This document shows positions 1 through 64,000 of a stretch of DNA of 64,000 bases, piece after piece (positions within the stretch are counted from its first letter, which is position 1; each line of letters opens with the position of its first letter). The stretch lies in the NCBI GenBank assembly GCA_047947115.1, contig CP170459.1, positions 1,696,001-1,760,000 on the forward strand. The letters run 5' to 3'. The DNA comes from Verrucomicrobiota bacterium. Lineage in GTDB: Bacteria > Verrucomicrobiota > Verrucomicrobiia > Limisphaerales > AAA164-E04. The notes under the pieces are model-generated. The model had not been told where the DNA came from and ran no database searches. It was given only the letters and a program-made list of their open reading frames with translations. A program made the translations under genes and the position numbers.

Positions 1-2198
1 CTGAGCAGCCCAATTATGAGGTGCTGACCATTCCTAGCACGATGACGGTCATGGGTGAAGAAATGGAAGTCACTTGGGATCTGCAGCAAGACCAATACAT
101 TTATGGTGATTTGGCTTCCAAGGCACTGCTCTCTGCTGAAAGTAATGTGGAGGGCCAGTTTCTCTATCAAATAAAGAAGGTGGGGGGGCAAGTAAGTGGT
201 ATCTTGACTAGCGGCACGGTGTTGCCTGTCGGGGAACACGTGGTGACCATGACCTTCATTCCTGAAGAGAAGCCGCAAGACCTTGTAGTCATTGAGAAAA
301 CGATCACCGTTTCCAAGGCTAACCTGGTCGTGAGAGCCAATGGTTTGAACATAATTGTAGGTTCGCCTTATCAGAACCAGCTCTCAGCCAGCTATGAAGG
401 TTTTGTGTTTGAAGACGCAGAAAAAGATCTTCAGGTGAAACCACGGCTGTCTGTTCCTAACTTCGTTCAAAACCTGGCCGGCCAATATGAAATCCAGGTT
501 TCTGGTGGCAGTGATGAAAGCTATGACTTCACCTATGTTTCTGGGGTCTTGAACGTGGCCGAAAACGCTAGTTTTCCCGATATCGCTTTTGTGGAGCCAG
601 TGGTTAACCCAGTCAATGTGGCTGAGGGCAGGGGGGTCACGCTTCGGTTTCAGCTGGATGGTGTCGTTCCAACCAACGCTTCAGTCAGTGTGAGCAAGGA
701 TGGTTTGCCATTTGGTAAAACACGTATTGATGGCGACAGCATTTATCTGGATATCGATGCGGCGGTGAGATCTGATTCGGGTAACTACATCGCCAGATTA
801 GCCATTCCTCAATTCAAGGCGATTGAATCCTCGTCTCTGGAACTCAATGTGATCTACAAATCATTGCTAGGCATGGGATTGCTGAACTATCGCCAGAGCA
901 ACCAGCCCATGTTGGGTGCCCCGATTGTGAATGATGACAACTCGGTCGTGATAAGCACCAAAGATGGCACTTTCTACGGATATCAATCCAATCCAGCCAC
1001 AGGAGATATCGAGCCTGCTTGGGCCTATTCGATGGGGCAGGATATCCTCGGGAATATCCTCAAAGGTGAAGACGATAATTATTACGCACTCTCAGACAAA
1101 GGAACGCTGATTAAATTCAAGCAAGAGGCCACCTCAGGAACTCAGGTCTGGGAGTTTGACACGGACGAACAGGGATCCCTCAGCAACGGTTTCACCAACT
1201 CACCTACCATCCTCAACGATGAGATCGTTGTCTTTGGGTGGATTGATGGACACGTCTATGCCGTGAATCGGCAGACAGGTGACTTGGTATGGAAGACGGA
1301 CTTGGGTGGCATGGTCTTTACCCCTGTAGCTGTTTATGAAGACAAGATTTACACCCATACCTGGAATACTTGGTATTGTGTGTTGGATTCCAATGGTCAA
1401 ATTCTTCACAAAAATCCTATCAGCTACGGGCTTTATCGCCAACAACCTTCGGTGGATACAGATGGAACTGCCTTTCTGGGCTGCGATGATAGTTATGTTT
1501 ATGCTTTTTGGAGTAGTGGACTGTTGAAGTGGAGTTATGAGTGCGAGAATATTGTTTCCGGTGGTATCGTTGTGGGTGACCACTTCATTGCCTTCATTGA
1601 CCAGGAAGGCATTCTCTATTATCTCAAGAAGAGTACTGGTGCCGTCATTAAGAAATCTCAGTTGGCCAATACTCCAGGTTCCACATCCCATCTGACCATT
1701 GGCTATGATGGGACCATCGTGGTGGGTAGCCAGAAAGGAGGGCTTTTTGCCTTCACCGCTGATGGTCAGGTCATCTGGGAGTATCAAAGCGCCCCGACAA
1801 CCTGGGGTTCTCCATCGATCGGTCGTGATGGTAAGGTGTTTTTCGGTTCTGACGATGGCTATTTCTACGCAGTCCAGGGACATACCTCATTGGGTATGCA
1901 ATATCCCTGGTATAAGCAGGGAGCCAATCGCCTGAATACAGGCGGCCTTTGGTTGGCTACTCAGGATCCTGAATCAGGTGGGGGCTCTGGTAGCGGAGAA
2001 GGCCCAGATTTGATTGCTGGGATTGAAGGTGGGAACATCGTGATCAATGTGATCGCACATGACAAGCAGCGTGTCTACAAAGTCTACACCAGTGATGATT
2101 TGAAGTCTTGGGTCGAGGTTCCAGGGTATCGCCCCAATGTGAATGGCGAAATCAAACTTCCAGCGAATAGGCGGTCGCAATTTATCAAAGTTGAATAG
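1..2198 (+). CDS. Large secreted/surface protein, 5'-partial: MBG-like and Ig-like domains, PQQ/BamB-type beta-propeller, C-terminal SxDLxxW domain
   Basis: ORF has no signal peptide and probably starts upstream of the window. 'KANLVVRAN...YEGFVFED' is MBG-like. Repeated 'W..DLGG...TP', 'SPSIGRDGKVFFGSDDGYFYAV' propeller blades. Tail 'YKVYTSDDLKSW...QFIKVE'. Confidence 0.75.
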   Translation, partial: EQPNYEVLTIPSTMTVMGEEMEVTWDLQQDQYIYGDLASKALLSAESNVEGQFLYQIKKVGGQVSGILTSGTVLPVGEHVVTMTFIPEEKPQDLVVIEKTITVSKANLVVRANGLNIIVGSPYQNQLSASYEGFVFEDAEKDLQVKPRLSVPNFVQNLAGQYEIQVSGGSDESYDFTYVSGVLNVAENASFPDIAFVEPVVNPVNVAEGRGVTLRFQLDGVVPTNASVSVSKDGLPFGKTRIDGDSIYLDIDAAVRSDSGNYIARLAIPQFKAIESSSLELNVIYKSLLGMGLLNYRQSNQPMLGAPIVNDDNSVVISTKDGTFYGYQSNPATGDIEPAWAYSMGQDILGNILKGEDDNYYALSDKGTLIKFKQEATSGTQVWEFDTDEQGSLSNGFTNSPTILNDEIVVFGWIDGHVYAVNRQTGDLVWKTDLGGMVFTPVAVYEDKIYTHTWNTWYCVLDSNGQILHKNPISYGLYRQQPSVDTDGTAFLGCDDSYVYAFWSSGLLKWSYECENIVSGGIVVGDHFIAFIDQEGILYYLKKSTGAVIKKSQLANTPGSTSHLTIGYDGTIVVGSQKGGLFAFTADGQVIWEYQSAPTTWGSPSIGRDGKVFFGSDDGYFYAVQGHTSLGMQYPWYKQGANRLNTGGLWLATQDPESGGGSGSGEGPDLIAGIEGGNIVINVIAHDKQRVYKVYTSDDLKSWVEVPGYRPNVNGEIKLPANRRSQFIKVE

Positions 2199-2230
2199 TA
2201 AATATCTTAAGAACAAGGAAATTTAAACTA

Positions 2231-3319
2231 ATGAAAAAGTTTTTTTGCACGTTTCTCTCATTGTTTTGGGTGACTCAGGTGGCGGGTCAGACGATTAATT
2301 ACCAGGGTAGGCTTACCGACGCCGGTGGGGAGCCAGTTAATGATACTGTGAATGTATCTTTGAAGATATATGATAGTGAGACGGAAGGGGCAGTTGTTTA
2401 CACCGAGGATGTGGGCGAGATCGAAGTAGTGAGTGGACTTTATTCTTTTAATTTCGGCTTGAATGGTAAGAGTATTGCAAATTCAGTGGAATTAATTGGG
2501 ACAGGGGATGGGGAAGTAAAGGTTTTCAATTACACAACGTATCACTTACCAATCGATGCGGAAATAGAGCTTTATGATGGGTTGTTTAGTTGGTCAAATG
2601 TAGGCGGCGCTTCAGACGCAGGCCAGTTTATTGGGAGCGTCAACATTGCAGAAAAATCTGTCACAGGAATTTACATAGCTTCTCCTCCGCCACAGGGCCG
2701 GAATATATATGTGGCCTACCAATATACCCTTGATGGTATAACTGGGGCTTTGACTGACCACGATTCGTCATACTTGGAGGTTAGCATCAATAATACAAAG
2801 CTTAGGCGGGAGAAAATAGCGGATTCGCCAATTTCTGTATTTGCAAAAAATATTTTGCGAGTAAATAAAAAAAATGTTCCTATTAATATAGTTCATCAAG
2901 GAAGGTTTGTTAATAATTTCAATGGGTTCAAATATTGTGACACACCCGCTTTCTTAATCGATTTTCCGGAAGTCGATTTCAGGGAACTGGTTTTCAAAGT
3001 GCGAGGTTTATCGCTTGATGACAATGTTGGCGGAAATGGTCCGTGCCATAGCAATTATAATGGGAAGCATTCCACTTCCGATGTGAGAATTAAATTGGTT
3101 GGCAGGAACCTTGAAACATTAGAGCTTGAGGAGTTGGCCGATATTGATGTTTACAGTAATCAAACCATGCCGCTTTCTAAAGATTACAATCTTTCCGGAT
3201 TTCTCCATCTGCAGCAGACCTATATGCTGGGGGTGCAAATTAAGGCCGCTGCCAGAGGAATCGGAGGCGGTGTGACAGCGGGCTACATACGGATCCCTTG
3301 CTACTGGGAAATGAAATAG
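2231..3319 (+). CDS. Secreted hypothetical protein
   Basis: Signal peptide MKKFFCTFLSLFWVTQVAG, then 'TINYQGRLTDAGG', an N-terminal motif common in tail-fibre/collagen-like surface proteins. Visibly AT-rich. Confidence 0.65.
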   Translation: MKKFFCTFLSLFWVTQVAGQTINYQGRLTDAGGEPVNDTVNVSLKIYDSETEGAVVYTEDVGEIEVVSGLYSFNFGLNGKSIANSVELIGTGDGEVKVFNYTTYHLPIDAEIELYDGLFSWSNVGGASDAGQFIGSVNIAEKSVTGIYIASPPPQGRNIYVAYQYTLDGITGALTDHDSSYLEVSINNTKLRREKIADSPISVFAKNILRVNKKNVPINIVHQGRFVNNFNGFKYCDTPAFLIDFPEVDFRELVFKVRGLSLDDNVGGNGPCHSNYNGKHSTSDVRIKLVGRNLETLELEELADIDVYSNQTMPLSKDYNLSGFLHLQQTYMLGVQIKAAARGIGGGVTAGYIRIPCYWEMK

Positions 3320-3461
3320 ACCTAGTGTTCTTATTTTCAAACGAAAATCCTTTTTCTTCTAAGTGTCAAAAATTTATTTCTTATTTGACTTTAATAACAT
3401 CCCAGACACCCATTTACGCCGAAGAATAAAAATTATCTCGCTCCATAACTATAACCAATTC

Positions 3462-4088
3462 ATGAAAAACATCCCAAAATATTGCTCTGCTGCTATTGTA
3501 GCAGCTCTCACCATGGCAGCGTCCTCTGCGAATGCTGAGAATTCAGTCATTCTCGACTATGACTACGCCTCTGCTGGGTATTTCTACAGAGACTACGACA
3601 CTGCACTGGGTAACGTGGACGGACACGGCGCAGGCATCGAAATTTCCAAGATGTTGGCAGGAGATTTTGGGCTGAGTTTGACCTCGATGGCAGGAAGTGT
3701 CTCCGATCTGGACGCTGACATGTGGGGCATTTCGCCCACATTGTTTTACGTGGTCAAAATATCCGAAACCATGAACTTGGTGCCGAATGTTGCCTGGAAC
3801 GTTGAGCATGTAGACTACAGCTCACTCGGAATGGACAATACTACCTCTGAGGTGCAGTTTGGCTTGAGGCTCGATACGGCAGTCACCGAATCCTTTCAGT
3901 TAAGTGTTGGCACGGAGTATCGCAACGTTGTGGGTTCCGATCTCCCTCTAGACGATGACGATCGCTGGGACTTCTATCTTGGTGCTAAACTTGCACTGTC
4001 CGATCAATTAGGGCTTGGGGCTCAGATATTGACGACTACTGAGAATGTCGACTTCGGTGGGCAGATTGGCTTGGAGTGGCATTTTTAG
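3462..4088 (+). CDS. Small outer-membrane beta-barrel protein
   Basis: Start reassigned to ATG 3462 (MKNIPKYCSAAIVAALTMAASSANA signal peptide). Amphipathic strands and C-terminal 'GLEWHF' BamA-type signature. Confidence 0.75.
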   Translation: MKNIPKYCSAAIVAALTMAASSANAENSVILDYDYASAGYFYRDYDTALGNVDGHGAGIEISKMLAGDFGLSLTSMAGSVSDLDADMWGISPTLFYVVKISETMNLVPNVAWNVEHVDYSSLGMDNTTSEVQFGLRLDTAVTESFQLSVGTEYRNVVGSDLPLDDDDRWDFYLGAKLALSDQLGLGAQILTTTENVDFGGQIGLEWHF

Positions 4089-4113
4089 AAATCATCTAGC
4101 ATCTTATTATATT

Positions 4114-4152
4114 GCCTCGGGCACGCCTTTGCTGCCCGGGGCTTTTTGTTTT
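4114..4152 (+). terminator. Rho-independent terminator
   Basis: gcctcgggca...tgcccggggc stem followed by a T-tract, just after the barrel gene. Confidence 0.7.
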
Positions 4153-4240
4153 AAGCCCCCTTGCTCACCATCTGTATTCCAGGCTCAATGAGTTCCTGAG
4201 TTGGCCTCAAGAACTTGGTGCAATTTACACCATGATAATT

Positions 4241-4444
4241 TATAGTGATTGCCAAAAATCATTTCCGAATTGAGCAGATGGAAGCGGTTTTTTCTGGCGA
4301 TTGAACGAAGCTCATAAGTGCAGTGCTTATACGATCGGTCAGCTCCTCGGTAGTCTTCGCTAAAAAGTCGTAAAACCAATCTGCCTTGAGCCGTAACCAC
4401 AACCTTTCAATCGGATTGAAATCTGGAGAATAGGCTGTAAGCGG
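4241..4444 (-). mobile_element. IS630-family transposase 3' remnant with element right end
   Basis: Minus strand 4444-4259 reads PLTAYSPDFNPIERLWLRLKADWF...ICSIRK*, matching the IS630 'YSPDxNPIExxW' motif. It is followed by ...CACTATA (TA-type end) at 4241. Confidence 0.85.
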
Positions 4445-4828
4445 TGTACCGGAGTCCCCCTGAATGATACTGTCAATTCAGATGGGATTGTTTAATTTGG
4501 AGGGTTCGCTTACCGGTTTGTGGGCAAGCAGCTTTTGATCCGGCTTTCAACAGCACTCCAGCGGCGTTCGCACCTCCAAGGCGGCAGCAGGCCAAAGTTT
4601 TCCAGTTGAGGGATGCATAAAATAGCCTAAAAAGACCAAAGTGGGTTTTTATTACTACTTTTTACTCCATCTAACCCTTAAAAGTCGGATTCTGGCATGG
4701 GCTGGACGCTGAAATGCAAGGTGTAGGGAAGCCGTTTCTGCTCCTAGCGCCAGTGGAGCTTAAACCATTGTTCAAAACTATAACGATACAGTGTTGAGTT
4801 TCGATGCAATATTCGATATGCTTTCAGC

Positions 4829-5272
4829 ATGTCTTCTCTACCCCTGGACATAAGACGACAAGCCAAGGAGCTCGTTGAAGCAGGAAAATCATCGCACGAG
4901 ATAGGCGCTCTTTTGGACATCAAACCAGGCACCGTTCGTGAGTGGAAACGCCGCTACCTCTGGCACGGGCCTGACGGACTGGATCGACAGTGTGGTGATG
5001 ACCTGGACGAAGACCAGCTCCCTGCCGAATACGAGCGGATCATGTCCACGGATGTCATGGAGACGCTACACTGGATCCGCCGAATGCCCATGCCGCGTCG
5101 CATCGATTCTATCCTGAAACGGGAGAGGGCGCTGGAGATGCTATCCAAGCGAGCTGAGCGGGTTATCGGCGGTTTGGCCCGGTCGCATGGGCAGCAGAGC
5201 AAGGTGATCCAGGTCAACTCTGTGACCGCGATTCTGAGCTCTAACGAAAACTCCGGGTGTGATGTGACTTGA
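4829..5272 (+). CDS. HTH protein resembling a phage terminase small-subunit N-terminus
   Basis: 'RRQAKELVEAGKSSHEIGALLDIKPGTVREWKRRYLW' is a homeodomain-like HTH ending in W-K-R-R-x-x-W. It lies next to the tRNA 3' end. Confidence 0.5.
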   Translation: MSSLPLDIRRQAKELVEAGKSSHEIGALLDIKPGTVREWKRRYLWHGPDGLDRQCGDDLDEDQLPAEYERIMSTDVMETLHWIRRMPMPRRIDSILKRERALEMLSKRAERVIGGLARSHGQQSKVIQVNSVTAILSSNENSGCDVT

Positions 5273-5525
5273 TACGGTTTTTGGTGGTAAACAGAGCCTT
5301 GGACAGATTATCTCGCAGTCACGGGGCTTCTGCTGTTCGATTTCACCCTCCTAACCGTTTATTGTATAGGTCCATAGTTGCTCTGTTTATTCTGCTTTAA
5401 CATCTCCAAACGCGTTTTGACATCCATAACACGGACACACATGTTATGCATAGGTGTTATGCTGTTGCATGGTCGAGGAATGAAGGTATGACTGAAGCTT
5501 CTCTATGAGAAATACTTGAGGGGGA

Positions 5526-5601
5526 TGGCGACCCTACCGGGGTTCGAACCCGGGTTACCGCCGTGAAAGGGCGGTGTCCTAGACCACTAGACGATAGGGT
5601 C
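5526..5601 (-). tRNA. tRNA-Glu (TTC)
   Basis: Reverse complement GACCCTATCGTCTAGTGGTCTAGGACACCGCCCTTTCACGGCGGTAACCCGGGTTCGAACCCCGGTAGGGTCGCCA gives a full cloverleaf with anticodon TTC and encoded CCA. Confidence 0.97.
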
Positions 5602-5843
5602 CCCTCAATGGGCGGCCTATCTTAAGGAAACCTTCCGACGTGTCACGTGAAAAATGCGATTTTTTTCATTTTTTTTCTGACCGCTTGTTTCGCATCTGGA
5701 ATGCATGCTGAGAATAAGCACTTGTTGAATCCCTTTTGGCACTCTTCGCGCCGGTTTTCATGCCTCTTTTTAACAAAAAACGTCCGATTTGATCGATTTT
5801 TGATGAAAGCTGCTTCCTTTTCCGTTATTTAAGATCTTCATTT

Positions 5844-7298
<1,455 letters not shown>

Positions 7299-7319
7299 TT
7301 CCATTTCAATACATTCGAT

Positions 7320-7358
7320 AAGAAAGGGACAGGCGAACTCGCTTGTCCCTTTCTTTTT
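7320..7358 (+). terminator. Rho-independent terminator (likely bidirectional)
   Basis: agaaagggacaggcg-aact-cgcttgtccctttct followed by T-tract. Confidence 0.85.
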
Positions 7359-7740
7359 ACAAACTGTTTTCATCTCATGGTACGTGCCAGAATAAGCTTG
7401 GTGAGATTTTTGCTTGATCAGGGACAATGTCAGAGCCGAGATGGAGCCGCTGCTTTGTCAAATGCGCCAGAGGCGATCAGAGACCACTTGTACTCATTCG
7501 CAGTGTTTCCTTTACCGAAAGGAAGGACTTGAAGCCGTGCGCCAACTGATGAGAGTCACTTGCTGACTCGATGCCCCCATCCTTGGTGACGAGTTGCTTC
7601 AGGAGAAGGTTCAGAAGTAAAGAATACCGGTTGACGTGGTTGAACCGAACACGTGTTAAGGCCGAACAACTGCAAAGGATTTCGTTGGAACGGTCTGTGA
7701 TATAGTGGAATTGCCAAGAGTCATCGGTTTGACATGGTAA

Positions 7741-7934
7741 TTTTGGACTGCGGAGGCTCGATACAGCTCTGGATACGCCGGGCGAACGTAGTAGCTACAT
7801 TTCTAAAATTATCCTGCATTGCCCCAAAACGTGGCCACCCAGGTGTAATCTTGCAGTTCTATCGCTTGAAAACGACTCGAGTTGGCGGACGGTATCCAAA
7901 GCGGTTCCGATTCATCGGAACTCGCACTCCAAAA
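7741..7934. repeat. REP/MITE-like element, family A, copy 1
   Basis: Ends ttttggactgcg...cgcactccaaaa form an inverted repeat. Internal gctctggatac/gtatccaaagc arms. Homologous to 12527-12718. Confidence 0.7.
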
Positions 7935-8252
7935 AACAAACCATAAAACGGAAGTAACAGGGATCCCTTGGGCACCAATCCTGATGGCACGTTTAGAAAA
8001 GTAGAAATCCATCACCGGAGGGGTAAGCTCCGTCTTACACCCACTTCAAACCTCAGTGCTTTGGAACCCTTTTCAAGCTGCAACGGAAACGCCACAGCCA
8101 TTCGATGAACGTTAGACTCCCCGCGTTCCATTCCTTTTGCTCAGAAACGTTTTCAAGGGGAAAGTTAGGGGAGAGTCCCGCGTGCGGGATCTCCACTCCA
8201 TTGTTTAAAAACTGAACTGCATCCCAATCATGAGCGGCAATGAGAAAATATA

Positions 8253-8303
8253 TTGACTCACTGCTACAGTTGTAGCAAGTTCTTGTTGCTACAACTGTAG
8301 CAG
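8253..8303 (+). promoter_or_regulatory. BlaI/MecI/CopY-type double operator next to promoter
   Basis: TTGACT at 8253, then two TACA-NN-TGTA boxes. Together they form a perfect 18-bp inverted repeat (ctgctacagttgtagcaa 8261-8278 / ttgctacaactgtagcag 8286-8303). Confidence 0.85.
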
Positions 8304-8310
8304 GACTGTT

Positions 8311-8682
8311 ATGAAGCCGATATCTATTTCAGATTCCGAGTGGCAGGTCATGCACTTGGTTTGGGAACGCGAGCCCATTGCGACATCCGATGTTGTTGAT
8401 GTGTTGGAAGAATCCAAAGAGTGGCGATCACGCACGACGCGAACCTTGCTTGATCGATTAGTCAGCAAAGGCGCTTTAACCAAACGAAAGGATGGGAAAC
8501 GCTACCTATACTCCGCTGCGGTCAAACAGAAGGACTGTGTGCGGCAGGAAAAGCAGTCGTTTGTTGATCGGGTATTCGGAGGCAATGCGGCGGCGATGGT
8601 CTTGAATGTGGTGCGGGATACCAAACTTTCCGATGCGGATATCGCCGAACTGGAACGTTTGTTGAAGGAGAAAAAGGATTGA
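8311..8682 (+). CDS. blaI: BlaI/MecI/CopY family repressor
   Basis: 'ISDSEWQVMHLVW', 'TTRTLLDRLVSKG', 'YLYSA', 'FVDRVFGG'. Confidence 0.93.
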   Translation: MKPISISDSEWQVMHLVWEREPIATSDVVDVLEESKEWRSRTTRTLLDRLVSKGALTKRKDGKRYLYSAAVKQKDCVRQEKQSFVDRVFGGNAAAMVLNVVRDTKLSDADIAELERLLKEKKD

Positions 8683-8683
8683 T

Positions 8684-11661
8684 ATGACCGATGTATTGGA
8701 TCTTTTACGAAACATTTTCGAAAGCATACTAACGACCTCCTGGCGGGCGAGCTGGATTGTTGGACTCATTCTCTCGGTTTCATGGTTGTTGCGTGATCGA
8801 ATTTCCAGTGGGTTGCGCTATGTGCTTTGGATGATGCTGTTTTTGCATATGGTATTGCCGTTTTTGTGGATCCCCTCTTCTTTCAGTTTATTCAATTGGG
8901 TGCCCAAGAGTCCTATGTATTTTGTGGGAAAAACGGTCCAGGAGCCGATTCCAAATGAGGCGCAAAGGTTGTGGGACCAGCAAAGCTCTTCCAAACGCTA
9001 CTTGGAAGCATCTGAAACATTGGCACCTGGCTTAGATTCAGATTCCCCGTCGGCATCGTCCACTCGTGATCAAACTCAAACTCCAAAAACCGAGCCATTC
9101 TCGTGGATGACTTTGATAGCAGGTGTCTGGTTCGTAGGGTGCTTGTTTTTTCTACTCCAAATGGCCTATCAGAATCGGAAGTTTTCCCGGCGAGTGCATA
9201 TGGACGGACCACTCAATGATTCATCGGTTCAAGTGATGTTGAGGAAATTGGTGGGACAGATCGGACTCGATCAAACCCCGATTTTGGTGGAGAGTGGGGC
9301 TGTATCCACGCCTGCAGTGCATAACTACCTGAAGCCTGCCATCATCCTACCTGCAGGTATGTCGAAAAGTTTGACAGAGGATCAATTGCGTCACGTATTC
9401 TTGCATGAACTGGCCCACATCAAGCGGCGGGATTTGTTGGTGCAATGGTTGGCGCATGTAATGCGAGCAGTGCACTGGTTTAATCCCTTCATATGGATTG
9501 CCGTGGCTCGCTTGCGGGTGGATTGTGAAATGGGAACGGATGCTTTGGCTCTCTGGCATGTGGGGGAAGCGCATCGTCATGCCTACGTAAAGACAATCAT
9601 TGATTTGGTTAAACGCGTCAACGCATCCAAACGAAAACCCAGATTGGTGGGGATTGTTGAAGGCAAAAAAGAGATGACGCGTCGTATTCTGAGGATTCGT
9701 AACTTTTCAATTAATCCGCAGCTTTCAAGAATCTCCATTTTTACGTTCGCAATGGTATGGATGGTTGCTTTTTCCGGTGCGGTTCGCAAACCGGAGATAA
9801 GTCGGCCACCAAAGGTAAAGTATGCTCAATTACCGACAACCAAGATATTGGGAATGCAAGGCACAGGTGGGATCGTCTGCACCATCGTGGATCCCGATGG
9901 AAATCCTGTTCCCTCAGCCCAAATTTCTTTTGGTGAAAGGGACAACTTTATTTTCCTACCGATCGGTCAAACGGATGAAAGTGGACGGATTCGGATTCCT
10001 TTCGAACGATTAAAGCCGGATATGGTGTTGGATGCTGCTGGTTTTGCCCCGACCTTGGTGGCATTTGATTATGATCCATCGCTGACTAACCGCACCTATC
10101 AACTACAAAAAGCGGCCACCGTGACAGGTAGGATCACTGATGAGAATGATGTTCCCATTTCCGAAGCAGAGGTGAAACCCATGACCTGGCATGCTTATCC
10201 TTTATTGGGTGGGGCCGGGAGGCTTGGACGCTCTATCAACACGGACAAGGATGGGCGATTTACTTGGAATCATGCTCCTCATCAAGGGGAGATCGTTTGG
10301 AGTATTCAGGCAAGCGGTTACAGATCCATTTTGAGCGATCCGATGCCTGTGGCCATGAACTGAATCTTAAAATGTCAAAACCGGACCGGGTGATTGGGAC
10401 GGTTGTGGATGCTGAAACGGGAGAACCCATCCATTCATTTCACTTTTTCATAGGTCAAACGATACGTGAAGGCGGACCTGTTTTAACAATTGATCATAAA
10501 AGCAGAGGAATCAAAGGGCTTTTCGAAATGGATGTCTTAAAGCCTGCCCGGCAGTTTCACGTGATCCAGGTTTCCGCAGATGGATATGCTCCCGCTCTTT
10601 CGCCTATCTTTCGGGATGGAGATGGGGAGCTTGAGTTTCGGTTTGAGTTGAATAAGGAAACGATCATTCCGGTCGATGTTTTTCTGCCTGACGGTAAACC
10701 TGCGTCAAATGCAACTTGGATGCAAACCCATCTTGAAAAACTGGATGTTCTACTGCCTGAACCACACGAATTTATCATGCACCATCTAAAAAGCATGTCG
10801 AGGGTTGGCGGAGCGGATAGTGATGGTCATATTGATTTCAGGACAGCTCCAGGAATCACAGGCATCATTCTGACGCACGAGCAAGGATATGCGGAAGTGA
10901 GTCTGGCGGCTCTTCAGTTATCTCCTGATATCCAATTGCGACCTTGGGGACATGTTGAAGGAAAACTCTTTTCCGGAAAGAAGCCATTGGTCGGTGAGAC
11001 AGTAGCACTCTGGCGGAATGATTATGAACTGAGCCTGGTTTCGGTCAGCACCGAAACCGGACCAGATGGAAGTTTTGCATTTCATGAGCTTCCGGCAGGA
11101 GAATACAAATTGCGAACTGAGATAGAAACCACACTTGATTGGGTGCAAGTCGAGGCTGGCAAGACTACCCATATAAATGTAGGCCAAGACGGACGTACCA
11201 TCTGTGGGCATGCCAAAGCGGATAGACGTCTTAATGACGGAGCAGACTGGAACTGGCAGATCCAGCGTTGCTATTTGAAAACAGATTCCCACATTCCCGC
11301 TGGTATCGAGGAACCCACAGAACAAGATCGCAATGACGGGGATGAAGGAATTCAACGATTCCGAGAACGCAGGAAAGCTTTTTGGGATTCACCTGAAGGC
11401 AAAGCTATTGAGCGGTCAAAGAGAAGTTATGCCGTCAAGTTCGAATACGATGGATCCTTTCGCATCGAAGGAGTGGTACCCGGTCCCTACTCACTGGAGC
11501 TTCAATTGAAGGAACGTTATCGAGAAGGGCCTAACCTGACGCATGTCGATACCATTGCCGAAGCTCGTCGAATCGTTGTTGTTCCTGGCGAAGAGGAATC
11601 CTTGCAGCATGAGGTTATAGATTTGGGAGATATTGAATTGTGGGCCGATGAAGAAAATTGA
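8684..11661 (+). pseudogene. BlaR1-like M56 metallopeptidase with carboxypeptidase-regulatory-like repeats, split by a frameshift near 10345-10363
   Basis: 8684-10363 has TM segments, the HELAH zinc motif and 'HWFNP'. 10264-11661 continues with 'GTVVDAETGEPI', 'PWGHVEGKL', 'DGSFRIEGVVPGPY' repeats in another frame. Confidence 0.8.
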
Positions 11662-11755
11662 GGATCGGCTGTCTTGGGCAGTAGAACCATGCATTTGAAA
11701 TAGCGCGGCAACAATTTCGAGGGCAATCACCGCTGAGAGACCAAAAAAAACCTAC

Positions 11756-11787
11756 TTGACAAACGTATCAAAATTGATACGTTTGTC
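11756..11787 (+). promoter_or_regulatory. TA promoter/operator
   Basis: TTGACA (11756-61) overlaps a perfect 14-bp inverted repeat gacaaacgtatcaa-aa-ttgatacgtttgtc, which ends 2 nt before the ATG. Confidence 0.8.
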
Positions 11788-11789
11788 CC

Positions 11790-12140
11790 ATGCATTCCGA
11801 CAGGCCTCTGAATCTGGTGTTCTTTCGAACAGAAGCAGGGACAGAACCTGTTCGTGAGTGGTTGTTGAGCCTAAGAAAGCCTGAACGCAAAATTGTAGGA
11901 TCTGATATTTTGGCCGTTTAATATGCATGGCCGGTTGGAAAGCCTCTTGTGGACTCGTTTGGGAATGGTCTGTGGGAAATTCGGTCGAAGTTAAAGGATA
12001 GCATTGCCAGGACTTTGTTCATCATTGCAAACGAGGAAATTGTATTGATGCATGCGGTTATTAAGAAATCACGCACCACACCTAAATCGGACCTTCAATT
12101 GGCTCGGAAGCGACAAAAGGAATATCTGAGTTATCTATGA
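11790..12140 (+). pseudogene. RelE/ParE (HigB/Gp49-like) toxin with internal nonsense codon
   Basis: MHSDRPLNLVFFRTEAGTEPVREWL...DILAV*YAWPVGKPLVDSFGNGLWEIRS; in-frame TAA at 11919-11921. Confidence 0.85.
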
Positions 12141-12433
12141 ATACGAACCATCCGCATCGAGGGAGTGATTTTCGATCTTTTTTAGAAGAAACGGGAATGT
12201 GTGAGGAGGTCGAAGCGCTAGCCATGAAAAAAGCCATCGCATTGAAACTGCAGTCACTCTTGAAAGATCACTCGCTAACCAAAACGGAGATGGCCAAGCG
12301 CATGAAAACAAGTCGGGCTGCCGTTGATAGATTATTGGATGAGTCCAATCCTTCCATTACTTTGCTAACACTCGAAAAGGGTGCGATGGCTTTGGGACAT
12401 CGATTGAAAATCGAGCTGGTGCCTGCGGTTTAG
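12137..12433 (+). CDS. XRE/HTH antitoxin (HigA-like)
   Basis: 'HRGSDFRSFLEE', 'TKTEMAKRMKTSRAAVDRLLD...SITLLTL'. ATGA overlap with the toxin. Confidence 0.88.
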   Translation: MNTNHPHRGSDFRSFLEETGMCEEVEALAMKKAIALKLQSLLKDHSLTKTEMAKRMKTSRAAVDRLLDESNPSITLLTLEKGAMALGHRLKIELVPAV

Positions 12434-12526
12434 TTGTCGGTGGTAAGCCTTAAAAATTTTCCAAAATCAAAGCAATGATGTGCTTGCCGTTGCATTATTA
12501 TTTTATCAGTGCATCGTGCATGGCAG

Positions 12527-12718
12527 TCTGGACTGCGGTGGCTTGACACCGCTTTGGATACGCCAGGGGAACGTAGTAGCTAACCTGATTGCGATCCACA
12601 TTAATAGTCTCCAGCAGGATTCACTTAGGTGTAAGTATGCAGTTGAGTTGTTTGAGTGTAACTTACGCATACGCCCATATCTAAAGCGGTTCCGATTCAT
12701 CCGAACGCCCATTCCAGA
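12527..12718. repeat. REP/MITE-like element, family A, copy 2
   Basis: tctggactgcggtggcttgacaccgctttggatacgcc...aaagcggttccgattcatc..ttccaga, homologous to 7741-7934. A partial third copy lies at 38577-38620. Confidence 0.7.
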
Positions 12719-12837
12719 TTGCGCATCCATTGAACGATACACAGTGGAATTTTTGAATGGATCATTCATATGGTGATCCTGTCTTTTCACACATTGACCT
12801 GATTCCCCTCCTTACGGCAGAGTTGGACTTTAAATTC

Positions 12838-14181
12838 ATGAACTCAGATTTTTTATCAGGTGTGATCGAGGGTTTTTATGGTACGCCGTGGACCCCGTCG
12901 GAACGTCACATGGTGCTCGGCTGGATGCAGGCGTGGCAGTTGAATACCTACCTTTATGCCCCGAAAGATGACTTGAAGCAGCGCTTGCTGTGGCGCGAGG
13001 ATTACACGGTTGAGGAAGCCGCTTTATTGAAGGACTTGATCGATGCGTGTCAGGCGCGGGGGATTCGGTTTGTTTATGCTTTGAGTCCTGGATTGGACAT
13101 TGCTTACGCACGGGATGCAGAAGTTGACACACTGAAGCGTCGTATGGATCAGGTTCGTAAGCTGGGTGGAAATCACTTTGCGTTGCTTTTTGATGATATC
13201 CCGGACTCCATGCGTGAGGAGGATCGTGTAAGGTTTGGTTCTTTTGCGAAGGCCCAGTGTCATGTGGTGAACTCGCTTTATCAGTGGATACAACAAGCGT
13301 CGACTGACGATAGCCGTGTTTTGTTTTGTCCCACGCCTTATTGCGGGCGCATGCAACGTGCCGGGTTGGGAGGGGATCATTACCTGGAGGAAATCGGCAC
13401 CGGGCTTGATTTGGGCATTGATGTTTTTTGGACCGGGCCCGAGATCATCTCCTCAGAGATATCGGTTGAACATGTCGAGTCATTGAGCCAGATCCTCAAG
13501 CGGCAGCCCTTGATTTGGGATAATCTGCATGCCAATGATTACGATGGGACTCGGTTTTATTGTGGACCTTACTCTGGACGCCCTTTGGAGTTACGGGGTG
13601 CTGTCCGGGGCATTCTGCATAATCCAAACAACGAAGCGCCGCTGAACTTTGTTCCTTGGAAAACGCTTTCGGATTATTTGCGTGCCGAGACAGATTGGGA
13701 CCCACGGGTATCTTATCTCGGCTCGATGAAAACATGGCATGCGAGTTTTGAATCCGCCGGATCTCCCATTTCCTTTGAGGATTTGGTGTTGCTGGGGGAT
13801 TGTTTCTACCTGCCGCAGGAGGAGGGAAGTGAAGCAGCTCAACTATACATCGCCGCAAGAAACTGGCTGACCGCTGATGTAGGTGACAGGCAATCCAAAT
13901 TTGAAACCTTCCGTCCCTTGGCCACACGCTTGCGCAATGCGTGTGCAGAGATCGTCAACCTCAAGGATCGAGCCTTGTTCTCAGCGCTTTGTCGTAAGAC
14001 CTGGGATTTGCGTGAAGAAATGGATCTGATGCTGACCTGCGGTCGCTTGATGGAGGCCGATCCCAATGCCCGGTTGCATTCGGATTTTCATCTGCCGGGT
14101 ACCTACCGTGGCAGCATGGTTGACAAGTTGCGGGGGCTTTTGGATCAAAGTGAGGATGGTTCATTTACGGCGACAAAATGA
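12838..14181 (+). CDS. GH84 O-GlcNAcase / beta-N-acetylglucosaminidase (cytoplasmic)
   Basis: GVIEGFYGTPW, YLYAPKDD, ALSPG, catalytic LFDDI, WTG and WDNLHANDY motifs. No signal peptide; start taken at ATG 12838. Confidence 0.92.
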   Translation: MNSDFLSGVIEGFYGTPWTPSERHMVLGWMQAWQLNTYLYAPKDDLKQRLLWREDYTVEEAALLKDLIDACQARGIRFVYALSPGLDIAYARDAEVDTLKRRMDQVRKLGGNHFALLFDDIPDSMREEDRVRFGSFAKAQCHVVNSLYQWIQQASTDDSRVLFCPTPYCGRMQRAGLGGDHYLEEIGTGLDLGIDVFWTGPEIISSEISVEHVESLSQILKRQPLIWDNLHANDYDGTRFYCGPYSGRPLELRGAVRGILHNPNNEAPLNFVPWKTLSDYLRAETDWDPRVSYLGSMKTWHASFESAGSPISFEDLVLLGDCFYLPQEEGSEAAQLYIAARNWLTADVGDRQSKFETFRPLATRLRNACAEIVNLKDRALFSALCRKTWDLREEMDLMLTCGRLMEADPNARLHSDFHLPGTYRGSMVDKLRGLLDQSEDGSFTATK

Positions 14182-14353
14182 ACGTTCAAGGGCGTTGGTT
14201 GATGTCTAATGATCTCTCACAAAGGCACTAAGACGCGAAGCTTTTTTCTTAATGGCTTAGTGCCTTTCCCTGAGAAGTATTGTGCATGGGGCTGTGCCAT
14301 ATTCGTTTCTGGACGAATGGAGGCTTCCATGACAAGAATCGCGGCATTCAAGC

Positions 14354-14977
14354 ATGAGTGCATTCAAGATTCGACAGGGGAGTATGGAGGATCTTCAGGC
14401 GGCGTATTACATTTGCCTGAAGACCGGTGATCATGGGGCCGACGGTGAGGCTTTGTATCGGGATGATCCCGATGCGCTGGGCCGTATCTTTGTTGGACCG
14501 TATCTGGCGTTTGAACCGGAGCTCAGTTTGATGCTGGAGGATGATCAGGGGGTATGTGGGTATGCCTTTGCTTCTTTCGATTCAAAGCAGTTTTATGACC
14601 GATACGAACGTGAGTGGCGCCCGAAGCTTTGTGCCAAGTTTCCCAATCCGGATGGTGATCCCAAAACCTGGACACATTCGCAGGAAGTGCATTCGTGGTA
14701 TCATGATCCCGATTACTATTGTCCGGAACCTTACGATCAGTATCCTTCGCACCTCCACATTGATTTTCTGGACCGTGCCCGGGGGCATGGTTTCGGTCGT
14801 CGAATGATGGAAGACCTGATGCAGCAGTTAAAGAAGATGGGATCGCCGGGCGCGCATCTTGGGGTGAGTATGCGGAATACAAAGGCGTTCGGATTTTATC
14901 ACGCGCTCGGTTTTGAAGAACTGGCGCGTGTCGGTGAGCCGGGTGAAGGGTGTGTCTATTTAGGAAAAAGACTGTGA
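14354..14977 (+). CDS. GNAT family acetyltransferase (OGA pseudo-HAT-like)
   Basis: 'YYICLKTGDHGADG', 'IFVGPYL', 'YPSHLHIDFLDRARGHGFGR', 'GAHLGV..N..A..FY..LGF'. Confidence 0.88.
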   Translation: MSAFKIRQGSMEDLQAAYYICLKTGDHGADGEALYRDDPDALGRIFVGPYLAFEPELSLMLEDDQGVCGYAFASFDSKQFYDRYEREWRPKLCAKFPNPDGDPKTWTHSQEVHSWYHDPDYYCPEPYDQYPSHLHIDFLDRARGHGFGRRMMEDLMQQLKKMGSPGAHLGVSMRNTKAFGFYHALGFEELARVGEPGEGCVYLGKRL

Positions 14978-16266
14978 AAGCATTGACTCAATTTCTGGAT
15001 CGCTACCTGGTGCCGCCGCTGACCAAGCTGAGCGAGAACACGTATCTGTCCGCCATTCGCGCGGGGATGGTTGCCATCGTGCCTCTTACAATCATTGGGG
15101 GACTGTTTCTGGTGGTTGCCGAAATGCCCTGGCCCATCTGGCAATCCTGGGTGGCGCCCTATCAGGGTTTGCTGGAGATTCCTGTATCGGCCACCTTTGG
15201 GATGTTGGCGGTGTTTGTTTGTTTTGCCATCGCTTATGATCTGGCGAAACGATTCAAGCTGGAGGCATCGGTCAGCGCAAGCATGGCCACCCTGGTTTTT
15301 CTGATGGTGCAACTCCAGCGCGGTGAACCGACGGAGGAAGGTCTCGGGCCGCTTGTGCTGAACATGGACGGTTTGGCGTCCGGTGGATTATTTACCGCTA
15401 TCCTTTTGTCGCTGGTATGTGTGAGGGTTCAAAAGGCGTTGAATGATTACAATCTCGTGATTCGCCTGCCGAAGAGTGTGCCGGAGGTGGTATATGAATC
15501 GTTCCTCAGTTTGGTTCCCATGACGTTTTTGGTCATTTGTTTTTTTACCATTCGATTTGTTTTGGGGGTGGATATCAACGCTCTCCTTCAGCAGGCGTTT
15601 TCACCCTTGCTGTTCGCGTTGAACACGCTGCCGGGAATTCTGGTGTTCACTCTGCTGCTGACCATGCTTTGGTCCATCGGGATCAATGGAGACAATACGC
15701 TGGATGCGGTGGTTGCTCCGATCTTCTTGATGTTTCTTGCCGCCAACGCGGAAGCAGCTCAGGCGAATGAACCGTTACCATATATCACGGCGTTGGGATT
15801 TATTACCAGCTTCGTGAATGTGGGTGGCACCGGGGCGACGATTGCATTGGCTCTGGTGATGCTGAATTCCAAGGATGCGGGGTATCGTCAGATCAGTCGG
15901 GTGTCCATGCCCACACAGATTTTTCAGATCAATGAGCCCATCTTCTTCGGCTTCCCGATCGTGTTGAATCCGGTGTTCATGGTGCCTTATGTGCTGTGCG
16001 CCTTGTCTCTGGCAACCGTTACTTTTTTGCTGATGGATTTTGGAATGATCAACAAACCATTGATTGCGGTGCCCTGGACGACGCCTCCGGTGATTGGGCA
16101 TTTTCTGGTATCTGGAGGAGATTGGCGGGCGGCGGTGTGGGGTGCCATATCGATTCCGATGTGCATGGCCATCTATTACCCCTTTGCCAAGGCGGCCGAA
16201 CGACAACGCCTGAAGGAGGCCTCTGAATCTGTCAACGAGGCATCATCGGTTGAAGGTAAATCGTGA
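14974..16266 (+). CDS. PTS EIIC component, lactose/cellobiose/chitobiose family
   Basis: 'YLSAIRAGM', 'LWSIGING', 'GGTGAT', 'IFQINEPIFFGFPIVLNP', 'VPWTTPP', 'YYPF'. GTG start overlaps the GNAT stop. Confidence 0.92.
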   Translation: MKALTQFLDRYLVPPLTKLSENTYLSAIRAGMVAIVPLTIIGGLFLVVAEMPWPIWQSWVAPYQGLLEIPVSATFGMLAVFVCFAIAYDLAKRFKLEASVSASMATLVFLMVQLQRGEPTEEGLGPLVLNMDGLASGGLFTAILLSLVCVRVQKALNDYNLVIRLPKSVPEVVYESFLSLVPMTFLVICFFTIRFVLGVDINALLQQAFSPLLFALNTLPGILVFTLLLTMLWSIGINGDNTLDAVVAPIFLMFLAANAEAAQANEPLPYITALGFITSFVNVGGTGATIALALVMLNSKDAGYRQISRVSMPTQIFQINEPIFFGFPIVLNPVFMVPYVLCALSLATVTFLLMDFGMINKPLIAVPWTTPPVIGHFLVSGGDWRAAVWGAISIPMCMAIYYPFAKAAERQRLKEASESVNEASSVEGKS

Positions 16267-16322
16267 TGATGTTGTAGAATGAATATTAACCGCACCATTG
16301 GAATTGCGGGATCTTCGAGATT

Positions 16323-16451
16323 GCACGGATTTTCGCAGATTAGTTGAAAGGCTATACTTATAAGCAATCACGTTCCTTACTTCGAAAAAAAGCAATGCCA
16401 TCTCTCAATCTCATTGTTTTCAATCTGTGATAATCTGTTTAATCTGCGGTT
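16323..16451. repeat. Nonamer-repeat foldback element (CGCAGATT.../AATCTGCGG type)
   Basis: Left arm cacggattttcgcagatt; right arm aatctgtga-t-aatctgttt-aatctgcggtt. Same family at 56219-56457. Confidence 0.55.
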
Positions 16452-16479
16452 CAATAAAAAACACCTTGTTCAAAGTTTG

Positions 16480-17084
16480 GTTCACCGAAATAGATGACAC
16501 TGGAAGTAATCGAAAAACGTGCGACTGAAAAGCGGTATGAGTTACCGCATTTGTCCGTGCATGGATGGTGATGGGGGTGAGGTTGTGATTGTTTGCAAAG
16601 TGGCAGGAGAAACCTTTGGTGACTTGCTGCCAGCATCTCGGTAGAGGCCTTCGACGACGTTGAAAATATAACCGCCCTGCCAGTTCCAGTAGCGCCCCGA
16701 GACATTTGGGTGGTTTGCGGGATGAATCCATGGATTCGATTTGTTCCTTTCCTCGCTCAAGCCGACTTTGAAATGAATCGAAGTGTATGCTCCGTCGGGA
16801 ATGTTGGGCAGCATGAGAGAGATTTCTCTTTTTCCGACATCAAACCAAGCCACTGAATCCGGAAAGGATTGAAGATGCCTTTCACTTGTCTGGAGACTGA
16901 AATCGCTGAGAAACAGGCTCAATCGTGAAATGGAATAGATCTGCCCTGCGTCGTTGGAGTATCGCAACGAATCCAGCGCCAAGGCGCGGTCCTCGTACAC
17001 TGTGTGAAGCGTCAATTTCAGCTGTCCCGCGCTTGCGCTCCAGCAGACCAATACTGCCACGATGATGAAGCTGTATTTGTTCAT
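16480..17084 (-). pseudogene. MbnP-family copper-binding protein, degenerate
   Basis: Signal peptide MNKYSFIIVAVLVCWSASA, 'YSISRLSLFLSDFSL', 'YTSIHFKVGL', 'YWNWQGGYIF'. The continuation 'KGFSCHFANNHNL' is in another frame and then truncated. Confidence 0.7.
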
Positions 17085-17190
17085 ATCGAACGTAATATTG
17101 GAAGGATGCTTGTCGAATGCAATCAGCAAGGGGTGAACCGGAACCGGGGAGGGGTGAATGAGAGCATCGATGGGGTGAATTAAAATATGG

Positions 17191-17225
17191 TTGACATGGT
17201 CAAGTTATAAAGTCAAGTTGGTCAT
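17191..17225 (+). promoter_or_regulatory. TA promoter with GTCAA/TTGAC operator repeats
   Basis: ttgac-atg-gtcaa palindrome containing TTGACA, then repeated gtcaagtt...gtcaagtt...gtca just before the ATG. Confidence 0.6.
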
Positions 17226-17549
17226 ATGAAAGTTAAGACAGCCGATCTCAAAGCCAATTTGTCGAGCTATGTGCGTAAGGTTCGAGAAACAGGTGAACCA
17301 GTTGAAATCCTTCTGAGAGAAGAAGCAGTGGCTTACCTGACACCGGTTTGCGGAGAAAAAAAGCAGACTGTTCAGGAAATCCAGGATATGAAGGCATTGG
17401 AACGTGATTTAGCCGAGAATGGCCTCACCTGCCAAATGGCGCGTGCCGGTTCCAAACCTTCCGATTTTACGCCAGCTCCGGCAGTTGCGGGTGATGGTCA
17501 GGTAGATGTGATTACCGTCGAATCAATCCGCAGTGAAAAGGATTGGTAA
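17226..17549 (+). CDS. Phd/YefM-family antitoxin
   Basis: 'MKVKTADLKANLSSYVRKVRETGEPVEI...AVAYLTP'. Confidence 0.85.
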   Translation: MKVKTADLKANLSSYVRKVRETGEPVEILLREEAVAYLTPVCGEKKQTVQEIQDMKALERDLAENGLTCQMARAGSKPSDFTPAPAVAGDGQVDVITVESIRSEKDW

Positions 17550-17575
17550 TCGACGAGAATTTCTAGGGAGTTATT

Positions 17576-17974
17576 GTGGAACTTTTTTTTGATACATCCG
17601 CCATTGTACCGATCCTTCTCAAGGAACCTCATACAGAAAAAGCGATCAGCGCCTGGACTAAAGCGAAAAGAGTTTGGGCCTGGCGATGGCTGCAGGTTGA
17701 GGCAGAAGCGGCTTTGAGCCGACGGAAAGCACCTGCGCTTGCCTGGCAAAAATGGCATCAAATGAGTGCCGTTTTCGGATGGTTGGATATCGACGATAGG
17801 CAATACTCGCAATTAAGAGTCTTTAATCGGACCTTACGATTACGGGCAGCTGATGCCGGGCATCTCTACACATTTCACCTGGCAGTTCCCATTCTACCCG
17901 ATCTCAAGCTTGTCTGCTTTAATGAAGAAATCAATCGTGCAGCCGAAGTGCTCGGTTTGGATCGTTTTTCATAA
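17576..17974 (+). CDS. vapC: PIN-domain (VapC-like) toxin
   Basis: 'FFDTSAIVPILLKEP', 'VEAEAAL', 'LRAADAGHL'. Confidence 0.85.
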   Translation: MELFFDTSAIVPILLKEPHTEKAISAWTKAKRVWAWRWLQVEAEAALSRRKAPALAWQKWHQMSAVFGWLDIDDRQYSQLRVFNRTLRLRAADAGHLYTFHLAVPILPDLKLVCFNEEINRAAEVLGLDRFS

Positions 17975-18647
17975 GGCTGAGACAATTTACCTCAGAAGTC
18001 TGTTAGTTGCCCCACGACCCCGTTTTCACTGATTTTCGGCCAACTTTGCTCTAAAAAACCGGACCGGATACCTTGCCGAAGCGGACGCATCCAAACGGAT
18101 ATGCATCGAAGTCACACCACTTCGGAATTGCCGATACGTCGACCAAGGTCCTGCAGAAGTGGGGGCTGATTCCAATACAATTCCTCTTGGAACAAGGGAC
18201 CAATGGAATTCAAGAAAATCACCCGAGCGTTTTACTGGAGCATGATTTTCCCTGGTCCTTTTGGATTGACCCCAAAACTCACTAATTTACGAGGCAATCG
18301 GGGCTTGTTCTGCGGCTATAGTCAGTCACAAGGGTCTGGAAATCCGAGTTGGGCAATCAGCAATGGAAACCCTCATAGACTGAATCGGCGGCGATGGATG
18401 TACAAACGATTTTCTGGACCTGCGAATGCAGGAAGGGCTCAGGATAAGTTGGTTGAAGATCGAACAATCCCAGAGTCTAAAACCAGATGTGTGACTGGAT
18501 CAGACAAGCAATACGAAAATCAAGAAAGCGGCGAGCCTTGATAATCTGGGGGACATCCGGACAAATATAAACAAAGTAAAAAAAGTCGAAAAAAACGACT
18601 TGGGGTTGATATTTGTCTCTTGACCGAAAACTCTAATGTGTGACCTC

Positions 18648-19363
18648 AAAACTCTTGTTTTTGAAACAATTGAAAGAGAGGTTGGGGATTGGAACCGTTT
18701 CACAAATCGTCGTCAAATTGGCAGTTATACGGGGCTCTGTGGCGGTCTCAGTGCCAGTGGGCGCAGCAGTTGTCAGCTATCGATTACAAAGCACGGCAAC
18801 GTGCGATTACGAACTGCACTGGTCGAGATGGCCTGGCGATTATTGTTATGGCAAAAGGAATCTAAGCTAGTGAAGAAATGGCAATCGGTATTGGCAAATC
18901 CTCGAGCCAGCGGTGCCGCACGTAAAAAGGCCATTGTCGCCATGGCTCGACAACTGGCTGTGGACTTATGGAGATGGCAAACCGGACGAATAAGCCCAGA
19001 GGACTTGGGATGGGTAATGAAGGGGGGTTGAAGTCTCAGTCTCCCCTCATAGAACAACACTTTTAACCAGGATAAAGATGGACTGGAAAGATTTGAAACG
19101 GCACGTGCCCGGAACCCAGGCGGGGTCAGAAATGGTCCGATTATGAGATGGGGTACGTTCGTTTCTTGGCTGTGACCGTATGAGTCACGAGGTGCCGAAA
19201 TTAGTAATAAATCGTGCACGGATAGCAGGATGAGCAACGGCTAAGACCGTCGCCAGAGCCAGGAAAACGTTTTAGATTTTCCATATCCTTCGAGAAAGGA
19301 ACAAAAAGAAGAACCTGAAAAAAACAGAAAATGCACTTGGGTGCTTGACACTACTCATAGCAG
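18648..19363 (+). mobile_element. IS110-family element, 5'-truncated: C-terminal transposase domain (to 19031) plus ~330-nt non-coding right end
   Basis: 'EVGDWNRFTNRRQIGSYTGLC..LSASG...SITKHGNVRLRTALVEMAW...KAIVAMARQLA'. The end carries TTGACA (19345) and CATAGCAG. Confidence 0.85.
19040..19270 (+). ncRNA. Candidate IS110 bridge/seek RNA
   Basis: Long structured non-coding region after the transposase stop. Stems ttcttggct/agccaggaa, gtgac/gtcac and acgg/ccgt. Internal ATAGCAG is identical to the element end. Boundaries approximate. Confidence 0.55.
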
Positions 19364-19434
19364 CCTGAAGGGCTGGCTGTGTATGAAGGCAATTGCAACT
19401 TGCTCAGCGGCACACGTTCGTCCATCATCCGCTC

Positions 19435-19554
19435 ATGCTCAGAACCACCATTGCCCATTACAAAATCACCGGCAAGCTCGGGCAAGGCGGCATGGGAGAA
19501 GTGTGTCGGCCGACGAACGGCAAAATGGACCACTTGGCGGCGATCAAAGTAGTG
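19435..19554 (+). pseudogene. Ser/Thr protein kinase N-terminal fragment
   Basis: MLRTTIAHYKITGKLGQGGMGEVCR...AAIKV covers subdomains I-II only; homology then disappears. Confidence 0.75.
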
Positions 19555-19718
19555 GCTACGGTGGCTGTAAAAGGCAGGAGCGCCCCTCTCAAAATGGAAG
19601 TGCTGATAGGGGAATTCCTTTCACAGAACAAGAATAGGCGGGTCCTACATTTTTTTCAATTAAGGGAAAAAGTGCTTCGAAGTTGTGCCTTTTCATTTGA
19701 GTTCCAAAAAGAAGCTTT

Positions 19719-20372
19719 TTGATGATGCCAAAACGAAAATTGACAATAATGGTGTCTTCGACGGTTTATGGTATCGAAGAGTTGCTTGAACGTGTTTATG
19801 CGCTACTTACATCTTTCGGATACGAGGTTTGGATGTCGCATAAAGGCACAGTCCCGGTAATTTCGCCCATGACCGCTTTTGAGAACTGCCTCCGTGCAGT
19901 GGAAAAATGTGATCTGTTTCTTGGAATTATCACTCCTTCTTACGGGAGCGGTGAAGATCCACGTGATTCAACGGGTATGTCTATCACTCATCATGAAATC
20001 CGGAAGGCTATTGAGCTGGATAAGCCTCGCTGGCTATTGGCTCATGATCACGTTGTATTTGCCCGTACTTTACTCAAAAATCTTGGGTTTGGAGGTAAAA
20101 GCGGAAGAAAAAAACTGAAACTCAACAAGAATCAAGTTTTTACTGATCTGCGCATTTTGGATCTGTATGAAGATGCCACGATTGATCATGAAGAGCCTGC
20201 GTCCATTCCTTTGGCAGATCGGCGAGGCAATTGGGTCCAGAAATATCATTCCGATAACGATGGAGCCGTTTTTGTCATTGCGCAGTTTTTTCGTTACCAG
20301 GAAGTGGAGGAATTTATTCGAGAGCATTTCCAGAACGGCAACCCTCCTACATTAAACGGGGGTAGCAAATGA
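19719..20372 (+). CDS. DUF4062 domain protein (TIR/nucleoside-deoxyribosyltransferase-like)
   Basis: 'IMVSST', 'CLRAVEKCDLFLGII...YGS', 'SITHHEIRKAIELDKP'. Confidence 0.85.
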   Translation: MMMPKRKLTIMVSSTVYGIEELLERVYALLTSFGYEVWMSHKGTVPVISPMTAFENCLRAVEKCDLFLGIITPSYGSGEDPRDSTGMSITHHEIRKAIELDKPRWLLAHDHVVFARTLLKNLGFGGKSGRKKLKLNKNQVFTDLRILDLYEDATIDHEEPASIPLADRRGNWVQKYHSDNDGAVFVIAQFFRYQEVEEFIREHFQNGNPPTLNGGSK

Positions 20373-21811
20373 CTCAAAAACAAATCAGGGAACTGTTATT
20401 TCTCGGCGAAGGCCAACGTATAGAGTTCAAATCTTCCCCTCGAAACCCGGACGCGCTTGGCAAGACGGTGTGCGGTTTTTTGAACAGCTCCGGTGGCTTT
20501 TTGGTTTGCGGAGTCAGTGACAAGGGTGATTTGAAAGGCGTCGATACCTCTTCTGACGCCATCGGCCGACTTGAACATATTCTCAACGAGAAAATATCTC
20601 CGAAATCTTTGATCGCTGTCCAAGTGGAGCAAGTGGGGAAGTTTCCGGTAATCGTCATCGAAGTGCCGGCGGGAAATGATGTTCCTTATGCTTTTAAGGA
20701 TGTCATTTACATACGGTCCGGTGACCGGACCCAAAAAGCGGATGCGGAGACTATTCGCGATATAGTCCTGCGCCGCCAGATAGAGCCGGAACGGTGGGAA
20801 CGTCGTTTCTCCTTTGCCGATCTAGATGATGATGTAGATGAGGTTGAGGTGCTCGCAGCGGTATCCGACGCCGAAAAGGTGCGGCGGGCTTTTTTCCGTG
20901 ATGGAACCCAGTTATTGATGGTTCTCGAGGATTTTTCGGTCGCCCGTTACGGCCGTTTGACCAATGGTGGTGATGTTCTTTTTGCCAAGAATTCGGCGAT
21001 CCGTCTTCCGCAAATTCGCATCCGCGCCATGTGCTACAGTTCGGATAAAACAAGCGCTGAATTCAGAGATATGAAATCGTTTGAGGGTCCAGTCTGTCGC
21101 ATTTTTGAGGAAGCCTATTCCTTCATTGTTCGTAATACGCCTACGATTTCGCGATTCATCCCGGGCAGTCCCAAACGCCAAGATGCCTCTATATACCCGG
21201 AGGAAGCGGTCAGAGAAGCTCTGGTTAACGCGCTAGCACACCGTGATTACAGCGTCGCATCTGGTGGAATTGGCATCCACATATATCCTCGTCGGCTTGA
21301 GATTTGGAACTCTGGCGCCTTGCCTGCGGGTGTTACGGTGCCCAGCCTGCAGGCTGGGCAGATCTCCGTTCTGCGAAATCCTGATATTGCCCATGTGCTT
21401 TATTTGCGGGGACTCATGGAGAAGGCCGGTCGTGGCAGCGTGCTCATGGTTCGTAAATGCTTGGAAAACAAGATGCCTCCCCCGGTATGGAAATCAGATT
21501 CTCAGCTGGGAGTAACTGTAACATTCTTTACCCCGGAAGTCACCCCGGAAGTCACCCCGGAAGTCACCCCGGAAGTCACCCCGGAAGTTTTTAGGTTATT
21601 GCGGTGCATTCAGGGGGAAATGACTCGGCAGGCGTTGCAAGCGGAGATGAATCTCAAGGATGCAGAGCATTTCCGAAAGTCATTTCTATTGCCAGCGTTA
21701 GAATCGGGAGTTGTAGAAATGACAATCCCCCAAAAACCAAGAAGCAGCAAACAACGTTATCGACTTACTGCTAACGGCAAGCTGCTGACAAAGCGGCCAA
21801 AAGAAGAATGA
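20369..21811 (+). CDS. AlbA_2 (Schlafen-like) + HATPase_c_4 + C-terminal winged-helix protein
   Basis: 'GEGQRIEFKSS', 'CGFLNSSGG.LVCGV.D', 'YPEEAVREALVNALAHRDY', 'RNPDIA', 'EKAGRG', tail 'IPQKPRSSKQRYRLT'. Confidence 0.88.
   Translation: MTQKQIRELLFLGEGQRIEFKSSPRNPDALGKTVCGFLNSSGGFLVCGVSDKGDLKGVDTSSDAIGRLEHILNEKISPKSLIAVQVEQVGKFPVIVIEVPAGNDVPYAFKDVIYIRSGDRTQKADAETIRDIVLRRQIEPERWERRFSFADLDDDVDEVEVLAAVSDAEKVRRAFFRDGTQLLMVLEDFSVARYGRLTNGGDVLFAKNSAIRLPQIRIRAMCYSSDKTSAEFRDMKSFEGPVCRIFEEAYSFIVRNTPTISRFIPGSPKRQDASIYPEEAVREALVNALAHRDYSVASGGIGIHIYPRRLEIWNSGALPAGVTVPSLQAGQISVLRNPDIAHVLYLRGLMEKAGRGSVLMVRKCLENKMPPPVWKSDSQLGVTVTFFTPEVTPEVTPEVTPEVTPEVFRLLRCIQGEMTRQALQAEMNLKDAEHFRKSFLLPALESGVVEMTIPQKPRSSKQRYRLTANGKLLTKRPKEE
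21530..21589 (+). repeat. Coding 12-bp tandem repeat x5 (TPEV linker)
   Basis: accccggaagtc x4 plus accccggaagtt. Confidence 0.95.
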
Positions 21812-22116
21812 GAGCGCCATTCAATGGCCGCAGTTTGACGGTGAGTCTCCTGTTGCTAGTGGCAGGGGTGGGTGTCTGGATTCCATGGATAAAATATGGA
21901 TACTCACCTACTATGATTCACTTTGTTGGCATGCTGACCACTGGCTGCATCTATTTTGCTTTTTGGACTGTTGGTTTAGTAAGTCTGATTCGTGATTCTG
22001 ATCGTGGATATGTGGGCTGGAAGTTGCAGATTGCAAGCGTTGTTTACCTGTTAGCATTCATCGTTCCGGCTGGCATGATCATCATCATAGTGAGGGCAAT
22101 GTTGATGGGCATTTGA
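21808..22116 (+). CDS. Small membrane protein (about 3 TM helices)
   Basis: Three hydrophobic stretches. ATGA overlap with the upstream gene. Confidence 0.65.
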   Translation: MRAPFNGRSLTVSLLLLVAGVGVWIPWIKYGYSPTMIHFVGMLTTGCIYFAFWTVGLVSLIRDSDRGYVGWKLQIASVVYLLAFIVPAGMIIIIVRAMLMGI

Positions 22117-22280
22117 CCGTATTTGAGGTTCAAAAATTTGGCATTTATTTGGTTTCCTTGCCTGGAACTTCACTGGATTGCCCGGTATTGCAGATTCCAG
22201 AAGCATGGCTAATCCGTCACCTTAAACGCATCTAACAACCTGGTAAAAAGTGGGATAAATAGGCGAAAAACGGGAGGATT

Positions 22281-22328
22281 TGGTGGAGCCATGGTGAGTC
22301 GAACCCCAGACCTTCTCATTACGAATGG
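22281..22328 (-). other. Degenerate tRNA 3' half (att-site-like remnant)
   Basis: Minus strand CCATTCGTAATGAGAAGGTCTGGGGTTCGACTCACCATGGCTCCACCA has an anticodon arm, a GGTTCGA T-loop and a ...CCACCA end, but no 5' half. Confidence 0.75.
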
Positions 22329-22487
22329 GAAGGCATTGAGGAGGAGTGTGATTTTTGATATCTTCCTGTGCAGGCCGGACTTTGATAGTGGGTCTGGTTT
22401 CCTGCAGCCGGAATTACAGGAACGTGTGAGCACTGGATACTCATAGCTTTTCGTGACAAGCAAGAAGGTCTCTGCTAGGAGTTTGGT

Positions 22488-25175
22488 GTGAATCAGATGA
22501 TGAACATTCAAATCCTCCCCTTGAGTGTGGCGCTCTTTATGGGGACGGTATGTTTTATTGCTGCCGAGGATAATGATCGTTTTGATCAACTCAAGTTGGA
22601 GGGAGCTCGGCGTTCAACGTTGGTGGATCAAAGCTTCAAATTGGAAGGGGATCTGGTTCCGAAACCTCAGTTAGATGCCTTTCGAGACGACATACTTCCG
22701 GTTCTGAATCAACATTGCGTTCCTTGTCATGGTCCCGACAAATCCAAGGGGCGGTTTCGAATCGATACTTTGGATCCGAATCTTCTGGAAGGGAATGATG
22801 TGGATTGGTGGCTGGATGTTCAGGCTGCATTGGCGAATGGTGAAATGCCGCCTCCCGAAGAGTCCGAATTGTCAGGGGAGGATCGAGGGAAGGTCATGGA
22901 ATGGTTTGCCAATGAAATCAGGACAGCTTCAGTCGTCCGAAGGGCCACCGGGGGCCATTCGTCATTTCGGCGCATGACGCGTTATGAATACAATTACGCC
23001 CTGCAGGATCTGCTGGGGTTGCCTTGGGAGTTTGCCAGGGATCTGCCGCCTGAGGCTCATTCTGAGGATGGATTCCAAAACAGTTCGGACATCCTTCATG
23101 TGTCCGTTGTTCAATTGGAAGCGTATCGACGACTGGCGAGGGAGGCTCTGATGCGCGCCACGGTTCATGGTTCGCAACCATCCGCACTTTACTGGGGTGT
23201 CTCCATGAAGGAGGCCAGTCGTGAGAAATGGGAGGAACAGGAAGCGAAACTCGAGAAGGTGCGATCTGATTTCAAGGATAATCCTGAACAGTTGAAGCTG
23301 GAGACCGAAAAACTGCTTAACGAATTCAAACGCCCTCATTGGGGTGCCTACTACAAAGATTTGACAACGGGTCGGATTGCACAGCATTCCTGGAATTATG
23401 GCGGAGCAAAATATGCGATTAAACCCTCGGATACGCGTGCAGATTTTCCCGATTCCTTTGAACACGTCGCGATTCTTCCTCCCGGGGTAAACCGAAGTCA
23501 AAAGTTGGTGGTGGAGTTGGGGAATCTATTGCCCGATGAAGGGATGATGCGTGTTCGGGTGCGGGCTTCGAGATCACCGAAGGACTTGAAGCGTGATCCG
23601 AGCATGCAGCTTGAATTCGGATGGCAGGCCAGCAATGAAGGGCGTGCGCTGATGAAGGTGAGTGAAGAGGACATTCTGGTGACCGCTTCACCGGAATCCC
23701 CTCAGATCTATCAATGGGACATTCCTCTCGGTGATATCTATCCGCGTAATTCAGTGCGCAAAACCTCGCCCATGGGTTCAATGCCCAGCCCCTCCGAGCA
23801 CATTCGTCTGGTCAATAGTTCGGTTTCAGAGGGGGAAATTCAATTGGATTATGTGGAGGTGATCGCCCCTGTTTACGATGAATGGCCACCCGCGTCGCAC
23901 AAACGCATTTTTTTCGATAGCCCGAACCGGGAAGATGAACCGGTGTATGCGAAAGAAATCCTGACCGCATTCATCCCGCGCGCCTGGCGTCGTCCTGTCA
24001 GTGGGGATGAGTTGGATCGTAAGCTACGGTTGTTCCACTCCATGCGGGATACATGTGAGACATTCGAGGAAGCGATGGTCGAAGTGTTGGCGACGGTTTT
24101 GGCTTCGCCCCATTTTCTGTATGTCGCCCGGGAGGAGGAGAGCGGGTTTGCCGATCAATCATCAGGTGTTCAGCCTTTGACCGACCATGAATTGGCCACT
24201 CGTTTGTCTTTGTTTTTATGGTGCAGTGTGCCCGATGAACGCTTGCTGAATCTGGCGGATCGCGGTGTGTTGCACCAACCTGAAATGTTGACCGGGGAGG
24301 TGCAACGGATGTTGAAGGATCCGCGTTCAAACCGCTTTGCCAAACATTTCGTGCGGCAGTGGCTCGATATGCAGCTGTTGGATTTTGTGAACCCCAAAAA
24401 TGGGATGGGAGACGAACTGAAGGAAGCCATGCATCAGGAACCGATTCTCTTTTTCCAGGAAGTGTTAAAGGGGAATGAGTCGATACTTCAATTCATTCAT
24501 GCCGACTATACCATGGTTAATGAGCGACTCGCTGGTCACTATGGATTGGTTGGTGTTTACGGGAATCATTTTCGACGTGTCGCGCTTGAACCTGCTCATC
24601 GGCGTGGCGGCTTGATGACTCAGGCTGGATTGCTGGCAATGAATGCAAGTGGCATGGATTCCAATCCTCTCAAGCGTGGGATTTGGATGTTGGAAAGCCT
24701 TCTCAATGATCCTCCGCCTCCGCCACCTCCGGCGGTTCCCCAGATTGATCTGGCGGATCCCGAAATTGCGAAGATGACCTTGAAGGAACGCATTGCGGAT
24801 CATCGTAACCATCCTGCCTGTATGTCCTGTCATTCGAAGATTGATCCCTGGGGAATTGCGTTCGAAAACTTTGATGCACTCGGTAAATGGCGTGAAGAAA
24901 TCAACGGGAAGCCCGTTGACGCCACCAGTCGTCTGTTCAATAATGAACGCTTGGATGGCATGGACGGGTTGAAACGCTTTTTGTTGGAACGCCGCCAAGA
25001 TCAGTTTGTACTCGCGGTGACGCACAAGATGTGTGTTTACGCGTTGGGACGTCCGCTGAGTTTCTCCGATCATTCCAGCGTGCAGGAGATAGCCTCCAAG
25101 GTGCGCCGGAAAGGGGATGGGTTGGCCACGCTGGTGCAGCAAGTGGTTGTGAGTTCTTTATTCTTATCAAAATGA
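22488..25175 (+). CDS. Planctomycete-type cytochrome c / DUF1587-DUF1592-DUF1595-DUF1588-DUF1585 protein
   Basis: CVPCH and CMSCH heme motifs, 'RRMTRYEYNYALQDL', 'RAWRRP', 'ELATRLSLFLW.S.PD', 'RGGLMTQA', 'PPPPPP', 'YALGR'. Confidence 0.92.
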   Translation: MNQMMNIQILPLSVALFMGTVCFIAAEDNDRFDQLKLEGARRSTLVDQSFKLEGDLVPKPQLDAFRDDILPVLNQHCVPCHGPDKSKGRFRIDTLDPNLLEGNDVDWWLDVQAALANGEMPPPEESELSGEDRGKVMEWFANEIRTASVVRRATGGHSSFRRMTRYEYNYALQDLLGLPWEFARDLPPEAHSEDGFQNSSDILHVSVVQLEAYRRLAREALMRATVHGSQPSALYWGVSMKEASREKWEEQEAKLEKVRSDFKDNPEQLKLETEKLLNEFKRPHWGAYYKDLTTGRIAQHSWNYGGAKYAIKPSDTRADFPDSFEHVAILPPGVNRSQKLVVELGNLLPDEGMMRVRVRASRSPKDLKRDPSMQLEFGWQASNEGRALMKVSEEDILVTASPESPQIYQWDIPLGDIYPRNSVRKTSPMGSMPSPSEHIRLVNSSVSEGEIQLDYVEVIAPVYDEWPPASHKRIFFDSPNREDEPVYAKEILTAFIPRAWRRPVSGDELDRKLRLFHSMRDTCETFEEAMVEVLATVLASPHFLYVAREEESGFADQSSGVQPLTDHELATRLSLFLWCSVPDERLLNLADRGVLHQPEMLTGEVQRMLKDPRSNRFAKHFVRQWLDMQLLDFVNPKNGMGDELKEAMHQEPILFFQEVLKGNESILQFIHADYTMVNERLAGHYGLVGVYGNHFRRVALEPAHRRGGLMTQAGLLAMNASGMDSNPLKRGIWMLESLLNDPPPPPPPAVPQIDLADPEIAKMTLKERIADHRNHPACMSCHSKIDPWGIAFENFDALGKWREEINGKPVDATSRLFNNERLDGMDGLKRFLLERRQDQFVLAVTHKMCVYALGRPLSFSDHSSVQEIASKVRRKGDGLATLVQQVVVSSLFLSK

Positions 25176-26590
25176 AACCGATGCAATACTTGAGTCTGAA
25201 ATCCCTGGACCGTCGACGTTTCCTTCGTGGAACGAGCTGGGCCCTGGCGCTGCCGTTTTTCGAATCCTTCGCCGGTTCATTGGCCAAAGGTGAAGGCACA
25301 GGGAATAAGCCCAGGCGCCTGGGATGTTTTTACTTCCCGGACGGAGTCCCCATGCCGCTGCCGGAAGATCCCGCCTATCAGGATTGGGCATGGTTTCCGC
25401 ACGGCAATGGGAGCGATTTTACCTTCACCAAATGCATGGAACCGCTTCAGTCCTTGCGGTCCGAATTGACGGTGATATCCGGCTTGTCACATCCCGCCGG
25501 TCGCAACGTGCATGGACACAACAATGCGGATCAATTCCTGACCGCCGCGGCCACCGGGACAGGGGACATGGATTATCAAAACACCATTTCTCTGGATCAA
25601 TTCTATGCAGACCATGTCGGTGATCAGACGCGGTTTGCTTCTCTGGTGATGTCCACCGATGGGGGGACTGGGACGGCTCGAGGGGCTCATACGATTTCGT
25701 TCAATCGGCAGGGGCGCGCCGTGCCGGCCGAGAATCGTCCCAAGCGTATTTTTGACATGCTGTTTGTCAAAGATGACACCGACGCAGCACGACGACTCGC
25801 CTTAAGTCAAAACGCGTTGGACGACCTGCTGGAGGACGCCCGTCAACTGCGCAGAAAGCTTTCGAAGCATGATCAGGGTAGTCTGGATGAATACCTGCAG
25901 TCTGTTCGTGAAGCTGAACTCAGAGTTCAAAAGGCAAAACAGTGGATCAACACGCCGCTTCCAACGGTCAATGTGGATCACATGAATCTGGAGATCTCAC
26001 CGGATCAGCCGCGTGAATATTTGCAGACCATGTTCGAACTGATCTTCCTGGCATTCAAAACGGATTCCACCCGTGTGGCGACGTATCAGATCGGGCGTGA
26101 GAACGGGGTGGGCATCAGTGATCATCTATCCCGTGCCATAGGTTTTCCGGCAGCGCACCAATTGTCGCATGAGACCAAGCAACCGGATGGATGGAAGAAT
26201 TTTGGAACCTATTGTCGTTTCCTGCATGAATTGTATGGACAGTTCATTACACGACTTCAACAAACCGCCGAGCCTGCCGGAGAAGGATCGATGCTGGACA
26301 ATACCCTGTTGCTTTTTGGATCCGCCTCCAGCGCGTTTCATTTGTCGCGCAACTATCCATTGATTCTGGCCGGCGGACGCAACATGGGCTTGGAACATGG
26401 GCGCTATCTCAACCACGCCGGTGCCGAAGCTTACCGTGGCGGTTGGAAACCGGGAGATCCTGAGCCCTGGACAAAGAAAGCAACTCAGGAGGATCGGCCA
26501 CTATCCAATCTATTCGTTTCCATGCTGCAGCGTCTAGGTGTCGAGTCGGATTCGTTTGCTGACAGCACCGGTAAACTGGATGCGGTTTGA
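25172..26590 (+). CDS. DUF1552 (HXXSHH-type) protein, Tat-like signal
   Basis: 'LDRRRFLRG..ALALPFFES', 'YFPDGV', 'LDEYL.SVRE.E', 'AFKTDSTRVAT', 'HQLSH', 'SMLDNT', 'FADSTG'. ATGA overlap with the upstream gene. Confidence 0.92.
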   Translation: MKPMQYLSLKSLDRRRFLRGTSWALALPFFESFAGSLAKGEGTGNKPRRLGCFYFPDGVPMPLPEDPAYQDWAWFPHGNGSDFTFTKCMEPLQSLRSELTVISGLSHPAGRNVHGHNNADQFLTAAATGTGDMDYQNTISLDQFYADHVGDQTRFASLVMSTDGGTGTARGAHTISFNRQGRAVPAENRPKRIFDMLFVKDDTDAARRLALSQNALDDLLEDARQLRRKLSKHDQGSLDEYLQSVREAELRVQKAKQWINTPLPTVNVDHMNLEISPDQPREYLQTMFELIFLAFKTDSTRVATYQIGRENGVGISDHLSRAIGFPAAHQLSHETKQPDGWKNFGTYCRFLHELYGQFITRLQQTAEPAGEGSMLDNTLLLFGSASSAFHLSRNYPLILAGGRNMGLEHGRYLNHAGAEAYRGGWKPGDPEPWTKKATQEDRPLSNLFVSMLQRLGVESDSFADSTGKLDAV

Positions 26591-26615
26591 GGGACGCCAA
26601 ATTTAGGAGTATTCA

Positions 26616-27683
26616 ATGGTGAGTACAAGTTTTTGTCAGCCACGGAAATCGGCCAACAAATCGCTTAACCGTATCCATTATGGGATCGTGCTGGTGGTAG
26701 TATGCTTTCTGCTGTCGGATTCGCGTGTGAGTGCCCAGCGGGGATCAAATCAAATCGGCGGCGTCCCATGTGAACACGTGCTCGCTCAAATGGGGGCAAA
26801 GATGGAATCGGGGCTTCAATACCTTGATCATTTGGACTATATACGGCATTTCGATCGAGTTGACACGAACCACGACGGGCGTCATTCACCAAAGGAGTAT
26901 ATCGACAACGGATTCCACATGAATGCCATGGCTCGTCGCGGCATTTTCAATGCCGCCGATGAAGACCGGGATGGATTCGTGTCCAGGGATGAATATGTGT
27001 TGAATCGCGTGATTACCGACGAGGCCAAGAGGATTGTTCAAGCCATGGATGAAGATCGGGACGGATTCATCAGTCAAAACGAATTCCTTTCACGTACCGA
27101 TTCGGTGTTGGGCGAGAGTTTGGCGAAGGAAGTATTCGATGCTTTCGACCTGAATGAAAATGGTTCCTTGATGATTCCCGAGTATTTGAGGGTGTGGGGC
27201 TTTTGGGCGCGCTCGGGAAAACCATCTGCCAAGCAACGATTGGGCGCATTGCGCGAAGCGGAACTGGATGACTATTGGGCCGAGGTTTCAAGATCGGTAA
27301 AAGAGGGCGATTTCGAGGGGTATGCCGCGACATGTCATCCCGAGGGTGTGTTGGTCTCTGGCAGTTCCCAATCCAGCTATCCATTGAGCCGAGCCTTGGC
27401 ACGGTGGAAACAAGGAATTCTGGACACCAAGTCAGGTAAGATGAAAGCGTCCGTTGAGTTCCGGTTCAGCCATCGTGTTGGGGATGTGACCACGGCTCAC
27501 GAGACCGGGATTTTTCGATATGCATCCGAAGTCGACGGGGCAAAGTCGGTGGCCTTTATTCACTTTGAAGCCTTGTTGACGAGGGGGCAGGATCGCTGGT
27601 TGATCTTGATGGAGAATCAGAAGGCCCCAGCTTCTGAAGATGACTGGAAGGCGCTGGGACCCTTTGATCAAGCCGAACGTTGA
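26616..27683 (+). CDS. EF-hand repeat protein fused to a SnoaL/NTF2-like domain
   Basis: Four DxN/DxDG loops (DTNHDG, DEDRDG x2, DLNENG). C-terminal 'YWAEVSRSVKEGDFEGYAATCHPEGVLV...HETGIF...FEALL'. Confidence 0.75.
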   Translation: MVSTSFCQPRKSANKSLNRIHYGIVLVVVCFLLSDSRVSAQRGSNQIGGVPCEHVLAQMGAKMESGLQYLDHLDYIRHFDRVDTNHDGRHSPKEYIDNGFHMNAMARRGIFNAADEDRDGFVSRDEYVLNRVITDEAKRIVQAMDEDRDGFISQNEFLSRTDSVLGESLAKEVFDAFDLNENGSLMIPEYLRVWGFWARSGKPSAKQRLGALREAELDDYWAEVSRSVKEGDFEGYAATCHPEGVLVSGSSQSSYPLSRALARWKQGILDTKSGKMKASVEFRFSHRVGDVTTAHETGIFRYASEVDGAKSVAFIHFEALLTRGQDRWLILMENQKAPASEDDWKALGPFDQAER

Positions 27684-27723
27684 ACATGACTCCTCATAAA
27701 ACTGCCAAGCTTTTGTCCTTTCA

Positions 27724-28497
27724 ATGATTTTCGAGTTTTTCAAACGGCGTCGCAGGAGGAAAATCCTTTCCAAGCCCTTCCCTGAATCTCAGCTCAAGAT
27801 TTTGGAAGGTCAGTTTCCGTTGTATCAAAAGCTGCCCGCCGACGCCCAGACCAGGTTGAAGGATTTGGTTCAGGTATTTCTTGCTGAAAAAAATTTTGAA
27901 GGATGCCGTGGGTTTGAGCTTTCGGAGGAAGTTCCGGTTCTGATTGCTGCGCAGGCTTGCTTGCTTTTGATTGGGAATCCTGATCGTGAGTATTCCAAGT
28001 TGAAATCCATTCTGGTTTATCCACGCTCCTATGCGGCTGCGTCGGAACAGATTTCTGAAGGAGGCATTGTGACGGTATCCAATCATGAGGTGCTCGGGCA
28101 ATCCTGGGAGCAGGGACTTGTCTCGCTTTCCTGGGAATCCACAAAGCATGGGGCTGCCAACATGCATGATGGACGTAACGTCGTGATTCATGAGTTTGCC
28201 CATCAACTGGATCAGGAGGATGGTATTGCAAATGGACTGCCGGTATTGCGTTCGCGTTGCAGGTATGCCGCCTGGAAATCAGTTCTTAGTGAGGAATACG
28301 AACGGTTACAGGATCGTGTGGAGAAGGGGCGAAAAGCCATCATGGACGTATATGGCGCAACGCATCCGGCAGAGTTCTTCGCTGTGGCTTCGGAATGCTT
28401 TTTTGAAAAATCCAAACAGCTGAAACATCATCGGCCAGAACTTTATCGGGAACTTCAAATATTCTACGGTCAAGATCCGGTGGAGTATCACAGGTAG
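27724..28497 (+). CDS. mtfA: M90 zinc-dependent peptidase (MtfA family)
   Basis: 'IAAQACL', 'ILVYP', 'DGRNVVIHEFAHQLD', 'YGATHPAEFFAVASECFFE'. Confidence 0.92.
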   Translation: MIFEFFKRRRRRKILSKPFPESQLKILEGQFPLYQKLPADAQTRLKDLVQVFLAEKNFEGCRGFELSEEVPVLIAAQACLLLIGNPDREYSKLKSILVYPRSYAAASEQISEGGIVTVSNHEVLGQSWEQGLVSLSWESTKHGAANMHDGRNVVIHEFAHQLDQEDGIANGLPVLRSRCRYAAWKSVLSEEYERLQDRVEKGRKAIMDVYGATHPAEFFAVASECFFEKSKQLKHHRPELYRELQIFYGQDPVEYHR

Positions 28498-28760
28498 ATC
28501 GGATCGTCTTGTTGTATCCCGGAGTAATTGAGATGTATTTTGACAGGATGAACAGGATTGACAGGATGGTTTTTGGGGGAAGGATCATGTGCCGAGAAGT
28601 TCGCCACTCAATAGGTAGATAGATCGTTTCGATCCCCTTCGAGGGCGCAGGACAGGGCGGTCAGTGGTTGGCCGTTTAATGGCTTCCCAAAACGGTTGGC
28701 ATATGAGGTTATGGATACCACAAGGGGGCGCGTCGAGACGACCCGCGCTACCTCACTGAA

Positions 28761-28797
28761 AATTCACCATTCACCATTCCAAATTCACCATTCAAAA
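28761..28797. repeat. Heptamer tandem repeat (ATTCACC-like)
   Basis: aattcaccattcaccattccaaattcaccattcaaaa. Confidence 0.6.
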
Positions 28798-28824
28798 AGC
28801 CCACTCGTGAGAGTGGGCTTTTTG
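28793..28824. terminator. Bidirectional Rho-independent terminator
   Basis: caaaaagcccactc-gtga-gagtgggctttttg between convergent genes. Confidence 0.9.
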
Positions 28825-28853
28825 TTTTGTTGGAGATGGTTTGATTTTTTTTT

Positions 28854-30641
28854 TCAGAATCGCCCGATGACCATCTTGCGATCCTGCTGCCACTTCAAAC
28901 GATTGTGCAAACTGGAGATCCAACTGCTTGTTGAAGTGATCGGATCCGAGCTGGGCAAGGACCATGTGTGTCCCACGATGGCTCCGTTGTCATCGATCAA
29001 TACCCCGATGGTTCCGGTTCCGATGCCTTCCAATTCTACACCGTTCATTTCCCTTGTGTCATTGCTGTGTGGGTTGGAGGTGGAATCCAACACTTGGACA
29101 GGAACATACCAGGTGCCTGCCAAGTTGGGATTCGCATCTTGATGGGTTGCGGGATATTCAACTGCCGCGCTCCAATCAATCGCATTGATCAGCATGGTGT
29201 GCCCCGACCAACTGGAGATATAGCGGATAGCTATCACGTCGCCAGCATAGGCATCGGTGAAGGCGTGGATCTGGCTCGAGAATCCTGCCTGCTGCTCAAT
29301 CAAGTCCACATACTGAGTGGAACCTGGACTGGATGTTTTACGCACTTCATTCTTTTTCGTATCGAAGAATTCGTAATCTCTCCAGGAATGTCCATAGGCT
29401 TCCTGTAACAGCAAGCTGAGCAAGGTCGTGCCTTTGGTGTTGTTCATCGGCAGGATGCCATTTGCTTCATCCGCAAATTGGATCATGGCTGGATTGGAAC
29501 TGCTACCCCAACTTCCGCCGTTGCGATTGATGTCGGTTCCGTCTTGATCGACAAAGACGCCGGCTGCCTGGATTGTCAGGATTTGGTCCAACAAGGTTCT
29601 TCCCAAGACCATGAATGAAGGAACTTCACCTGTGGTTGGTTCTGGATCTTCCGCGGTGGTGTTTGAGTCCACGACATCGTTGTTCGCTGTGGCTTCACTA
29701 GTGCCGGAGTTTGTGCCTGATGTGACGTCGTCCATGTTATTGCTCTGCGATGGTGCCAGATCCAATCGGCCGATCACCAATTCATCTACATCCATCAAAT
29801 TGATTTTTCCATTCAAGCTTGAGACCCAGGATGCCGTTTCAGAGGCGTAATCCGCTGATGGAAGACTCCATGTGTGACCGATGATGGTGCCGTTGGGATC
29901 CGTCAACAGTCCCATGGTTCCGACACCGGCCCCGTGGGTTTCATGCAAGAAGCCGTTTTATTCCACCAAACGCGTGTCATAGCTGTGATAGCCATTTGAA
30001 CTGTCCAAAACATCGACTTCGTAATAGATGGTTCCGGCCAGATGGTTCAACGATGCGAGCTGATTCGAATCATAGGGCATGGGCTGACCAATCAAGACCT
30101 CCTTGATGATCCAAACATGTCCCGAGGTGTCCCCGACTTCGCGTTTAACCATGATATCGCCTGGTTGCACGTCTTGGATCTGAAAGATTTGATCCTTGAA
30201 TCCAACCTGTTGTTTCACGAGTTCCATGTAACGATGAGCGTTGGGACTGGCGGTCGTCACGTTTTTCCCGACGTTCGGGTCATAGAACTGATAGTTGCTC
30301 CAGTTCCAATTGAAGGAGTGGTTCAACAATTTGGTGACAAAGTTTCCGCAGACACTGTTGTTTTTGGGAAGGATGTTCTGGTTGTGATCACCCACTTCGA
30401 CAATCAAGTCGTTGTTCCAGCTGCCGCCATATTGATTCAGGGGAACCATGTTGTCGTCGGTGAACTGACCTGCTGTTTGGTGAATGAGCAAGTGTTCCAC
30501 CAGTTCCAATCCCATGTCGAGATGATCGGTCGTTCCGGCTTGGGCTCCGAGTGATGCCGCTCCCGTGATGCCTGCCCAGATGGTGCAGGTAAGCAATTTG
30601 AAGGTTGATTTCATAGCGTTGTTTTTGATGTCCGGTTTCAT
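28854..30641 (-). pseudogene. Secreted protein with two tandem papain/NlpC-P60-like domains, interrupted by in-frame TAA at 29958-29960
   Basis: ORFs 29958..30641 and 28854..29948 are in the same frame (..RLVE*NGFLHETHG..). Both halves share GGSW, GD, SGH, VLDS..H..DTR and GHTWSLPS blocks. Confidence 0.75.
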
Positions 30642-30686
30642 GTTTTGTGCTTTCTATGCGGAGAAATTCCGTATGATCACCCTTGT

Positions 30687-30702
30687 TGCAACCGGCGTGC
30701 CA
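30687..30702 (-). promoter_or_regulatory. sigma54 (-24/-12) promoter
   Basis: Minus strand TGGCACGCCGGTTGCA matches TGGCAC-N5-TTGCA exactly, ~45 bp upstream of the 30641 start. Confidence 0.85.
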
Positions 30703-30828
30703 AGTGCGTGAAAGCGCGTCGTGCGAAAGGTGGGTGATCGGTGAAAACCCGCATGAACAAAGGGGAAAGATAGATTGTAAAAAATTTACTTTCTTAAACG
30801 CGGATTGTGGCATGGGTTTATGCCGGGT

Positions 30829-30873
30829 CTATGCGGATACTGCGCTCATCCGCATAGAAACCCTATGCGTAAT
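30829..30873. promoter_or_regulatory. Candidate upstream activator sequence
   Basis: Perfect inverted repeat CTATGCGGAT-N9-ATCCGCATAG plus an extra half-site CTATGCGTA, ~130-170 bp upstream of the -24 box. Confidence 0.6.
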
Positions 30874-30896
30874 CCAGATGGAGAACAGTTCAACAT

Positions 30897-31301
30897 GTAG
30901 CCATCCACGTAAGAAGTAGCCGCCTTCGCAAGAAGTAGCCATCCTCGTAAGAAGTAGCCGCCTTCGCAAGAAGGTGGATCCCAGCATGGAGGTGAGTTGT
31001 CTGGTCAATGCTCTATCTGGTAGGGGCGCGATGCAGCGCGACCGGTGGCGGGGACGCTCAACGCGATGAGTTTTTCGAATACCCAAACGCGCCCACGGCC
31101 AAGCGGCAGCTTGGCCCTACCCGGTCAAGGGTCTGCTGATGTGGGAGGTGTGTTGAGAGTTTGTATGCGTATGTCCACCTTCTGGCAAAGGCGGCTACTT
31201 GAAAGTGTAGCCGCGTTTTCAAAAACGTGGTACTCGACATCATGAATGGGTGGCTCAACGCGTTAGGTTTGCAGGCTCCACCTTCTGGTGAAGGCGGCTA
31301 C
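30897..31301. repeat. Cluster of GTAG-type REP sequences (family B, GTAGCCGCCTTCGC(C/A)AGAAGGTGG)
   Basis: Four 19-bp tandem units at 30897-30977, inverted copies at 31175-31198 and 31278-31301, a variant at 31207-31230, and another copy at 37123-37146. Confidence 0.85.
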
Positions 31302-31386
31302 TTGGGTGGGGCGGTGCTTAGGGTATGCGGATGTTATGCGGAGGTTGTGTGGACTATGAAGAGGGTGTGCGCATAGAGTTGGGAAT

Positions 31387-34300
31387 GTGGTGGAAGGAAT
31401 GAGTTTGAAGATGGTGGCTGGCGTTTCGGGGCATGTGTCGGGGTTGGAAAGGGCGGCGGTTGCGGACGCTACACTGTCGATTTATCCCTATGTCGAAGAT
31501 ATCAAGAATGGGGGCCATGCGCCTTTCAGTAGTCAGGACACATTCAAAGATGGATTCTACGCATTCTATAACCTTCCTCCGGGTTCATACATACTGGCTC
31601 TCAGAAATCGTCAGCATGAATCGGATCGAATCACCTGGTCCGAATATTTTGAAATCAAACCCAATGTGGATATCGAAGTGGATTTCGCCGAGCGTGATCC
31701 TTGGTTGGGGCATTGGACTCACTACAGTGGTCGGGATGGTCTCGCGAGCATGGCCAATCAATCCTTGTTTCAGGATAGCAAGGGATACCTGTGGATCGGG
31801 TCCGGTAGCCAGGGGGTGCCCGGCAACGGGGTTTCAAGATATGACGGCAAACAGTTCGAAGTGTTTACGGTGGACACCCCGTCGGTGAACGAAAAGATCA
31901 CCAGCATTGCCGAAACCCGGGACGGCACGCTTTGGTTTGCGTCAAAAAGCGGTTTGTTTCGGCTGGGTGAGACTCAGCTGATTTCTGTTGTTTTGCAGGG
32001 TGCATTTTCCGACGCGAGTATGGAAGCGCTCCAGGCGGACGAAGAGATTCTTTGGGTGGGGACGGACAAAGGGCTGGTAAAAATACATCAGGGAACACAG
32101 CGGTTTTTTACGATGGACCATGGACTTCCGCACAACAAGGTTTTGGATTTGGCATTGGACTCCGACCGGCGTTTGTGGATTGGAACACAAAAGGGAGCCG
32201 CCTACTTTGAAGGTGGACAATTGAATTCTTTTGGAGAGCATGGCGGATTGGGCGGGGTGACGGTCACGGCTGTTCACATTTCAAATGATCAGGTGAAATG
32301 GTTTGGGACGAACAAGGGAGTGACACGTGTTGATGAACACACGGTGGAGCATTTCGGGGTTCGGGAGGGGATTTTGTCGCCAAGGGTGTACGATATTACG
32401 TCTGATTCGGCAGGTAACATTTGGATCGCCACCTATGGGAATGCTTATCGGATTCGTCAAGGGCACGTAGAAGGACTGCATTCCAGTGCGGCTCAAAAAA
32501 TGACTCAAGGGGTTGAGGCGATTCTGGTGGACAACAATCATACTGTGTGGTTCGCCACCGGCATCGGTGGCGTTCATCGGTATCAAGAGGACATCAAATC
32601 CATCGGCAAGCTGAAGGGGATGCATGATCAATTTATATCCAACACCTATCTGGATAAAGACAATCGACTTTGGGTGGGAGGCATCAGCGGACTGGTAAGC
32701 ATGTCCGGTTTGTTGGAAGATCCCCCCGCTCTTTCATCGTCCGCTTCAGAACGTTCACATATGGTGATCAGAAAGTACTCTGCCGCGGAAGGAGTTCCGG
32801 GTAAATACATCAGTGTGATCGAGCCGGATGATGAGGGTGGGCTCTGGATTGCATCAGGTGGCATTTTTTCGAATTCAGAGGGCCTTTCAAGATATGATGG
32901 GAGGCAATTCAAGCGTTTTACCACAAGGAACGGTCTTCCTAACAATAGAGTCCACACTATTCGTGCTTCCACTTCCGGCTTTCGATGGATTGCCACTCAG
33001 GAAGGTTTATTGCCCCTGACATCTGAATTGACCATTCCGGAAGTTTCGTTGCCGTTACATCTTTTCTCAGAATTTCTAGAAAAGCATTCCGCCAGTCCGA
33101 CGACTTATGATGTCCTGCAAGATACGGAGCATTCGTTATGGATCGCCACCCTGAACTCCGGGTTCGTGCGTGTGGATGGGGATCAAATCACTCGGTTTAC
33201 CATCAAGGATGGTCTGCCTTCGGACAATATCATGCGGATGGCGCAAGACCGACATGGACGGATATGGTTCGCCACTTTGAACGGGATGGCTGTATACGAC
33301 AATGGACAGATCAGATCTTTCGTTGGAGGGGCCGATCGATTTCCGGTGCATCGGTTTGAAGATGTCATTTGCGATTCAAACGGGACGGTCTGGTTCGCCT
33401 CATGGGGGAGCGGGGTGTTTGGTTTCGACGGGGATGCCTGGACACGATTGGACGAAAGCGATGGTATTGCGAACAACCGTGTTTTTGCCATCAACGAGGA
33501 TCATGAGGGTAGGTTGCACATATGCACCGCATCCGGATTGAGCACTTATCGGCGATCGGCTTCAAAGCCCAGTGTCATTCTCCGATCGCTCCAGACAGAC
33601 AGAGGTGAAGCTGTTGATGGAAAGCTTCCCGACATCCAGACCGCCTCACGTGTGACGCTCAAGTTCGGGAGCGTTGATTTCAAGACGCATCCGGATAAAC
33701 GTCAGTATCGCATTCGTATTTCAGAACCGGGACAGGACAGTGATTGGGGCAACCCTCAACATTTGGATACCTTTGAGTGGATTCCGGAACATCCTGGACC
33801 AGTCACCATCGAAGCGCAGGCCATTGACCGGGATCTGAATTATAGCGATCCCCTCAGTCTGACCATGAACGTGTTTGTTCCCTGGTATCGGAATGTCTGG
33901 GTGATTGGCCCTTTCCTTGCGGGCTTTTTGATCGTGTCGGGTTCGGCGTTTTCCTATGGGTGGCGGTATTACATGAATCGGCGTAATTCCAGAAAGCTGG
34001 AGCGTCAAACGCACCGCCTCAAAGAGAAGATGCTGCAGGAACAACAGCGTCAGAACAAGGCCTTGAGCGAGGCAAAGGAAGAGGCCGAACGCGCCAACAA
34101 GGCCAAGACCATCTTTCTGGCCAACATGAGTCATGAAATCCGCACGCCGATGAACGCTATTCTCGGTTACGCCCAGATTCTGTTGAGAGATCGTGGCTTG
34201 TCTGCCAAACAACATGGAGCGGTGCAAACAATGGCGGACAGCGGTAAACATCTGCTCAGACTGATCAATGACATCCTGGATCTTTCCAAGATCGAAGCGG

Positions 34301-35508
34301 ATCACGTCAAAGTGGAGTCTGCTGATTTTGATTTGAGATCCACAGTGGAGGGACTTTCAGCCATGTTTCGACCAAGATGTCAGTCGAAAGGTTTGGTCTG
34401 AAAAGTGAACTGGTGTTCTAATTCGGATCAACGCATGAACGGACCGATTCCCTTGTCGGGGGATGAGTCCAAACTGCGTCAGGTTTTAATCAACCTGGTA
34501 TCCAACGCCATCAAGTTCACCGATCATGGAAGTGTTGAACTAACCATCAGTCGGGCATCCGAAAATATGGATCCGAACATGGTAGGTTACCAGTTCAGTG
34601 TGAAGGACACAGGCTGCGGTATTTCCAACGCAGATCAATCATCCATCCTGACTCCTTTTCAACAAGGAACCAATGCGGCAGCGGTTGGAGGAACGGGGTT
34701 AGGGTTGGCGATAGTCCAACGTCATGTTGAATTGATGGGAGGTCGATTGACTTTTGAATCGGTGAAAGGCCAGGGATCACGTTTTGAGTTCAGCCTGGCC
34801 TTCTCCGCAGCCCAGACCGATACAAGTTTCTTTCGCAAGACGAACGAATTGTCGCCGGTTCCGATGCGATCGGAGAAATCCTTCAGGGCGTTGATCATTG
34901 ATGATGTTGCCGAGAACCGTGAAGTGTTGAGCCGGATTTTGAGCGACATGGGGGCGGAGGTTTCCACCGCTGAAAACGGGTTAATGGGGCTGGAGTTTCT
35001 GGAGACGGAATCGTTCGACGTTGTCTTTTTGGATATTCGCATGCCGGGTATGGACGGGTTTCAGGTGATCGATGAAATCAGGAGCCGACCCGAACCTGTC
35101 TCCCGATTGAAAACCATTGCCATTTCCGCTTCCACATTCAGCCATGACGAAGCCGCCTATCAGGAATCAGGATTTGATGCATTTATCTCCAAGCACTTTC
35201 TGATCGAAGATCTGATGACTTGCTTGAAGGCGCAATTGAATTTGAAGTTCATAGCGATCAGCGGACCAGATGAAAACCAATGGAGCGAAAGCCATCCACT
35301 TCCCGAGTTGCCAGACACCTTGTTGAGTGAACTCGGTGAAGCTGCTGAAACATATCAAACCACTGAACTCAAGGAACTACTTGAGGAAGTGCGAAAAGTA
35401 GGTCCCGAGGCCGCAGCATTTGCTGATTACCTCAATGAGCTGGCAGGCAACTTTAACATGAAACAATTTGTCACCATTTTGAAACGACACGACCATGAAT
35501 CCAACTGA
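31387..35508 (+). pseudogene. Hybrid sensor histidine kinase (propeller + Y_Y_Y-like + TM + HisKA + HATPase + REC) with in-frame TGA at 34399-34401
   Basis: Reg_prop repeats ('[10 protein letters not shown]', 'GLPSDNI'), '[18 protein letters not shown]', then GLV*KVNW in frame with 'LRQVLINLVSNAIKFT', 'GGTGLGL', 'LDIRMPGMDG'. No signal peptide, so probably also 5'-truncated. Confidence 0.88.
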
Positions 35509-37078
35509 GATCAACACTGAAGGAGCACGCATCCTCACTGTGGATGATGTCCCTGCCAATCTGCGTATATTGAGTGAAGCTCTTGAAAGCAAAGGCTATC
35601 GAATCCAGGCAGCCACCGATGGAGAAACCGCTATGAAAATTGTCGAAGCGGGCGCCCCTGAACTCATCCTGATGGATGTCATGATGCCCGGATGGAATGG
35701 ATACGAGACCTGCCGCCGGATCAAGGCCTTGCCTGGGATGGAAAACGTCCCGATATTGTTCATCACTGCACTCAATGAAACGGAAGATATAGTGGAAGGA
35801 TTTGAAGCGCGCGGGATTGATTATCTAAGCAAACCATTTTCCGAAGCCGAAGTACACGCGAGAGTGAACACACACTTGCGCGTCGGCCGTTTGACAAGGG
35901 CTTTGCAGGAGCGAAACATCGCACTTGAAAAAGCCATTCAGGAACGTAAACAAGCTGAACGCGCCACGGCGAACCTGACCCGTCAATTGGAAATCATCGC
36001 CGATCAGGATGCGGATTGCTGGGGCTATGCCGGAATCATCGGCGATAGTCAGCAATTTGCAGCCATTCTCAAGCAAGTGCAGTTGCTTCAAAAGTCCGAA
36101 CGCACCAGCACGTTGGTGACCGGTGAAAGCGGCACCGGCAAGGAAATGATTGCCCGTGCCATCCACCATGGCGGTGTGCGCTCCAAAGGGCCATTCATCG
36201 CAATGAATTGTTCTGCCATTCCCCGGGAACTCTTTGAATCCACATTGTTTGGACACATCAAAGGCGCATTCACAGGTGCGGCATCAGACAAGCAAGGACT
36301 CTTTGAAATGGCCAACCACGGAACGCTCTTTTTGGATGAAATTGGAGAGATGCCATTGGACCTTCAAGCCAAACTGTTGCGTGTGCTTGAAACAGGAGTT
36401 TTCACGCCGGTGGGAGCGAACGGCGAACGTCAGTCCGACGTACGCATCATCGCCGCAACACATGTCAATTTTGCCAAGCGCATTGAAGAGGGCACCTTCC
36501 GGGAAGATCTTTACTATCGACTGGCAAGGTTTGTGATTGAGCTTCCACCGTTGCGGGATCGGGCTGAAGATATCCCGCTACTTGCCGCGCATTTTGTCGA
36601 ACATTTCTCTGCCGGACTTGGATACGCCAACATCGTTCCCATTTCACGGGAAGCCTTGGAGCGCCTGACGCAACATTCCTTTCCCGGTAATATACGCGAA
36701 TTGAAAAACATCATTGAACGTGCCGTGCTGGAATCGGGTGGAGAACACATTTCCAGTGAGCACTTGCACTTCCTGACAATGCGTGCACCAAAAGACGCCG
36801 TGACAGTAAAGGAAACTCCCAAGGCATCCACTCCTGTCGATGCAGAAAAACTGATGAACAAGCGTTCATCCAGTTTCAGCGGAGAAAACTTGGAATCCGA
36901 CGAATCCCAAATCATGCAATATGTTCGCGAGCACGGCATGATTAACAACACCGACTGCCGCGAACTGCTGCAAGTCGATCGACACCGCGCAAATTATCTT
37001 CTTAAGAAATTGAATCAATACGATCTACTCCAAATTGTGGGCACCGGACGATGGGCGGTATATCGGCTCAATGAGTGA
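35495..37078 (+). CDS. sigma54-dependent response regulator (REC + AAA+ + winged HTH)
   Basis: 'MDVMMPGWNG', 'GESGTGKE', 'GAFTGA', 'LFLDEIGE', 'FREDLYYRL', 'FPGNIREL'. Confidence 0.95.
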   Translation: MNPTEINTEGARILTVDDVPANLRILSEALESKGYRIQAATDGETAMKIVEAGAPELILMDVMMPGWNGYETCRRIKALPGMENVPILFITALNETEDIVEGFEARGIDYLSKPFSEAEVHARVNTHLRVGRLTRALQERNIALEKAIQERKQAERATANLTRQLEIIADQDADCWGYAGIIGDSQQFAAILKQVQLLQKSERTSTLVTGESGTGKEMIARAIHHGGVRSKGPFIAMNCSAIPRELFESTLFGHIKGAFTGAASDKQGLFEMANHGTLFLDEIGEMPLDLQAKLLRVLETGVFTPVGANGERQSDVRIIAATHVNFAKRIEEGTFREDLYYRLARFVIELPPLRDRAEDIPLLAAHFVEHFSAGLGYANIVPISREALERLTQHSFPGNIRELKNIIERAVLESGGEHISSEHLHFLTMRAPKDAVTVKETPKASTPVDAEKLMNKRSSSFSGENLESDESQIMQYVREHGMINNTDCRELLQVDRHRANYLLKKLNQYDLLQIVGTGRWAVYRLNE

Positions 37079-37212
37079 TGGATTTCGAGGGTTGATAAAT
37101 TGTTGAGTGAATGAACATCAATCCACCTTCTGGCAAAGGCGGCTGCTTGGGGCGATGTGGCTGGCTTTTTTAATAGATAGAAATCTTCTCATCGCTTCCT
37201 CGAAAACAAGTC

Positions 37213-38532
37213 TCATTCATTCCCAAAGCAGTAAAGATGTTCGCTGCTCCGGATATAGATTCGGTTTCCAACAATCGCGGGTGAAGCCTGGAATCTGCCT
37301 TCGAGTTCATTGATGGCAAGGATGGTTGGTTCTGGACCTTTTTTGACAACGAATGTCCTTCCTTCTTCGCTGAGCAAATAGATGCGGTTTTTTGCGCCCA
37401 CAGGTGAGGCGCTGAAATTGGCGGGACTTGGCAGGCGGTGTTTCAGGTAATGTTGTTTTCCATCAATGGCTCGCAGGCTGGAGAAAAAGCTGTGGTCTTC
37501 AAGTAGGTAAATTTCATCTCCCCACACCATGGGGCAGGGGACGTAGGGGGCTCCGCGATCGAGTTTCCAGACAATGTGTTCGGTGTTGGTGAGATCTCCC
37601 CGTTGTCCGAGGCGGATGGCATGAACGGTGTCCTTGCGCCAGCCACTGGCTGCGAATGCGAGACCCAGACCAACGGCAGGCATGGGGACGGCACTCAGGC
37701 TTTGACCGGCACATTCCCACAGGGGTTCGCCTGATTGAAAATCATAACAGATGACCGGCGCCCCATTCACCAGGATCTGGGTGCGGTTCTCGTGGGTAAA
37801 GATTCTGGGGGTGCTCCAGTTCGAAACTTCGGCTCTTTTTGTTTTCCAGATTTCCTTTCCGGTGTGTTTGTCGATGGCGATGATGTAGGACTGTTGCTCC
37901 TGGTCGGCAACAATGATGAGGCGGTCGCCGTGCAGTGCAGGGGAGGTGCCTTCCCCAAGAGAATCTTCCATGGCTTGGGGTTTGAATGGTTTTTCCCAGA
38001 TTAAGTTTCCGTCGAAATCGAAACAATACAGTCCAAACGAACCGAAATAGGAGTAGAGATAGTTACCATCCGTGACCGGAGATTGCGACGCGAATCCACC
38101 TTTGCGATGATGTCCCTGATGCGGCATGCCTTCGAAGATGAACCGTCGCCAGAGTTCGCTTCCGGTGCTTCGGTCGATGCAAATGATGCCGATGCGTTGG
38201 GCTTTCCAAGTGGGTGAAACGTCCGGATGTTCCCCAATGTTGGGGGTGCCGAGTGGGATGACATCCGGGATGGGGAGTTTCTTTTCCATCGGAATGGCGG
38301 TGTGGAGGAAGATGTGATTACCCCAAACAATGGGCGTGCTCCAGCCTTGGCCTTCGATAGGGGTTTTCCAGATCAGATTCTTGCTTTCACTCCATTCGAC
38401 AGGAGGATCTCCTTGATCTGCGACACCATTCCAAAGTGGACCTCTCCACTGAGGCCAATAGGCGTCCGGATCGTCAGCTTGGAGGCTGCTGACAAGGAGC
38501 ATTCCCATCAGCCATAACAGTGTTCGTGTCAT
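37213..38532 (-). CDS. Secreted PQQ-binding-like beta-propeller protein
   Basis: Signal peptide, 'WPQWRGP', 'WSTPIVWG', 'SPVTDG', 'ASPAI..RIYIRS..HLYC'. Confidence 0.9.
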   Translation of the reverse strand: MTRTLLWLMGMLLVSSLQADDPDAYWPQWRGPLWNGVADQGDPPVEWSESKNLIWKTPIEGQGWSTPIVWGNHIFLHTAIPMEKKLPIPDVIPLGTPNIGEHPDVSPTWKAQRIGIICIDRSTGSELWRRFIFEGMPHQGHHRKGGFASQSPVTDGNYLYSYFGSFGLYCFDFDGNLIWEKPFKPQAMEDSLGEGTSPALHGDRLIIVADQEQQSYIIAIDKHTGKEIWKTKRAEVSNWSTPRIFTHENRTQILVNGAPVICYDFQSGEPLWECAGQSLSAVPMPAVGLGLAFAASGWRKDTVHAIRLGQRGDLTNTEHIVWKLDRGAPYVPCPMVWGDEIYLLEDHSFFSSLRAIDGKQHYLKHRLPSPANFSASPVGAKNRIYLLSEEGRTFVVKKGPEPTILAINELEGRFQASPAIVGNRIYIRSSEHLYCFGNE

Positions 38533-38727
38533 GTGGAGAAACCTATTTAGCGACAAGCATCATTGCAATGACATTGTGGATTGCGTGTGTCTTGACACCG
38601 CTTTGGATATATCAGGGGAAAGTTATTGTTCTTTTGTGCCAGTTCCATTCCATTCCTATTACTCGCACACTTTGCCGTTTTTTTTAAAGTTCTCCCAAGG
38701 TTGAATGTGAGATTCGAGAGATGACAA

Positions 38728-38770
38728 TCTCCTAATTTGTATAATTTAGGAGAATAGGATCACCTAAATT
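38728..38770. promoter_or_regulatory. Candidate transcription-factor operator in divergent intergenic region
   Basis: tctcctaa-tttgtataat-ttaggaga inverted repeat plus a third half-site cacctaaatt. Confidence 0.45.
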
Positions 38771-39026
38771 CATGATTTGGGTTGCTTTTAAGAAAGTGTG
38801 GCATCCAGCTCTAAGGTGATTGTCTTCGTTGCCACACACGAATCATGCTTTAATGCAAGTGTTGCCTTAAACCAAGGGATTGTTAAATTCTGTGAGCGAA
38901 CGGTAATCTCAGAAAGCTTTAATAGTCGTGACGGCTCCGAAACCTATTGTGTGGTGATATTCTTGAATAACTTGAAAATCTAAATGAGTGGTTGAATGAA
39001 CGGACAGGAGCTGATTTGTTAGAAGG

Positions 39027-40217
39027 ATGATCCGATTCATGATGATTTGTTGCATTGCCATCCTTTGTGAAAGAGGCAGGTACAACATGCGCGTGGTTCA
39101 GGCCGAGGAACCACCCTATCAGATCAAACAAATCCCGGGTGTCCGAAAAGAGGTGCTTCTTCCACCCGGTCCGGAGAATCCGCGCAATAGTGAAGGTGAC
39201 TTCATTGAACTGCGGGACGGGCGTGTGCTGTTTGTCTATACGCACTTCACAGGAGGGAGCAGTGACCATGCCTCCGCTTTTCTCGCAAGTCGCTCATCCA
39301 ATGACGGTGGACGAACCTGGTCCCGGGAGAATGATGTCGTTTTGTCCAATGAAGGCGGCTTTAACATCATGTCTGTTTCTTTGTTACGTTTGAACAATGG
39401 TGACATTGCCCTGTTTTATATTAGGAAAAACTCTCACAGAGACTGTCGTCCGCTGATGCGTGTTTCCAAAGATGAGGCGCAGAGCTGGAGCGAAGCGGTT
39501 GAAATCATCACCGATCAAATCGGGTATTATGTATTGAACAACGACCGGGTCGTGCAATTGAAGGATGGACGTTTGATTTGTCCGGTTGCCTTGCATCACC
39601 TGCCGGAATTTGAAAAACCGGATTGGCAGGGATTGTTGATGTGTTACCTGTCGGATGATCTCGGTAAGTCCTGGAATCGATGTGAGTCAGTTCTCAAAGG
39701 GGCTCGATCGGATGGTTCGCGCGTGACTTTGCAGGAACCGGGTGTGATTGAATTGAAGGATGGTCGCCTGATGATGTTTGCTCGCACCGATGGCGGTAGC
39801 CAATATTTAAGTTGGTCGTCAGACCGGGGGAAGACATGGTCACAGCCGACTGCAAGTAGCATTCGTTCACCACAATCACCTGCTACGATAGAACGAATTC
39901 CCGGCAGTTCGGATTTGTTGATGGTCTGGAACGATCATGCAGCCATTCCTGAATCTTTGAAAACCCGACGCACGCCATTCAGTGTGGCCTTGTCCCACGA
40001 TGATGGTAAAACGTGGACAAAAAGCATGTCACTGGAAGACGATCCCAATGGTTGGTATTGCTACACGGCTTTGGATTTTGTGGCTGATCGGGTTCTGTTG
40101 GGGCATTGCGCTGGGGGTCGACGCAATGGAGGTTTGAACAGTACGCAGATCACCAGCTTCGATGTGGCGTGGCTGTATGAAACTTTGGGAACGAAGAAGC
40201 ATGAAACGCACGAATAA
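39027..40217 (+). CDS. Sialidase-family (BNR/Asp-box) protein
   Basis: Asp-boxes SNDGGRTW, SKDEAQSW, SDDLGKSW, SSDRGKTW, SHDDGKTW; 'RNSEGDF', 'QEP', 'RTP'. Confidence 0.9.
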   Translation: MIRFMMICCIAILCERGRYNMRVVQAEEPPYQIKQIPGVRKEVLLPPGPENPRNSEGDFIELRDGRVLFVYTHFTGGSSDHASAFLASRSSNDGGRTWSRENDVVLSNEGGFNIMSVSLLRLNNGDIALFYIRKNSHRDCRPLMRVSKDEAQSWSEAVEIITDQIGYYVLNNDRVVQLKDGRLICPVALHHLPEFEKPDWQGLLMCYLSDDLGKSWNRCESVLKGARSDGSRVTLQEPGVIELKDGRLMMFARTDGGSQYLSWSSDRGKTWSQPTASSIRSPQSPATIERIPGSSDLLMVWNDHAAIPESLKTRRTPFSVALSHDDGKTWTKSMSLEDDPNGWYCYTALDFVADRVLLGHCAGGRRNGGLNSTQITSFDVAWLYETLGTKKHETHE

Positions 40218-41664
40218 TACTCTCCGGTCCATTTGGATGGCCGCTCTCAGCGGGGCCGCCTTGCTCTTGTCTGCCACCGGATATGCCAGGGCTGTTGGAG
40301 ATCGTCCCAATGTTGTTATCTTTTTTCTGGATGACAGCGGCTACGGTGATTACTCCCACAACGGCAACCCCACCATTCACACCCCCAACATCACCAAAAT
40401 GGTCCAGGAGGGCATGAATTTTTCCCAGTGCTACGTGACATCCCCTGCGTGCAGCGCTTCCCGATATTCGTTGTTGACCGGGCGGTATCCGATCCGGTCG
40501 GGACTGGGATCCTGGGTGATCGGACCAGGGGCGCCGCGTCATTTGCATCCGGAAGAATTTACTTTGGCCGAAGGATTGAAGCAACGTGGTTACAAAACCG
40601 GCATCTTTGGCAAGTGGCATCTGGGGAGTCCCAATGCAATGAATGAGTTCTCTGTGGATACGCTTCCGCTGGCCCATGGATTTGACGAGTGGTTTGGGAC
40701 GAATGTATCGCATGATTATGACGTGGCCATGTTGATACAGTCTGATTCGGAGGGGACAGATCCCGTTGCAGGTTACCGCGTGTTGACTCGAGATTTGCCG
40801 TCCAAGCATGATGTTTGCGCCTCCCTGACCGGTCGTTGCACCGACGCGGCGATTTCGTTTATTAAAAAAAGCGAAGACACCCCGTTCTTTGCCTACATTC
40901 CATTCAACATGCCTCACCTTGGGATTCATGCGAGCGAGGCCTTTGCGGGAACATCACGACGAGGTTTGTTGGGGGATGTCATGGCGGAGATTGACCACTC
41001 GGTGGGGCGCATACGCAGCTTGCTCGATGAAATGAAGTTGACCGACAACACTCTGATTGTTTTTTCATCGGACAATGGCCCTTGGATTCGATTTAACGAC
41101 ACTGCAGATCACCCGAAATACGGCGAAGCTCGCATGCACGTCGGCTATGCCATGCCGTTTCGGGATGGTAAAGGTTCCACATGGGAAGGTGGCCATCGAG
41201 TACCCGGCATCTTTTGTTGGCCGGGAACAATTCCTGCAGGTCAAATCGAACAAACTCCGATCAGCACCCTGGACCTATTGCCAACCATCTTTGCATTTGC
41301 CGGTGTCGACCTCCCTGGCGATCGGACCATTGATGGGCGCAATATCGGTTCCATGCTTTTGGTGAATTCCGCACAAAAAGCAGTCCCGCCATTCGAGTTT
41401 TTCTACTCATCATCCGACAACAATCCCTCCGCTGTTCGGATTGGACCATGGAAGATGCATGTTCGCATCTCCTCCCAAACCGGAAATCAATACGGCTTCA
41501 TAGCTTCACGTGAAACACCTCTGCTTTTCCAGGTGGAACAAGATCTGCCGGAACGCATTGACCGCGCCGGTGCACAAACTGAACAAATCCTTTCAATGAT
41601 GGCCAAGTTGAACGCCTTCGAAACGCAGGCCAGTGAAGAAGGCACCTTTTGGGATGAGAAGTGA
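40201..41664 (+). CDS. Formylglycine-dependent sulfatase (S1)
   Basis: 'PNVVIFFLDDSGYGD', 'CSASRYSLLTGR', 'GKWHLG', 'SSDNG', 'KGSTWEGGHRVP'. Signal peptide from ATG 40201. Confidence 0.95.
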   Translation: MKRTNNTLRSIWMAALSGAALLLSATGYARAVGDRPNVVIFFLDDSGYGDYSHNGNPTIHTPNITKMVQEGMNFSQCYVTSPACSASRYSLLTGRYPIRSGLGSWVIGPGAPRHLHPEEFTLAEGLKQRGYKTGIFGKWHLGSPNAMNEFSVDTLPLAHGFDEWFGTNVSHDYDVAMLIQSDSEGTDPVAGYRVLTRDLPSKHDVCASLTGRCTDAAISFIKKSEDTPFFAYIPFNMPHLGIHASEAFAGTSRRGLLGDVMAEIDHSVGRIRSLLDEMKLTDNTLIVFSSDNGPWIRFNDTADHPKYGEARMHVGYAMPFRDGKGSTWEGGHRVPGIFCWPGTIPAGQIEQTPISTLDLLPTIFAFAGVDLPGDRTIDGRNIGSMLLVNSAQKAVPPFEFFYSSSDNNPSAVRIGPWKMHVRISSQTGNQYGFIASRETPLLFQVEQDLPERIDRAGAQTEQILSMMAKLNAFETQASEEGTFWDEK

Positions 41665-41816
41665 AGTGTTGTTTGGTTCCTGATCGACCTTTGCGTTTCA
41701 TTTTGAAACGGCAAATTCACAAAAAATGGGCCGGCCAAGCTGCAAGAGGCTTACTTACTTGCGTTTTGCTTTGACCGGCCCGGTTTGGGATCATATCCCG
41801 ACCCATGATTCAGGTA

Positions 41817-42986
41817 TTATTTTTTACCTTTGGAAAGGATGTGAATGTTGTCAGCGCCGAGGGTCTGCTTTCCATCCAGTGTCCATCCATCCAAGTATAC
41901 CTGGATACATTCTCCGTCTTCAAGGGGGCGATCCAACATGGTTTCCAATGCGGAAAGCACTTCTTGCTTGTCGAAGTGCATGACCAGGTCTGTTGTGTCA
42001 TCCGATGAAGAACTCAGGCAATCGAGACAATCCATTGGCGGAATGGCTGGGAAATAGGGGGATGTCACATCCGCATAGCCTGTTCGCAAAGGCGCAACTG
42101 CCGCCAGGTTCAGTGAATCCAAATCCACTTCAGCTACAGAAAAGGAATCCGTTCCGGCAATGGCCACAGGGAGAACGCCGCGACTGCGGGTGTTTACAGG
42201 GTTCGGGCATGAAGGCGGCTTGATGTCCAATGCAATATTGATCGCATCACAAGCATCCCCGATTCCATCACCGTCACTGTCAGCTTGATCGGCATTGGCG
42301 GTGAATGGGCAGTTGTCAAGCGGGTCCGGGACACCATCCTCATCCTGATCTGCAAACTGGTCGGTGTCCAGAAAGACATAATCGACTGCCAGAAAGGGTT
42401 CGTTGGGTGCATCGATCTGCACGACCACTTCACCGTCCAGCATATCTACCCAGGTGACTGTTGCAAATGCGCTTTGAATCAGTCCGTCATCAGCTCTGGT
42501 CTGCGCTGTCAGTGGAACGCTGACACCCTCCACAATGAGTTGTGCCGGAATAACATCGTAATCCCCAAAAACGAAATTGATGAAATGATCCACGCCGTAG
42601 TCAATATCACCCAATACCGGTAGTGGGAAATTAAACGTGAAGCTTCTCAGATGTGAAGCGCCGGCGCCTTCCATGGCGATGTCTGTCCATTCCGCACCAT
42701 TGGTGGCCGAGAGTTCAGTGGCATCACGGTTGTCAAACGAATCACCACGGTTGACTGCGGTGATGCCGTCTTGATTCCGGTCCGGAAGGAACTCTCCGAC
42801 TTCAAGTAATCCGTCGCCATCCGTATCGGCGGGGGAGCCGTTTGCGGCAACGAGGCCGACTGTGGATGAAAACCCGAATCCATCAACATCGCCGATCAGG
42901 CTGTTGACGGCCTTGGTTTGGTAAGTGGTGAGCGCTGCGAAAACGCAGCCGAGTACGAGTGCGTGTCTGTTATTATAACGTTTCGT
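41817..42986 (-). CDS. Secreted protein with thrombospondin type-3 Ca-binding repeats; start codon is ACG (mutated or non-canonical)
   Basis: The frame stays open 104 codons upstream of the listed ATG: (ACG)[25 protein letters not shown] signal peptide. TSP3 '[35 protein letters not shown]'; C-terminal '[13 protein letters not shown]' domain. Confidence 0.7.
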
Positions 42987-43171
42987 TGATTCTCATTTTG
43001 GTGACAAGATTGTCAATTGATGGAAGAGCAAACTCGATGCCAACGCAAAAATGAGAAATTATCATCAGGAAGATAAAAGGTTAAAATCATTGAAAATCCG
43101 CCAAGCGTTTGTTACAGTCGTTTTCTTCTCTTCAAGAAGACCAAGGAGTAAAAATACAACCAACAGAAAAA

Positions 43172-44486
43172 ATGAAACATCAAACAACCGTTGATGGATG
43201 CGTACGCGTATCCTGGAAGGTGTACCTGCTGTGTACGCTGCTCGCACTTCAGGCAAACATTATGACCGCCCAGGGCAATCGGCCCGCGCAGGCAGGTCGG
43301 AATCAAATAGAAATCACCAGTGCTGAACCCGATCTGGATGCTGATACACTTCTTATCACAGGTCGGCACTTGGGCAGCATTTTTAACGGAAGCGTCCAGT
43401 TGTATCTCGCGGAAGATGGATTTATCTGTAATTGATTTCAGCCCGTTAACCCAACAGATCCTCGTTGAACTTCCCGACGGCTTGGAAGCTTACGCCGGAT
43501 CTCATTTGCTCATTGTGCATTCCGGGAACGGAGCCAATGGAATGGATGCATTCAATATCACGTTCGGAACTGTTGGCCCTTCCGGACCTCTGGGACCTCA
43601 AGGCGAACCCGGTCCGAAGGGGGACAAAGGAGATACAGGTGATCAAGGACCAAAAGGAGACACGGGAGACGCTGGTCCACAGGGTGATCAGGGTGATCAG
43701 GGACCGCAAGGCGAGGTAGGCCCGAAGGGGGATGCTGGAGATACCGGACCGACTGGCCCGAAGGGGGACAAAGGTGACAAGGGAGATCAAGGAGAGAAGG
43801 GCGACACCGGCGACAAAGGTGAAAAAGGCGATCCGGGGGATCAAGGCCCCAAAGGAGATCCTGGAGCAACAGGCCCTCAGGGCATTCAAGGGATTCAAGG
43901 GATTCAAGGGATTCAAGGTCCGAAGGGTGATAAGGGAGATCAAGGTGATCCAGGAACACCAGGTGCGGGCGTGCCCTTAACGAGCACACCTGGAAACATT
44001 CTTCGTTCGGATGGAGTGCAGTGGGTGGAAGTTCCATTTCCCACGACTTCCACTGGCAACACAGGTGGTAATCAGCCCTTCAGTGTGCGCGACCCATCTC
44101 TAGCGGTGAACTATATCATTGCTCTTCAGGGGCTATTTCCTTCCCGATCGAGTGCCGATCCCTTCATAGGCGAAATCATCATGTTCGGAGGTAATTTTGC
44201 ACCTCGGGGTTGGGCTTTTTGCGATGGACAATTACTTCCTATCTCAAGCTACAGCGCCTTGTTCTCCATATTGGGTACCACTTTTGGAGGAGATGGTCGT
44301 ACAACCTTTGCTCTCCCGGATTTGAGGGGACGCGCAGCGATACACGAAGGTTCTGGTCCTGGATTGTCGAGCGTTTCATTGGGGCAAAGAATCGGGAGTT
44401 TGGATGCCACATTGAATGTCAATCATTTGCCCGCACACAATCACTCACTCAATGTTGATGATGCCCCGGTTCCGGCTACTCCATAA
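43172..44486 (+). pseudogene. Collagen triple-helix + phage tail-collar domain protein, frameshifted near 43420-43435
   Basis: Signal peptide and IPT-like start (43172-43435), then a long G-X-Y run and '[27 protein letters not shown]...FALPDLRGR' in another frame. Confidence 0.8.
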
Positions 44487-44588
44487 GGATTGCCTGGCCA
44501 GGAATGGCATGTGGAACTGACATCATCCGGAGAGCCTGAAGAAGGAGTTGCTTGAACGGATTAACAAAGTTCAGAATGAATCACTCAA

Positions 44589-44627
44589 GGGTCTGGAGGA
44601 CGTTGTGGCTCACTCCAGACCCATTTT
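44589..44627 (+). terminator. Possible terminator hairpin
   Basis: gggtctggag...ctccagaccc followed by atttt. Confidence 0.45.
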
Positions 44628-44648
44628 AACTCATCTCACTTTTCTAGT

Positions 44649-46376
44649 ATGGGAGTCATTTCGTTTATCGTAAGATGGAAGATTAGTTTGCTTATATGTT
44701 TGATTACCTTCGTAAGGTTATGTGTTTGCGGGCAACCATCGACCCAACCGTGGCACCTTTCCGCTGTCAACCTTCCTGCGAAAATGGGCATTCAAAAAAA
44801 TGGGAACCCGATTGTAGTCGCCATTGTTGATGACGGCATGCGTGGGACGCATGAAAGGATCCAACCATTTCTCTGGCGCAACCCGGGAGAAGTTCCATTC
44901 AACGGTGTCGATGATGATCAAAATGGATTTGTTGATGATGTGGCGGGATGGGATGTATCCGATGATGATCCCAATACGACGCCTCCACCGACGCGTCTTG
45001 AGGAATTTTACCACGGGACGCATCTTGCCGGAGTGGTTGCTCAAATGGCGAACAGGGTTTTGGGGGAAGAAGCCCACAACTATATCAAGATCCTTCCTGT
45101 CAAATCCATTTCCGATTACTCGCAGCGAAGCTATTTGAAAGAAGGTTACAAAGGAATTGAATATGCCGTCTCCGTTGGGGCTGACATCATATTATGTGCC
45201 TGGAATGTCGGGCGCATCAAAGCCGACGAAGCCAGAATCTTGCAGCAGGCGGCTCAAAAAGGGTGTTTCGTTGTCGGTGCCGCTGGAAATTATCCCGACA
45301 ATAAGGAAGTTTTCCCTGCGGCATACGAGACCGTTTTTGCCGTCGCGGGGCTGGACCGCATCAACCAGAAAATGCCTGAATCCAACTACGGCACGTTTGT
45401 TGATTTATCCGCTCCCGGCGTCGATATTCTCGGTGCTGGAACGGTATCCGATCAGGCGGTCCTATTCAAGACAGGCACTTCCCAAGCGTCCGCCATTGTT
45501 GCCTGCGCGGCGGCATTGCTTAAAGTGTTGCACCCTCATTACACACGATTGGAAATGGAGATGGCATTGAAAAATGTGTCCCAACCTCTGGCGATGGATA
45601 ATCCTCTTTGGAATGCGAGACTGGGCAGTGGAAGATTGGACGTTGCAGCGACCTTGGCATCAGACGCCTTGTCACCGCGCCATTCCGGCAAGGAAAACCT
45701 TGAGCGTTCACAGGGGTTCTTACACTATCGCTCAATTGACGACCTGACTCCGGTAACCTGGGAGATCAAACATGAAGCAACAGCGAACGGAACTTGGCTT
45801 TCCATGGCTTTTATGAACGCCTTGCCAGGTGATGGTTTGCTCCAGATATTTCCAACCCATAATGGCGTTCCCCAAGCAGACAAAAGACAATCGATTCGCT
45901 TGGGAGACATGCATGCTCCGTTATGGATTGAAGGCGCTTCCCCTGTGGTGATGTTCTACCCTGACAAGGAAGTTTCATCACTGGAATGGGTGATGCGTTA
46001 CCAGATGCAACCGAACGATTTGACAACAAGATTTTGTGAAGGTGTCCTGCAATTATCCCAACCTGGTATCATAGAAGATGGCAGTGGTGATGCCCCATAT
46101 TCCCCACATACAAACTGCAAATGGCATATCACCGCGCCGGAAGGAAAAGTTGTTCGATTTCACTTTTTAAAATTCGACACCGAACCCAATAACGATTCCC
46201 TTTACTTTTTCAACGGCAGGGAAACACAGAAAAACACCCTTGCCATTTTTAGCGGTCAAAATGTTCCATCCGACTTCGATTCGCCGGGATCCGACGTCAT
46301 CATCTGGTTTCTCTCGGATGATCACAACCAGGCCGATGGGTGGAAACTGGAGTATGAGTTCGTGACACACCATTAG
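44649..46376 (+). CDS. S8 subtilase with C-terminal CUB domain
   Basis: Triad 'AIVDDG', 'HGTHLAG', 'GTSQAS'; 'NGVDDDQNGFVDD' insert; CUB 'YSPHTNCKWHITAP...FDTE...D...FLSD...GW'. Confidence 0.9.
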   Translation: MGVISFIVRWKISLLICLITFVRLCVCGQPSTQPWHLSAVNLPAKMGIQKNGNPIVVAIVDDGMRGTHERIQPFLWRNPGEVPFNGVDDDQNGFVDDVAGWDVSDDDPNTTPPPTRLEEFYHGTHLAGVVAQMANRVLGEEAHNYIKILPVKSISDYSQRSYLKEGYKGIEYAVSVGADIILCAWNVGRIKADEARILQQAAQKGCFVVGAAGNYPDNKEVFPAAYETVFAVAGLDRINQKMPESNYGTFVDLSAPGVDILGAGTVSDQAVLFKTGTSQASAIVACAAALLKVLHPHYTRLEMEMALKNVSQPLAMDNPLWNARLGSGRLDVAATLASDALSPRHSGKENLERSQGFLHYRSIDDLTPVTWEIKHEATANGTWLSMAFMNALPGDGLLQIFPTHNGVPQADKRQSIRLGDMHAPLWIEGASPVVMFYPDKEVSSLEWVMRYQMQPNDLTTRFCEGVLQLSQPGIIEDGSGDAPYSPHTNCKWHITAPEGKVVRFHFLKFDTEPNNDSLYFFNGRETQKNTLAIFSGQNVPSDFDSPGSDVIIWFLSDDHNQADGWKLEYEFVTHH

Positions 46377-46668
46377 CTTTCAACTCAGCGAGATTGGAAA
46401 GATGGATGCAACACGACTATTTGTTCATCCGCTTTGCATTTAGAAGCGATAAGCCAAGGTGCCTATCACGGAGAAATCAGCAAAAGCAGCATCACCATGG
46501 ACTCGGTTTCCGGGAGTGAAGTTTTCTTTGTCAGTCAGGCTTTGAACGCGATCTCGCAGCACAGCTACGGGTGTTGTTAATGAAAATTGCCAAGTATGAG
46601 ATGCGAGAACGCTACCCGTTTCTACCGAAAGCGTGTAACCTGGGCGCCTGAAACCTTTGCTGCCGTTT

Positions 46669-48723
46669 TTACTCCTGTGATATGAGTTGGAAGAATGTGG
46701 TTTCGGTAACTTGAATCGTTACGCTGGATGTCCCGTCGACGGTAGTCGGTTCTGTCGGGAAAGGGCTCCATGCGCCGGAGTTCAAATCCGACGTTGATTC
46801 GAGTTGGAAGTCTGCCGAATCCCCCGGCCATTGAATGGTGATTTCACCTGCTTCAGTGCGGCTGATTGCCAAAGCAGGTGTATTGTCCATGGGTTTGCAC
46901 TCTTCCAAAGGATTGATCCCCGCAAATGGTCCGCAAGGTCGGATCACGCCGTATTGGATGCGTGTGAAGTAGATCTTGTCGGTGAATACGAAGCGCGCTG
47001 CCGCCTGCGGGCCTTGGTTGACTCCGTTGAATTTCAGATTAGGGATTTCAAAATAGGCCTCCCGCCAGGTCCCGGTTCCTTCAAGCGTTGCGACTCTGTC
47101 TCCGGGAGTGAATCCGAAGGTGGTCAGTCCTCCAAGTTCCGTTTGGTAAACTTCGGGGCGAAAGGTGGCGCCGGTCAATTCCGGATCGTCATAATAGGTG
47201 ACGCAGATAGAAATGTGCGCATTGGGTTGGCTGGTCGGGCCGAACACTTCATCCTGAATGGCAAAGTTCATGTAGATATGGGGGAATCCGGGTGTGCCGT
47301 CATCCATGGCGGGGCGAACCGCTAGGCGCCGATCTCCGTCAGGTCCTGCTTCTTCCGTGATCATTTCCTGGTCGCCGCCATTGTTGCCCGCACCGAGGCC
47401 GTTCTGGATCTCGTTGTGCAGATCGTATTCAGCAAAGTTTCCGTAGAGGTCGGTGCAGATGGCGGGGTCTTCGAAACAATCGGTGAGGGGATCCTGTCCT
47501 GCCAAAGGATGTTCGCCGTCTCTGAGAATGGCCATATCCACGCGTGAGACGTAGAGACCGGTAGTTTCAAACATCAGGCGTGGTCCACCTGTCAGGTTGC
47601 CTGTGTTGACGCCTTTCAGATTCACGTCTGGAATGCGGAACGCGATCTTGCGCCATTCGCCGGATCCCTGGGTGACCCAAAGCTTGTTGGCCGGGAATAT
47701 ATCGATTCCCCCCTGTGCATCGGTAGCAAACGCTTCGGGACCGAATGAAATGCCGGTGAGTTCCGGATCATCATAATACTCGACGCATACCTTCACAACG
47801 ACCGGATCATTACAGGCTTTGCCTAGGTATTCTTCAGTGATGCCGAAATTCATATACATGCCATCGACGGTGGCCGCGCGGCGCCTGTCACCGGCCGGTC
47901 CGACGTTGGTGGCGATGCTCACATTCTGATCTCCGTTGTCGAGTAACTCCAGGTGATCGGCTGTTTCATTGGCCAGGTCGATCCATACATGGTTGGTTTC
48001 GGGTGGAGGTTCGCAAAAATCCTTGTCTAGAAACTGGTTGATTTCCTCCGGTTCGCCAAAGGCTCCCTCTTCGCCGAACGCCACCACACGCACGGTCAAT
48101 CCTGGAACGCCTTGAAATCGGATGGTGCCTCCGTTCACGCCACCGGCGCTGATGTTGCCTTGTGCATTGTCTGCGGGCTGATCAACGTAGCTGCCGCCAT
48201 CGGGGCGTATACCGTTTTCAATGCGGAACAATCCCCAATTCCACTTCCCATTGTTGGCTTCGACGGGGAGGGTGCCGCCTGTCACATTGTTCAGATTGCC
48301 GTCCGGCCCGTCAGGGAGGGTGCCGGTGAGGAAATCAAAATTGCGCGGGGTGCCGTCCGCCGCCAAGATTGAATCGTCGCCATAGAACTGGATCAGGATA
48401 TCAATGACGGGCTTATCGGCCCAGTCGAAATAAAAGGCGTCGGCGATGTTGAGGTAGTTTCCCAAAACCCGCGTGCCGCGTGCTCCGCCGATGACAACGC
48501 TGCGTGTTGCCTGGTCTCCGCCACTCAGTACGGTCAGATCTCCTTCAAACCAATTGTTGCCGAGTGGTTCATAGATCGCGTCCGGATCAGTGACGACGTA
48601 ATGCACTTCTTTTGAAGCGTCGGCAGTGGCCGGCCAATCGTCCGGAGAAAAGGGGCCTTGCTGGGCCAGGGTTCCGGTGATGCCGAGTGCAAGTAGAAGT
48701 GAGGCAACTGAAGTCTGTTTCAT
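46669..48723 (-). CDS. Secreted protein with three repeated beta-sandwich modules and C-terminal SxDLxxW domain
   Basis: Signal peptide; repeats 'YMNF.I.....CVEYYDDPELTG...G.G.WR...F.IP'; tail 'FQLESTSDLNSGAW...TFFQL'. Confidence 0.75.
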   Translation of the reverse strand: MKQTSVASLLLALGITGTLAQQGPFSPDDWPATADASKEVHYVVTDPDAIYEPLGNNWFEGDLTVLSGGDQATRSVVIGGARGTRVLGNYLNIADAFYFDWADKPVIDILIQFYGDDSILAADGTPRNFDFLTGTLPDGPDGNLNNVTGGTLPVEANNGKWNWGLFRIENGIRPDGGSYVDQPADNAQGNISAGGVNGGTIRFQGVPGLTVRVVAFGEEGAFGEPEEINQFLDKDFCEPPPETNHVWIDLANETADHLELLDNGDQNVSIATNVGPAGDRRRAATVDGMYMNFGITEEYLGKACNDPVVVKVCVEYYDDPELTGISFGPEAFATDAQGGIDIFPANKLWVTQGSGEWRKIAFRIPDVNLKGVNTGNLTGGPRLMFETTGLYVSRVDMAILRDGEHPLAGQDPLTDCFEDPAICTDLYGNFAEYDLHNEIQNGLGAGNNGGDQEMITEEAGPDGDRRLAVRPAMDDGTPGFPHIYMNFAIQDEVFGPTSQPNAHISICVTYYDDPELTGATFRPEVYQTELGGLTTFGFTPGDRVATLEGTGTWREAYFEIPNLKFNGVNQGPQAAARFVFTDKIYFTRIQYGVIRPCGPFAGINPLEECKPMDNTPALAISRTEAGEITIQWPGDSADFQLESTSDLNSGAWSPFPTEPTTVDGTSSVTIQVTETTFFQLISQE

Positions 48724-48793
48724 GATATTCCTGTTGTTGATTCATTCATGACGCAATAAGCCGCTTGCGCGCTGTCTGATCGTTTCTGAATGC

Positions 48794-50665
48794 TTGAATT
48801 CAAGCTTTGGCCGGACTAAAAGTAAAGACATTAACACGTCCAGGTTCATTGGGAATTCCATCAACGCGAATGCATGCTTGTTCGCGGTTGTCTGGTTTGC
48901 GTGTGTGGCGATGGTTCGATCGGCAGAACCTGAGAACGTCCGTTTCAATGAAGCTCCCGGTGAATTTGTTAACTTTCCGAAAGAGCCAATCGACGACTTG
49001 GCATCCTGGACGACTCATGATCGGGTGATCATGACGCCCTACTTCTACTGGTATGATGTCTGGACCCAAGCGCATCTGCTGAATCCCGACCACTCAGACG
49101 CTCTCACAACACATCCGGCCACCTTGACAGGATTTTCCTATAAATCGGTTCAGTGGCATAAATCGCAACTGCTCGATATGGAAGCTGCCGGCATTGACGT
49201 TGTGCTGCCGGTTTACTGGGGTGATCCATCTCAATTGGCGGAAATTGGACCTTCCCACTGGAGCTATGCCGGGATACCTCCCTTGGTTGTCGCACGCGAA
49301 GAGCTGTTGAATGAGGGGAAATCACCTCCGCTCATCGGCATGTTTTATGACACCACCACACTGGAGCATAACGTCTGGAACGAGAAGATCGACCTGACCA
49401 CTCCTCGTGGGAGGGCTTGGTATTACGAATCCATCCGTGATTACTTTTCATACGTGCCTTCCAAGCACTGGGCCATGATCGATCATCAGCCGATCATCTT
49501 CACCTGGGTGTCCAGTTGGGCAAAAGCATACGATCAGTCTCATGTCACCGAATCCAAAAGAAGATTTGCTGAAGATTTCGGTGGGAGACCTTTCTACCTC
49601 GTTAAAGAGATTTCTTGGAATATCGAGTCGGATGATGTCTACGCATGGGGCGGGGCTTTTGGTTTGAGGCCGCTCAGTGTGGCGTCCCTCGGTCCCGGGT
49701 ATGACCATTCCAATGTGCCGGGACGGGATCCGGTTATCATTGATCGTGAGGATGGAGCTTTTTTCGAACGGAACTGGATCCGATTGCTTCGTTCCGGATT
49801 CAATCGCGTCATGATTGAAACGTGGAATGAATACCATGAGGGTACGGATATCTCGCATTCACTGGAATACGGTCGTCAATACATTGATCTCAACCGGCAG
49901 TACGCAGACCTTTTCAAAGAGAGATTTGTTCCGCCTCCCGTGGATGGGCCGTACGCCGAGTCAACGAAGGTTGATCTTGATTTTGCACATCCTAAAAATC
50001 CGGAAGCCATTCAATGGCTGGATTGGAGCGATGGTCCATCAGAACTGGTCTGGAACGACGGTGAAGCCTGCCGCAGATTCAAATCGGATTCTGATGACGT
50101 TTCCTACCTCTACTTTCGCGTGCATGATTCATTTCGGTGGGCAGGAACGCTGAATTTGAAACTACGTGTCACAGCGGAAGTTGATCGGAATGCCGCGTTG
50201 GACGTTCAGTTTGATGGATCCGATGCGATGGCGCCGTTCATGGGGGCGTATACTTCGGCACCGGTGGCCCTCAAGATCAGGGTGGCGCCTGATGTGTTGA
50301 CCTATGAATTTGATCTCAAGGACGCGCGTTTTTTGAATTCACAAAATGGCGGGGCCGACTTCAGGCTTCAAAAACTGAGGGGAAGTATTTGCATTCGATC
50401 TCTGGAGTTAATAAAGCCATTGGAAAACGGTAACAATGTCAGCCTTGGGCCTGGAATATCGATCGAATCCATTTCAGATACAAGCTTGTCGATAAAGGTG
50501 CAGGGCGTGTCTGGAACAAGATATGTTGTCGAATCTTCGCGAAACCTCAACGAATGGAGCCCTCTGTCCTCTTTGTTGATTGAGGACAATCGGGCAGTTG
50601 GCGAATTGAGCGTTCCAATCCGCTGGTCCATGCAATATTTCCGAGTGCGTCCCGCGTACCAGTAG
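48794..50665 (+). CDS. Secreted GH99-like (DUF5010-type) glycoside hydrolase with accessory module and C-terminal SxxLxxW domain
   Basis: 'PYFYWYD', 'AGIDVVLPVYWG', 'GMFYDT', 'GPGYD', 'IETWNEYHEGTDI'; tail 'YVVESSRNLNEW...QYFRVR'. Confidence 0.75.
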   Translation: MNSSFGRTKSKDINTSRFIGNSINANACLFAVVWFACVAMVRSAEPENVRFNEAPGEFVNFPKEPIDDLASWTTHDRVIMTPYFYWYDVWTQAHLLNPDHSDALTTHPATLTGFSYKSVQWHKSQLLDMEAAGIDVVLPVYWGDPSQLAEIGPSHWSYAGIPPLVVAREELLNEGKSPPLIGMFYDTTTLEHNVWNEKIDLTTPRGRAWYYESIRDYFSYVPSKHWAMIDHQPIIFTWVSSWAKAYDQSHVTESKRRFAEDFGGRPFYLVKEISWNIESDDVYAWGGAFGLRPLSVASLGPGYDHSNVPGRDPVIIDREDGAFFERNWIRLLRSGFNRVMIETWNEYHEGTDISHSLEYGRQYIDLNRQYADLFKERFVPPPVDGPYAESTKVDLDFAHPKNPEAIQWLDWSDGPSELVWNDGEACRRFKSDSDDVSYLYFRVHDSFRWAGTLNLKLRVTAEVDRNAALDVQFDGSDAMAPFMGAYTSAPVALKIRVAPDVLTYEFDLKDARFLNSQNGGADFRLQKLRGSICIRSLELIKPLENGNNVSLGPGISIESISDTSLSIKVQGVSGTRYVVESSRNLNEWSPLSSLLIEDNRAVGELSVPIRWSMQYFRVRPAYQ

Positions 50666-50790
50666 ACGTGTTGCCTGGAAGATGACAGCCTCGCAGACGA
50701 TCTCTTGAAACAGTGCCCAATGAATGATTGTAACCATCGTTTGTTTCGCCACGTCTTTTGGAATCGCGGCAATGAGTGATCTAATACGAC

Positions 50791-52563
50791 ATGTTGCACC
50801 AAATACGTTCAACCAAACAAAAAATGGTAACCACGATGAAAAGAATCAAAAATGATGAAATGAATAGCCGTTCATCCGGGCTACTTCGAAAAGGATCCCT
50901 AAAGGTGGCCTGCACTCTTCAGTTAAGCGGGATGTGTTCGCTCCTGTTACTGTTTGGGCATGTATCCAAGGCGCAACCAACAGGTCCCTTTGGAGGCCCT
51001 CCCGGGCGCGGGCCGGGTGGTGGAAATCAACAACGCGAGATTGTTGATCAATTCGACATGGATGGGGATGGACGCCTTAACGCGGAGGAACGTGCTCAGG
51101 CAGTCGAGTTCATGAAGGCAAATCCTCAAGGTCGAGGTGGAGGCGGCCTTCGTTTTCGCGGTCCGGGTGATGGACGTGGTCCCGGCCGTGGACCGGGTGG
51201 ATTTCGCGGCCCCGGAAGGCGGGGAGGTCCGGGAGGTCCGGGGGGAATGGGACCCGGTGGACCCGGTGGACGTGGCGGACGTGGCGGACGTGGCGGACGT
51301 GGCGAAATCAGACCACTTGCTACAAAGGGTATTTCCCTGACGCCTGATGACGTGAAACACTATCTGGATGCACCTCTCTACGATGCCTCCGTACTGCGCA
51401 CTTTCTTCATCGATTTTGAGAATCCTGACTGGGAGACGGAAATGGTGGCATTTAACAATACCGATGTTGATGTTCCAGCCAAGGTGACGGTTGATGGCAA
51501 AGTGTATCCCGATGTGGGAATTCATTTTCGCGGCAACTCTTCTTTTGGCGTGGGTGATGGCTACAAACGTTCACTCAACCTGAGCTTTGATTTTGTGCAC
51601 CAAGGACAGTCGGTTCATGGATACCGCACTTTGAATTTCCTGAACGCGAATGAGGATCCGACCTTTCTGCACACCGTGTTGTCGCTCCGTATCGCCCGCG
51701 AATACATCCCGGCTCCTAAAGCCAATCTGGTGCGTGTAGTGATCAACGGGGAGAACTGGGGGATCTACGCCAACCAGCAACAGTTCAACAAAGATTTCCT
51801 TCAAGACTTTTTCGACACCAAGAAGGGCACACGTTGGAAAGTACCGCAAGGAGGGGCTCGCAATGGCATCGGTGCCTTCCGTTATGCCGGAGATGATGTG
51901 GATGCCTATCGAAACGTGTTTCAGATCAAGTCCAAAGACAAACCTGAAGCTTGGCAAGCCATCATTGGTTTGGCGGAAACTCTCGATCAAACACCTCTGG
52001 AAGTCTTGGAGTCAGCTTTGGCGGACAAATTGGATGTGGACAGTTACCTTCGCTTTCTGGCGCTCGACAATGCCTTGGTAAGCGGCGATGGATTCTGGAC
52101 ACGCGGAGCCGATTATACCATTTATCTGGATCCGGACGGGAGATTTCATTTTGTACCATACGACATGAACGAAATGTTCAGTTCCCATGGAGGAGGACGA
52201 GGGCCTGGAGGTGGTGGAGGAAATTACCAAGGTGGTACCGGAGTCGCACTTGAGCCTCTCGCAGGATTGTCTGATCCTCAAAAACCTATCATTTACCAGT
52301 TACTGTCGGTGCCTTCGTTGCAAGAAAAATACCTTGGATATGTTCGTGCGATTGCCGAAAACCACCTCGACTGGAATACCATTGGCCCATGGGTGAATCA
52401 ATACCGTGAACTGATTCAGGAAGATGTCCAGCGAGACACTCGCAAACTTTTCACAACTGAAGCATTCCTGAGCGGGACAGCCGATGTTTCATCGGGAGAG
52501 AGCCTGAGAGCATTCTTCGATCAACGCCGCGCGTTTCTGCTCAAACACAAAGATCTTCAGTAA
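50791..52563 (+). CDS. CotH-family kinase with EF-hand and Gly/Arg-rich region
   Basis: 'FDMDGDGRLNAEE', 'VGIHFRGNSS', 'KRSLNL', 'VVINGENWGIY', 'FHFVPYDMNE'. Start position uncertain. Confidence 0.88.
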   Translation: MLHQIRSTKQKMVTTMKRIKNDEMNSRSSGLLRKGSLKVACTLQLSGMCSLLLLFGHVSKAQPTGPFGGPPGRGPGGGNQQREIVDQFDMDGDGRLNAEERAQAVEFMKANPQGRGGGGLRFRGPGDGRGPGRGPGGFRGPGRRGGPGGPGGMGPGGPGGRGGRGGRGGRGEIRPLATKGISLTPDDVKHYLDAPLYDASVLRTFFIDFENPDWETEMVAFNNTDVDVPAKVTVDGKVYPDVGIHFRGNSSFGVGDGYKRSLNLSFDFVHQGQSVHGYRTLNFLNANEDPTFLHTVLSLRIAREYIPAPKANLVRVVINGENWGIYANQQQFNKDFLQDFFDTKKGTRWKVPQGGARNGIGAFRYAGDDVDAYRNVFQIKSKDKPEAWQAIIGLAETLDQTPLEVLESALADKLDVDSYLRFLALDNALVSGDGFWTRGADYTIYLDPDGRFHFVPYDMNEMFSSHGGGRGPGGGGGNYQGGTGVALEPLAGLSDPQKPIIYQLLSVPSLQEKYLGYVRAIAENHLDWNTIGPWVNQYRELIQEDVQRDTRKLFTTEAFLSGTADVSSGESLRAFFDQRRAFLLKHKDLQ

Positions 52564-52616
52564 AACGAATCACATAGCCCAGCGTCTGCTTTCGCAAAAA
52601 AGCAGTCATAAAAGTT

Positions 52617-52664
52617 GATCCGATCTACCCGGGGAGTCGCCTGACCCTGTGGGTGGATCGGATC
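52617..52664. other. Intergenic hairpin
   Basis: gatccgatctaccc...gggtggatcggatc near-perfect 14-bp stem after the cotH gene. Confidence 0.5.
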
Positions 52665-52938
52665 GGTTGCATGAACTCTTGACAAGGCCATCCTCAAAAT
52701 CTTTCAGCTACTTGCTTTGCAACATGACGGATGGCGTTGTTTCGCTTTTGCCTCTGGTGTTCCTTTTGTTGAGGCTCACTTGTTGGGTAAAGTGCTTGGG
52801 ATCCTGTGTGTTTTTCGGATGTTGTTGAAGTAGTTTACGTTGATGAAGTGGATGATGCCGAGGACCAGCATGACCACGGCTAGTTTTGTGGCAGCATATT
52901 CGATGCCTTCGGTTATGTTGCTCCAGGGTTATAGGTAG

Positions 52939-53523
52939 CTGGTTGATCTGAGGGTTCACGGCCTTCAACTTGCTCAAATTGGACTGCCGACCGATTTGCA
53001 TCGATTAGAACAACTCAGCTTGTTCAGTGAGAGAATAACGGAACTTAAATTGCAGGAAGGGCAAATTTCTCTAAAGCATTTTTCCTTTTATGGTGGTAAT
53101 CTCCGAGATATCACTCTTTCCAGTGATATGGTCCAGTCGCACGAACTGGAATTGACGCGTAACCGCATCGAAACGCTTGTCATACCGGAAGGTGTTGGAA
53201 TCAATACGGAGTTCCCCCCCAACGTTTTCTTGTGGGAAAATCCGATCCGGTCAGTCAAGGCTCCTGCTCAGCGGAGCAATGGAATCAATGCCAATCGAGC
53301 TTTTTTTCGAGCTGGCCGAACAGTTTTTGATCGATCAGGGAATTTTCAATTCCTTGTTTCGGGGCAGTTTGGGCCCGTTATCATAGAGAAATCTCTGGAC
53401 ATGAAAACTTGGAAAGAAGTAGGGCATTTTCAAATAACGAATCCGGGCGGCGTGCAACGCTTTCGGGAATCGAATGCTTTTGCTGATCGCAATGGGTTTT
53501 ATCGGGTGAGAATAATGCAGTGA
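52939..53523 (+). pseudogene. 5'-truncated leucine-rich-repeat protein with C-terminal SxD[LM]xxW domain
   Basis: Frame opens after a TAG with LVDLRVHGLQLAQIGLPTDLHRLEQLSL...LELTRNRIETLVIPEG (LRR pattern). Tail 'IIEKSLDMKTW...GFYRVR'. No signal peptide. Confidence 0.65.
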
Positions 53524-53532
53524 CAAAGGAAG

Positions 53533-56220
53533 ATGACAATGAAATTACAGAATACATTAATGGTGTTGCTTCTTGGGTGGGGGCTAATTCAACCGAAAGC
53601 GCAATCTGCCACATCCCAACTCTCGGTGCGACGAACGCCATCAGGCCAGGGAATAAAGCTTCATTTGGCTGATCCCGAAGCGTTTGTTCAGACTGGCGTT
53701 TGGCTTGAGTTGGAGCGTAGTACGGACCTTGTTCATTGGGAAGAATTATTGGCGGCTCCTTCCTGGGCCTTTTTGGAGGAGGGGGAGGCATTATTTGAAG
53801 AGGCGGGAGGGCAAATGGCCTTCTTTCGCCTCCGGATCAACCACAAGGTCACCGCAACCTCCTCTTCCGGTGAGGAAATTTTTGGGTTTGCGTCAAGCTT
53901 TGCAAAGGAGTTGGAGAAAGTCGGACAGTTGAGTGTTGAGGAATTTCTGGAAAGTTATAGTGATGCGGATGATCGCTTGGGTGCCATTGATTTCAATCCT
54001 GAGGAATCTGAGTTTTGGGATGAATTTAATGCGGTCCCTACGAAGCGAATGCCACCCGGCAAGGACAACGACCAGGAGCGGCGTTTGCTGGATTTTCGTT
54101 TGAACGACGTGGAATTGGCTTTGTTCAAAAGGAACGGGATGGTGGTCAGCGGTCGATTGGGGGCGCACAGCTTTGTGGACGCTTATTATGGAATCTTTAC
54201 CGAAGATTTACCGGTGTTCGTGACGGCGGATTCCATCATGCATGCCTGGCATATCTCCTATGTCGAAATGCTCAAGGAATTGGAGAATGGTTTTCTCGCC
54301 CCAAAATTAAGTGACTTTCTCAATGCCTTGCATGCTGCTCTGCCCGGAGTGGCTGCGGAGATTGATTCAGATATTCTGGGGGATAGTTTGCATGATGTGG
54401 ATTATTACCTGACGGTTGCACGCAGTTTGTTTGCCGGCTCGTTGCAGGATGATCGACTTGGGGCATCCGGAGCTAAGGCCAAACAAACTTTGGATGACAT
54501 AAAAAAAGGTTTTGTTGGACCTTATGATTTGTTCGGTCGTCAGGGAAATAATGCATGGGTGGATTTTTCCCAAATGACGGTAAGAGGTCATTATGCTTCT
54601 TCCGCAGCTTTGAGCCACTATTTTCAAGCCGCCATGTGGTGCGGTCGGATTGATTTTCGTGTTGCCGGTCCGGAGGAATTTTCCTCGCCCCGCGAGTTGG
54701 GAGCCGCCATCATTTTGAACGAATTGGTCAAACGGACCGAAACGCTCCAGCAGTGGAAGGATTTTGACGACCTTTTGAAGGTGTTCGTCGGTGTCAGTGA
54801 CTCGATGGGATTTGATCAATTGGGATTGTTGCTCGCATCAGCAGGCATTCAGGATCCGATGCAAATTGGTTCAATGGATGTGCTGAAGTCGGTGCAGGAC
54901 ACAATTCAAGCTGGGGACTTTGGGTTTCAGCAGATACTGTCACATCCTTTCGTGGCGAAACCCGGAGGAGCCTCGTTGGTACTCCCAAGGTCTTTTACCG
55001 TCTTTGGTCAAAAGTTCGTGATGGACAGCTGGGCCATGAGCCAACTCGTCTTTGATAAAGTGACCTGGGATGAAAGAAAACTTCCACGACGCCTTCCGAG
55101 TGCCCTGGACGTGGCATTCACGGTTTTCGGAAACAGGAATGCCGCTGATTTGTTGGCGGAACGTATCTTGCGAGAGGAAGGCGTGCCGTTTCGGGATGGA
55201 TACCCCATCCAGCATCACCTGAGTTCTCTGCATGAGGTGTTCCATCAAATGCCTGACGCTTCTTGGCAGGAAAGTTTCTATACAGGATGGCTGAAAGCTT
55301 TGAGAGAATTATCTTCAGGAACTGGATCCGATTCTGGTTACATTCCGCAAGCCTTCCGGACGAAGGCATGGGGAAATCGTGTGATGAATACCCAGTTGGC
55401 TTCCTGGACGGAATTACGTCACGACACGGTTCTCTATGCCAAGCAATCTTCCTCACCGCCTCTGTTGTGCAGCTTTCCCTACAGTTATGTGGAGCCAAGG
55501 CCACGCTTCTGGAAAGTGATGAAGGCATTGTGTGGTTCGGCTGCGCAGAAACTGAACGAAGTCGATGCATCAGGCAGAGTTCAGATTGCAACTCAATGGG
55601 GTGGATTTGAATGGAAGAGCGTTCGTGAAATCGTTGAGAAACAAATGAATCATCTGAAAAAGTTTGAATCAACCATGCAAGCTTTGCTCGATATTGCCGA
55701 TAAACAGGATGCTCAGGAAGATTTGTCCGATGATGAAATCAGTTTTTTGAAAAACATGGTTGAAATTATTTCCGATTACGTCGGACAACGCACCTATAGC
55801 GGATGGTATCCCAAGTTGTTTTATCCTTCCGAGGGCAATTCCTGGGGCGGAACATTACCCACCGGTCATGCTTCCGATGCATGGGATCCGGTTGTGACTG
55901 ATGTTCACACTGATTTCCCTGACCAGATTCACGGAGATCCGGGCACCGTCCTGCTGGAAGGAGTTGGTAATGTCGCGATGATGTTGGTCGCGATTGATTG
56001 TGAAGACGGGGAATCCAGAGTCTATGCCGGTCCCACCTACACGCATTATGAATTCACGTCGGGCGCAGGTAAATTCGATCGCATGACTGACGAACAATGG
56101 AAACAAAAAGTTAAGGCCAACGATCTGCCGCCCCAGCCCGAATGGACTGAGGACTTCTTTGTCCCGGGAGAATTACGTCTTCCCTCTTGGGCCACTGAGG
56201 CGGATCCTTTTCCGTTTTGA
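53533..56220 (+). CDS. DUF3160 domain secreted protein
   Basis: 'PVFVTADSIMHAWH', 'DFSQMTVRGHY', 'FGQKFVMDS', 'NTQLASWTELRHDTVLYAKQ', 'YVEP', 'RMTDEQW'. Confidence 0.88.
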   Translation: MTMKLQNTLMVLLLGWGLIQPKAQSATSQLSVRRTPSGQGIKLHLADPEAFVQTGVWLELERSTDLVHWEELLAAPSWAFLEEGEALFEEAGGQMAFFRLRINHKVTATSSSGEEIFGFASSFAKELEKVGQLSVEEFLESYSDADDRLGAIDFNPEESEFWDEFNAVPTKRMPPGKDNDQERRLLDFRLNDVELALFKRNGMVVSGRLGAHSFVDAYYGIFTEDLPVFVTADSIMHAWHISYVEMLKELENGFLAPKLSDFLNALHAALPGVAAEIDSDILGDSLHDVDYYLTVARSLFAGSLQDDRLGASGAKAKQTLDDIKKGFVGPYDLFGRQGNNAWVDFSQMTVRGHYASSAALSHYFQAAMWCGRIDFRVAGPEEFSSPRELGAAIILNELVKRTETLQQWKDFDDLLKVFVGVSDSMGFDQLGLLLASAGIQDPMQIGSMDVLKSVQDTIQAGDFGFQQILSHPFVAKPGGASLVLPRSFTVFGQKFVMDSWAMSQLVFDKVTWDERKLPRRLPSALDVAFTVFGNRNAADLLAERILREEGVPFRDGYPIQHHLSSLHEVFHQMPDASWQESFYTGWLKALRELSSGTGSDSGYIPQAFRTKAWGNRVMNTQLASWTELRHDTVLYAKQSSSPPLLCSFPYSYVEPRPRFWKVMKALCGSAAQKLNEVDASGRVQIATQWGGFEWKSVREIVEKQMNHLKKFESTMQALLDIADKQDAQEDLSDDEISFLKNMVEIISDYVGQRTYSGWYPKLFYPSEGNSWGGTLPTGHASDAWDPVVTDVHTDFPDQIHGDPGTVLLEGVGNVAMMLVAIDCEDGESRVYAGPTYTHYEFTSGAGKFDRMTDEQWKQKVKANDLPPQPEWTEDFFVPGELRLPSWATEADPFPF

Positions 56221-56457
56221 ACCGCAGATTATGCCGATTTTCGCAGATTTGGGTAACAGGTGTGAGGTGATCATTCAGTTATCAAGTCACATTGCTGCTG
56301 AGTGGACTTACCCCAGGTTACAAGAAGAAGCAGATGAAATAAATACACACCTTTCACTCAATCGCTGGGATTTGCTTAATGATGATCGCTTTTGCATGCC
56401 TCCGAAGTGATCTTCATACCTTTATATATCTGTGGGAATCTGAGAAATCTGTGGTTT
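56219..56457. repeat. Nonamer-repeat foldback element
   Basis: Left arm aaccgcagattatgccgattttcgcagatt; right arm atctgtgggaatctgagaaatctgtggtt. Confidence 0.65.
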
Positions 56458-56549
56458 AAAGCCTCTTTTCTCACCGTGAAGATCTTAGGGGAGGGATGTC
56501 TCGTTTTGCTTTGCCCGTTTGAAGGAAGGTGGGCAGAATACCGGCCTTT

Positions 56550-58613
56550 ATGGCAAAGGAATACCAGCTCAAGCGTGACAATGTAGTCAAATCCGATGTG
56601 GACCTGAGGATTGATTATCGTGGTGAACTGAATGATCAACAGTATGCCGCGGTGACCTCTCCCAAGGGGCCGGCGTTGGTGATTGCCGGCGCTGGGGCAG
56701 GGAAGACGCGCACGCTTACCTACCGTGTTGCTTATCTGTTGGAGCAGGGGATTCCCGCCGATCGTATCCTGCTGCTGACCTTCACCAACAAGGCGGCCCG
56801 TGAGATGATGCAACGGGTGGGAGACTTGTTGGGGAACGATGCCTATGTTCCGTGGGGGGGGACGTTTCACTCCATCGGCGCACGCATGTTGCGGCGTCAT
56901 TGCGAGTTGATCGGGTACAAGCAGGATTTCACCATCATGGATCGCGAGGACGCGGTGGATTTGTTGAGTACATGCATCGGGGAATCCAAGATTGACATCA
57001 AAGCCACCCGCTTTCCCAAAGCCAAGGTGTTGGCCGACATCATTTCTTTAGTCGTCAACAAGCAATGCAGCATGGAGGCGCTCCTTGAGAGACAGTTTCC
57101 TTATTTTGCTCATTTGGAAGATGAGATGTCCAAGATTCTGAAGTTGTATCAAGAGCGCAAACGGTCGAACAACATGATGGATTTTGACGATTTGCTGGTG
57201 CGTTGGCTATACTTGTTGCGATCGAATGCAGAGGTTCTCGAGCAGTATCAAAGGCAGTTCCAGTTTGTGTTGGTGGATGAGTATCAGGATACCAACCGAA
57301 TCCAGAGCGATCTGGTGGATCTCATCGGGGCGAGGCATCAGAATGTGATGGTGGTGGGGGATGATTCGCAAAGCATCTATTCCTGGCGTGGGGCGCATTT
57401 TGCCAACATCTTCGAGTTTCCCAAGCGGTATGGCGATGCCAAGGTTCACAAGATTGAGGTCAATTATCGGAGCACACCGGAGATTCTACACTTCGCCAAC
57501 GCGGTGATTCGGGCCAATACCAATCAATTCGCCAAGCAATTGGAACCTGCCCGTAAGTCCGGGATGGAACCTCTGGTGGTGGTCACCAATGACGCTCATG
57601 AACAGGCCATGTTCGTGGCGCAAAGGGCGCTGGAACTCCGGGATGAAGGCATTGAATTAAATGAAATGGCCATTCTCTATCGTTCGCATTTCCACGCCAT
57701 GGAGCTGCAGATGGAACTGACCAGCCGTAACATCCCGTTTTCCATCACCAGTGGCATCCGCTTTTTCGAGCAGGCGCATATCAAGGATGTGACGGCCTAC
57801 ATCAAATTGTTGGTCAACTCAGCGGATGAATTGTCTTTCAAACGTATCGTGAAACTCATGCCGGGCGTGGGAGCCAAAGGGGCAGATAAGCTGTGGGGCT
57901 TGTTCCAGATGGGGATCGCAAAGGCAGAACCTCCCGCGCAGGAACTGCCTCCAGAAGATCCCGGGGCGGAACCGGACTGGACACCATTTGCTTCACTTGT
58001 TCCAGGGCTGGAAGCATGCGCCCCCAAAGTGCCCAAGAAAACAAAGGAGCCCTGGGATCAGTTTCATGCAACCATCGAGCAGATGGAGGATCCGGAGATT
58101 CGGACGAGTGTTCCGAAGATGATTCGTCATGTGCTGGATGCGGGGTATGAGGACTATCTGCAGTCTGAATATTCCAATTACAAAAATCGACAGGAAGATC
58201 TGGAGCAGTTGGCCGTCTACGCCGAGCAGTTCGAAACCCCTGAAGCTTTCCTGACCCAATTGGCATTGGAAACCGATATGGATCCGGGCAAAAAGCAGGA
58301 GGTGGCCGATGATGAAGAACGCATCCGCTTGTCAACCATCCATCAAGCCAAGGGATTGGAGTTTAAAGTGGTGTTCGTCATCATGCTCTGTGAAGGATTG
58401 TTCCCGTCAGAACGATCAACCAACGATCCCGAATCCGAAGAAGAGGAGCGACGCTTGTTTTATGTCGCTTCGACTCGCGCCATGGACGAGCTTTATCTTT
58501 GTTATCCGCTGATGAGGTTTGCTCAACGGGGGAGCGGAGATCTTTATCAGACGCCGTCGCGGTTTATCACCGAGTTGCCTGCTGATGTTTACGAAGAGCT
58601 TAGGGTTAGGTGA
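56550..58613 (+). CDS. UvrD/PcrA/Rep family ATP-dependent DNA helicase
   Basis: 'AGAGAGKT', 'LLTFTNKAA', 'GTFHS', 'VDEYQDTN', 'VGDDSQSIYSWRGA', 'NYRST', 'STIHQAKGLEF', 'EERRLFYVASTRA'. Confidence 0.96.
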   Translation: MAKEYQLKRDNVVKSDVDLRIDYRGELNDQQYAAVTSPKGPALVIAGAGAGKTRTLTYRVAYLLEQGIPADRILLLTFTNKAAREMMQRVGDLLGNDAYVPWGGTFHSIGARMLRRHCELIGYKQDFTIMDREDAVDLLSTCIGESKIDIKATRFPKAKVLADIISLVVNKQCSMEALLERQFPYFAHLEDEMSKILKLYQERKRSNNMMDFDDLLVRWLYLLRSNAEVLEQYQRQFQFVLVDEYQDTNRIQSDLVDLIGARHQNVMVVGDDSQSIYSWRGAHFANIFEFPKRYGDAKVHKIEVNYRSTPEILHFANAVIRANTNQFAKQLEPARKSGMEPLVVVTNDAHEQAMFVAQRALELRDEGIELNEMAILYRSHFHAMELQMELTSRNIPFSITSGIRFFEQAHIKDVTAYIKLLVNSADELSFKRIVKLMPGVGAKGADKLWGLFQMGIAKAEPPAQELPPEDPGAEPDWTPFASLVPGLEACAPKVPKKTKEPWDQFHATIEQMEDPEIRTSVPKMIRHVLDAGYEDYLQSEYSNYKNRQEDLEQLAVYAEQFETPEAFLTQLALETDMDPGKKQEVADDEERIRLSTIHQAKGLEFKVVFVIMLCEGLFPSERSTNDPESEEEERRLFYVASTRAMDELYLCYPLMRFAQRGSGDLYQTPSRFITELPADVYEELRVR

Positions 58614-58635
58614 CTTTAAGTTTGGGAGTGTTCTG

Positions 58636-58860
58636 CCACCTTCTGGCGAAGGCCGCTACGTGGATGCTTTTGTCAGAAAGTGTAGGTACAGGTAGATCGT
58701 GACGTCGCGTCGCGTTCCTTGTGGCGTCCATAAACTGATCTGCCCTTGTTTTGGGAAGCCTTTGATATTCGCGCGCCACGCATTCGTATCGCTGTTGTTT
58801 GAGGTAAATCGAGACGATATTGTTTGCCCAAACAGCCACATTCTTGCGAATGCGGCTACG
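58636..58860. repeat. Degenerate copy of the ~187-bp REP mosaic unit
   Basis: Contains ccaccttctggcgaaggccgctac, gtagatcgtgacgtc.cgtcgcgttccttgtggcgtccata and ccacattcttgcgaatgcggctac. Confidence 0.8.
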
Positions 58861-58889
58861 GGGCTGCGCTTTTGAAAGCGCGGCAGGGA

Positions 58890-59270
58890 TCAGTCCCATC
58901 CGATTCGTTCGATGGTTTTTACTAGGTCAAAGTGTTTGTCGTTGCTGAGGACGGGAAGTTGATGTTGTTTTGCGAGCGCAGCGATCCAGATGTCATTTTC
59001 CGGAATGGGAGTTCCTGCTTTTTTGAGTTGGTGTCGGATAGCAGCGTAGGATCGTGTCGTTGTTTCGGTGACGTCAAGAATGCTACAGAAATTCATGAAT
59101 GCTTCGAACTGAGGTTCCACTTCTTTTTTAAGTCGCGAACCTCGCAGTCCAAATCGGTATTCACCTACCACGATGACGGGTAAGTAGATCCCCGTGACAT
59201 CATTGAGCAAATTAACGATGCCTGGATTTCCTTCCAAAAAATCAGAAAGCCCGTTGGTATCCAGAATCAT
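58890..59270 (-). CDS. vapC: VapC PIN-domain toxin
   Basis: 'MILDTN', 'VVGEYRFG', 'GTPIPENDIWIAA', 'LSNDKHF'. Confidence 0.93.
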   Translation of the reverse strand: MILDTNGLSDFLEGNPGIVNLLNDVTGIYLPVIVVGEYRFGLRGSRLKKEVEPQFEAFMNFCSILDVTETTTRSYAAIRHQLKKAGTPIPENDIWIAALAKQHQLPVLSNDKHFDLVKTIERIGWD

Positions 59271-59521
59271 TTCCAGGATTCCTCATCGATGCGCCCACAT
59301 TCAGATTCAATGCGCTCGAGGATTTTTTTGGTTTCGGTTCGGTGGTTTTTCAGGATACCAGCAAATTTCATCCAGGGTTTCTCCATGGACGCTTTTTGGT
59401 TCATTTTTAACTTTTCTTCGATCGCTGCGTTGATGAAAGCTCCCATCGTTTGGCCTTGTTTTGCGGCTGATATTTTCACATCGCGCAGCAAGGCGTCGGG
59501 AACTTCAAGTGTTGTTTTCAT
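59267..59521 (-). CDS. vapB: VapB-like ribbon-helix-helix antitoxin
   Basis: 'MKTTLEVPDALLRDVKISAAKQG.TM..FI..AIEEKL'. ATGA overlap with vapC. Confidence 0.88.
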   Translation of the reverse strand: MKTTLEVPDALLRDVKISAAKQGQTMGAFINAAIEEKLKMNQKASMEKPWMKFAGILKNHRTETKKILERIESECGRIDEESWK

Positions 59522-59533
59522 TGTGTTTATTCT

Positions 59534-59556
59534 TACCCATATTTATGGGTAGTCAA
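59534..59556 (-). promoter_or_regulatory. vapBC operator/promoter
   Basis: tacccata-tt-tatgggta perfect palindrome adjacent to minus-strand TTGACT. Confidence 0.75.
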
Positions 59557-59584
59557 GGATGTTTCGATTCATGTTGGGGGGGCG

Positions 59585-60568
59585 TCACCTTCTGGCGAAG
59601 GCGGCTACGGGAATAGCCAGAAGGGTAGATCGTGACGTCTCGTCGCGCTCCTTGTGGCCTCCATAAGCTTGATCTGCCCGTTGTTTTGGGAAGCCGTTGA
59701 TATTCACGCTCGATGTATTCGTGTCACTGTTGATTTTGGAAGGATCAAGGTTGTCCTACGCGCCTGCGCGGCCACCTTCTGGCGAAGGCGGCTACGGGGA
59801 ATGGCCAGAAAGGTAGATCGTGACGTCTCGTCGCGTTCCTTGTGGCGTCCATAGGCTGATCTGCCCGTTGTTTTGGGGAGCCTTTGATATTCACGCTCGA
59901 TGTATTCGTGTCACTGTCGATTTTGGAAGGATCAAGGTTGTCCTGCGCGCCTGCGCGGCCACCTTCTTGCGAATGCGGCTACGGGGAATGGCCAGAAAGG
60001 TAGATCGTGACGTCCCGTCGCGTTCCTTGTGGCGTCCATAGGCTGATCTGCCCGTTGTTTTGGGGAGCCGTTGATATTCACGCTCGATGTATTCGTGTCA
60101 CTGTTGATTTTGGAAGGATCAAGGTTGTCCTACGCGCCTGCGCGGCCACCTTCTTGCGAAGGCGGCTACGGGGAATGGCCAGAAAGGTAGATCGTGACGT
60201 CTCGTCGCGTTCCTTGTGGCGTCCATAGGCTGATCTGCCTGTTGTTGTGGGAAGCCGTTGATATTCACGCTCGATGTATTCTTGTCACTGTTGATTTTGG
60301 AAGGATCAAGGTTGTCCTACGCGCCTGCGCGGCCACCTTCTGGCGAAGGCGGCTACGGGAATAGCCAGAAGGGTAGATCGTGACGTCTCGTCGCGCTCCT
60401 TGTGGCGTCCATAAGCTGATCTGCCCGTTGTTTTGGGAAGCCGTTGATATTCACGTTCGATGTATTCGTGTCACTGTTGATTTTGGAAGGATCAAGGTTG
60501 TCCTACGCGCCTGCGCGGCCACCTTCTGGCGAAGGCGGCTACGGGGCCACCTTTTTGCGAAGGCGGGT
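59585..60568. repeat. Tandem array of five ~187-bp REP-mosaic (BIME-like) units
   Basis: GTAGATCGTGACGTC anchor at 59625, 59813, 60000, 60187 and 60373. Each unit also carries CCACCTTCT(G/T)GCGAA(G/T)GCGGCTAC. Units are near-identical. Confidence 0.95.
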
Positions 60569-60639
60569 GCTTTGTGGCTTGATCATATGGGGGGATGTCG
60601 GTTTGCTTGGGTGGTATCGAACCCGGTCTACTACGATTT

Positions 60640-61860
60640 ATGATAACCATTGATTCATTCTATTGGCGAGTTTCTCTGACTCTGTTGTCCCTTACCGCAT
60701 TCCTTGCCTTGCACGCTGAGCCTGTTCATCAATCACAGCTTATTTTTCCATTGGAATCCTGGCACAATCATGGTTCGTGCATTGTTGAGGCTTCGAATGG
60801 GGATTTGATTGTCTGTTGGTTTCATGGTTCCGGAGAGCGAAAAGCGGATGACGTGATGATTCTGGGGGCTCGCAAAGTCAAGGGATCCGAAACATGGAGC
60901 CAGCCTTTTGTCATGGCGGATACTCCTGAGTTTCCGGACACCAATTGTTGTATGATCATTGATCCTCAGGATCGCTTGTGGTTGCTGTGGCCGACGATCC
61001 AGGCGAATCTTTGGGAGTCCGCGTTGATGAAATACAAGATTGCTTCGGATTACATGCAAAAGGATGGCCCGCCGGAATGGGAAACGGAGAAGGTCTTGCA
61101 CATCAAACCGGGTGAGGGATTCGAGGATGAAGTGCGCCAAAAGACGGCTGAGTATATGAGTCACATGGAGTTGACTCCTGGGATGATTGATTGGGCGTAT
61201 CATAATTTCCAGCAGGCGGATGACAAGCTGACACGGAGGTTGGGATGGTTCACGCGGGCGCATCCTTTTATTTCAGATGGTTCGAGAATGTTGGTTGGTC
61301 TGTATTCGGACGGGTTTTCATTTTCGTTGGTGGCCTATACAGATGACTGGGGTAAATCTTGGCGTTTCAGTGAGCCCATTGTTGGCGGGGGAAATATCCA
61401 ACCAAGTTTTGCGAGGAAACAGGACGGCACTCTTGTGACCTACATGCGTGACAATGGGCCTGCGCCGAAGCGCGTTCATGTTTCCGAGTCCGCCGACAAT
61501 GGGGTGTCATGGTCCAAGGTTTATGATCACCCCCAGCTTGTGAATCCCGGAGCAGGGTTGGAGCTGATGACATTGAAGGATGGACGGTTTTTGACCATTT
61601 ACAATGACACGGAAAGCGGACGTCACCAGTTGGCGGTTTCGATTTCGGATGACGGAGGGAAAAGTTATAAGTGGACGCGACATTTGGAGAAGCGCGAGCC
61701 TGGCGAAGGTTCTTTCCATTATCCGTCCATCATTCAGGGGAAGGATGGGATACTTCACTGTACCTACAGCTATTTCGGTCCCGGCGAGTTGAATGGCGGG
61801 GAGGGGAAATCCATCAAGTATGCGAGATTCAATCTGGATTGGGTGTTGGCGGGGGATTAA
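60640..61860 (+). CDS. Sialidase-family (BNR/Asp-box) protein
   Basis: Signal peptide, 'HNHGSCIVE', 'WFHGSGE', Asp-boxes TDDWGKSW, SADNGVSW, SDDGGKSY; 'IQP', 'YPSIIQ'. Confidence 0.9.
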   Translation: MITIDSFYWRVSLTLLSLTAFLALHAEPVHQSQLIFPLESWHNHGSCIVEASNGDLIVCWFHGSGERKADDVMILGARKVKGSETWSQPFVMADTPEFPDTNCCMIIDPQDRLWLLWPTIQANLWESALMKYKIASDYMQKDGPPEWETEKVLHIKPGEGFEDEVRQKTAEYMSHMELTPGMIDWAYHNFQQADDKLTRRLGWFTRAHPFISDGSRMLVGLYSDGFSFSLVAYTDDWGKSWRFSEPIVGGGNIQPSFARKQDGTLVTYMRDNGPAPKRVHVSESADNGVSWSKVYDHPQLVNPGAGLELMTLKDGRFLTIYNDTESGRHQLAVSISDDGGKSYKWTRHLEKREPGEGSFHYPSIIQGKDGILHCTYSYFGPGELNGGEGKSIKYARFNLDWVLAGD

Positions 61861-61970
61861 TACTCACGCCCACTCGCTTTTGCTCGTTAGAGGCGCGGAG
61901 ACGCTGAGATTTTAGATCTGAGATCCGGGGTTGATGGCACGGGGTGTGCTGCTTTCTGACTCTTTAAAAT

Positions 61971-64000
61971 ATGAATATTTTGCTGACCATGCCCGCAAAT
62001 TTGCGGGTGTTTTGTGGGCTTTTCCTTTTCATTGTTTTGATGGGGATGGAAGCTCAGACATTACGTATCAATGAGTTTATGGCATCGAATGACGGTGTGT
62101 TGCTTGATGAGGATGGGGATAGTTCGGATTGGATTGAGATTTGGAATGAAGGACGGTCGCCGGTTTCGTTGGGGGGGCTGACCTTGACGGATGATTTGCA
62201 GGAGCCGGATCGCTGGGTTTTTCCAGATATGGAACTGGGTGCGAATGGATATCTGGTGGTGTTTGCGTCATCCAAGGACAGGCGTACGCCGGGTCGTGAA
62301 CTGCATACAAATTTCGAACTTGATCGAAATGGAGAAGCCCTGGCTTTGATGAAGAGAGGTGAAAATGGATATGAGCCCATTGAGGTTTTTGAATCCTATC
62401 CCCGGTTTCGGTCCAATGTCTCTTATGGTTTAGTCGTGGATCAGCCAACGGACACCTTTGTGTTCTTCAAACAACCCACTCCCGGAAGTGTCAACAGGGG
62501 CACTGGCGTTTTGGGATTTGTGCGGGATACCACTTTCAGTGTGGATCGGGGGTATTATGATGAGGCGTTTGATTTGGTGATTACAACCCCGACCCCGGGC
62601 GCAACGATTGTTTATACTTTGGATGGAACCATTCCTTCGGCGTCCAATGGCATTCGGGAGACCGCTTCGGGTGCTTCGGTTGCCCCTCAGGTTACGTTGC
62701 GCATTGAAAGCACCACACTGATACGTGCGATGGCGTTCAAGAACGGTTTCGAACCGACGGATGTGGATACACAATCGTACTTGTTTCATCAAGCATTGCT
62801 TCAGCAGGATGGAAGAGGTGAGCCCTACAGTCAATCCGTCCGATGGGGGCATGCCGGAGAGGATTGGGAGATGGATCCTCAAATATTGCAGCACAACAAC
62901 AGCGAGATTCGACCTGTGAAGGAGGATTTTTTACGACTGCCAACGTTGTCAGTTGTGATGGATTTTAAGGAAATGTTTGGTTCGGGGGGGATTTACATTG
63001 CCGGTCAAAGTGTGGAGCGCGATATGTCTGCGGAATGGATCAATCCGGATGGCGATATTCAGTCCCCTAACCAGAAGGCAGGTTTTCAGCATGACGGCAC
63101 GATTCAAATTGTGGGAGGAAGCAGTCCCAGCCGATGGAAATCGGATAAGTTGTCCATGCGATTGAAATTTAGCGGTGATTTGAGGTATCCCGTTTTTGGT
63201 GAGGAGGCCACCGATCGTTTTGATACCCTGGTGCTGGACGCGCGGTTGAACAACGTGTGGCATTACGGTGGCGGGGTGGAACCTGTTCCCCAACGGGATC
63301 GCGCCCAATACACGCGCGATCAATACGCCGCCAATCTGCATCAGGCCATGGGTGGACTTTCTCCGCATGGAAGGCATGCGCACATCATGATCAACGGCGT
63401 TTACTGGGGAATCCACACGGTGCATGAACGGCCTGACGACAATTTTGCCGCGAGTTATCTTGGGGGTGACAATGAGGACTACGATGTCGTTAAGCATGGA
63501 CCGGATGACGTCCTGCAGGGGAGTTCGGTCAATTACAGACAACTGCACAACCTGGCTGGACGTGATCTGTCTGATGCATTCAACTATGCTGCTGTTGAGG
63601 CTTTATTGGATATCGATGCGTTCATTGACTACATGGTCATGAATTATTACATCGGCAATGGTGATTGGGCGCATCATAATTGGTACGCCTCCTACAACAG
63701 AAAAGATCCGAACGGACGTTGGCGGTTTCACAGTTGGGATGCTGAGAAAGGATTGCACAATGTGACGGACAATGTCACGGGCAGGAATGATAACGGCGGG
63801 CCCACCTATTTGCATCATCAATTAGTTCGAAACGAAGCCTATCGTTTACGATTTGCCGATGATGCGTATCAGCACTTGCGCTATGGCGTGTTGACTCCGG
63901 AACAGGCGGGGCAGCTTTATCGGGAGATTTCGGATCCGATTGATTTGCCTATTCGTCTGGAATCCGCCCGTTGGGGGGATAATCAGCGAGGCAATCCTTA
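61971..64000 (+). CDS. Lamin-tail domain + Fn3/chitobiase-like + CotH kinase protein (3'-partial; absent from the ORF track)
   Basis: Own translation: MNILLTM...QTLRINEFMASNDGVLLDEDGDSSDWIEIWN (LTD), 'DTTFSVDRGYY', 'YTLDGTIP', 'INGVYWGIHTVHERPD', 'GNGDWAHHNW', 'WRFHSWDAE'. Frame runs off the window end. Confidence 0.9.
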   Translation, partial: MNILLTMPANLRVFCGLFLFIVLMGMEAQTLRINEFMASNDGVLLDEDGDSSDWIEIWNEGRSPVSLGGLTLTDDLQEPDRWVFPDMELGANGYLVVFASSKDRRTPGRELHTNFELDRNGEALALMKRGENGYEPIEVFESYPRFRSNVSYGLVVDQPTDTFVFFKQPTPGSVNRGTGVLGFVRDTTFSVDRGYYDEAFDLVITTPTPGATIVYTLDGTIPSASNGIRETASGASVAPQVTLRIESTTLIRAMAFKNGFEPTDVDTQSYLFHQALLQQDGRGEPYSQSVRWGHAGEDWEMDPQILQHNNSEIRPVKEDFLRLPTLSVVMDFKEMFGSGGIYIAGQSVERDMSAEWINPDGDIQSPNQKAGFQHDGTIQIVGGSSPSRWKSDKLSMRLKFSGDLRYPVFGEEATDRFDTLVLDARLNNVWHYGGGVEPVPQRDRAQYTRDQYAANLHQAMGGLSPHGRHAHIMINGVYWGIHTVHERPDDNFAASYLGGDNEDYDVVKHGPDDVLQGSSVNYRQLHNLAGRDLSDAFNYAAVEALLDIDAFIDYMVMNYYIGNGDWAHHNWYASYNRKDPNGRWRFHSWDAEKGLHNVTDNVTGRNDNGGPTYLHHQLVRNEAYRLRFADDAYQHLRYGVLTPEQAGQLYREISDPIDLPIRLESARWGDNQRGNP

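Follow-up and report, generated by a model that had tools for sequence, protein, structure and literature searches.

A preliminary description of a 64,000-nucleotide stretch of Verrucomicrobiota DNA (the window) proposed that five unrelated exported proteins share a terminal domain. This locus therefore raises two questions: whether such a domain exists as a family, and, if so, whether it directs export of its passengers or holds them at the cell surface, and by what machinery. The window lies within a 6.08-Mb single-contig genome with 51% GC (the source genome, G000).

Copies of the domain in the window

All five motifs quoted in the preliminary description were found in the ORFs and frames to which it had assigned them. 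The domain copies and the genes that carry them are as follows.

2010..2195, + strand: C-terminal domain copy of a 1971-aa exported LamG/Big_9/TSP3/MBG/propeller protein, with the gene start lying before the window
18035..18235, − strand: decayed sixth domain copy in an 86-codon open stretch with no called gene
46672..46893, − strand: C-terminal domain copy of a 684-aa exported protein (46669-48723) with no Pfam family
50435..50659, + strand: C-terminal domain copy of a DUF5010/GH99-like protein (48794-50665)
53290..53520, + strand: domain copy at the end of an LRR remnant (52939-53523) with no signal peptide
53599..53847, + strand: N-terminal domain copy directly behind the signal peptide of a DUF3160 protein (53533-56220)
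61971..64000 (leaves the window), + strand: LTD/CotH gene that ends in a seventh domain copy, just outside the window at about 65740-65890 in window numbering

An HMM was built from 56 domain copies found elsewhere in the genome, with no window copy among them. With this independent model, four of the five segments scored E 6.5e-10 to 2.9e-5, and the match to the N-terminal copy of the DUF3160 protein was weak (E 0.25); models that contain window sequences gave E 4.4e-8 to 8.7e-5 for that copy. The best reversed decoys scored E 0.5-3.7. The five segments thus belong to one alignable family. The decayed copy scored E 0.0048, 0.024 and 1.6 with models b4, c3 and A5, respectively.

Several details of the preliminary description required adjustment. 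The shared domain, given there as ~50-70 aa, is ~70-75 aa long and includes two further strands that precede the quoted motif. ORF 1..2198 does end in the motif, but it is the tail of the 1971-aa gene, which starts upstream of the window with a signal peptide. Four of the five carriers, rather than all five, have a signal peptide because ORF 52939+ is a 5′-deleted gene remnant, as judged from an 887-aa ORF in a relative (G001) whose last ~199 aa are a 42% match to it. The same relative has the N-terminal arrangement of the DUF3160 protein, at 75% identity, and Pfam confirmed that the passengers are unrelated.

Several other genes of the window were recorded. A fibre-like gene (2231-3319; weakly similar to Bdello_MAT_N, at 28 bits where the cut-off is 60) directly follows the first domain gene, and a paralogue of it precedes that gene. 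A collagen and tail-collar gene lies at 43320-44486. A hybrid sensor kinase (31387-35508) is apparently split by an in-frame stop between its HisKA part (the end of 31387-34401) and its HATPase-receiver part (34405-35508). At 8684-11661 the gene for a BlaR1-type M56 protein overlaps the next ORF, which encodes further carboxypeptidase-regulatory repeats; the two are possibly one frameshifted gene.

A large family without a catalogue entry

In the source genome, 131 of 4526 self-called genes carry the domain, with 140 copies in all (E<0.02; best reversed decoy 0.51). This number of carriers is a lower bound, as more genes end in similar, unscored tails; among them are large exported proteins, such as those at 2754111-2758868 and 2628432-2636267, whose ends show a longer form of the motif, one that escapes the HMM. 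An iterated search of raw ORFs gave 53 copies at E<1e-3. The domain was present in 30 of 31 close genomes, in 45 of 91 genomes of the class and in 99 of 201 genomes of the phylum, where some single weak matches may be F5/8 hairpins. It also matched 53,922 protein cluster representatives (50% identity); the ten top representatives were all named simply ‘hypothetical protein’.

None of five domain segments matched NCBIfam at a threshold of E 5, and 61 members searched against Pfam gave weak F5/8 and DUF3999 matches alone among the 25 families listed. We found no Pfam, NCBIfam or PDB family for the domain, and no description of it in open-licence papers, the literature covered by our search; supplements and subscription journals lay outside it. 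The domain family is real and uncatalogued, and its reading as a lineage-specific terminal sorting or docking module is supported in part.

Predicted fold and conserved residues

An AlphaFold2 model of the copy from the DUF5010/GH99-like protein had six strands and a pLDDT of 89.9. Structure searches with this model returned FN3 and Ig sandwiches, with a best Z of 8.1-8.2. The FN3 matches were middling in Z (6.5-7.5, rmsd 2.4-3) and included Tencon (Z 7.3) and the PelI Fn3 domain (Z 6.9), which align from strand A to strand F. Because the alignment with FN3 scaffolds covers residues ~1-78 of their ~90, the domain appears to lack strand G, and since tandem copies abut with almost no linker, the six strands would be a complete unit. 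The domain is thus predicted to be a ~70-aa six-stranded FN3-like sandwich with no strand G, that is, a folded module rather than a linear motif. It resembles FN3 (PF00041 clan) in this alignment but differs in its six strands and in having no fn3 HMM match; Pfam fn3 was not among the families listed for the 61 members.

The conserved residues are a G, a Y, a W (98%), an F and an R (92%), and the mean column identity of the alignment is 20%. The SxDxxxW turn resembles a short Asp-box hairpin. F5/8 type C (CBM32-like) models matched the hairpin region alone, in 9 of 61 members (best E 1.7e-4), and PDB 2rv9 (F5/8) matched across positions 8-60 of the domain (E 4e-5). A full ~130-aa F5/8 (CBM32) jelly roll was rejected in view of the hairpin-only match and a TM-score of 0.40-0.44. 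T9SS CTD structures were not among the fold matches listed, and PorU (6za2, Z 7.0) was one of many Ig folds.

Position and passengers

The domain was C-terminal in 116 of the 131 carriers, directly behind the signal peptide in 10 and internal in 5. Most C-terminal carriers have a tail of 2-9 residues past the conserved Arg. One copy per carrier is usual, tandem arrays contain up to 12, and some small carriers are signal peptide plus domain and little else. The earlier argument that an N-terminal copy speaks against a cleaved C-terminal tag therefore holds, given these 10 carriers and the tandem arrays.

A signal-peptide heuristic, weak and prone to undercounting because of start-codon errors, was positive for 72 of 131 carriers as compared with 1233 of 4395 other genes. 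Scanning 54 of 60 fetched genes identified passengers with S8, C11, C25 and M10 peptidase, glycosidase and lipase domains, as well as Calx-beta, cadherin, Ig, LamG, LTD/CotH and LRR domains. Two multiheme cytochromes carry the domain, and cytochromes of this type must first fold in the periplasm. When proteins were sorted into classes by motif and BLAST, the domain was present on 3/3 S8 proteases, 4/5 Calx-beta and 8/14 LTD-type proteins, and absent from all 37 sulfatases, 22 PQQ-type propellers and 19 CRTAC1-like proteins; among the 47 proteins with a length of at least 1500 aa, 20 had it. We infer from this pattern a location beyond the outer membrane. The C25 protein scored 82 bits against a PorU cut-off of 420, and its own end is a weak domain copy.

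A generic FN3-like cap or spacer, spread by domain shuffling with no sorting role, would account for the ordinary FN3/Ig fold matches (Z 6-8), the five internal copies and long tandem arrays, and the many Ig-rich carriers. We consider this improbable: 126 of 131 carriers have the domain at an end, strand G is always missing, and the domain replaces PEP-CTERM or other terminal modules on homologues.

Comparison with known terminal tags

In Bacteroidota, the T9SS CTD is a beta-sandwich of ~70 aa that closes dozens to hundreds of unrelated exported proteins at their extreme end. The Verrucomicrobiota domain resembles this CTD (Por_Secre_tail, PF18962/TIGR04183) in size, beta-sandwich fold, passenger types and the few residues past the last strand. 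However, it has no sequence match to PF18962 (among the Pfam families listed), TIGR04183 or type B models, and it occurs at N-termini and in tandem, which is impossible for a cleaved CTD. PorV was not found in any of the five genomes searched, with a positive Bacteroides control; SprA had no match in five genomes, in a search in which no control matched either. The absence of a model match and of PorV, together with the 10 N-terminal and 5 internal cases among 131, led us to reject a T9SS CTD.

Like PEP-CTERM/exosortase tags (PF07589), the domain is a terminal module, occurs in the same genomes and is interchangeable with them on trypsin paralogues. In contrast to PEP-CTERM, its alignment contains no PEP motif, transmembrane helix or basic tail, and this identity was likewise rejected. 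About 4 PEP-CTERM genes were identified by pattern in the source genome as compared with ~130 domain genes.

Linkage to secretin operons

The source genome has about 8 secretin genes, 2 of which run directly into domain genes, and a pilB/pilT/pilC-pilin-Verru_Chthon cluster that runs into an S8 protease with 8 tandem domain copies. The operon of the Amuc_1098-type secretin contains, in order, a pilM-like gene, an Amuc_1100-like gene, a gene in the PilP position, the secretin, three genes for conserved exported proteins and, in many cases, an S8 protease gene. Orthologues of one gene lie directly downstream of this secretin in 78 of 80 Limisphaerales-type loci, which represent one inherited operon. 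This gene ends in the domain in 59 of 70 complete ORFs, and a second gene of the operon (the ‘third gene’) does so in 35 of 52 complete orthologues. The corresponding upstream count of 0/52 is not a neutral control because pilM/O/P genes occupy that space.

In the source genome, the three post-secretin exported proteins (L267:6257-12516; G000:C1:5789254-5795420) are a propeller-FN3-TSP3-domain protein, a 441-aa protein and a 941-aa beta-rich protein, with no Pfam or NCBIfam family beyond TSP3; a surface cap or tip complex is possible. Separately, 25 of the 80 loci (L203, L204, L209, L218, L223, L225, L227, L231, L233, L238, L244, L251, L253, L254 and L256-L266) have the Amuc_1098-type secretin in two ORFs, with the break at much the same place. 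In the three that were inspected (L251, L256 and L258), the C-terminal part was found to have a start of its own, together with a signal-like peptide. A GspD of the source genome (2365138-2367833) is likewise in two genes. A two-chain secretin would be unusual.

The PilP-position product has an N-terminal hydrophobic or membrane segment and a large inserted beta domain. A wide structure search pointed to a predicted PilP/GspC-HR fold, with matches at Z 7.8 (rmsd 2.8 over 72 residues) and Z 7.5 (rmsd 2.1 over 64 residues); Foldseek on this protein gave nothing clear. Its GspC/PilP-like fold and membrane anchor would be a T2SS-like trait. The whole operon is homologous to Akkermansia Amuc_1098-1101 (NF042912, NF038287, NF045709), with scores below the equivalog cut-offs. 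It differs in that those genomes of genus g20 that contain copies over the cut-offs have few or no domain copies. No outer-membrane protein of Akkermansia is more abundant than Amuc_1098, whose only described role is that of a pilus secretin (PMC4960237).

A genome of another class that was fetched whole (G119) has 22 domain genes (E<0.02), 19 of them with the domain within 14 residues of the C-terminus. Four of its five secretin loci directly precede a domain gene (base rate 1.3%), although two of the four are mutual duplicates and one was scored via 61% identity to a scored paralogue. In another genome (G111), two weakly scoring domain-like genes follow a secretin with one gene between; this intervening gene (L184:12356-14293) encodes a dephospho-CoA kinase fused to Rho. 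Prepilin genes are also linked to the domain. In the source genome, 15 of 93 prepilin-like genes flank domain genes against 5.1 expected, and prepilin genes adjoin domain genes more often than other exported genes (13 of 116 as compared with 31 of 685, p 0.007). Proximity to domain genes is also seen for CRTAC1-like genes that lack the domain (13 of 25 within two genes, 2.7 expected), so that some adjacency reflects variable islands.

The linkage did not extend to all lineages. Among the matches listed for 10 genomes of other families, the domain was located within 10 kb downstream of the Amuc_1098-type secretin in 1 and upstream of it in 1. Linkage in these genomes is at chance level, which counts against an export role for the domain. 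One domain-negative candidate (G026) was rejected as a negative control, as a contig end cuts its orthologous operon gene where the domain would start. The preliminary description had suggested phylogenetic profiling as a route to the machinery. Although the carriers do have a secretin machine, the Amuc_1098-type secretin is near-universal (178 of 201 genomes of the phylum against 99 of 201 for the domain), and therefore co-occurrence does not discriminate. Of the 20 genomes listed as lacking this secretin, only 3 are domain-positive. Other secretins also occur in domain-negative genomes. On gene order, the basis of this link, the machinery behind the domain is most likely a secretin-based system.

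Exchange with other end modules

Tandem trypsin paralogues in G119 differ in their ends, one having PEP-CTERM and the other TSP3 plus the domain. In six secretin operons, a different ~300-aa module occupies the usual end position of the domain. It was found in 14 of 91 genomes, all 14 of which also match the domain; a role as substitute in domain-negative genomes was therefore rejected. This module (the C-termini of L190, L193, L194, L201, L212 and L220) is Gly-rich and beta, ends near GxGFF, closes exported proteins, has no Pfam match and is a candidate third end tag.

A third module was present in 3 of 91 genomes, which are kin rather than independent, with 23-46 matches each and the domain in none of the three. 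In a domain-negative genome (G075) it lies 3 bp behind a secretin. It is ~135 aa long, usually doubled, ends in ALVE(V/I)Y, has no Pfam match (L283:6599-7411, L284:13770-14588) and closes many exported proteins, making it a candidate second end tag. The swaps say that the domain fills a sorting slot, and both export and anchoring fit them.

Search for a dedicated translocon

The source genome and G119 were intersected in a search for a dedicated translocon. This screen recovered only secretins and generic outer-membrane proteins from 73 filtered exported candidates, about 25 of which were scanned with Pfam; because it relied on crude gene and signal-peptide calls and BLAST, it could miss a divergent component. 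An exosortase was present upstream of the secretin operon in only 11 of 46 loci.

A dedicated translocon or sortase of another kind, parallel but not homologous to the T9SS, would explain the T9SS-like distribution and passenger set, and the ~300-aa module that co-occurs with the domain in 14 of 14 genomes recalls type A and type B CTDs. We regard such a system as quite improbable, as no unexplained outer-membrane or protease family common to the two genomes stood out in this screen and the N-terminal copies are incompatible with cleavage and attachment.

Export tag or surface anchor

Our preferred explanation, which we hold at a little short of an even chance, is that the domain is a folded tag, flexible in position, for export through a secretin machine of the T2SS/type IV pilus type. 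It draws on the family itself, the predicted fold, the terminal position, the passenger bias, the absence of PorV and the secretin linkage in two classes. The passenger would be exported by Sec and would then fold in the periplasm, where a secretin-based machine would recognize the terminal domain. Recognition may involve the conserved W/E/R face or the open F-strand edge of the domain, and the recognizing component may be the Amuc_1098-type secretin, its membrane-anchored GspC/PilP-like partner or minor pilins. The passenger would be extruded across the outer membrane with no obligatory cleavage.

Two precedents are instructive. Loops of the PelI/Pel3 Fn3 domains act as T2SS signals and bind GspC and GspD (PMC7949064). 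PelI recognition is protein-specific and multisite, whereas the present domain is one family on ~130 substrates; moreover, the match to PelI Fn3 is no higher than that to other FN3 folds, which counts against the export reading. TcpF is exported by the toxin-coregulated type IV pilus via a portable terminal signal (PMC10120004), as we propose for the domain and a pilus secretin. The TcpF signal is a short disordered N-terminal peptide that is cleaved and serves a single substrate (PMC10120004), in contrast to a folded domain on many proteins. It is also possible that the domain genes of the secretin operon encode components of the pilus itself and not typical cargo.

Alternatively, the domain may be a non-covalent surface anchor or docking module, as are SLH, dockerin and cell-wall-binding modules, that holds on to LPS, capsule or a scaffold (possibly the secretin operon products) after export by other signals. 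An anchor would function at either end and in near-linkerless tandem arrays, and arrays of up to 12 copies fit avidity-based binding equally well. The exchange with PEP-CTERM, itself an anchor, the small proteins of hardly more than signal peptide and domain, and the conserved W, Y and R with an SxDxxxW hairpin weakly like F5/8 (CBM32-like) also favor this alternative. We nevertheless judge it unlikely, though it is the main competitor. The intersection of the two genomes yielded no scaffold or partner family, most proteins have a single copy, surface conservation is low at the column identity given above, and the stand-alone secretin paralogues beside domain genes would be unexplained. The proposal of a lineage-specific secretion or surface-attachment tag thus stands as regards position, passenger class and swaps.

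Implications

How the T2SS and secreting type IV pili choose folded substrates that share no sequence signal is stated to be an open question (PMC7949064, PMC10120004). A single small domain on ~130 substrates would make this selection directly testable, and in open-licence papers we found no description of a general export label of this kind for pilus-type secretin machines. With 53,922 clusters at 50% identity, the domain deserves a curated family. Whether export tag or anchor, it marks likely surface enzymes, adhesins and cytochromes of Verrucomicrobiota that are abundant in marine, soil and freshwater habitats. More tentatively than the export role itself, a secretin/pilus machine may have become a general route of secretion in Verrucomicrobiota, with a standard, portable G-less FN3 tag that is recognized on either end of the cargo, can be exchanged for other end modules and serves more than 100 substrates per genome. 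If this is true, the domain would be to the T2SS what the CTD is to the T9SS, and sequence could reveal the surface proteome for half a phylum.

What the first reader, a model, noticed from the sequence alone, without database searches (positions are those of the whole stretch)
18648..19375. IS110 remnant retaining a candidate bridge RNA in its right end, with a visible donor-guide match and a palindromic target
Seen: ~330 nt of non-coding DNA follows the transposase stop and contains nested stems (ttcttggct/agccaggaa, gtgac/gtcac, acgg/ccgt). An internal ATAGCAG (19222-19228) is identical to the terminal ATAGCAG (19357-19363), which follows an outward TTGACA (19345). The flank reads cagcc-tgaag-ggctg, a REP-like hairpin. 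Known: IS110/IS1111 recombinases use bridge/seek RNAs from their non-coding ends, form a promoter at the circle junction, and some (IS621) target REPs. Inference: this is the guide RNA of a PVC IS110 subgroup, and it could still act in trans although the DEDD domain is deleted here.
Basis: partly seen in the sequence, partly recalled or inferred. Interest (0 to 1): 0.72.

Follow-up and report, generated by a model that had tools for sequence, protein, structure and literature searches.

The report
Orphan bridge RNA aimed at tRNA-fMet
This is the dead right half of an IS110-family jumping gene whose predicted guide RNA is still intact and, judged from many relatives, likely steered it into a duplicated piece of the initiator-tRNA gene; the mechanism is a known one and the tRNA-type target is the only unusual part.

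Summary
Confirmed: a 5'-truncated IS110-family element with IS1111-type layout. Homologues fix the right end at ...CATAGC plus an AG core (19362-63). The non-coding end holds a conserved, covarying 185-nt structure (19091-19275; 14 of 40 pairs compensatory in 23 sequences). New here: the target loop (CAGGC 19117-21, TTATGAG 19141-47) covaries with insertion sites across the family (0 of 5000 shuffles on either side) and predicts TTATG-AG-CCTG. Two same-genus genomes carry a tRNA-fMet 3' copy (likely an island att site) reading TTATGAG-CC at or near the syntenic spot. So this copy's target is likely that att remnant, not a REP hairpin; relatives do hit REP-like and attC-like repeats, and 0 of 50 rebuilt sites are tRNA. 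Action in trans is unsupported: no DEDD domain, no other IS110 and no second RNA copy in the single-contig genome. A second, unrelated orphan IS110 right end abuts it on the left. Known mechanism, new subfamily member; tRNA-att targeting rests on one insertion event.

The parts
18660..19031 (+). 3' third of an IS110-family recombinase gene (Tnp domain with the GG-S-SG serine loop); DEDD domain and left end deleted. Left boundary uncertain, 18654-18662
   Evidence: PF02371; 74-77% identical to residues ~237-365 of full-length 365-385 aa homologues; an RNA-run contig continues upstream of 18662 into intact transposase sequence
19091..19275 (+). Predicted bridge/seek RNA: target domain (stem 19097-19110/19151-19163) and multiloop donor domain (stem 19164-19170/19258-19264)
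   Evidence: RNAalifold and pair counts on 23 sequences; model R1; coordinates
19112..19122 (+). Right target guide (top-strand complement); CAGGC 19117-19121 is the reverse complement of G-CCTG at the right junction
   Evidence: column test 85 of 95 positions match in 19 relatives vs 57.0 shuffled
19123..19138 (+). Hairpin separating the two target guides
   Evidence: 3 of 6 pairs compensatory
19139..19147 (+). Left target guide GATTATGAG including core AG; predicts left target TTATG
   Evidence: column test 53 of 75 in 15 relatives vs 36.7 shuffled; G007 uninterrupted site reads GGTTATGAG
19184..19187 (+).
   Evidence: GTCA in 17 of 21 ATGAC-type and 7 of 8 ATGGC-type elements, GCCT in 11 of 11 AAGGC-type; a clade-level change
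19222..19228 (+). Left donor guide ATAGCAG, equal to the element terminus plus core
   Evidence: both copies read ATAGTAG in L030 and ATAGGAG in L153, L154, L155
19345..19350 (+). Outward -35-like hexamer TTGACA (half of a possible circle-junction promoter)
   Evidence: sequence; recurs at relatives' ends; a matching -10 in the left end is weak, untested
19350..19358 (+). Right sub-terminal inverted repeat ACTACTCAT, followed by the 3-bp terminal extension AGC (19359-19361)
   Evidence: pairs 9 of 9 with left-end ATGAGTAGT in L031, L032; across 50 loci mean perfect run 5.4, mean 7.8 of 10
19362..19363 (+). Core dinucleotide AG
   Evidence: multi-copy elements diverge outside AG at both ends
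19364..19368 (+). Right half of target, CCTGA: inferred end of a tRNA-fMet 3' duplicate (anticodon stem, minus strand)
   Evidence: same letters end the tRNA-fMet copy in G001 (TTATGAG CCTGAA); G007 homologous site 75.6% over 193 nt from 19362
18305..18645 (+). Second, unrelated orphan IS110-family right end (internal GATGTGTGAC 18486, TTGACC 18620, terminal AATGTGTGACC 18635); abuts the remnant
   Evidence: 72% over 205 nt to the non-coding end behind an intact PF01548+PF02371 gene in G770; no trace of that protein in own genome

Best explanation
This is the leftover right half of an IS110-family insertion sequence with IS1111-type layout, whose right end encodes a predicted bridge RNA that likely guided insertion into a duplicated 3' piece of the initiator tRNA-Met gene, and which is now likely inert. 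How it works (shown by covariation among relatives): a ~185-nt RNA has a 5' target domain with the top-strand complement first, then a hairpin, then the bottom-strand match ending in the AG core; its 3' multiloop carries the donor guides ATAGCAG and probably GTCA. Inferred from IS621/IS1111 work: the intact ~1.48-kb element circularises to the junction CATAGC-AG-ATGAC, the recombinase binds the RNA and recombines that junction with the target at AG, without a target duplication. Inferred for this copy: the guide reads TTATG-AG-CCTG, the minus strand of the tRNA-fMet anticodon arm, and the site hit was an att-like duplicate at an island edge, not the single working tRNA gene. The left target half, left end and DEDD part were later lost; a second orphan IS110 right end now abuts the break.
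For: Ends and core from five multi-copy groups. Guide-target covariation: mean longest match 5.40 vs 3.54 (left, n=35) and 5.63 vs 3.75 (right, n=49), 0 of 5000 shuffles each; column test 85 of 95 and 53 of 75 (0 and 1 of 10000). Donor guide follows terminus in 4 loci. Structure: 98.2% of cells paired, 14 of 40 pairs compensatory, slid controls 35-46%. Guide order as described for IS1111 seekRNAs (PMC11187229). Target: G007 has a tRNA-fMet 3' copy ending TTATGAG-CC joined without gaps to the homologue of 19362-19554, then about 2.9 kb on the same tRNA-Ala island end as window 22132-22325; G001 has a tRNA-fMet copy ending TTATGAG-CCTGAA 1.3 kb before the 86%-identical orthologue of 22654-28490. 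All 3 of 3 TTATGAGCCTG sites in the own genome are tRNA-fMet or its copies. Inert.
Against: One insertion event only, and its left junction is gone, so the target is read from two kin genomes that are not independent. The right guide matches just 4 of the first 6 flank bases (relatives 3-6) and has G where relatives have T opposite the core A. Population alleles carry other right guides (GTCCAGCT in runs X1 and X5, another in X3), and two metagenome copies have flank TCAG. The count of 3 TTATGAGCCTG sites equals the 2.8 expected by chance. No other element with this guide was found and 0 of 50 rebuilt sites of relatives are tRNA. The RNA is predicted, not observed: RNA-run contigs are sparse, unstranded and not confined to it.
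Confidence: 0.75

Rival explanations
1. Bridge RNA as described, but the lineage's usual target is some other repeat sharing TTATG-AG-C (for example with right half CTGGAC), and the tRNA-fMet duplicate was an opportunistic near-match.
For: A different right guide allele (GTCCAGCT) sits on the same remnant in runs X1 and X5; relatives favour REP-like and attC-like repeats; one relative, L038, sits in a site its guide does not match.
Against: Left guide matches the syntenic tRNA copy at 5 of 5 bases next to the core (about 1 in 1000 by chance); read by eye, both right-guide alleles match the tRNA's CCTGAC at 4 of 6 positions, as if decayed from a full match; TTATGAGCTGG occurs once in the genome.
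Confidence: 0.15
2. One reading: the target is a REP-like hairpin cagcc-tgaag-ggctg.
For: The hairpin is in the sequence; many relatives insert at the base of REP-like hairpins (TTGG-AG-TGCGG).
Against: The exact 15-mer occurs once in 6.08 Mb; CAG of its 5' arm is element end and core; it is broken in L102/L109 and absent at the G007 site; the left guide points to TTATG.
Confidence: 0.04
3. The orphan RNA is kept because it is used: in trans by an incoming intact recombinase, as a non-autonomous unit, or as a decoy bound by the truncated Tnp domain.
For: Scores 171 bits on the family model (it is a training sequence; near-identical copies 163 bits); alleles show a compensatory stem change (19106-7 with 19155); the 131-codon frame is open; the remnant is held at half its words or more by 11 of 24 listed runs; an untruncated relative occurs in run X15; stand-alone ssr9 units exist for ISPpu9 (PMC12288879).
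Against: No recombinase in the genome; no left end, so it cannot form the donor junction; no promoter-like site; in L109 the RNA (185 of 187) is no more conserved than the left flank (557 of 558) or gene remnant (374 of 376); truncated IS110 recombinases showed no activity in 10.64898/2026.08.14.744561.
Confidence: 0.06

Closest known systems
IS1111-group seek/bridge RNA elements ISEc11, ISKpn4, ISPst6, ISPa11 (PMC11187229; PMC11208160)
   Same: Long non-coding region downstream of the gene, short left end, sub-terminal inverted repeats 7 bp and 3 bp from the ends, top-strand target complement 5' of the bottom-strand match, donor guides in a multiloop; relatives target attC-like and REP-like repeats as ISKpn4 and ISPa11 do.
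   Different: Repeats are short (perfect run 3-9 bp, against 'usually 11-13' in PMC11187229 and 7-17 in PMC11208160); protein 365-385 aa against 330-350 given for IS1111; full-length P0001 scores under the cut-offs of NF033542 (130 of 140) and PF01548 (23 of 29); this copy's inferred target is a tRNA duplicate.
IS621 bridge recombinase (IS110 group; PMC11208160)
   Same: Two-domain RNA with separate target and donor guides around a 2-bp core; variable target loop, conserved donor loop.
   Different: RNA lies in the right end, not the left; guide order reversed; core AG not CT; no solved-structure match by sequence.
ISCARN28-like branch (row in the supplement of PMC11208160)
   Same: By eye, similar RuvC motifs (G.DVH..., C.EAGP.G..., ..D..DA).
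   Different: Not tested by alignment or tree; its ends and RNA were not seen (supplement file 2 unreadable).
ISPpu9 / ssr9 (MITEPpu9) (PMC12288879)
   Same: IS110-family element with AG core and recombinase-less RNA units elsewhere in the genome.
   Different: ssr9 units keep both ends and an intact ISPpu9 is in the same cell; here the left end and any partner enzyme are missing.

Membership tests
IS110 family (bridge recombinases) | C-terminal Tnp domain (PF02371) with the SG motif | tested here: met
   (48 bits, cut-off 21); GGLSASG in remnant, G271/S273/G276 invariant
IS110 family (bridge recombinases) | N-terminal DEDD RuvC-like domain in this copy | tested here: not met
   deleted in the window; homologues keep D30, E76, D113, D116 and hit PF01548 weakly, below cut-off. 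Lowers 'active element', not ancestry
IS110 family (bridge recombinases) | Structured non-coding RNA whose loops covary with the target | tested here: met
IS110 family (bridge recombinases) | Donor guides matching the end junction | tested here: met
   left donor guide covaries in 4 loci; right donor guide only at clade level
IS110 family (bridge recombinases) | Short shared core, no longer target duplication | tested here: met
   AG at both ends in multi-copy groups
IS110 family (bridge recombinases) | RNA is expressed and binds the recombinase; circular intermediate forms | not testable with these tools
   RNA-run contigs inconclusive; no joints seen
IS1111 group | Long non-coding region downstream, short left end | tested here: met
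   right end 332 nt here, 196-461 nt in relatives; left end about 55 nt before the start codon in the close group
IS1111 group | Sub-terminal inverted repeats at 7 bp/3 bp offsets, 7-17 bp long | tested here: inconclusive
   offsets fit; perfect run 9 bp in 8 of 50 loci, mean 5.4, mean 7.8 of 10 matches: short end of the range
IS1111 group | Top-strand complement precedes bottom-strand match | tested here: met
   against PMC11187229 section 9
IS1111 group | Transposase falls in the IS1111 clade | not tested
   no named reference proteins in hand; nearest annotated plasmid hits 29-35% identical, labelled only 'IS110 family'
IS1111 group | Junction promoter (-35 from right end, -10 from left end) | tested here: inconclusive
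   TTGAC recurs (my end-finding pattern required it, so the count is circular; L153 and L155 lack it); the hexamer 17 bp on in relatives' junctions matches TATAAT at about 3 of 6, read by eye
REP-targeting IS110 (IS621, ISPa11, ISPpu9 type) | Insertion in a multicopy REP repeat | tested here: not met
   flank 15-mer unique in genome, hairpin not conserved; met for several relatives

The most novel reading that the evidence does not exclude
A natural bridge RNA programmed against the initiator-tRNA anticodon arm: an IS110-family lineage that parasitises the att sites which integrative islands duplicate at tRNA-fMet, the tRNA counterpart of the IS1111-attC group, surviving only in duplicates because the single tRNA-fMet gene is essential.
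Probability: 0.4. Interest if true: 0.62.

Novelty: new member of a known kind. Interest (0 to 1): 0.42.

Why it matters
The mechanism is published (bridge/seek RNA in IS1111-type right ends), so the remnant alone is ordinary. What the work adds: a fully annotated, compact subfamily (AG core, ~185-nt RNA, four guide segments located, model R1) that has been naturally reprogrammed many times, to REP-like, attC-like and, once, a likely tRNA-fMet att site. If tRNA-att targeting recurs, it is a target class I did not find described for IS110/IS1111 and would let an IS block or ride island excision. It also shows that a guide can be used to read back a deleted insertion site.

Tried and rejected
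Intact copy or partner enzyme in own genome: none (genome 95.8% complete, one contig; the RNA search scored 150 of 1278 candidates). Rfam: 0 matches at E<=1. PDB by sequence: 0 with profile A1, 2 chance hits with P0001. More elements with the same left guide: metagenome pattern scan gave 16 stretches, 2 are the same remnant, 14 have no transposase match; viral contigs 0; none among fetched loci. tRNA targets among relatives: 0 of 50 by BLAST; two low-threshold ARAGORN calls (L051, L093) lacked BLAST support and were dropped. Expanded element with a distant left end: no left-end motif near the locus; one unrelated hit genome-wide. Expression: contigs of 4 RNA runs cover scattered parts at low depth with no strand; no conclusion, and gaps mean nothing. 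L157's right end was a pattern artefact: it stayed in the right-side shuffle and was left out (repeat table). My first idea that the left neighbour was an IS4 or island end was dropped. Earlier findings of this scan: nothing in 3 look-ups. Structure prediction was not run.

Full report
Observation. The ORF 18636-19031 matches PF02371 only and is 74-77% identical to the last ~125 residues of 365-385 aa proteins, so the DEDD domain and left end are gone. Taken alone the features are weak (fold z -0.77 for the whole end; -2.4 for the core; p about 0.02 for a repeated 7-mer; no Rfam match), so I tested them on relatives.

Relatives and ends. A scan of GTDB contigs gave 60 loci, most titled Verrucomicrobiota; protein searches matched 9 of 401 phylum genomes and 56 of 401 order genomes. 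Of 103 loci examined, 7 were duplicates; of the 96 kept, 79 had the internal GGATAGnAG, 71 a recognisable right end and 62 a left end (both end patterns were mine and the right one required TTGAC). Multi-copy groups diverge just outside an AG at both ends: left AG-ATGACATG (or AAGGCATG, ATGGCATG), right CATAGC-AG. Close relatives are about 1.48 kb. In the window the element ends at 19361 with core AG 19362-63. A short inverted repeat starts 7 bp from the left (counting the core) and 3 bp from the right, the offsets given for IS1111 in PMC11187229; it is 9 bp perfect in 8 of 50 loci, mean run 5.4.

The RNA. Twenty-three distinct close sequences align over 19091-19275. Five helices hold 98.2% of cells paired, 14 of 40 pairs with compensatory change, 0 of 500 shuffles as high, slid controls 35-46% (kinship inflates the shuffle test, and the structure came from this alignment). 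A model built from the alignment hits 26 of 29 sources searched, down to 41% protein identity, and not the 31%-identical plasmid relative L190 or the two non-family loci L002 and L010.

Guides. In the 5' domain two variable segments flank a hairpin. The first is the reverse complement of the right target, the second equals the left target plus AG. Alignment-free test, one locus per distinct loop, window excluded: left 5.40 vs 3.54 (n=35), right 5.63 vs 3.75 (n=49), 0 of 5000 shuffles each. Column test in the close group: right 85 of 95 bases (19 loci, null 57.0), left 53 of 75 (15 loci, null 36.7). This order is the one described for IS1111 seekRNAs (PMC11187229). GTCA at 19184 is the likely right donor guide: GTCA in 17 of 21 ATGAC-type and 7 of 8 ATGGC-type elements, GCCT in 11 of 11 AAGGC-type ones, which is one clade-level change. 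A multiloop donor domain is noted for many IS1111 orthologues in PMC11208160.

Target of this copy. The guides (CAGGC 19117-21; GATTATGAG 19139-47) predict TTATG-AG-CCTG. The observed right flank is CCTGAAG. In same-genus G007 an uninterrupted homologue aligns without gaps from 19362 (75.6% over 193 nt) and is preceded by a 50-nt tRNA-fMet 3' copy ending GGTTATGAG; 2.9 kb on lies the same tRNA-Ala island end as window 22132-22325. In G001 a tRNA-fMet copy ending TTATGAG-CCTGAA lies 1.3 kb before the orthologue of 22654-28490. The own genome has one full match to this tRNA and three derived copies elsewhere; all 3 TTATGAGCCTG sites are these, though 2.8 are expected by chance. That such 3' duplicates are att sites left by integrating islands is established knowledge (recalled; tRNA preference of islands also in PMC5001619), not tested here. 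Against: one event, missing left junction, kin genomes, a 4-of-6 right match, other right-guide alleles in runs X1, X3, X5 and flank TCAG in L102/L109. The REP reading fails for this copy (unique 15-mer, overlaps the element end, not conserved), but relatives do sit in REP-like (TTGG-AG-TGCGG) and attC-like (CCTAAC...AG-CTGAGCC) repeats, labels given by eye; 0 of 50 rebuilt sites are tRNA.

Could it act in trans? The genome (one contig, 95.8% complete) has no PF01548 match, one PF02371 match and one RNA-model match, all this locus, no left end and no sigma70-like site in 18400-19500. Near-identical remnants with the same truncation occur in other samples; in L109 the RNA is no better conserved than its left neighbours (185 of 187 vs 557 of 558 and 374 of 376), while identity falls to 84-86% from 19276 on, which suggests recombination among alleles. 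One RNA-run contig runs on into intact transposase sequence upstream of 18662, so an untruncated relative exists in nature. RNA contigs show neither strand nor level. I judge the remnant inert.

Left neighbour. 18305-18645 is the right end of a second, unrelated IS110-family element: 72% over 205 nt to the end behind an intact PF01548+PF02371 gene in G770, with internal GATGTGTGAC and terminal AATGTGTGAC sharing a T where three relatives have G in both; its recombinase has no match in the genome. The ATG at 18636 belongs to it. How the two ends came to abut is not resolved.

Known versus new. Works like an IS1111-type bridge/seek element (high confidence); membership of the IS1111 clade by protein tree was not tested, and repeat length and protein size are atypical. 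Papers: PMC11208160, passages, section 12 and a supplement search (file 2 unreadable, file 3 cut; no GGATAGCAGG hit); PMC11187229, passages and sections 6 and 9; PMC12288879, 10.64898/2026.08.14.744561, 10.64898/2026.10.21.760802, PMC5001619 and PMC13604230, passages only. Seven searches listed no paper whose title or abstract start describes an IS110/IS1111 element targeting a tRNA or tRNA-derived att site; large bridge-RNA surveys may hold this subfamily in supplements I could not see (bioRxiv supplements closed).

Verdict. Real feature, known mechanism, new subfamily member; interest 0.42. The tRNA-att specialist reading has probability about 0.4 and would merit about 0.62.

Noticed in passing
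window 18305-18645: Second orphan IS110-family right end with its own candidate bridge RNA and no recombinase, directly upstream of the finding; two unrelated guide-RNA modules in tandem. A 13-bp near-direct repeat GACC(C/T)CAAAACTC lies at about 18269 and 18642.
   Followed up: partly
G000 C1:3010973-3011049 and 3052607-3052681; G001 C42:679-913 (L166): tRNA-fMet pseudo-copies in which the 3' anticodon stem is replaced by a hairpin (TCCCGC-GACT-GCGGGA), in tandem next to the real gene; origin unexplained. They match the window's left guide at 9 of 9.
   Followed up: no
L041-L056, L061, L072-L074: A sub-branch (55-62% identical protein) inserts at CCTAAC-N5-6-AG-CTGAGCC in attC-like cassette repeats of Verrucomicrobiota, apparently a separate attC-targeting lineage.
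   Followed up: partly
window 17226-17974: Phd/YefM antitoxin plus PIN toxin pair, left of the two orphan ends.
   Followed up: no
window 19393-22325: Cassette after the insertion: Ser/Thr kinase N-terminal fragment (by homology to G007), DUF4062 gene, AlbA_2/HATPase_c_4/Fic-like_C gene, then a tRNA-Ala 3' fragment at 22281-22325: a variable island edge; downstream genes differ in L102.
   Followed up: partly
L003/L131 (G025): Family member with an internal deletion that removes the first half of the donor domain of the RNA while keeping the target loop.
   Followed up: no
L038: Element whose flanks do not match its own target guides (off-target insertion or rearrangement).
   Followed up: no

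Follow-up and report, generated by a model that had tools for sequence, protein, structure and literature searches.

We found that a stand-alone DUF4062/NIR protein (gene A) and the Schlatpase encoded directly behind it (gene B) form a conserved, tightly coupled, defence-associated two-gene module. The pair is likely an unnamed anti-phage system, a variant built from known defence modules. We give somewhat better than an even chance to the reading that it acts by abortive infection, with A as an NIR NADase effector and B likely as its ATP-driven sensor or switch. New here are an invariant E93 in A and an invariant E283/N287 in B against an eroding Schlafen motif, a natural A–B fusion, and flanking type I restriction–modification (R-M) operons.

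A two-gene module in a mobile patch

The window, the whole 64-kb stretch of DNA that was analysed, holds three open reading frames linked by consecutive ATGA overlaps, as the original prediction had stated (A–B at 20369-72, B–C at 21808-11; Table 1). Gene A starts with TTG, and in-frame ATGs also lie at 19722 and 19725. In other public DNA runs, contigs extend across the A–B junction (X1 record 6, X7 record 30) and the B–C junction (X1 record 7); the junctions are therefore not assembly artefacts. The A–B overlap exceeds chance, being −4 in 109 of the 138 pairs with an assignable start, whereas the B–C overlap is a one-off.

Table 1 Features of the locus and its surroundings in the window
Feature	Positions	Strand	Basis or remark
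Gene A, stand-alone DUF4062/NIR protein, 217 aa	19719..20372	+	Pfam
Gene B, Schlatpase, 480 aa	20369..21811	+	Pfam, structure profiles, conservation
(TPEV)5 repeat of B, encoded by five 12-bp units in tandem, between ATPase and wHTH	21530..21589	+	Sequence
Gene C, hydrophobic protein, 102 aa	21808..22116	+	Overlaps B; outside the module
Phd/YefM antitoxin and PIN toxin pair (context only)	17226..17974	+	Pfam
IS110-family transposase remnant (context only)	18636..19031	+	Pfam PF02371
Ser/Thr kinase gene 5' stub, 54 codons, left of cassette	19393..19554	+	Identity to G007 kinase
Diverged tRNA-Ala(CGC) 3'-half copy with ~150 bp of downstream flank	22132..22327	-	Identity to the genome's tRNA-Ala locus

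The toxin–antitoxin pair, IS110 remnant, kinase fragment and tRNA half that had been predicted around these genes were all found, and the window copy of the pair lies in a decaying mobile patch. The kinase stub matches the beginning of a 939-aa kinase from a genome of the same genus (G007) at 72% identity, and it neighboured the pair in none of 80 GTDB loci (the best 80 of 228 A loci). The tRNA-half copy is likely an integration scar; it shares 88% identity with the tRNA-Ala locus of this genome and also with another partial copy. One RNA-library contig joins 19503 to 22131 and omits the cassette, a weak hint with 29 bases only on one side. RNA runs otherwise gave only short, low-depth contigs covering parts of B, and a promoter and terminator scan of the locus found no more sites than in shuffles.

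We surveyed the pairing in two sets, an A-selected set from GTDB (the best 80 of 228 A loci) and a B-selected set of 80 metagenome loci. B follows A in 79 of these best 80 A loci, spread over 14 phyla including methanogenic archaea; the remaining one ends at a contig edge, so that A was seen without B in 0 of 79 evaluable loci. In the metagenome set A precedes B in 68 of 80 loci, and the 12 B loci without A comprise seven with less than 150 bp upstream, three B fragments, one distant frameshifted Schlatpase and one intact lone B (L098). For A and B, these counts bear out the conserved gene group that had been predicted. Of 123 splits, 45 are common to the trees of A and B, where shuffling leaves 0.14 on average; 5 of 31 strong A splits conflict with strong B splits, and the A-paired Bs form one group (SH-aLRT 87). 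In one natural fusion (P0221) all of A is joined to B, and the ATPase–wHTH chassis is fused directly to an NIR in 12 of 38 control genes. Prediction of an A–B complex gave an ipSAE of 0.00 in both runs, which we count neither as support for binding nor as evidence against it. A damaged A accompanies an intact B at 11 loci (9 lineages) and a damaged B core accompanies an intact A at one, an asymmetry confounded by the selection of each set on one gene (within the GTDB set, 1 versus 1).

By contrast, the membrane protein that had been proposed as a third component is not part of the module but a bystander. C matches no Pfam family and was absent from all 160 A-selected and B-selected loci (the GTDB half being the best 80 of 228), and no small multi-TM gene follows B in any of 125 pairs. 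Its only homologue in 21 other genomes of the family, 37% identical and in G007, stands behind a ruvB-like gene, and an Atlas search with C returned nothing at ≥0.9, with leads only below that value. Although the B–C overlap is real and C is hydrophobic, these absences and the setting of the lone homologue make a three-gene system with C as membrane effector extremely improbable.

A predicted NADase and its Schlatpase partner

Gene A encodes a DUF4062 protein (Pfam PF13271; 62.6 bits against a gathering cut-off of 24.7, E 4e-17) with a single TIR/NDT-like domain of flavodoxin fold, which includes a helical insert, and without a distinct sensor domain; in the predicted structure, TIR-like fold matches cover residues 4-200 of 217. 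The AlphaFold2 model, built from an 81-row alignment, has a pLDDT of 91.4 and replaced an earlier one from 35 close homologues (62.5). Its fold matches include MilB (Z 11.5, rmsd 3.6, 140 aligned), TIRAP (Z 10.9, rmsd 3.0, 135 aligned) and the SARM1 TIR (Z 10.1), with TIR domains overall at Z of about 10-11. Because the top matches mix TIRs with nucleotide N-glycosidases, among them MilB, nucleoside deoxyribosyltransferases and DNPH1/Rcl, we can only infer the substrate of A. The A-family profile also matches the KpSwz structure (E 6e-5), where E93 of A aligns with the Ala of the E97A chain (by an inferred numbering offset).

E93 and W172 are invariant across 81 diverse A homologues, and E93 is present in 145 of 145 ungapped rows. 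This residue, the glutamate of the 'SIT..E' motif that A had been said to retain, is predicted from its conservation to be the catalytic glutamate. By analogy, A is predicted to be an NAD+-destroying enzyme of the TIR-like NADase family, and the initial guess of an NAD-cleaving enzyme agrees with three 2026 preprints on DUF4062. The idea that W172 binds the partner was rejected, as single-gene Eva01 is likewise reported to have an essential Trp, which may be the equivalent residue. Viral contigs and GenBank phages contained no match to A; relatives turned up on plasmids only. A search for longer, fused forms of A gave three matches and is weak as evidence of absence. P0122, found in this search, looks like an in-frame deletion hybrid, and L076, considered as an N-terminal fusion of A, was rejected as probably an over-long ORF call.

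Gene B combines a Schlafen/AlbA_2 domain (residues 14-124), a GHKL-type ATPase, a TPEV linker and a C-terminal winged HTH (Pfam SLFN_AlbA_2 1.1e-21, HATPase_c_4 1.3e-14 and Fic-like_C wHTH 5e-23), with profile matches to SLFN12/5/11/14 and Fic wHTH structures. It unites PF04326 and PF13749 in a single protein, the Schlatpase supradomain. The number of TPEV units ranges from 0 to 12 among its relatives. The ATPase residues are E283, N287 and GRG at 354-356; E283 and N287, present in 144 of 144 ungapped rows, form the GHKL ExxxN motif and, judged by motif spacing, correspond to E314/N318 of RzAgo.

The Schlafen motif follows another pattern. The window copy has an intact Ex4(E/D)xK (E14-x4-E19-F-K21). 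In the Schlatpases of the pair, the Schlafen box is C(G/A)FLN instead of SAFAN. Among A-paired partners, the motif is intact in 85 of 147 (58%) and in 31 of 58 after a <70% identity filter, compared with 23 of 24 unpaired Schlatpase controls; on a 138-row tree it changes state 19 times, and E14 and E19 are conserved in 134 and 139 of 150 rows. Given that 62 of 147 partners carry a degenerate motif, the Schlafen domain of B is probably not an obligatory effector. The AlbA_2 domain had been taken for a Schlafen-like nuclease or sensor, a description that we amend in this respect. The L047/L074 clade consists of natural pairs lacking the motif.

One possible arrangement is that B is an autonomous sensor and tRNase, with A as a back-up NADase or accessory. 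The retention of Ex4ExK in the window copy and in 85 of 147 partners, the single intact lone B and the more frequent damage to A would fit such a dual-effector or B-led system, as would the Schlafen tRNase defence that is described for RzAgo and RorSlfn5. We nevertheless consider it rather unlikely, given that the motif changes state 19 times while the glutamate of A never varies, and that unpaired Schlatpases almost always keep the motif. In a Thoeris-like alternative, B would be activated by a product of A, which would be either a signal nucleotide or the outcome of cutting a modified NMP in the manner of MilB and DNPH1. This would be in line with the best structural matches of A, and the association with m4C-forming R-M would suit a modified-nucleotide substrate. 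It is improbable, however: in the preprints, the DUF4062 proteins under test caused NAD+ to fall and served as effectors, and the frequent loss of the nuclease motif leaves no obvious effector on B.

The reading that we favour, abortive infection through A under the control of B, is consistent with the contrast in constraint between E93 (145/145) and E283/N287 (144/144) on the one hand and the Schlafen motif (85/147 intact) on the other. According to the DUF4062 preprint texts, characterised NIR domains hydrolyse NAD+ only once a sensor has reorganised them, and NIR NADases occur in Swarozyc, Avs2, Vulcan, Vesta and Evangelion (2026 preprints). As A has no sensor domain of its own, B may supply the sensor in trans. 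In RzAgo, the text of the source reports that the PF13749 GHKL domain oligomerises on ATP and that the Schlatpase undergoes ATP-driven tetramerisation through E314/N318 (bioRxiv 10.64898/2026.05.29.728809). B would keep A silent in uninfected cells. Once its wHTH or (pseudo-)Schlafen domain encountered a phage or stress cue, B would shift to another oligomeric state and thereby license A to deplete NAD+. Copies with intact Ex4ExK, the window copy included, might add tRNA cleavage as a second, dispensable output. Against this reading, 58% of partners, the window copy among them, retain an intact motif. In addition, two pSlfn-HisKinase-group constructs were selected in the main text of PMC13056530 and neither was among the two protective genes there; one of the eight constructs, its group not stated, failed synthesis.

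A broader evolutionary proposal is possible but tentative. A Schlafen–GHKL protein that began as a tRNase effector may have been recruited as the ATP-switched guard of a separate NIR NADase, with repeated decay turning its Schlafen domain into a pseudo-nuclease sensor or docking site. On one and the same ATPase–wHTH chassis, Schlafen, a fused NIR and an NIR in trans would alternate, and the NIR forms would back up type I R-M, especially the rare m6A/m4C type.

Defence neighbours and type I R-M

Consistent with the predicted defence-island setting, defence genes lie in the fetched flanks of at least 46 of the 80 GTDB loci (the best 80 of 228 A loci), and of 36 of 50 where the flanks reach at least 10 kb. 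This rate does not single out the A–B pair, because it is about equal to the 69.6% baseline given for the pSlfn family in the main text of PMC13056530. Neighbours include BREX, Gabija, SIR2-HerA, retron, DRT, PrrC and GmrSD.

Alternatively, the role of the pair might not be primarily anti-phage. It might be a module for stress dormancy or of toxin–antitoxin-like kind, with B as the restraint on a toxic A, and spread by hitch-hiking on mobile R-M operons. Several observations would suit this: the absence of any A without B in 79 evaluable loci (from the best 80 of 228), the lopsided damage to A over B, the translational coupling, the decaying mobile patch around the window copy, and TrlG, an AlbA_2–HATPase_c_4 protein described in PMC7554251 as restricting Photorhabdus growth at 36 C. 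We regard it as quite unlikely, as the neighbours are those listed above and, in the preprint texts, NIR genes are enriched near defence systems and those tested mostly protect; addiction and anti-phage roles are, moreover, compatible.

Among the best 80 of 228 A loci, 36 have type I R-M genes in their flanks and 44 have no hsd gene. An hsd gene abuts 32 of 79 pairs from this set, and 25 of 79 lie inside a type I R-M operon. The flanking R-M is mostly of a rare two-methyltransferase m6A/m4C type: of 33 hsdM-bearing loci, 24 encode an NPPY methyltransferase, and at 20 NPPF and NPPY occur together. The corresponding share is ~2.5% among the type I systems of REBASE (PMC5100572), and 0 of 9 control operons are of this type. 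After redundancy removal, R-M remained in 15 of 30 loci and NPPY in 7. Unpaired Schlatpase-like genes were in R-M operons in 9 of 38 cases. Identities of B and M2 co-vary (rho 0.76), which fits hitch-hiking. The window copy has no flanking type I R-M, and we rejected an obligatory dependence on R-M, as the nearest hsdM in this genome is ~3 Mb away. Type I R-M operons are a favoured landing site of the pair and not a requirement.

PrrC is a toxic effector carried as cargo between type I R-M hsd genes. Its domains are unrelated to those of A and B, and the R-M linkage is optional for the A–B pair and absent in this genome. As a special case of the reading that we favour, the pair could be a PrrC-like guard, dependent on a cognate type I R-M complex and triggered when that complex is inhibited. 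The frequent hsd contacts and the excess of NPPY methyltransferases would agree with such a guard, but the 44 loci without an hsd gene, the distant hsdM here, the unpaired genes in R-M operons, the B/M2 covariation and the lower counts after redundancy removal make it decidedly unlikely.

Relation to known systems

As the original prediction had expected, the combination has no name in PADLOC 2.0.0 (2023) or NCBIfam 20.0: A matched no family in either, and B matched only PADLOC pAgo/Aga, partially (pAgo profile positions 59-396 of 1121), and nothing in NCBIfam. B, at 480 aa, has no MID–PIWI core after the Schlatpase. We found no description of the pair in the paper texts and the supplements that the literature search covered; Osinski Fig. 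S1G (DUF4062 operons) and Le Mouellic Fig. 2 (architectures) may show it. Stand-alone Schlafen–GHKL–HTH proteins, which number in the tens of thousands and carry a mistaken RecG annotation, lack a demonstrated mechanism, and DUF4062/NIR was recognised as a defence NADase only in 2026. The obligate pair offers a compact two-gene test of sensing and effector control by the GHKL–wHTH chassis, with natural variants (motif-intact, motif-less, fully fused, NIR–GHKL fused) as ready controls. If it is an anti-phage system, it would add a widespread one that PADLOC 2.0.0 and NCBIfam do not call; if B is a repurposed guard, the large family of stand-alone Schlatpases would gain its first mechanism.

In Swarozyc, Evangelion and Vulcan, a single gene fuses the NIR to its own AUX or HEAT sensor, a form that A, with 217 aa, does not have. 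The Swarozyc protein KpSwz (bioRxiv 10.64898/2026.05.01.722283) shares the DUF4062 core, with E93 aligning to its E97A position, but is described as one 326-aa chain whose winged-helix AUX senses portal; the A–B pair carries its winged helix in a separate protein, where it follows an ATPase. Evangelion Eva01-04 (bioRxiv 10.64898/2026.06.25.731849), like A, are mobile and have the DUF4062 core with essential Glu and Trp, and they cause NAD+ loss. They are single genes with an AUX region, and Schlafen, AlbA and HATPase are unmentioned in the text; Eva02 and A. baumannii homologues are reported there as non-protective.

B resembles the Schlatpase of the SLFN-pAgo system RzAgo, with which it shares the ExxxN motif. 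B itself has a C-terminal HTH, the commonest form, and an uncharacterised one, among about 60,692 proteins (bioRxiv 10.64898/2026.05.29.728809); exchange with type I R-M is also reported there. RzAgo differs in having an Argonaute sensor, and DUF4062 is absent from its text, whereas the A–B pair has an obligate NIR partner and an often degenerate Schlafen motif. The pSlfn HisKinase(-HTH) classes (PMC13056530) share the architecture of B, Ex4(E/D)xK and a defence-island location; no protection is reported for this architecture, and DUF4062 is absent from the main text and the 11 of 26 supplement files searched. TrlG of Photorhabdus laumondii likewise has AlbA_2 and HATPase_c_4 and a growth-restricting phenotype, but shares its operon with a phosphatase-like gene and a small regulator rather than with DUF4062 (PMC7554251). 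Vesta (bioRxiv 10.64898/2026.09.04.749371), as its text describes it, pairs VstA, a small NIR with its own C-terminal domain, with a dispensable alkaline phosphatase, VstB, whereas A apparently has no sensor domain and is partnered by a Schlafen–GHKL–wHTH protein; like A–B, it is a tightly linked two-gene operon led by a small NIR with a catalytic Glu.

Pairing of A and B and their setting in the window

The original prediction was a three-gene anti-phage system composed of A (a stand-alone DUF4062/NIR gene), B (a Schlatpase with Schlafen, GHKL and winged-helix (wHTH) domains) and C (a small hydrophobic gene). The three open reading frames linked by ATGA overlaps are present, and both junctions are spanned by contigs from other public DNA runs. 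Homologues of A numbered 1853 at E ≤ 0.001. Among the best 80 of 228 GTDB A loci (69 bacteria and 11 archaea in 14 named phyla), B directly follows A in 79, and the remaining locus stops at a contig edge; neither C nor the kinase found near the cassette occurs in any of the 80. Both plasmid loci also carry the A–B pair. Reciprocally, A lies directly upstream of B in 68 of the 80 best metagenome B loci (35–75% identity); the other 12 comprise 7 without upstream sequence, 3 B fragments, 1 distant frameshifted Schlatpase and 1 intact lone B (L098). The two genes overlap by 4 nt (−4) in 109 of 138 pairs. This pairing is obligate, and A and B co-evolve: trees of 126 near-complete pairs have 45 of 123 splits in common (mean 0.14 and maximum 2 after shuffling); the B tree contradicts 5 of the 31 strong A splits. 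In none of 125 evaluable pairs is B followed by a small multi-TM gene. The conserved module is therefore A plus B, so that the expected pair recurs but the triplet does not, and a three-gene A–B–C system is hardly plausible. C is probably a real gene, because a homologue (37% identity; found in 1 of 21 other family genomes) lies in the same-genus genome G007 behind a gene that we take to be ruvB-like.

Features in and around the A–B–C cassette (window coordinates)
Feature	Position	Strand	Description
ORFs of 474 aa and 207 aa and a 438-aa membrane ORF	12757-16266		Genus-conserved; presumably O-GlcNAcase-like hydrolase, GNAT and lone PTS IIC permease
MbnP-family gene	16542-17129	-	Truncated: 195 aa versus 605 aa in same-genus G001
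A	19719-20372	+	217 aa; DUF4062 by Pfam
B	20369-21811	+	480 aa; Pfam SLFN_AlbA_2, HATPase_c_4 and Fic-like_C winged helix
12-bp tandem repeat in B	21530-21589		Codes (TPEV)5; 0 to 12 units among B relatives
C	21808-22116	+	102 aa; no Pfam family
Diverged tRNA-Ala(CGC) 3' half with ~150 bp flank	22132-22327	-	Right end of insertion

A, B and C each occur once in the host genome, and the nearest hsdM genes are ~3 Mb from the pair. As anticipated, PADLOC 2.0.0 named no system: no model matched A or C, and B gave only partial pAgo/Aga matches. NCBIfam had no family for any of the three. The predicted surroundings were also found, with a Phd/PIN pair and an IS110 remnant near the cassette by Pfam, and upstream of A a kinase reduced to 54 codons, the full 939-aa gene of which adjoins a complete tRNA-Ala in G007. 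The genes flanking this patch are ~400 bp apart in same-genus G006 versus 6.5 kb here, so 16.3–22.5 kb is an insertion relative to G006. The truncated MbnP-family gene is a further sign of decay in the patch. The tRNA-Ala(CGC) 3' half has a second orphan copy in the host genome (C1:4190415-4190615); in both, ~150 bp of downstream sequence is conserved, the last 40 bp nearly invariantly, and shorter matches occur elsewhere in the host and G007. A genus-specific integrative element may have left these copies as scars.

Candidate effector and sensor

The AlphaFold2 model of A (pLDDT 91.4) is a single TIR/NDT-like domain with a helical insert. It matches MilB (Z 11.5), TIRAP (10.9) and a deoxyribosyltransferase (10.4), as well as plant, STING and SARM1 TIRs (Z about 10). 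These matches cover residues 4–200, and the fold would leave no room for a fused sensor domain. The NADase-type glutamate E93 is invariant, as is W172, and no other residue is in an 81-sequence alignment. The A-family profile matches the Swarozyc protein KpSwz (E 6e-5), with E93 aligned to the alanine of its E97A construct (presumed numbering). Three 2026 preprints (bioRxiv 10.64898/2026.05.01.722283, 10.64898/2026.09.04.749371, 10.64898/2026.06.25.731849) demonstrate NAD+ depletion by DUF4062/NIR domains; the systems are Swarozyc, Avs2, Vulcan, Vesta and Evangelion, and the sensor region is fused in most cases. Nucleotide signalling as the role of A is quite unlikely. In two database proteins, P0166 and P0183, a degenerate and an intact NIR domain stand in tandem, a hint of pseudo-NIR/NIR heteromers. 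On an Acinetobacter plasmid (L002:1984-4351) an additional degenerate NIR-like gene lies upstream of A, and the first Schlafen glutamate of B is gone.

B fits the definition of a Schlatpase given in the SLFN-pAgo preprint (bioRxiv 10.64898/2026.05.29.728809), which counts ~60,692 such proteins, the majority of them stand-alone forms carrying a short HTH, and reports that the GHKL domain of RzAgo hydrolyses ATP through E314/N318, driving tetramerisation. The counterparts in B, E283/N287, are invariant (144 of 144 ungapped rows). The (TPEV)n repeat is a length-variable linker preceding the wHTH.

By contrast with the invariant ATPase motif, the Schlafen motif Ex4(E/D)xK, reported to be needed for tRNA cleavage, is relaxed. 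The window B has it intact, as do 85 of the 147 Bs in pairs (31 of 58 once clustered at 70%), and on a 138-row tree from which the motif columns were left out it changed state at least 19 times. As controls, 40 Schlatpase-like loci were taken from 200 host-phylum genomes. Two were further A–B pairs; the other 38 were 24 Schlafen-GHKL genes, 12 single-gene DUF4062-GHKL fusions and 2 without a called N-terminal domain. Of the 24 unpaired Schlafen-GHKL genes, 23 keep the motif intact, versus 31 of 58 pairs (Fisher p 1e-4, overstated since related copies are not independent). The NIR core averages 0.71 in pairwise identity, the GHKL region 0.58 and the Schlafen domain 0.45. A B-led or dual-effector system is unlikely.

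We lean towards a putative anti-phage module in which B would act as sensor and switch and A as effector, resulting in the depletion of NAD+ and in abortive infection, with tRNA cleavage perhaps an optional second output. Two elements of this reading are borrowed from relatives: the dependence of NIR NADase activity on a sensor, and oligomerisation driven by ATP in the GHKL family.

Defence genes and type I restriction–modification

Type I restriction–modification (R-M) genes are present at 36 of the 80 GTDB loci, including 27 of 50 loci of 10 kb or more. In 32 of 79 loci an hsd gene is the immediate neighbour of the pair, and in 25 of 79 the pair is embedded in the operon, at M-S (14), M1-M2 (9) or S-R (2) slots. 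An NPPY enzyme is encoded at 24 of 33 hsdM-bearing loci, and 20 have both NPPF and NPPY, the signature of m6A/m4C systems, which are ~2.5% of type I systems (PMC5100572). Among the controls, 9 of 38 had R-M genes, every one with a single NPPF; the count was 3 of 24 for pure Schlafen genes and 6 of 12 for NIR fusions. This bias is partly shared descent, because removing redundancy left R-M in 15 of 30 pair loci and NPPY in 7, and B identity co-varies with M2 identity (rho 0.76). A strict R-M guard, which overlaps our main reading, is quite unlikely. A gammaproteobacterial clade (L047, L052, L055, L061, L063, L065, L071, L072 and L074) has a fixed M1(NPPF)-A-B-M2(NPPY)-S-R order; the Schlafen lysine is gone in 8 of its 9 loci.

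The setting is one of defence. Further neighbours include BREX, Gabija, SIR2-HerA, retron III-A, DRT UG9, PrrC, AbiE/AbiL, GmrSD and CRISPR genes, and five loci place the pair within or next to BREX (after pglX, L073), SIR2-HerA (L049), retron III-A (L015), DRT UG9 (L020) and PrrC (L070). By hand tally, defence genes lie near at least 46 of 80 GTDB loci and 36 of 50 large loci, a lower bound because Pfam covered 279 of 413 cluster representatives or members and PADLOC 92 proteins. The expected defence association thus stands, but at a rate close to the 69.6% given for prokaryotic Schlafen genes overall in PMC13056530.

Damaged copies, fused relatives and known systems

Of the 149 pairs, 11 (from 9 lineages) combine a frameshifted or truncated A with an intact B; one (L064) has a broken B core beside an intact A, and in one both genes are broken. 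The wHTH is missing or interrupted in three more Bs with A intact (L004, L025 and L076). L002, flagged as a damaged A, proved merely divergent. This pattern mildly favours A as a toxic part restrained by B, an asymmetry weakened by selection bias and assembly errors, being 1 versus 1 within the GTDB set. A role in addiction or dormancy, along the lines of TrlG and not directed at phage, is rather improbable.

NIR-GHKL(-wHTH) single-gene fusions (L210, L214, L219, L220, L222, L223, L225, L226, L235, L236, L239 and L240) make up one clade of 12 of the 38 controls, 6 in type I R-M operons; L015:4881-6404 is a further one. The GHKL tree places the paired Bs together (support 87) and the fused genes in a separate group (100); NIR has therefore been joined to the GHKL chassis on at least two occasions, one in cis and one in trans. 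P0221 (640 aa), in which a complete A-like NIR is naturally joined to Schlafen-GHKL-HTH, branches beside the pairs; its Schlafen motif apparently lacks the lysine. The NIR-GHKL(-wHTH) fusions are a candidate single-gene system in their own right, and the literature texts covered contain no description of their architecture.

Nor do those texts, which exclude figures and most supplements, describe the A–B pair. A and B each fall in families described in 2026, and by membership tests the pair belongs to neither Swarozyc, Evangelion nor Vulcan, and stands apart from Vesta and SLFN-pAgo as well.
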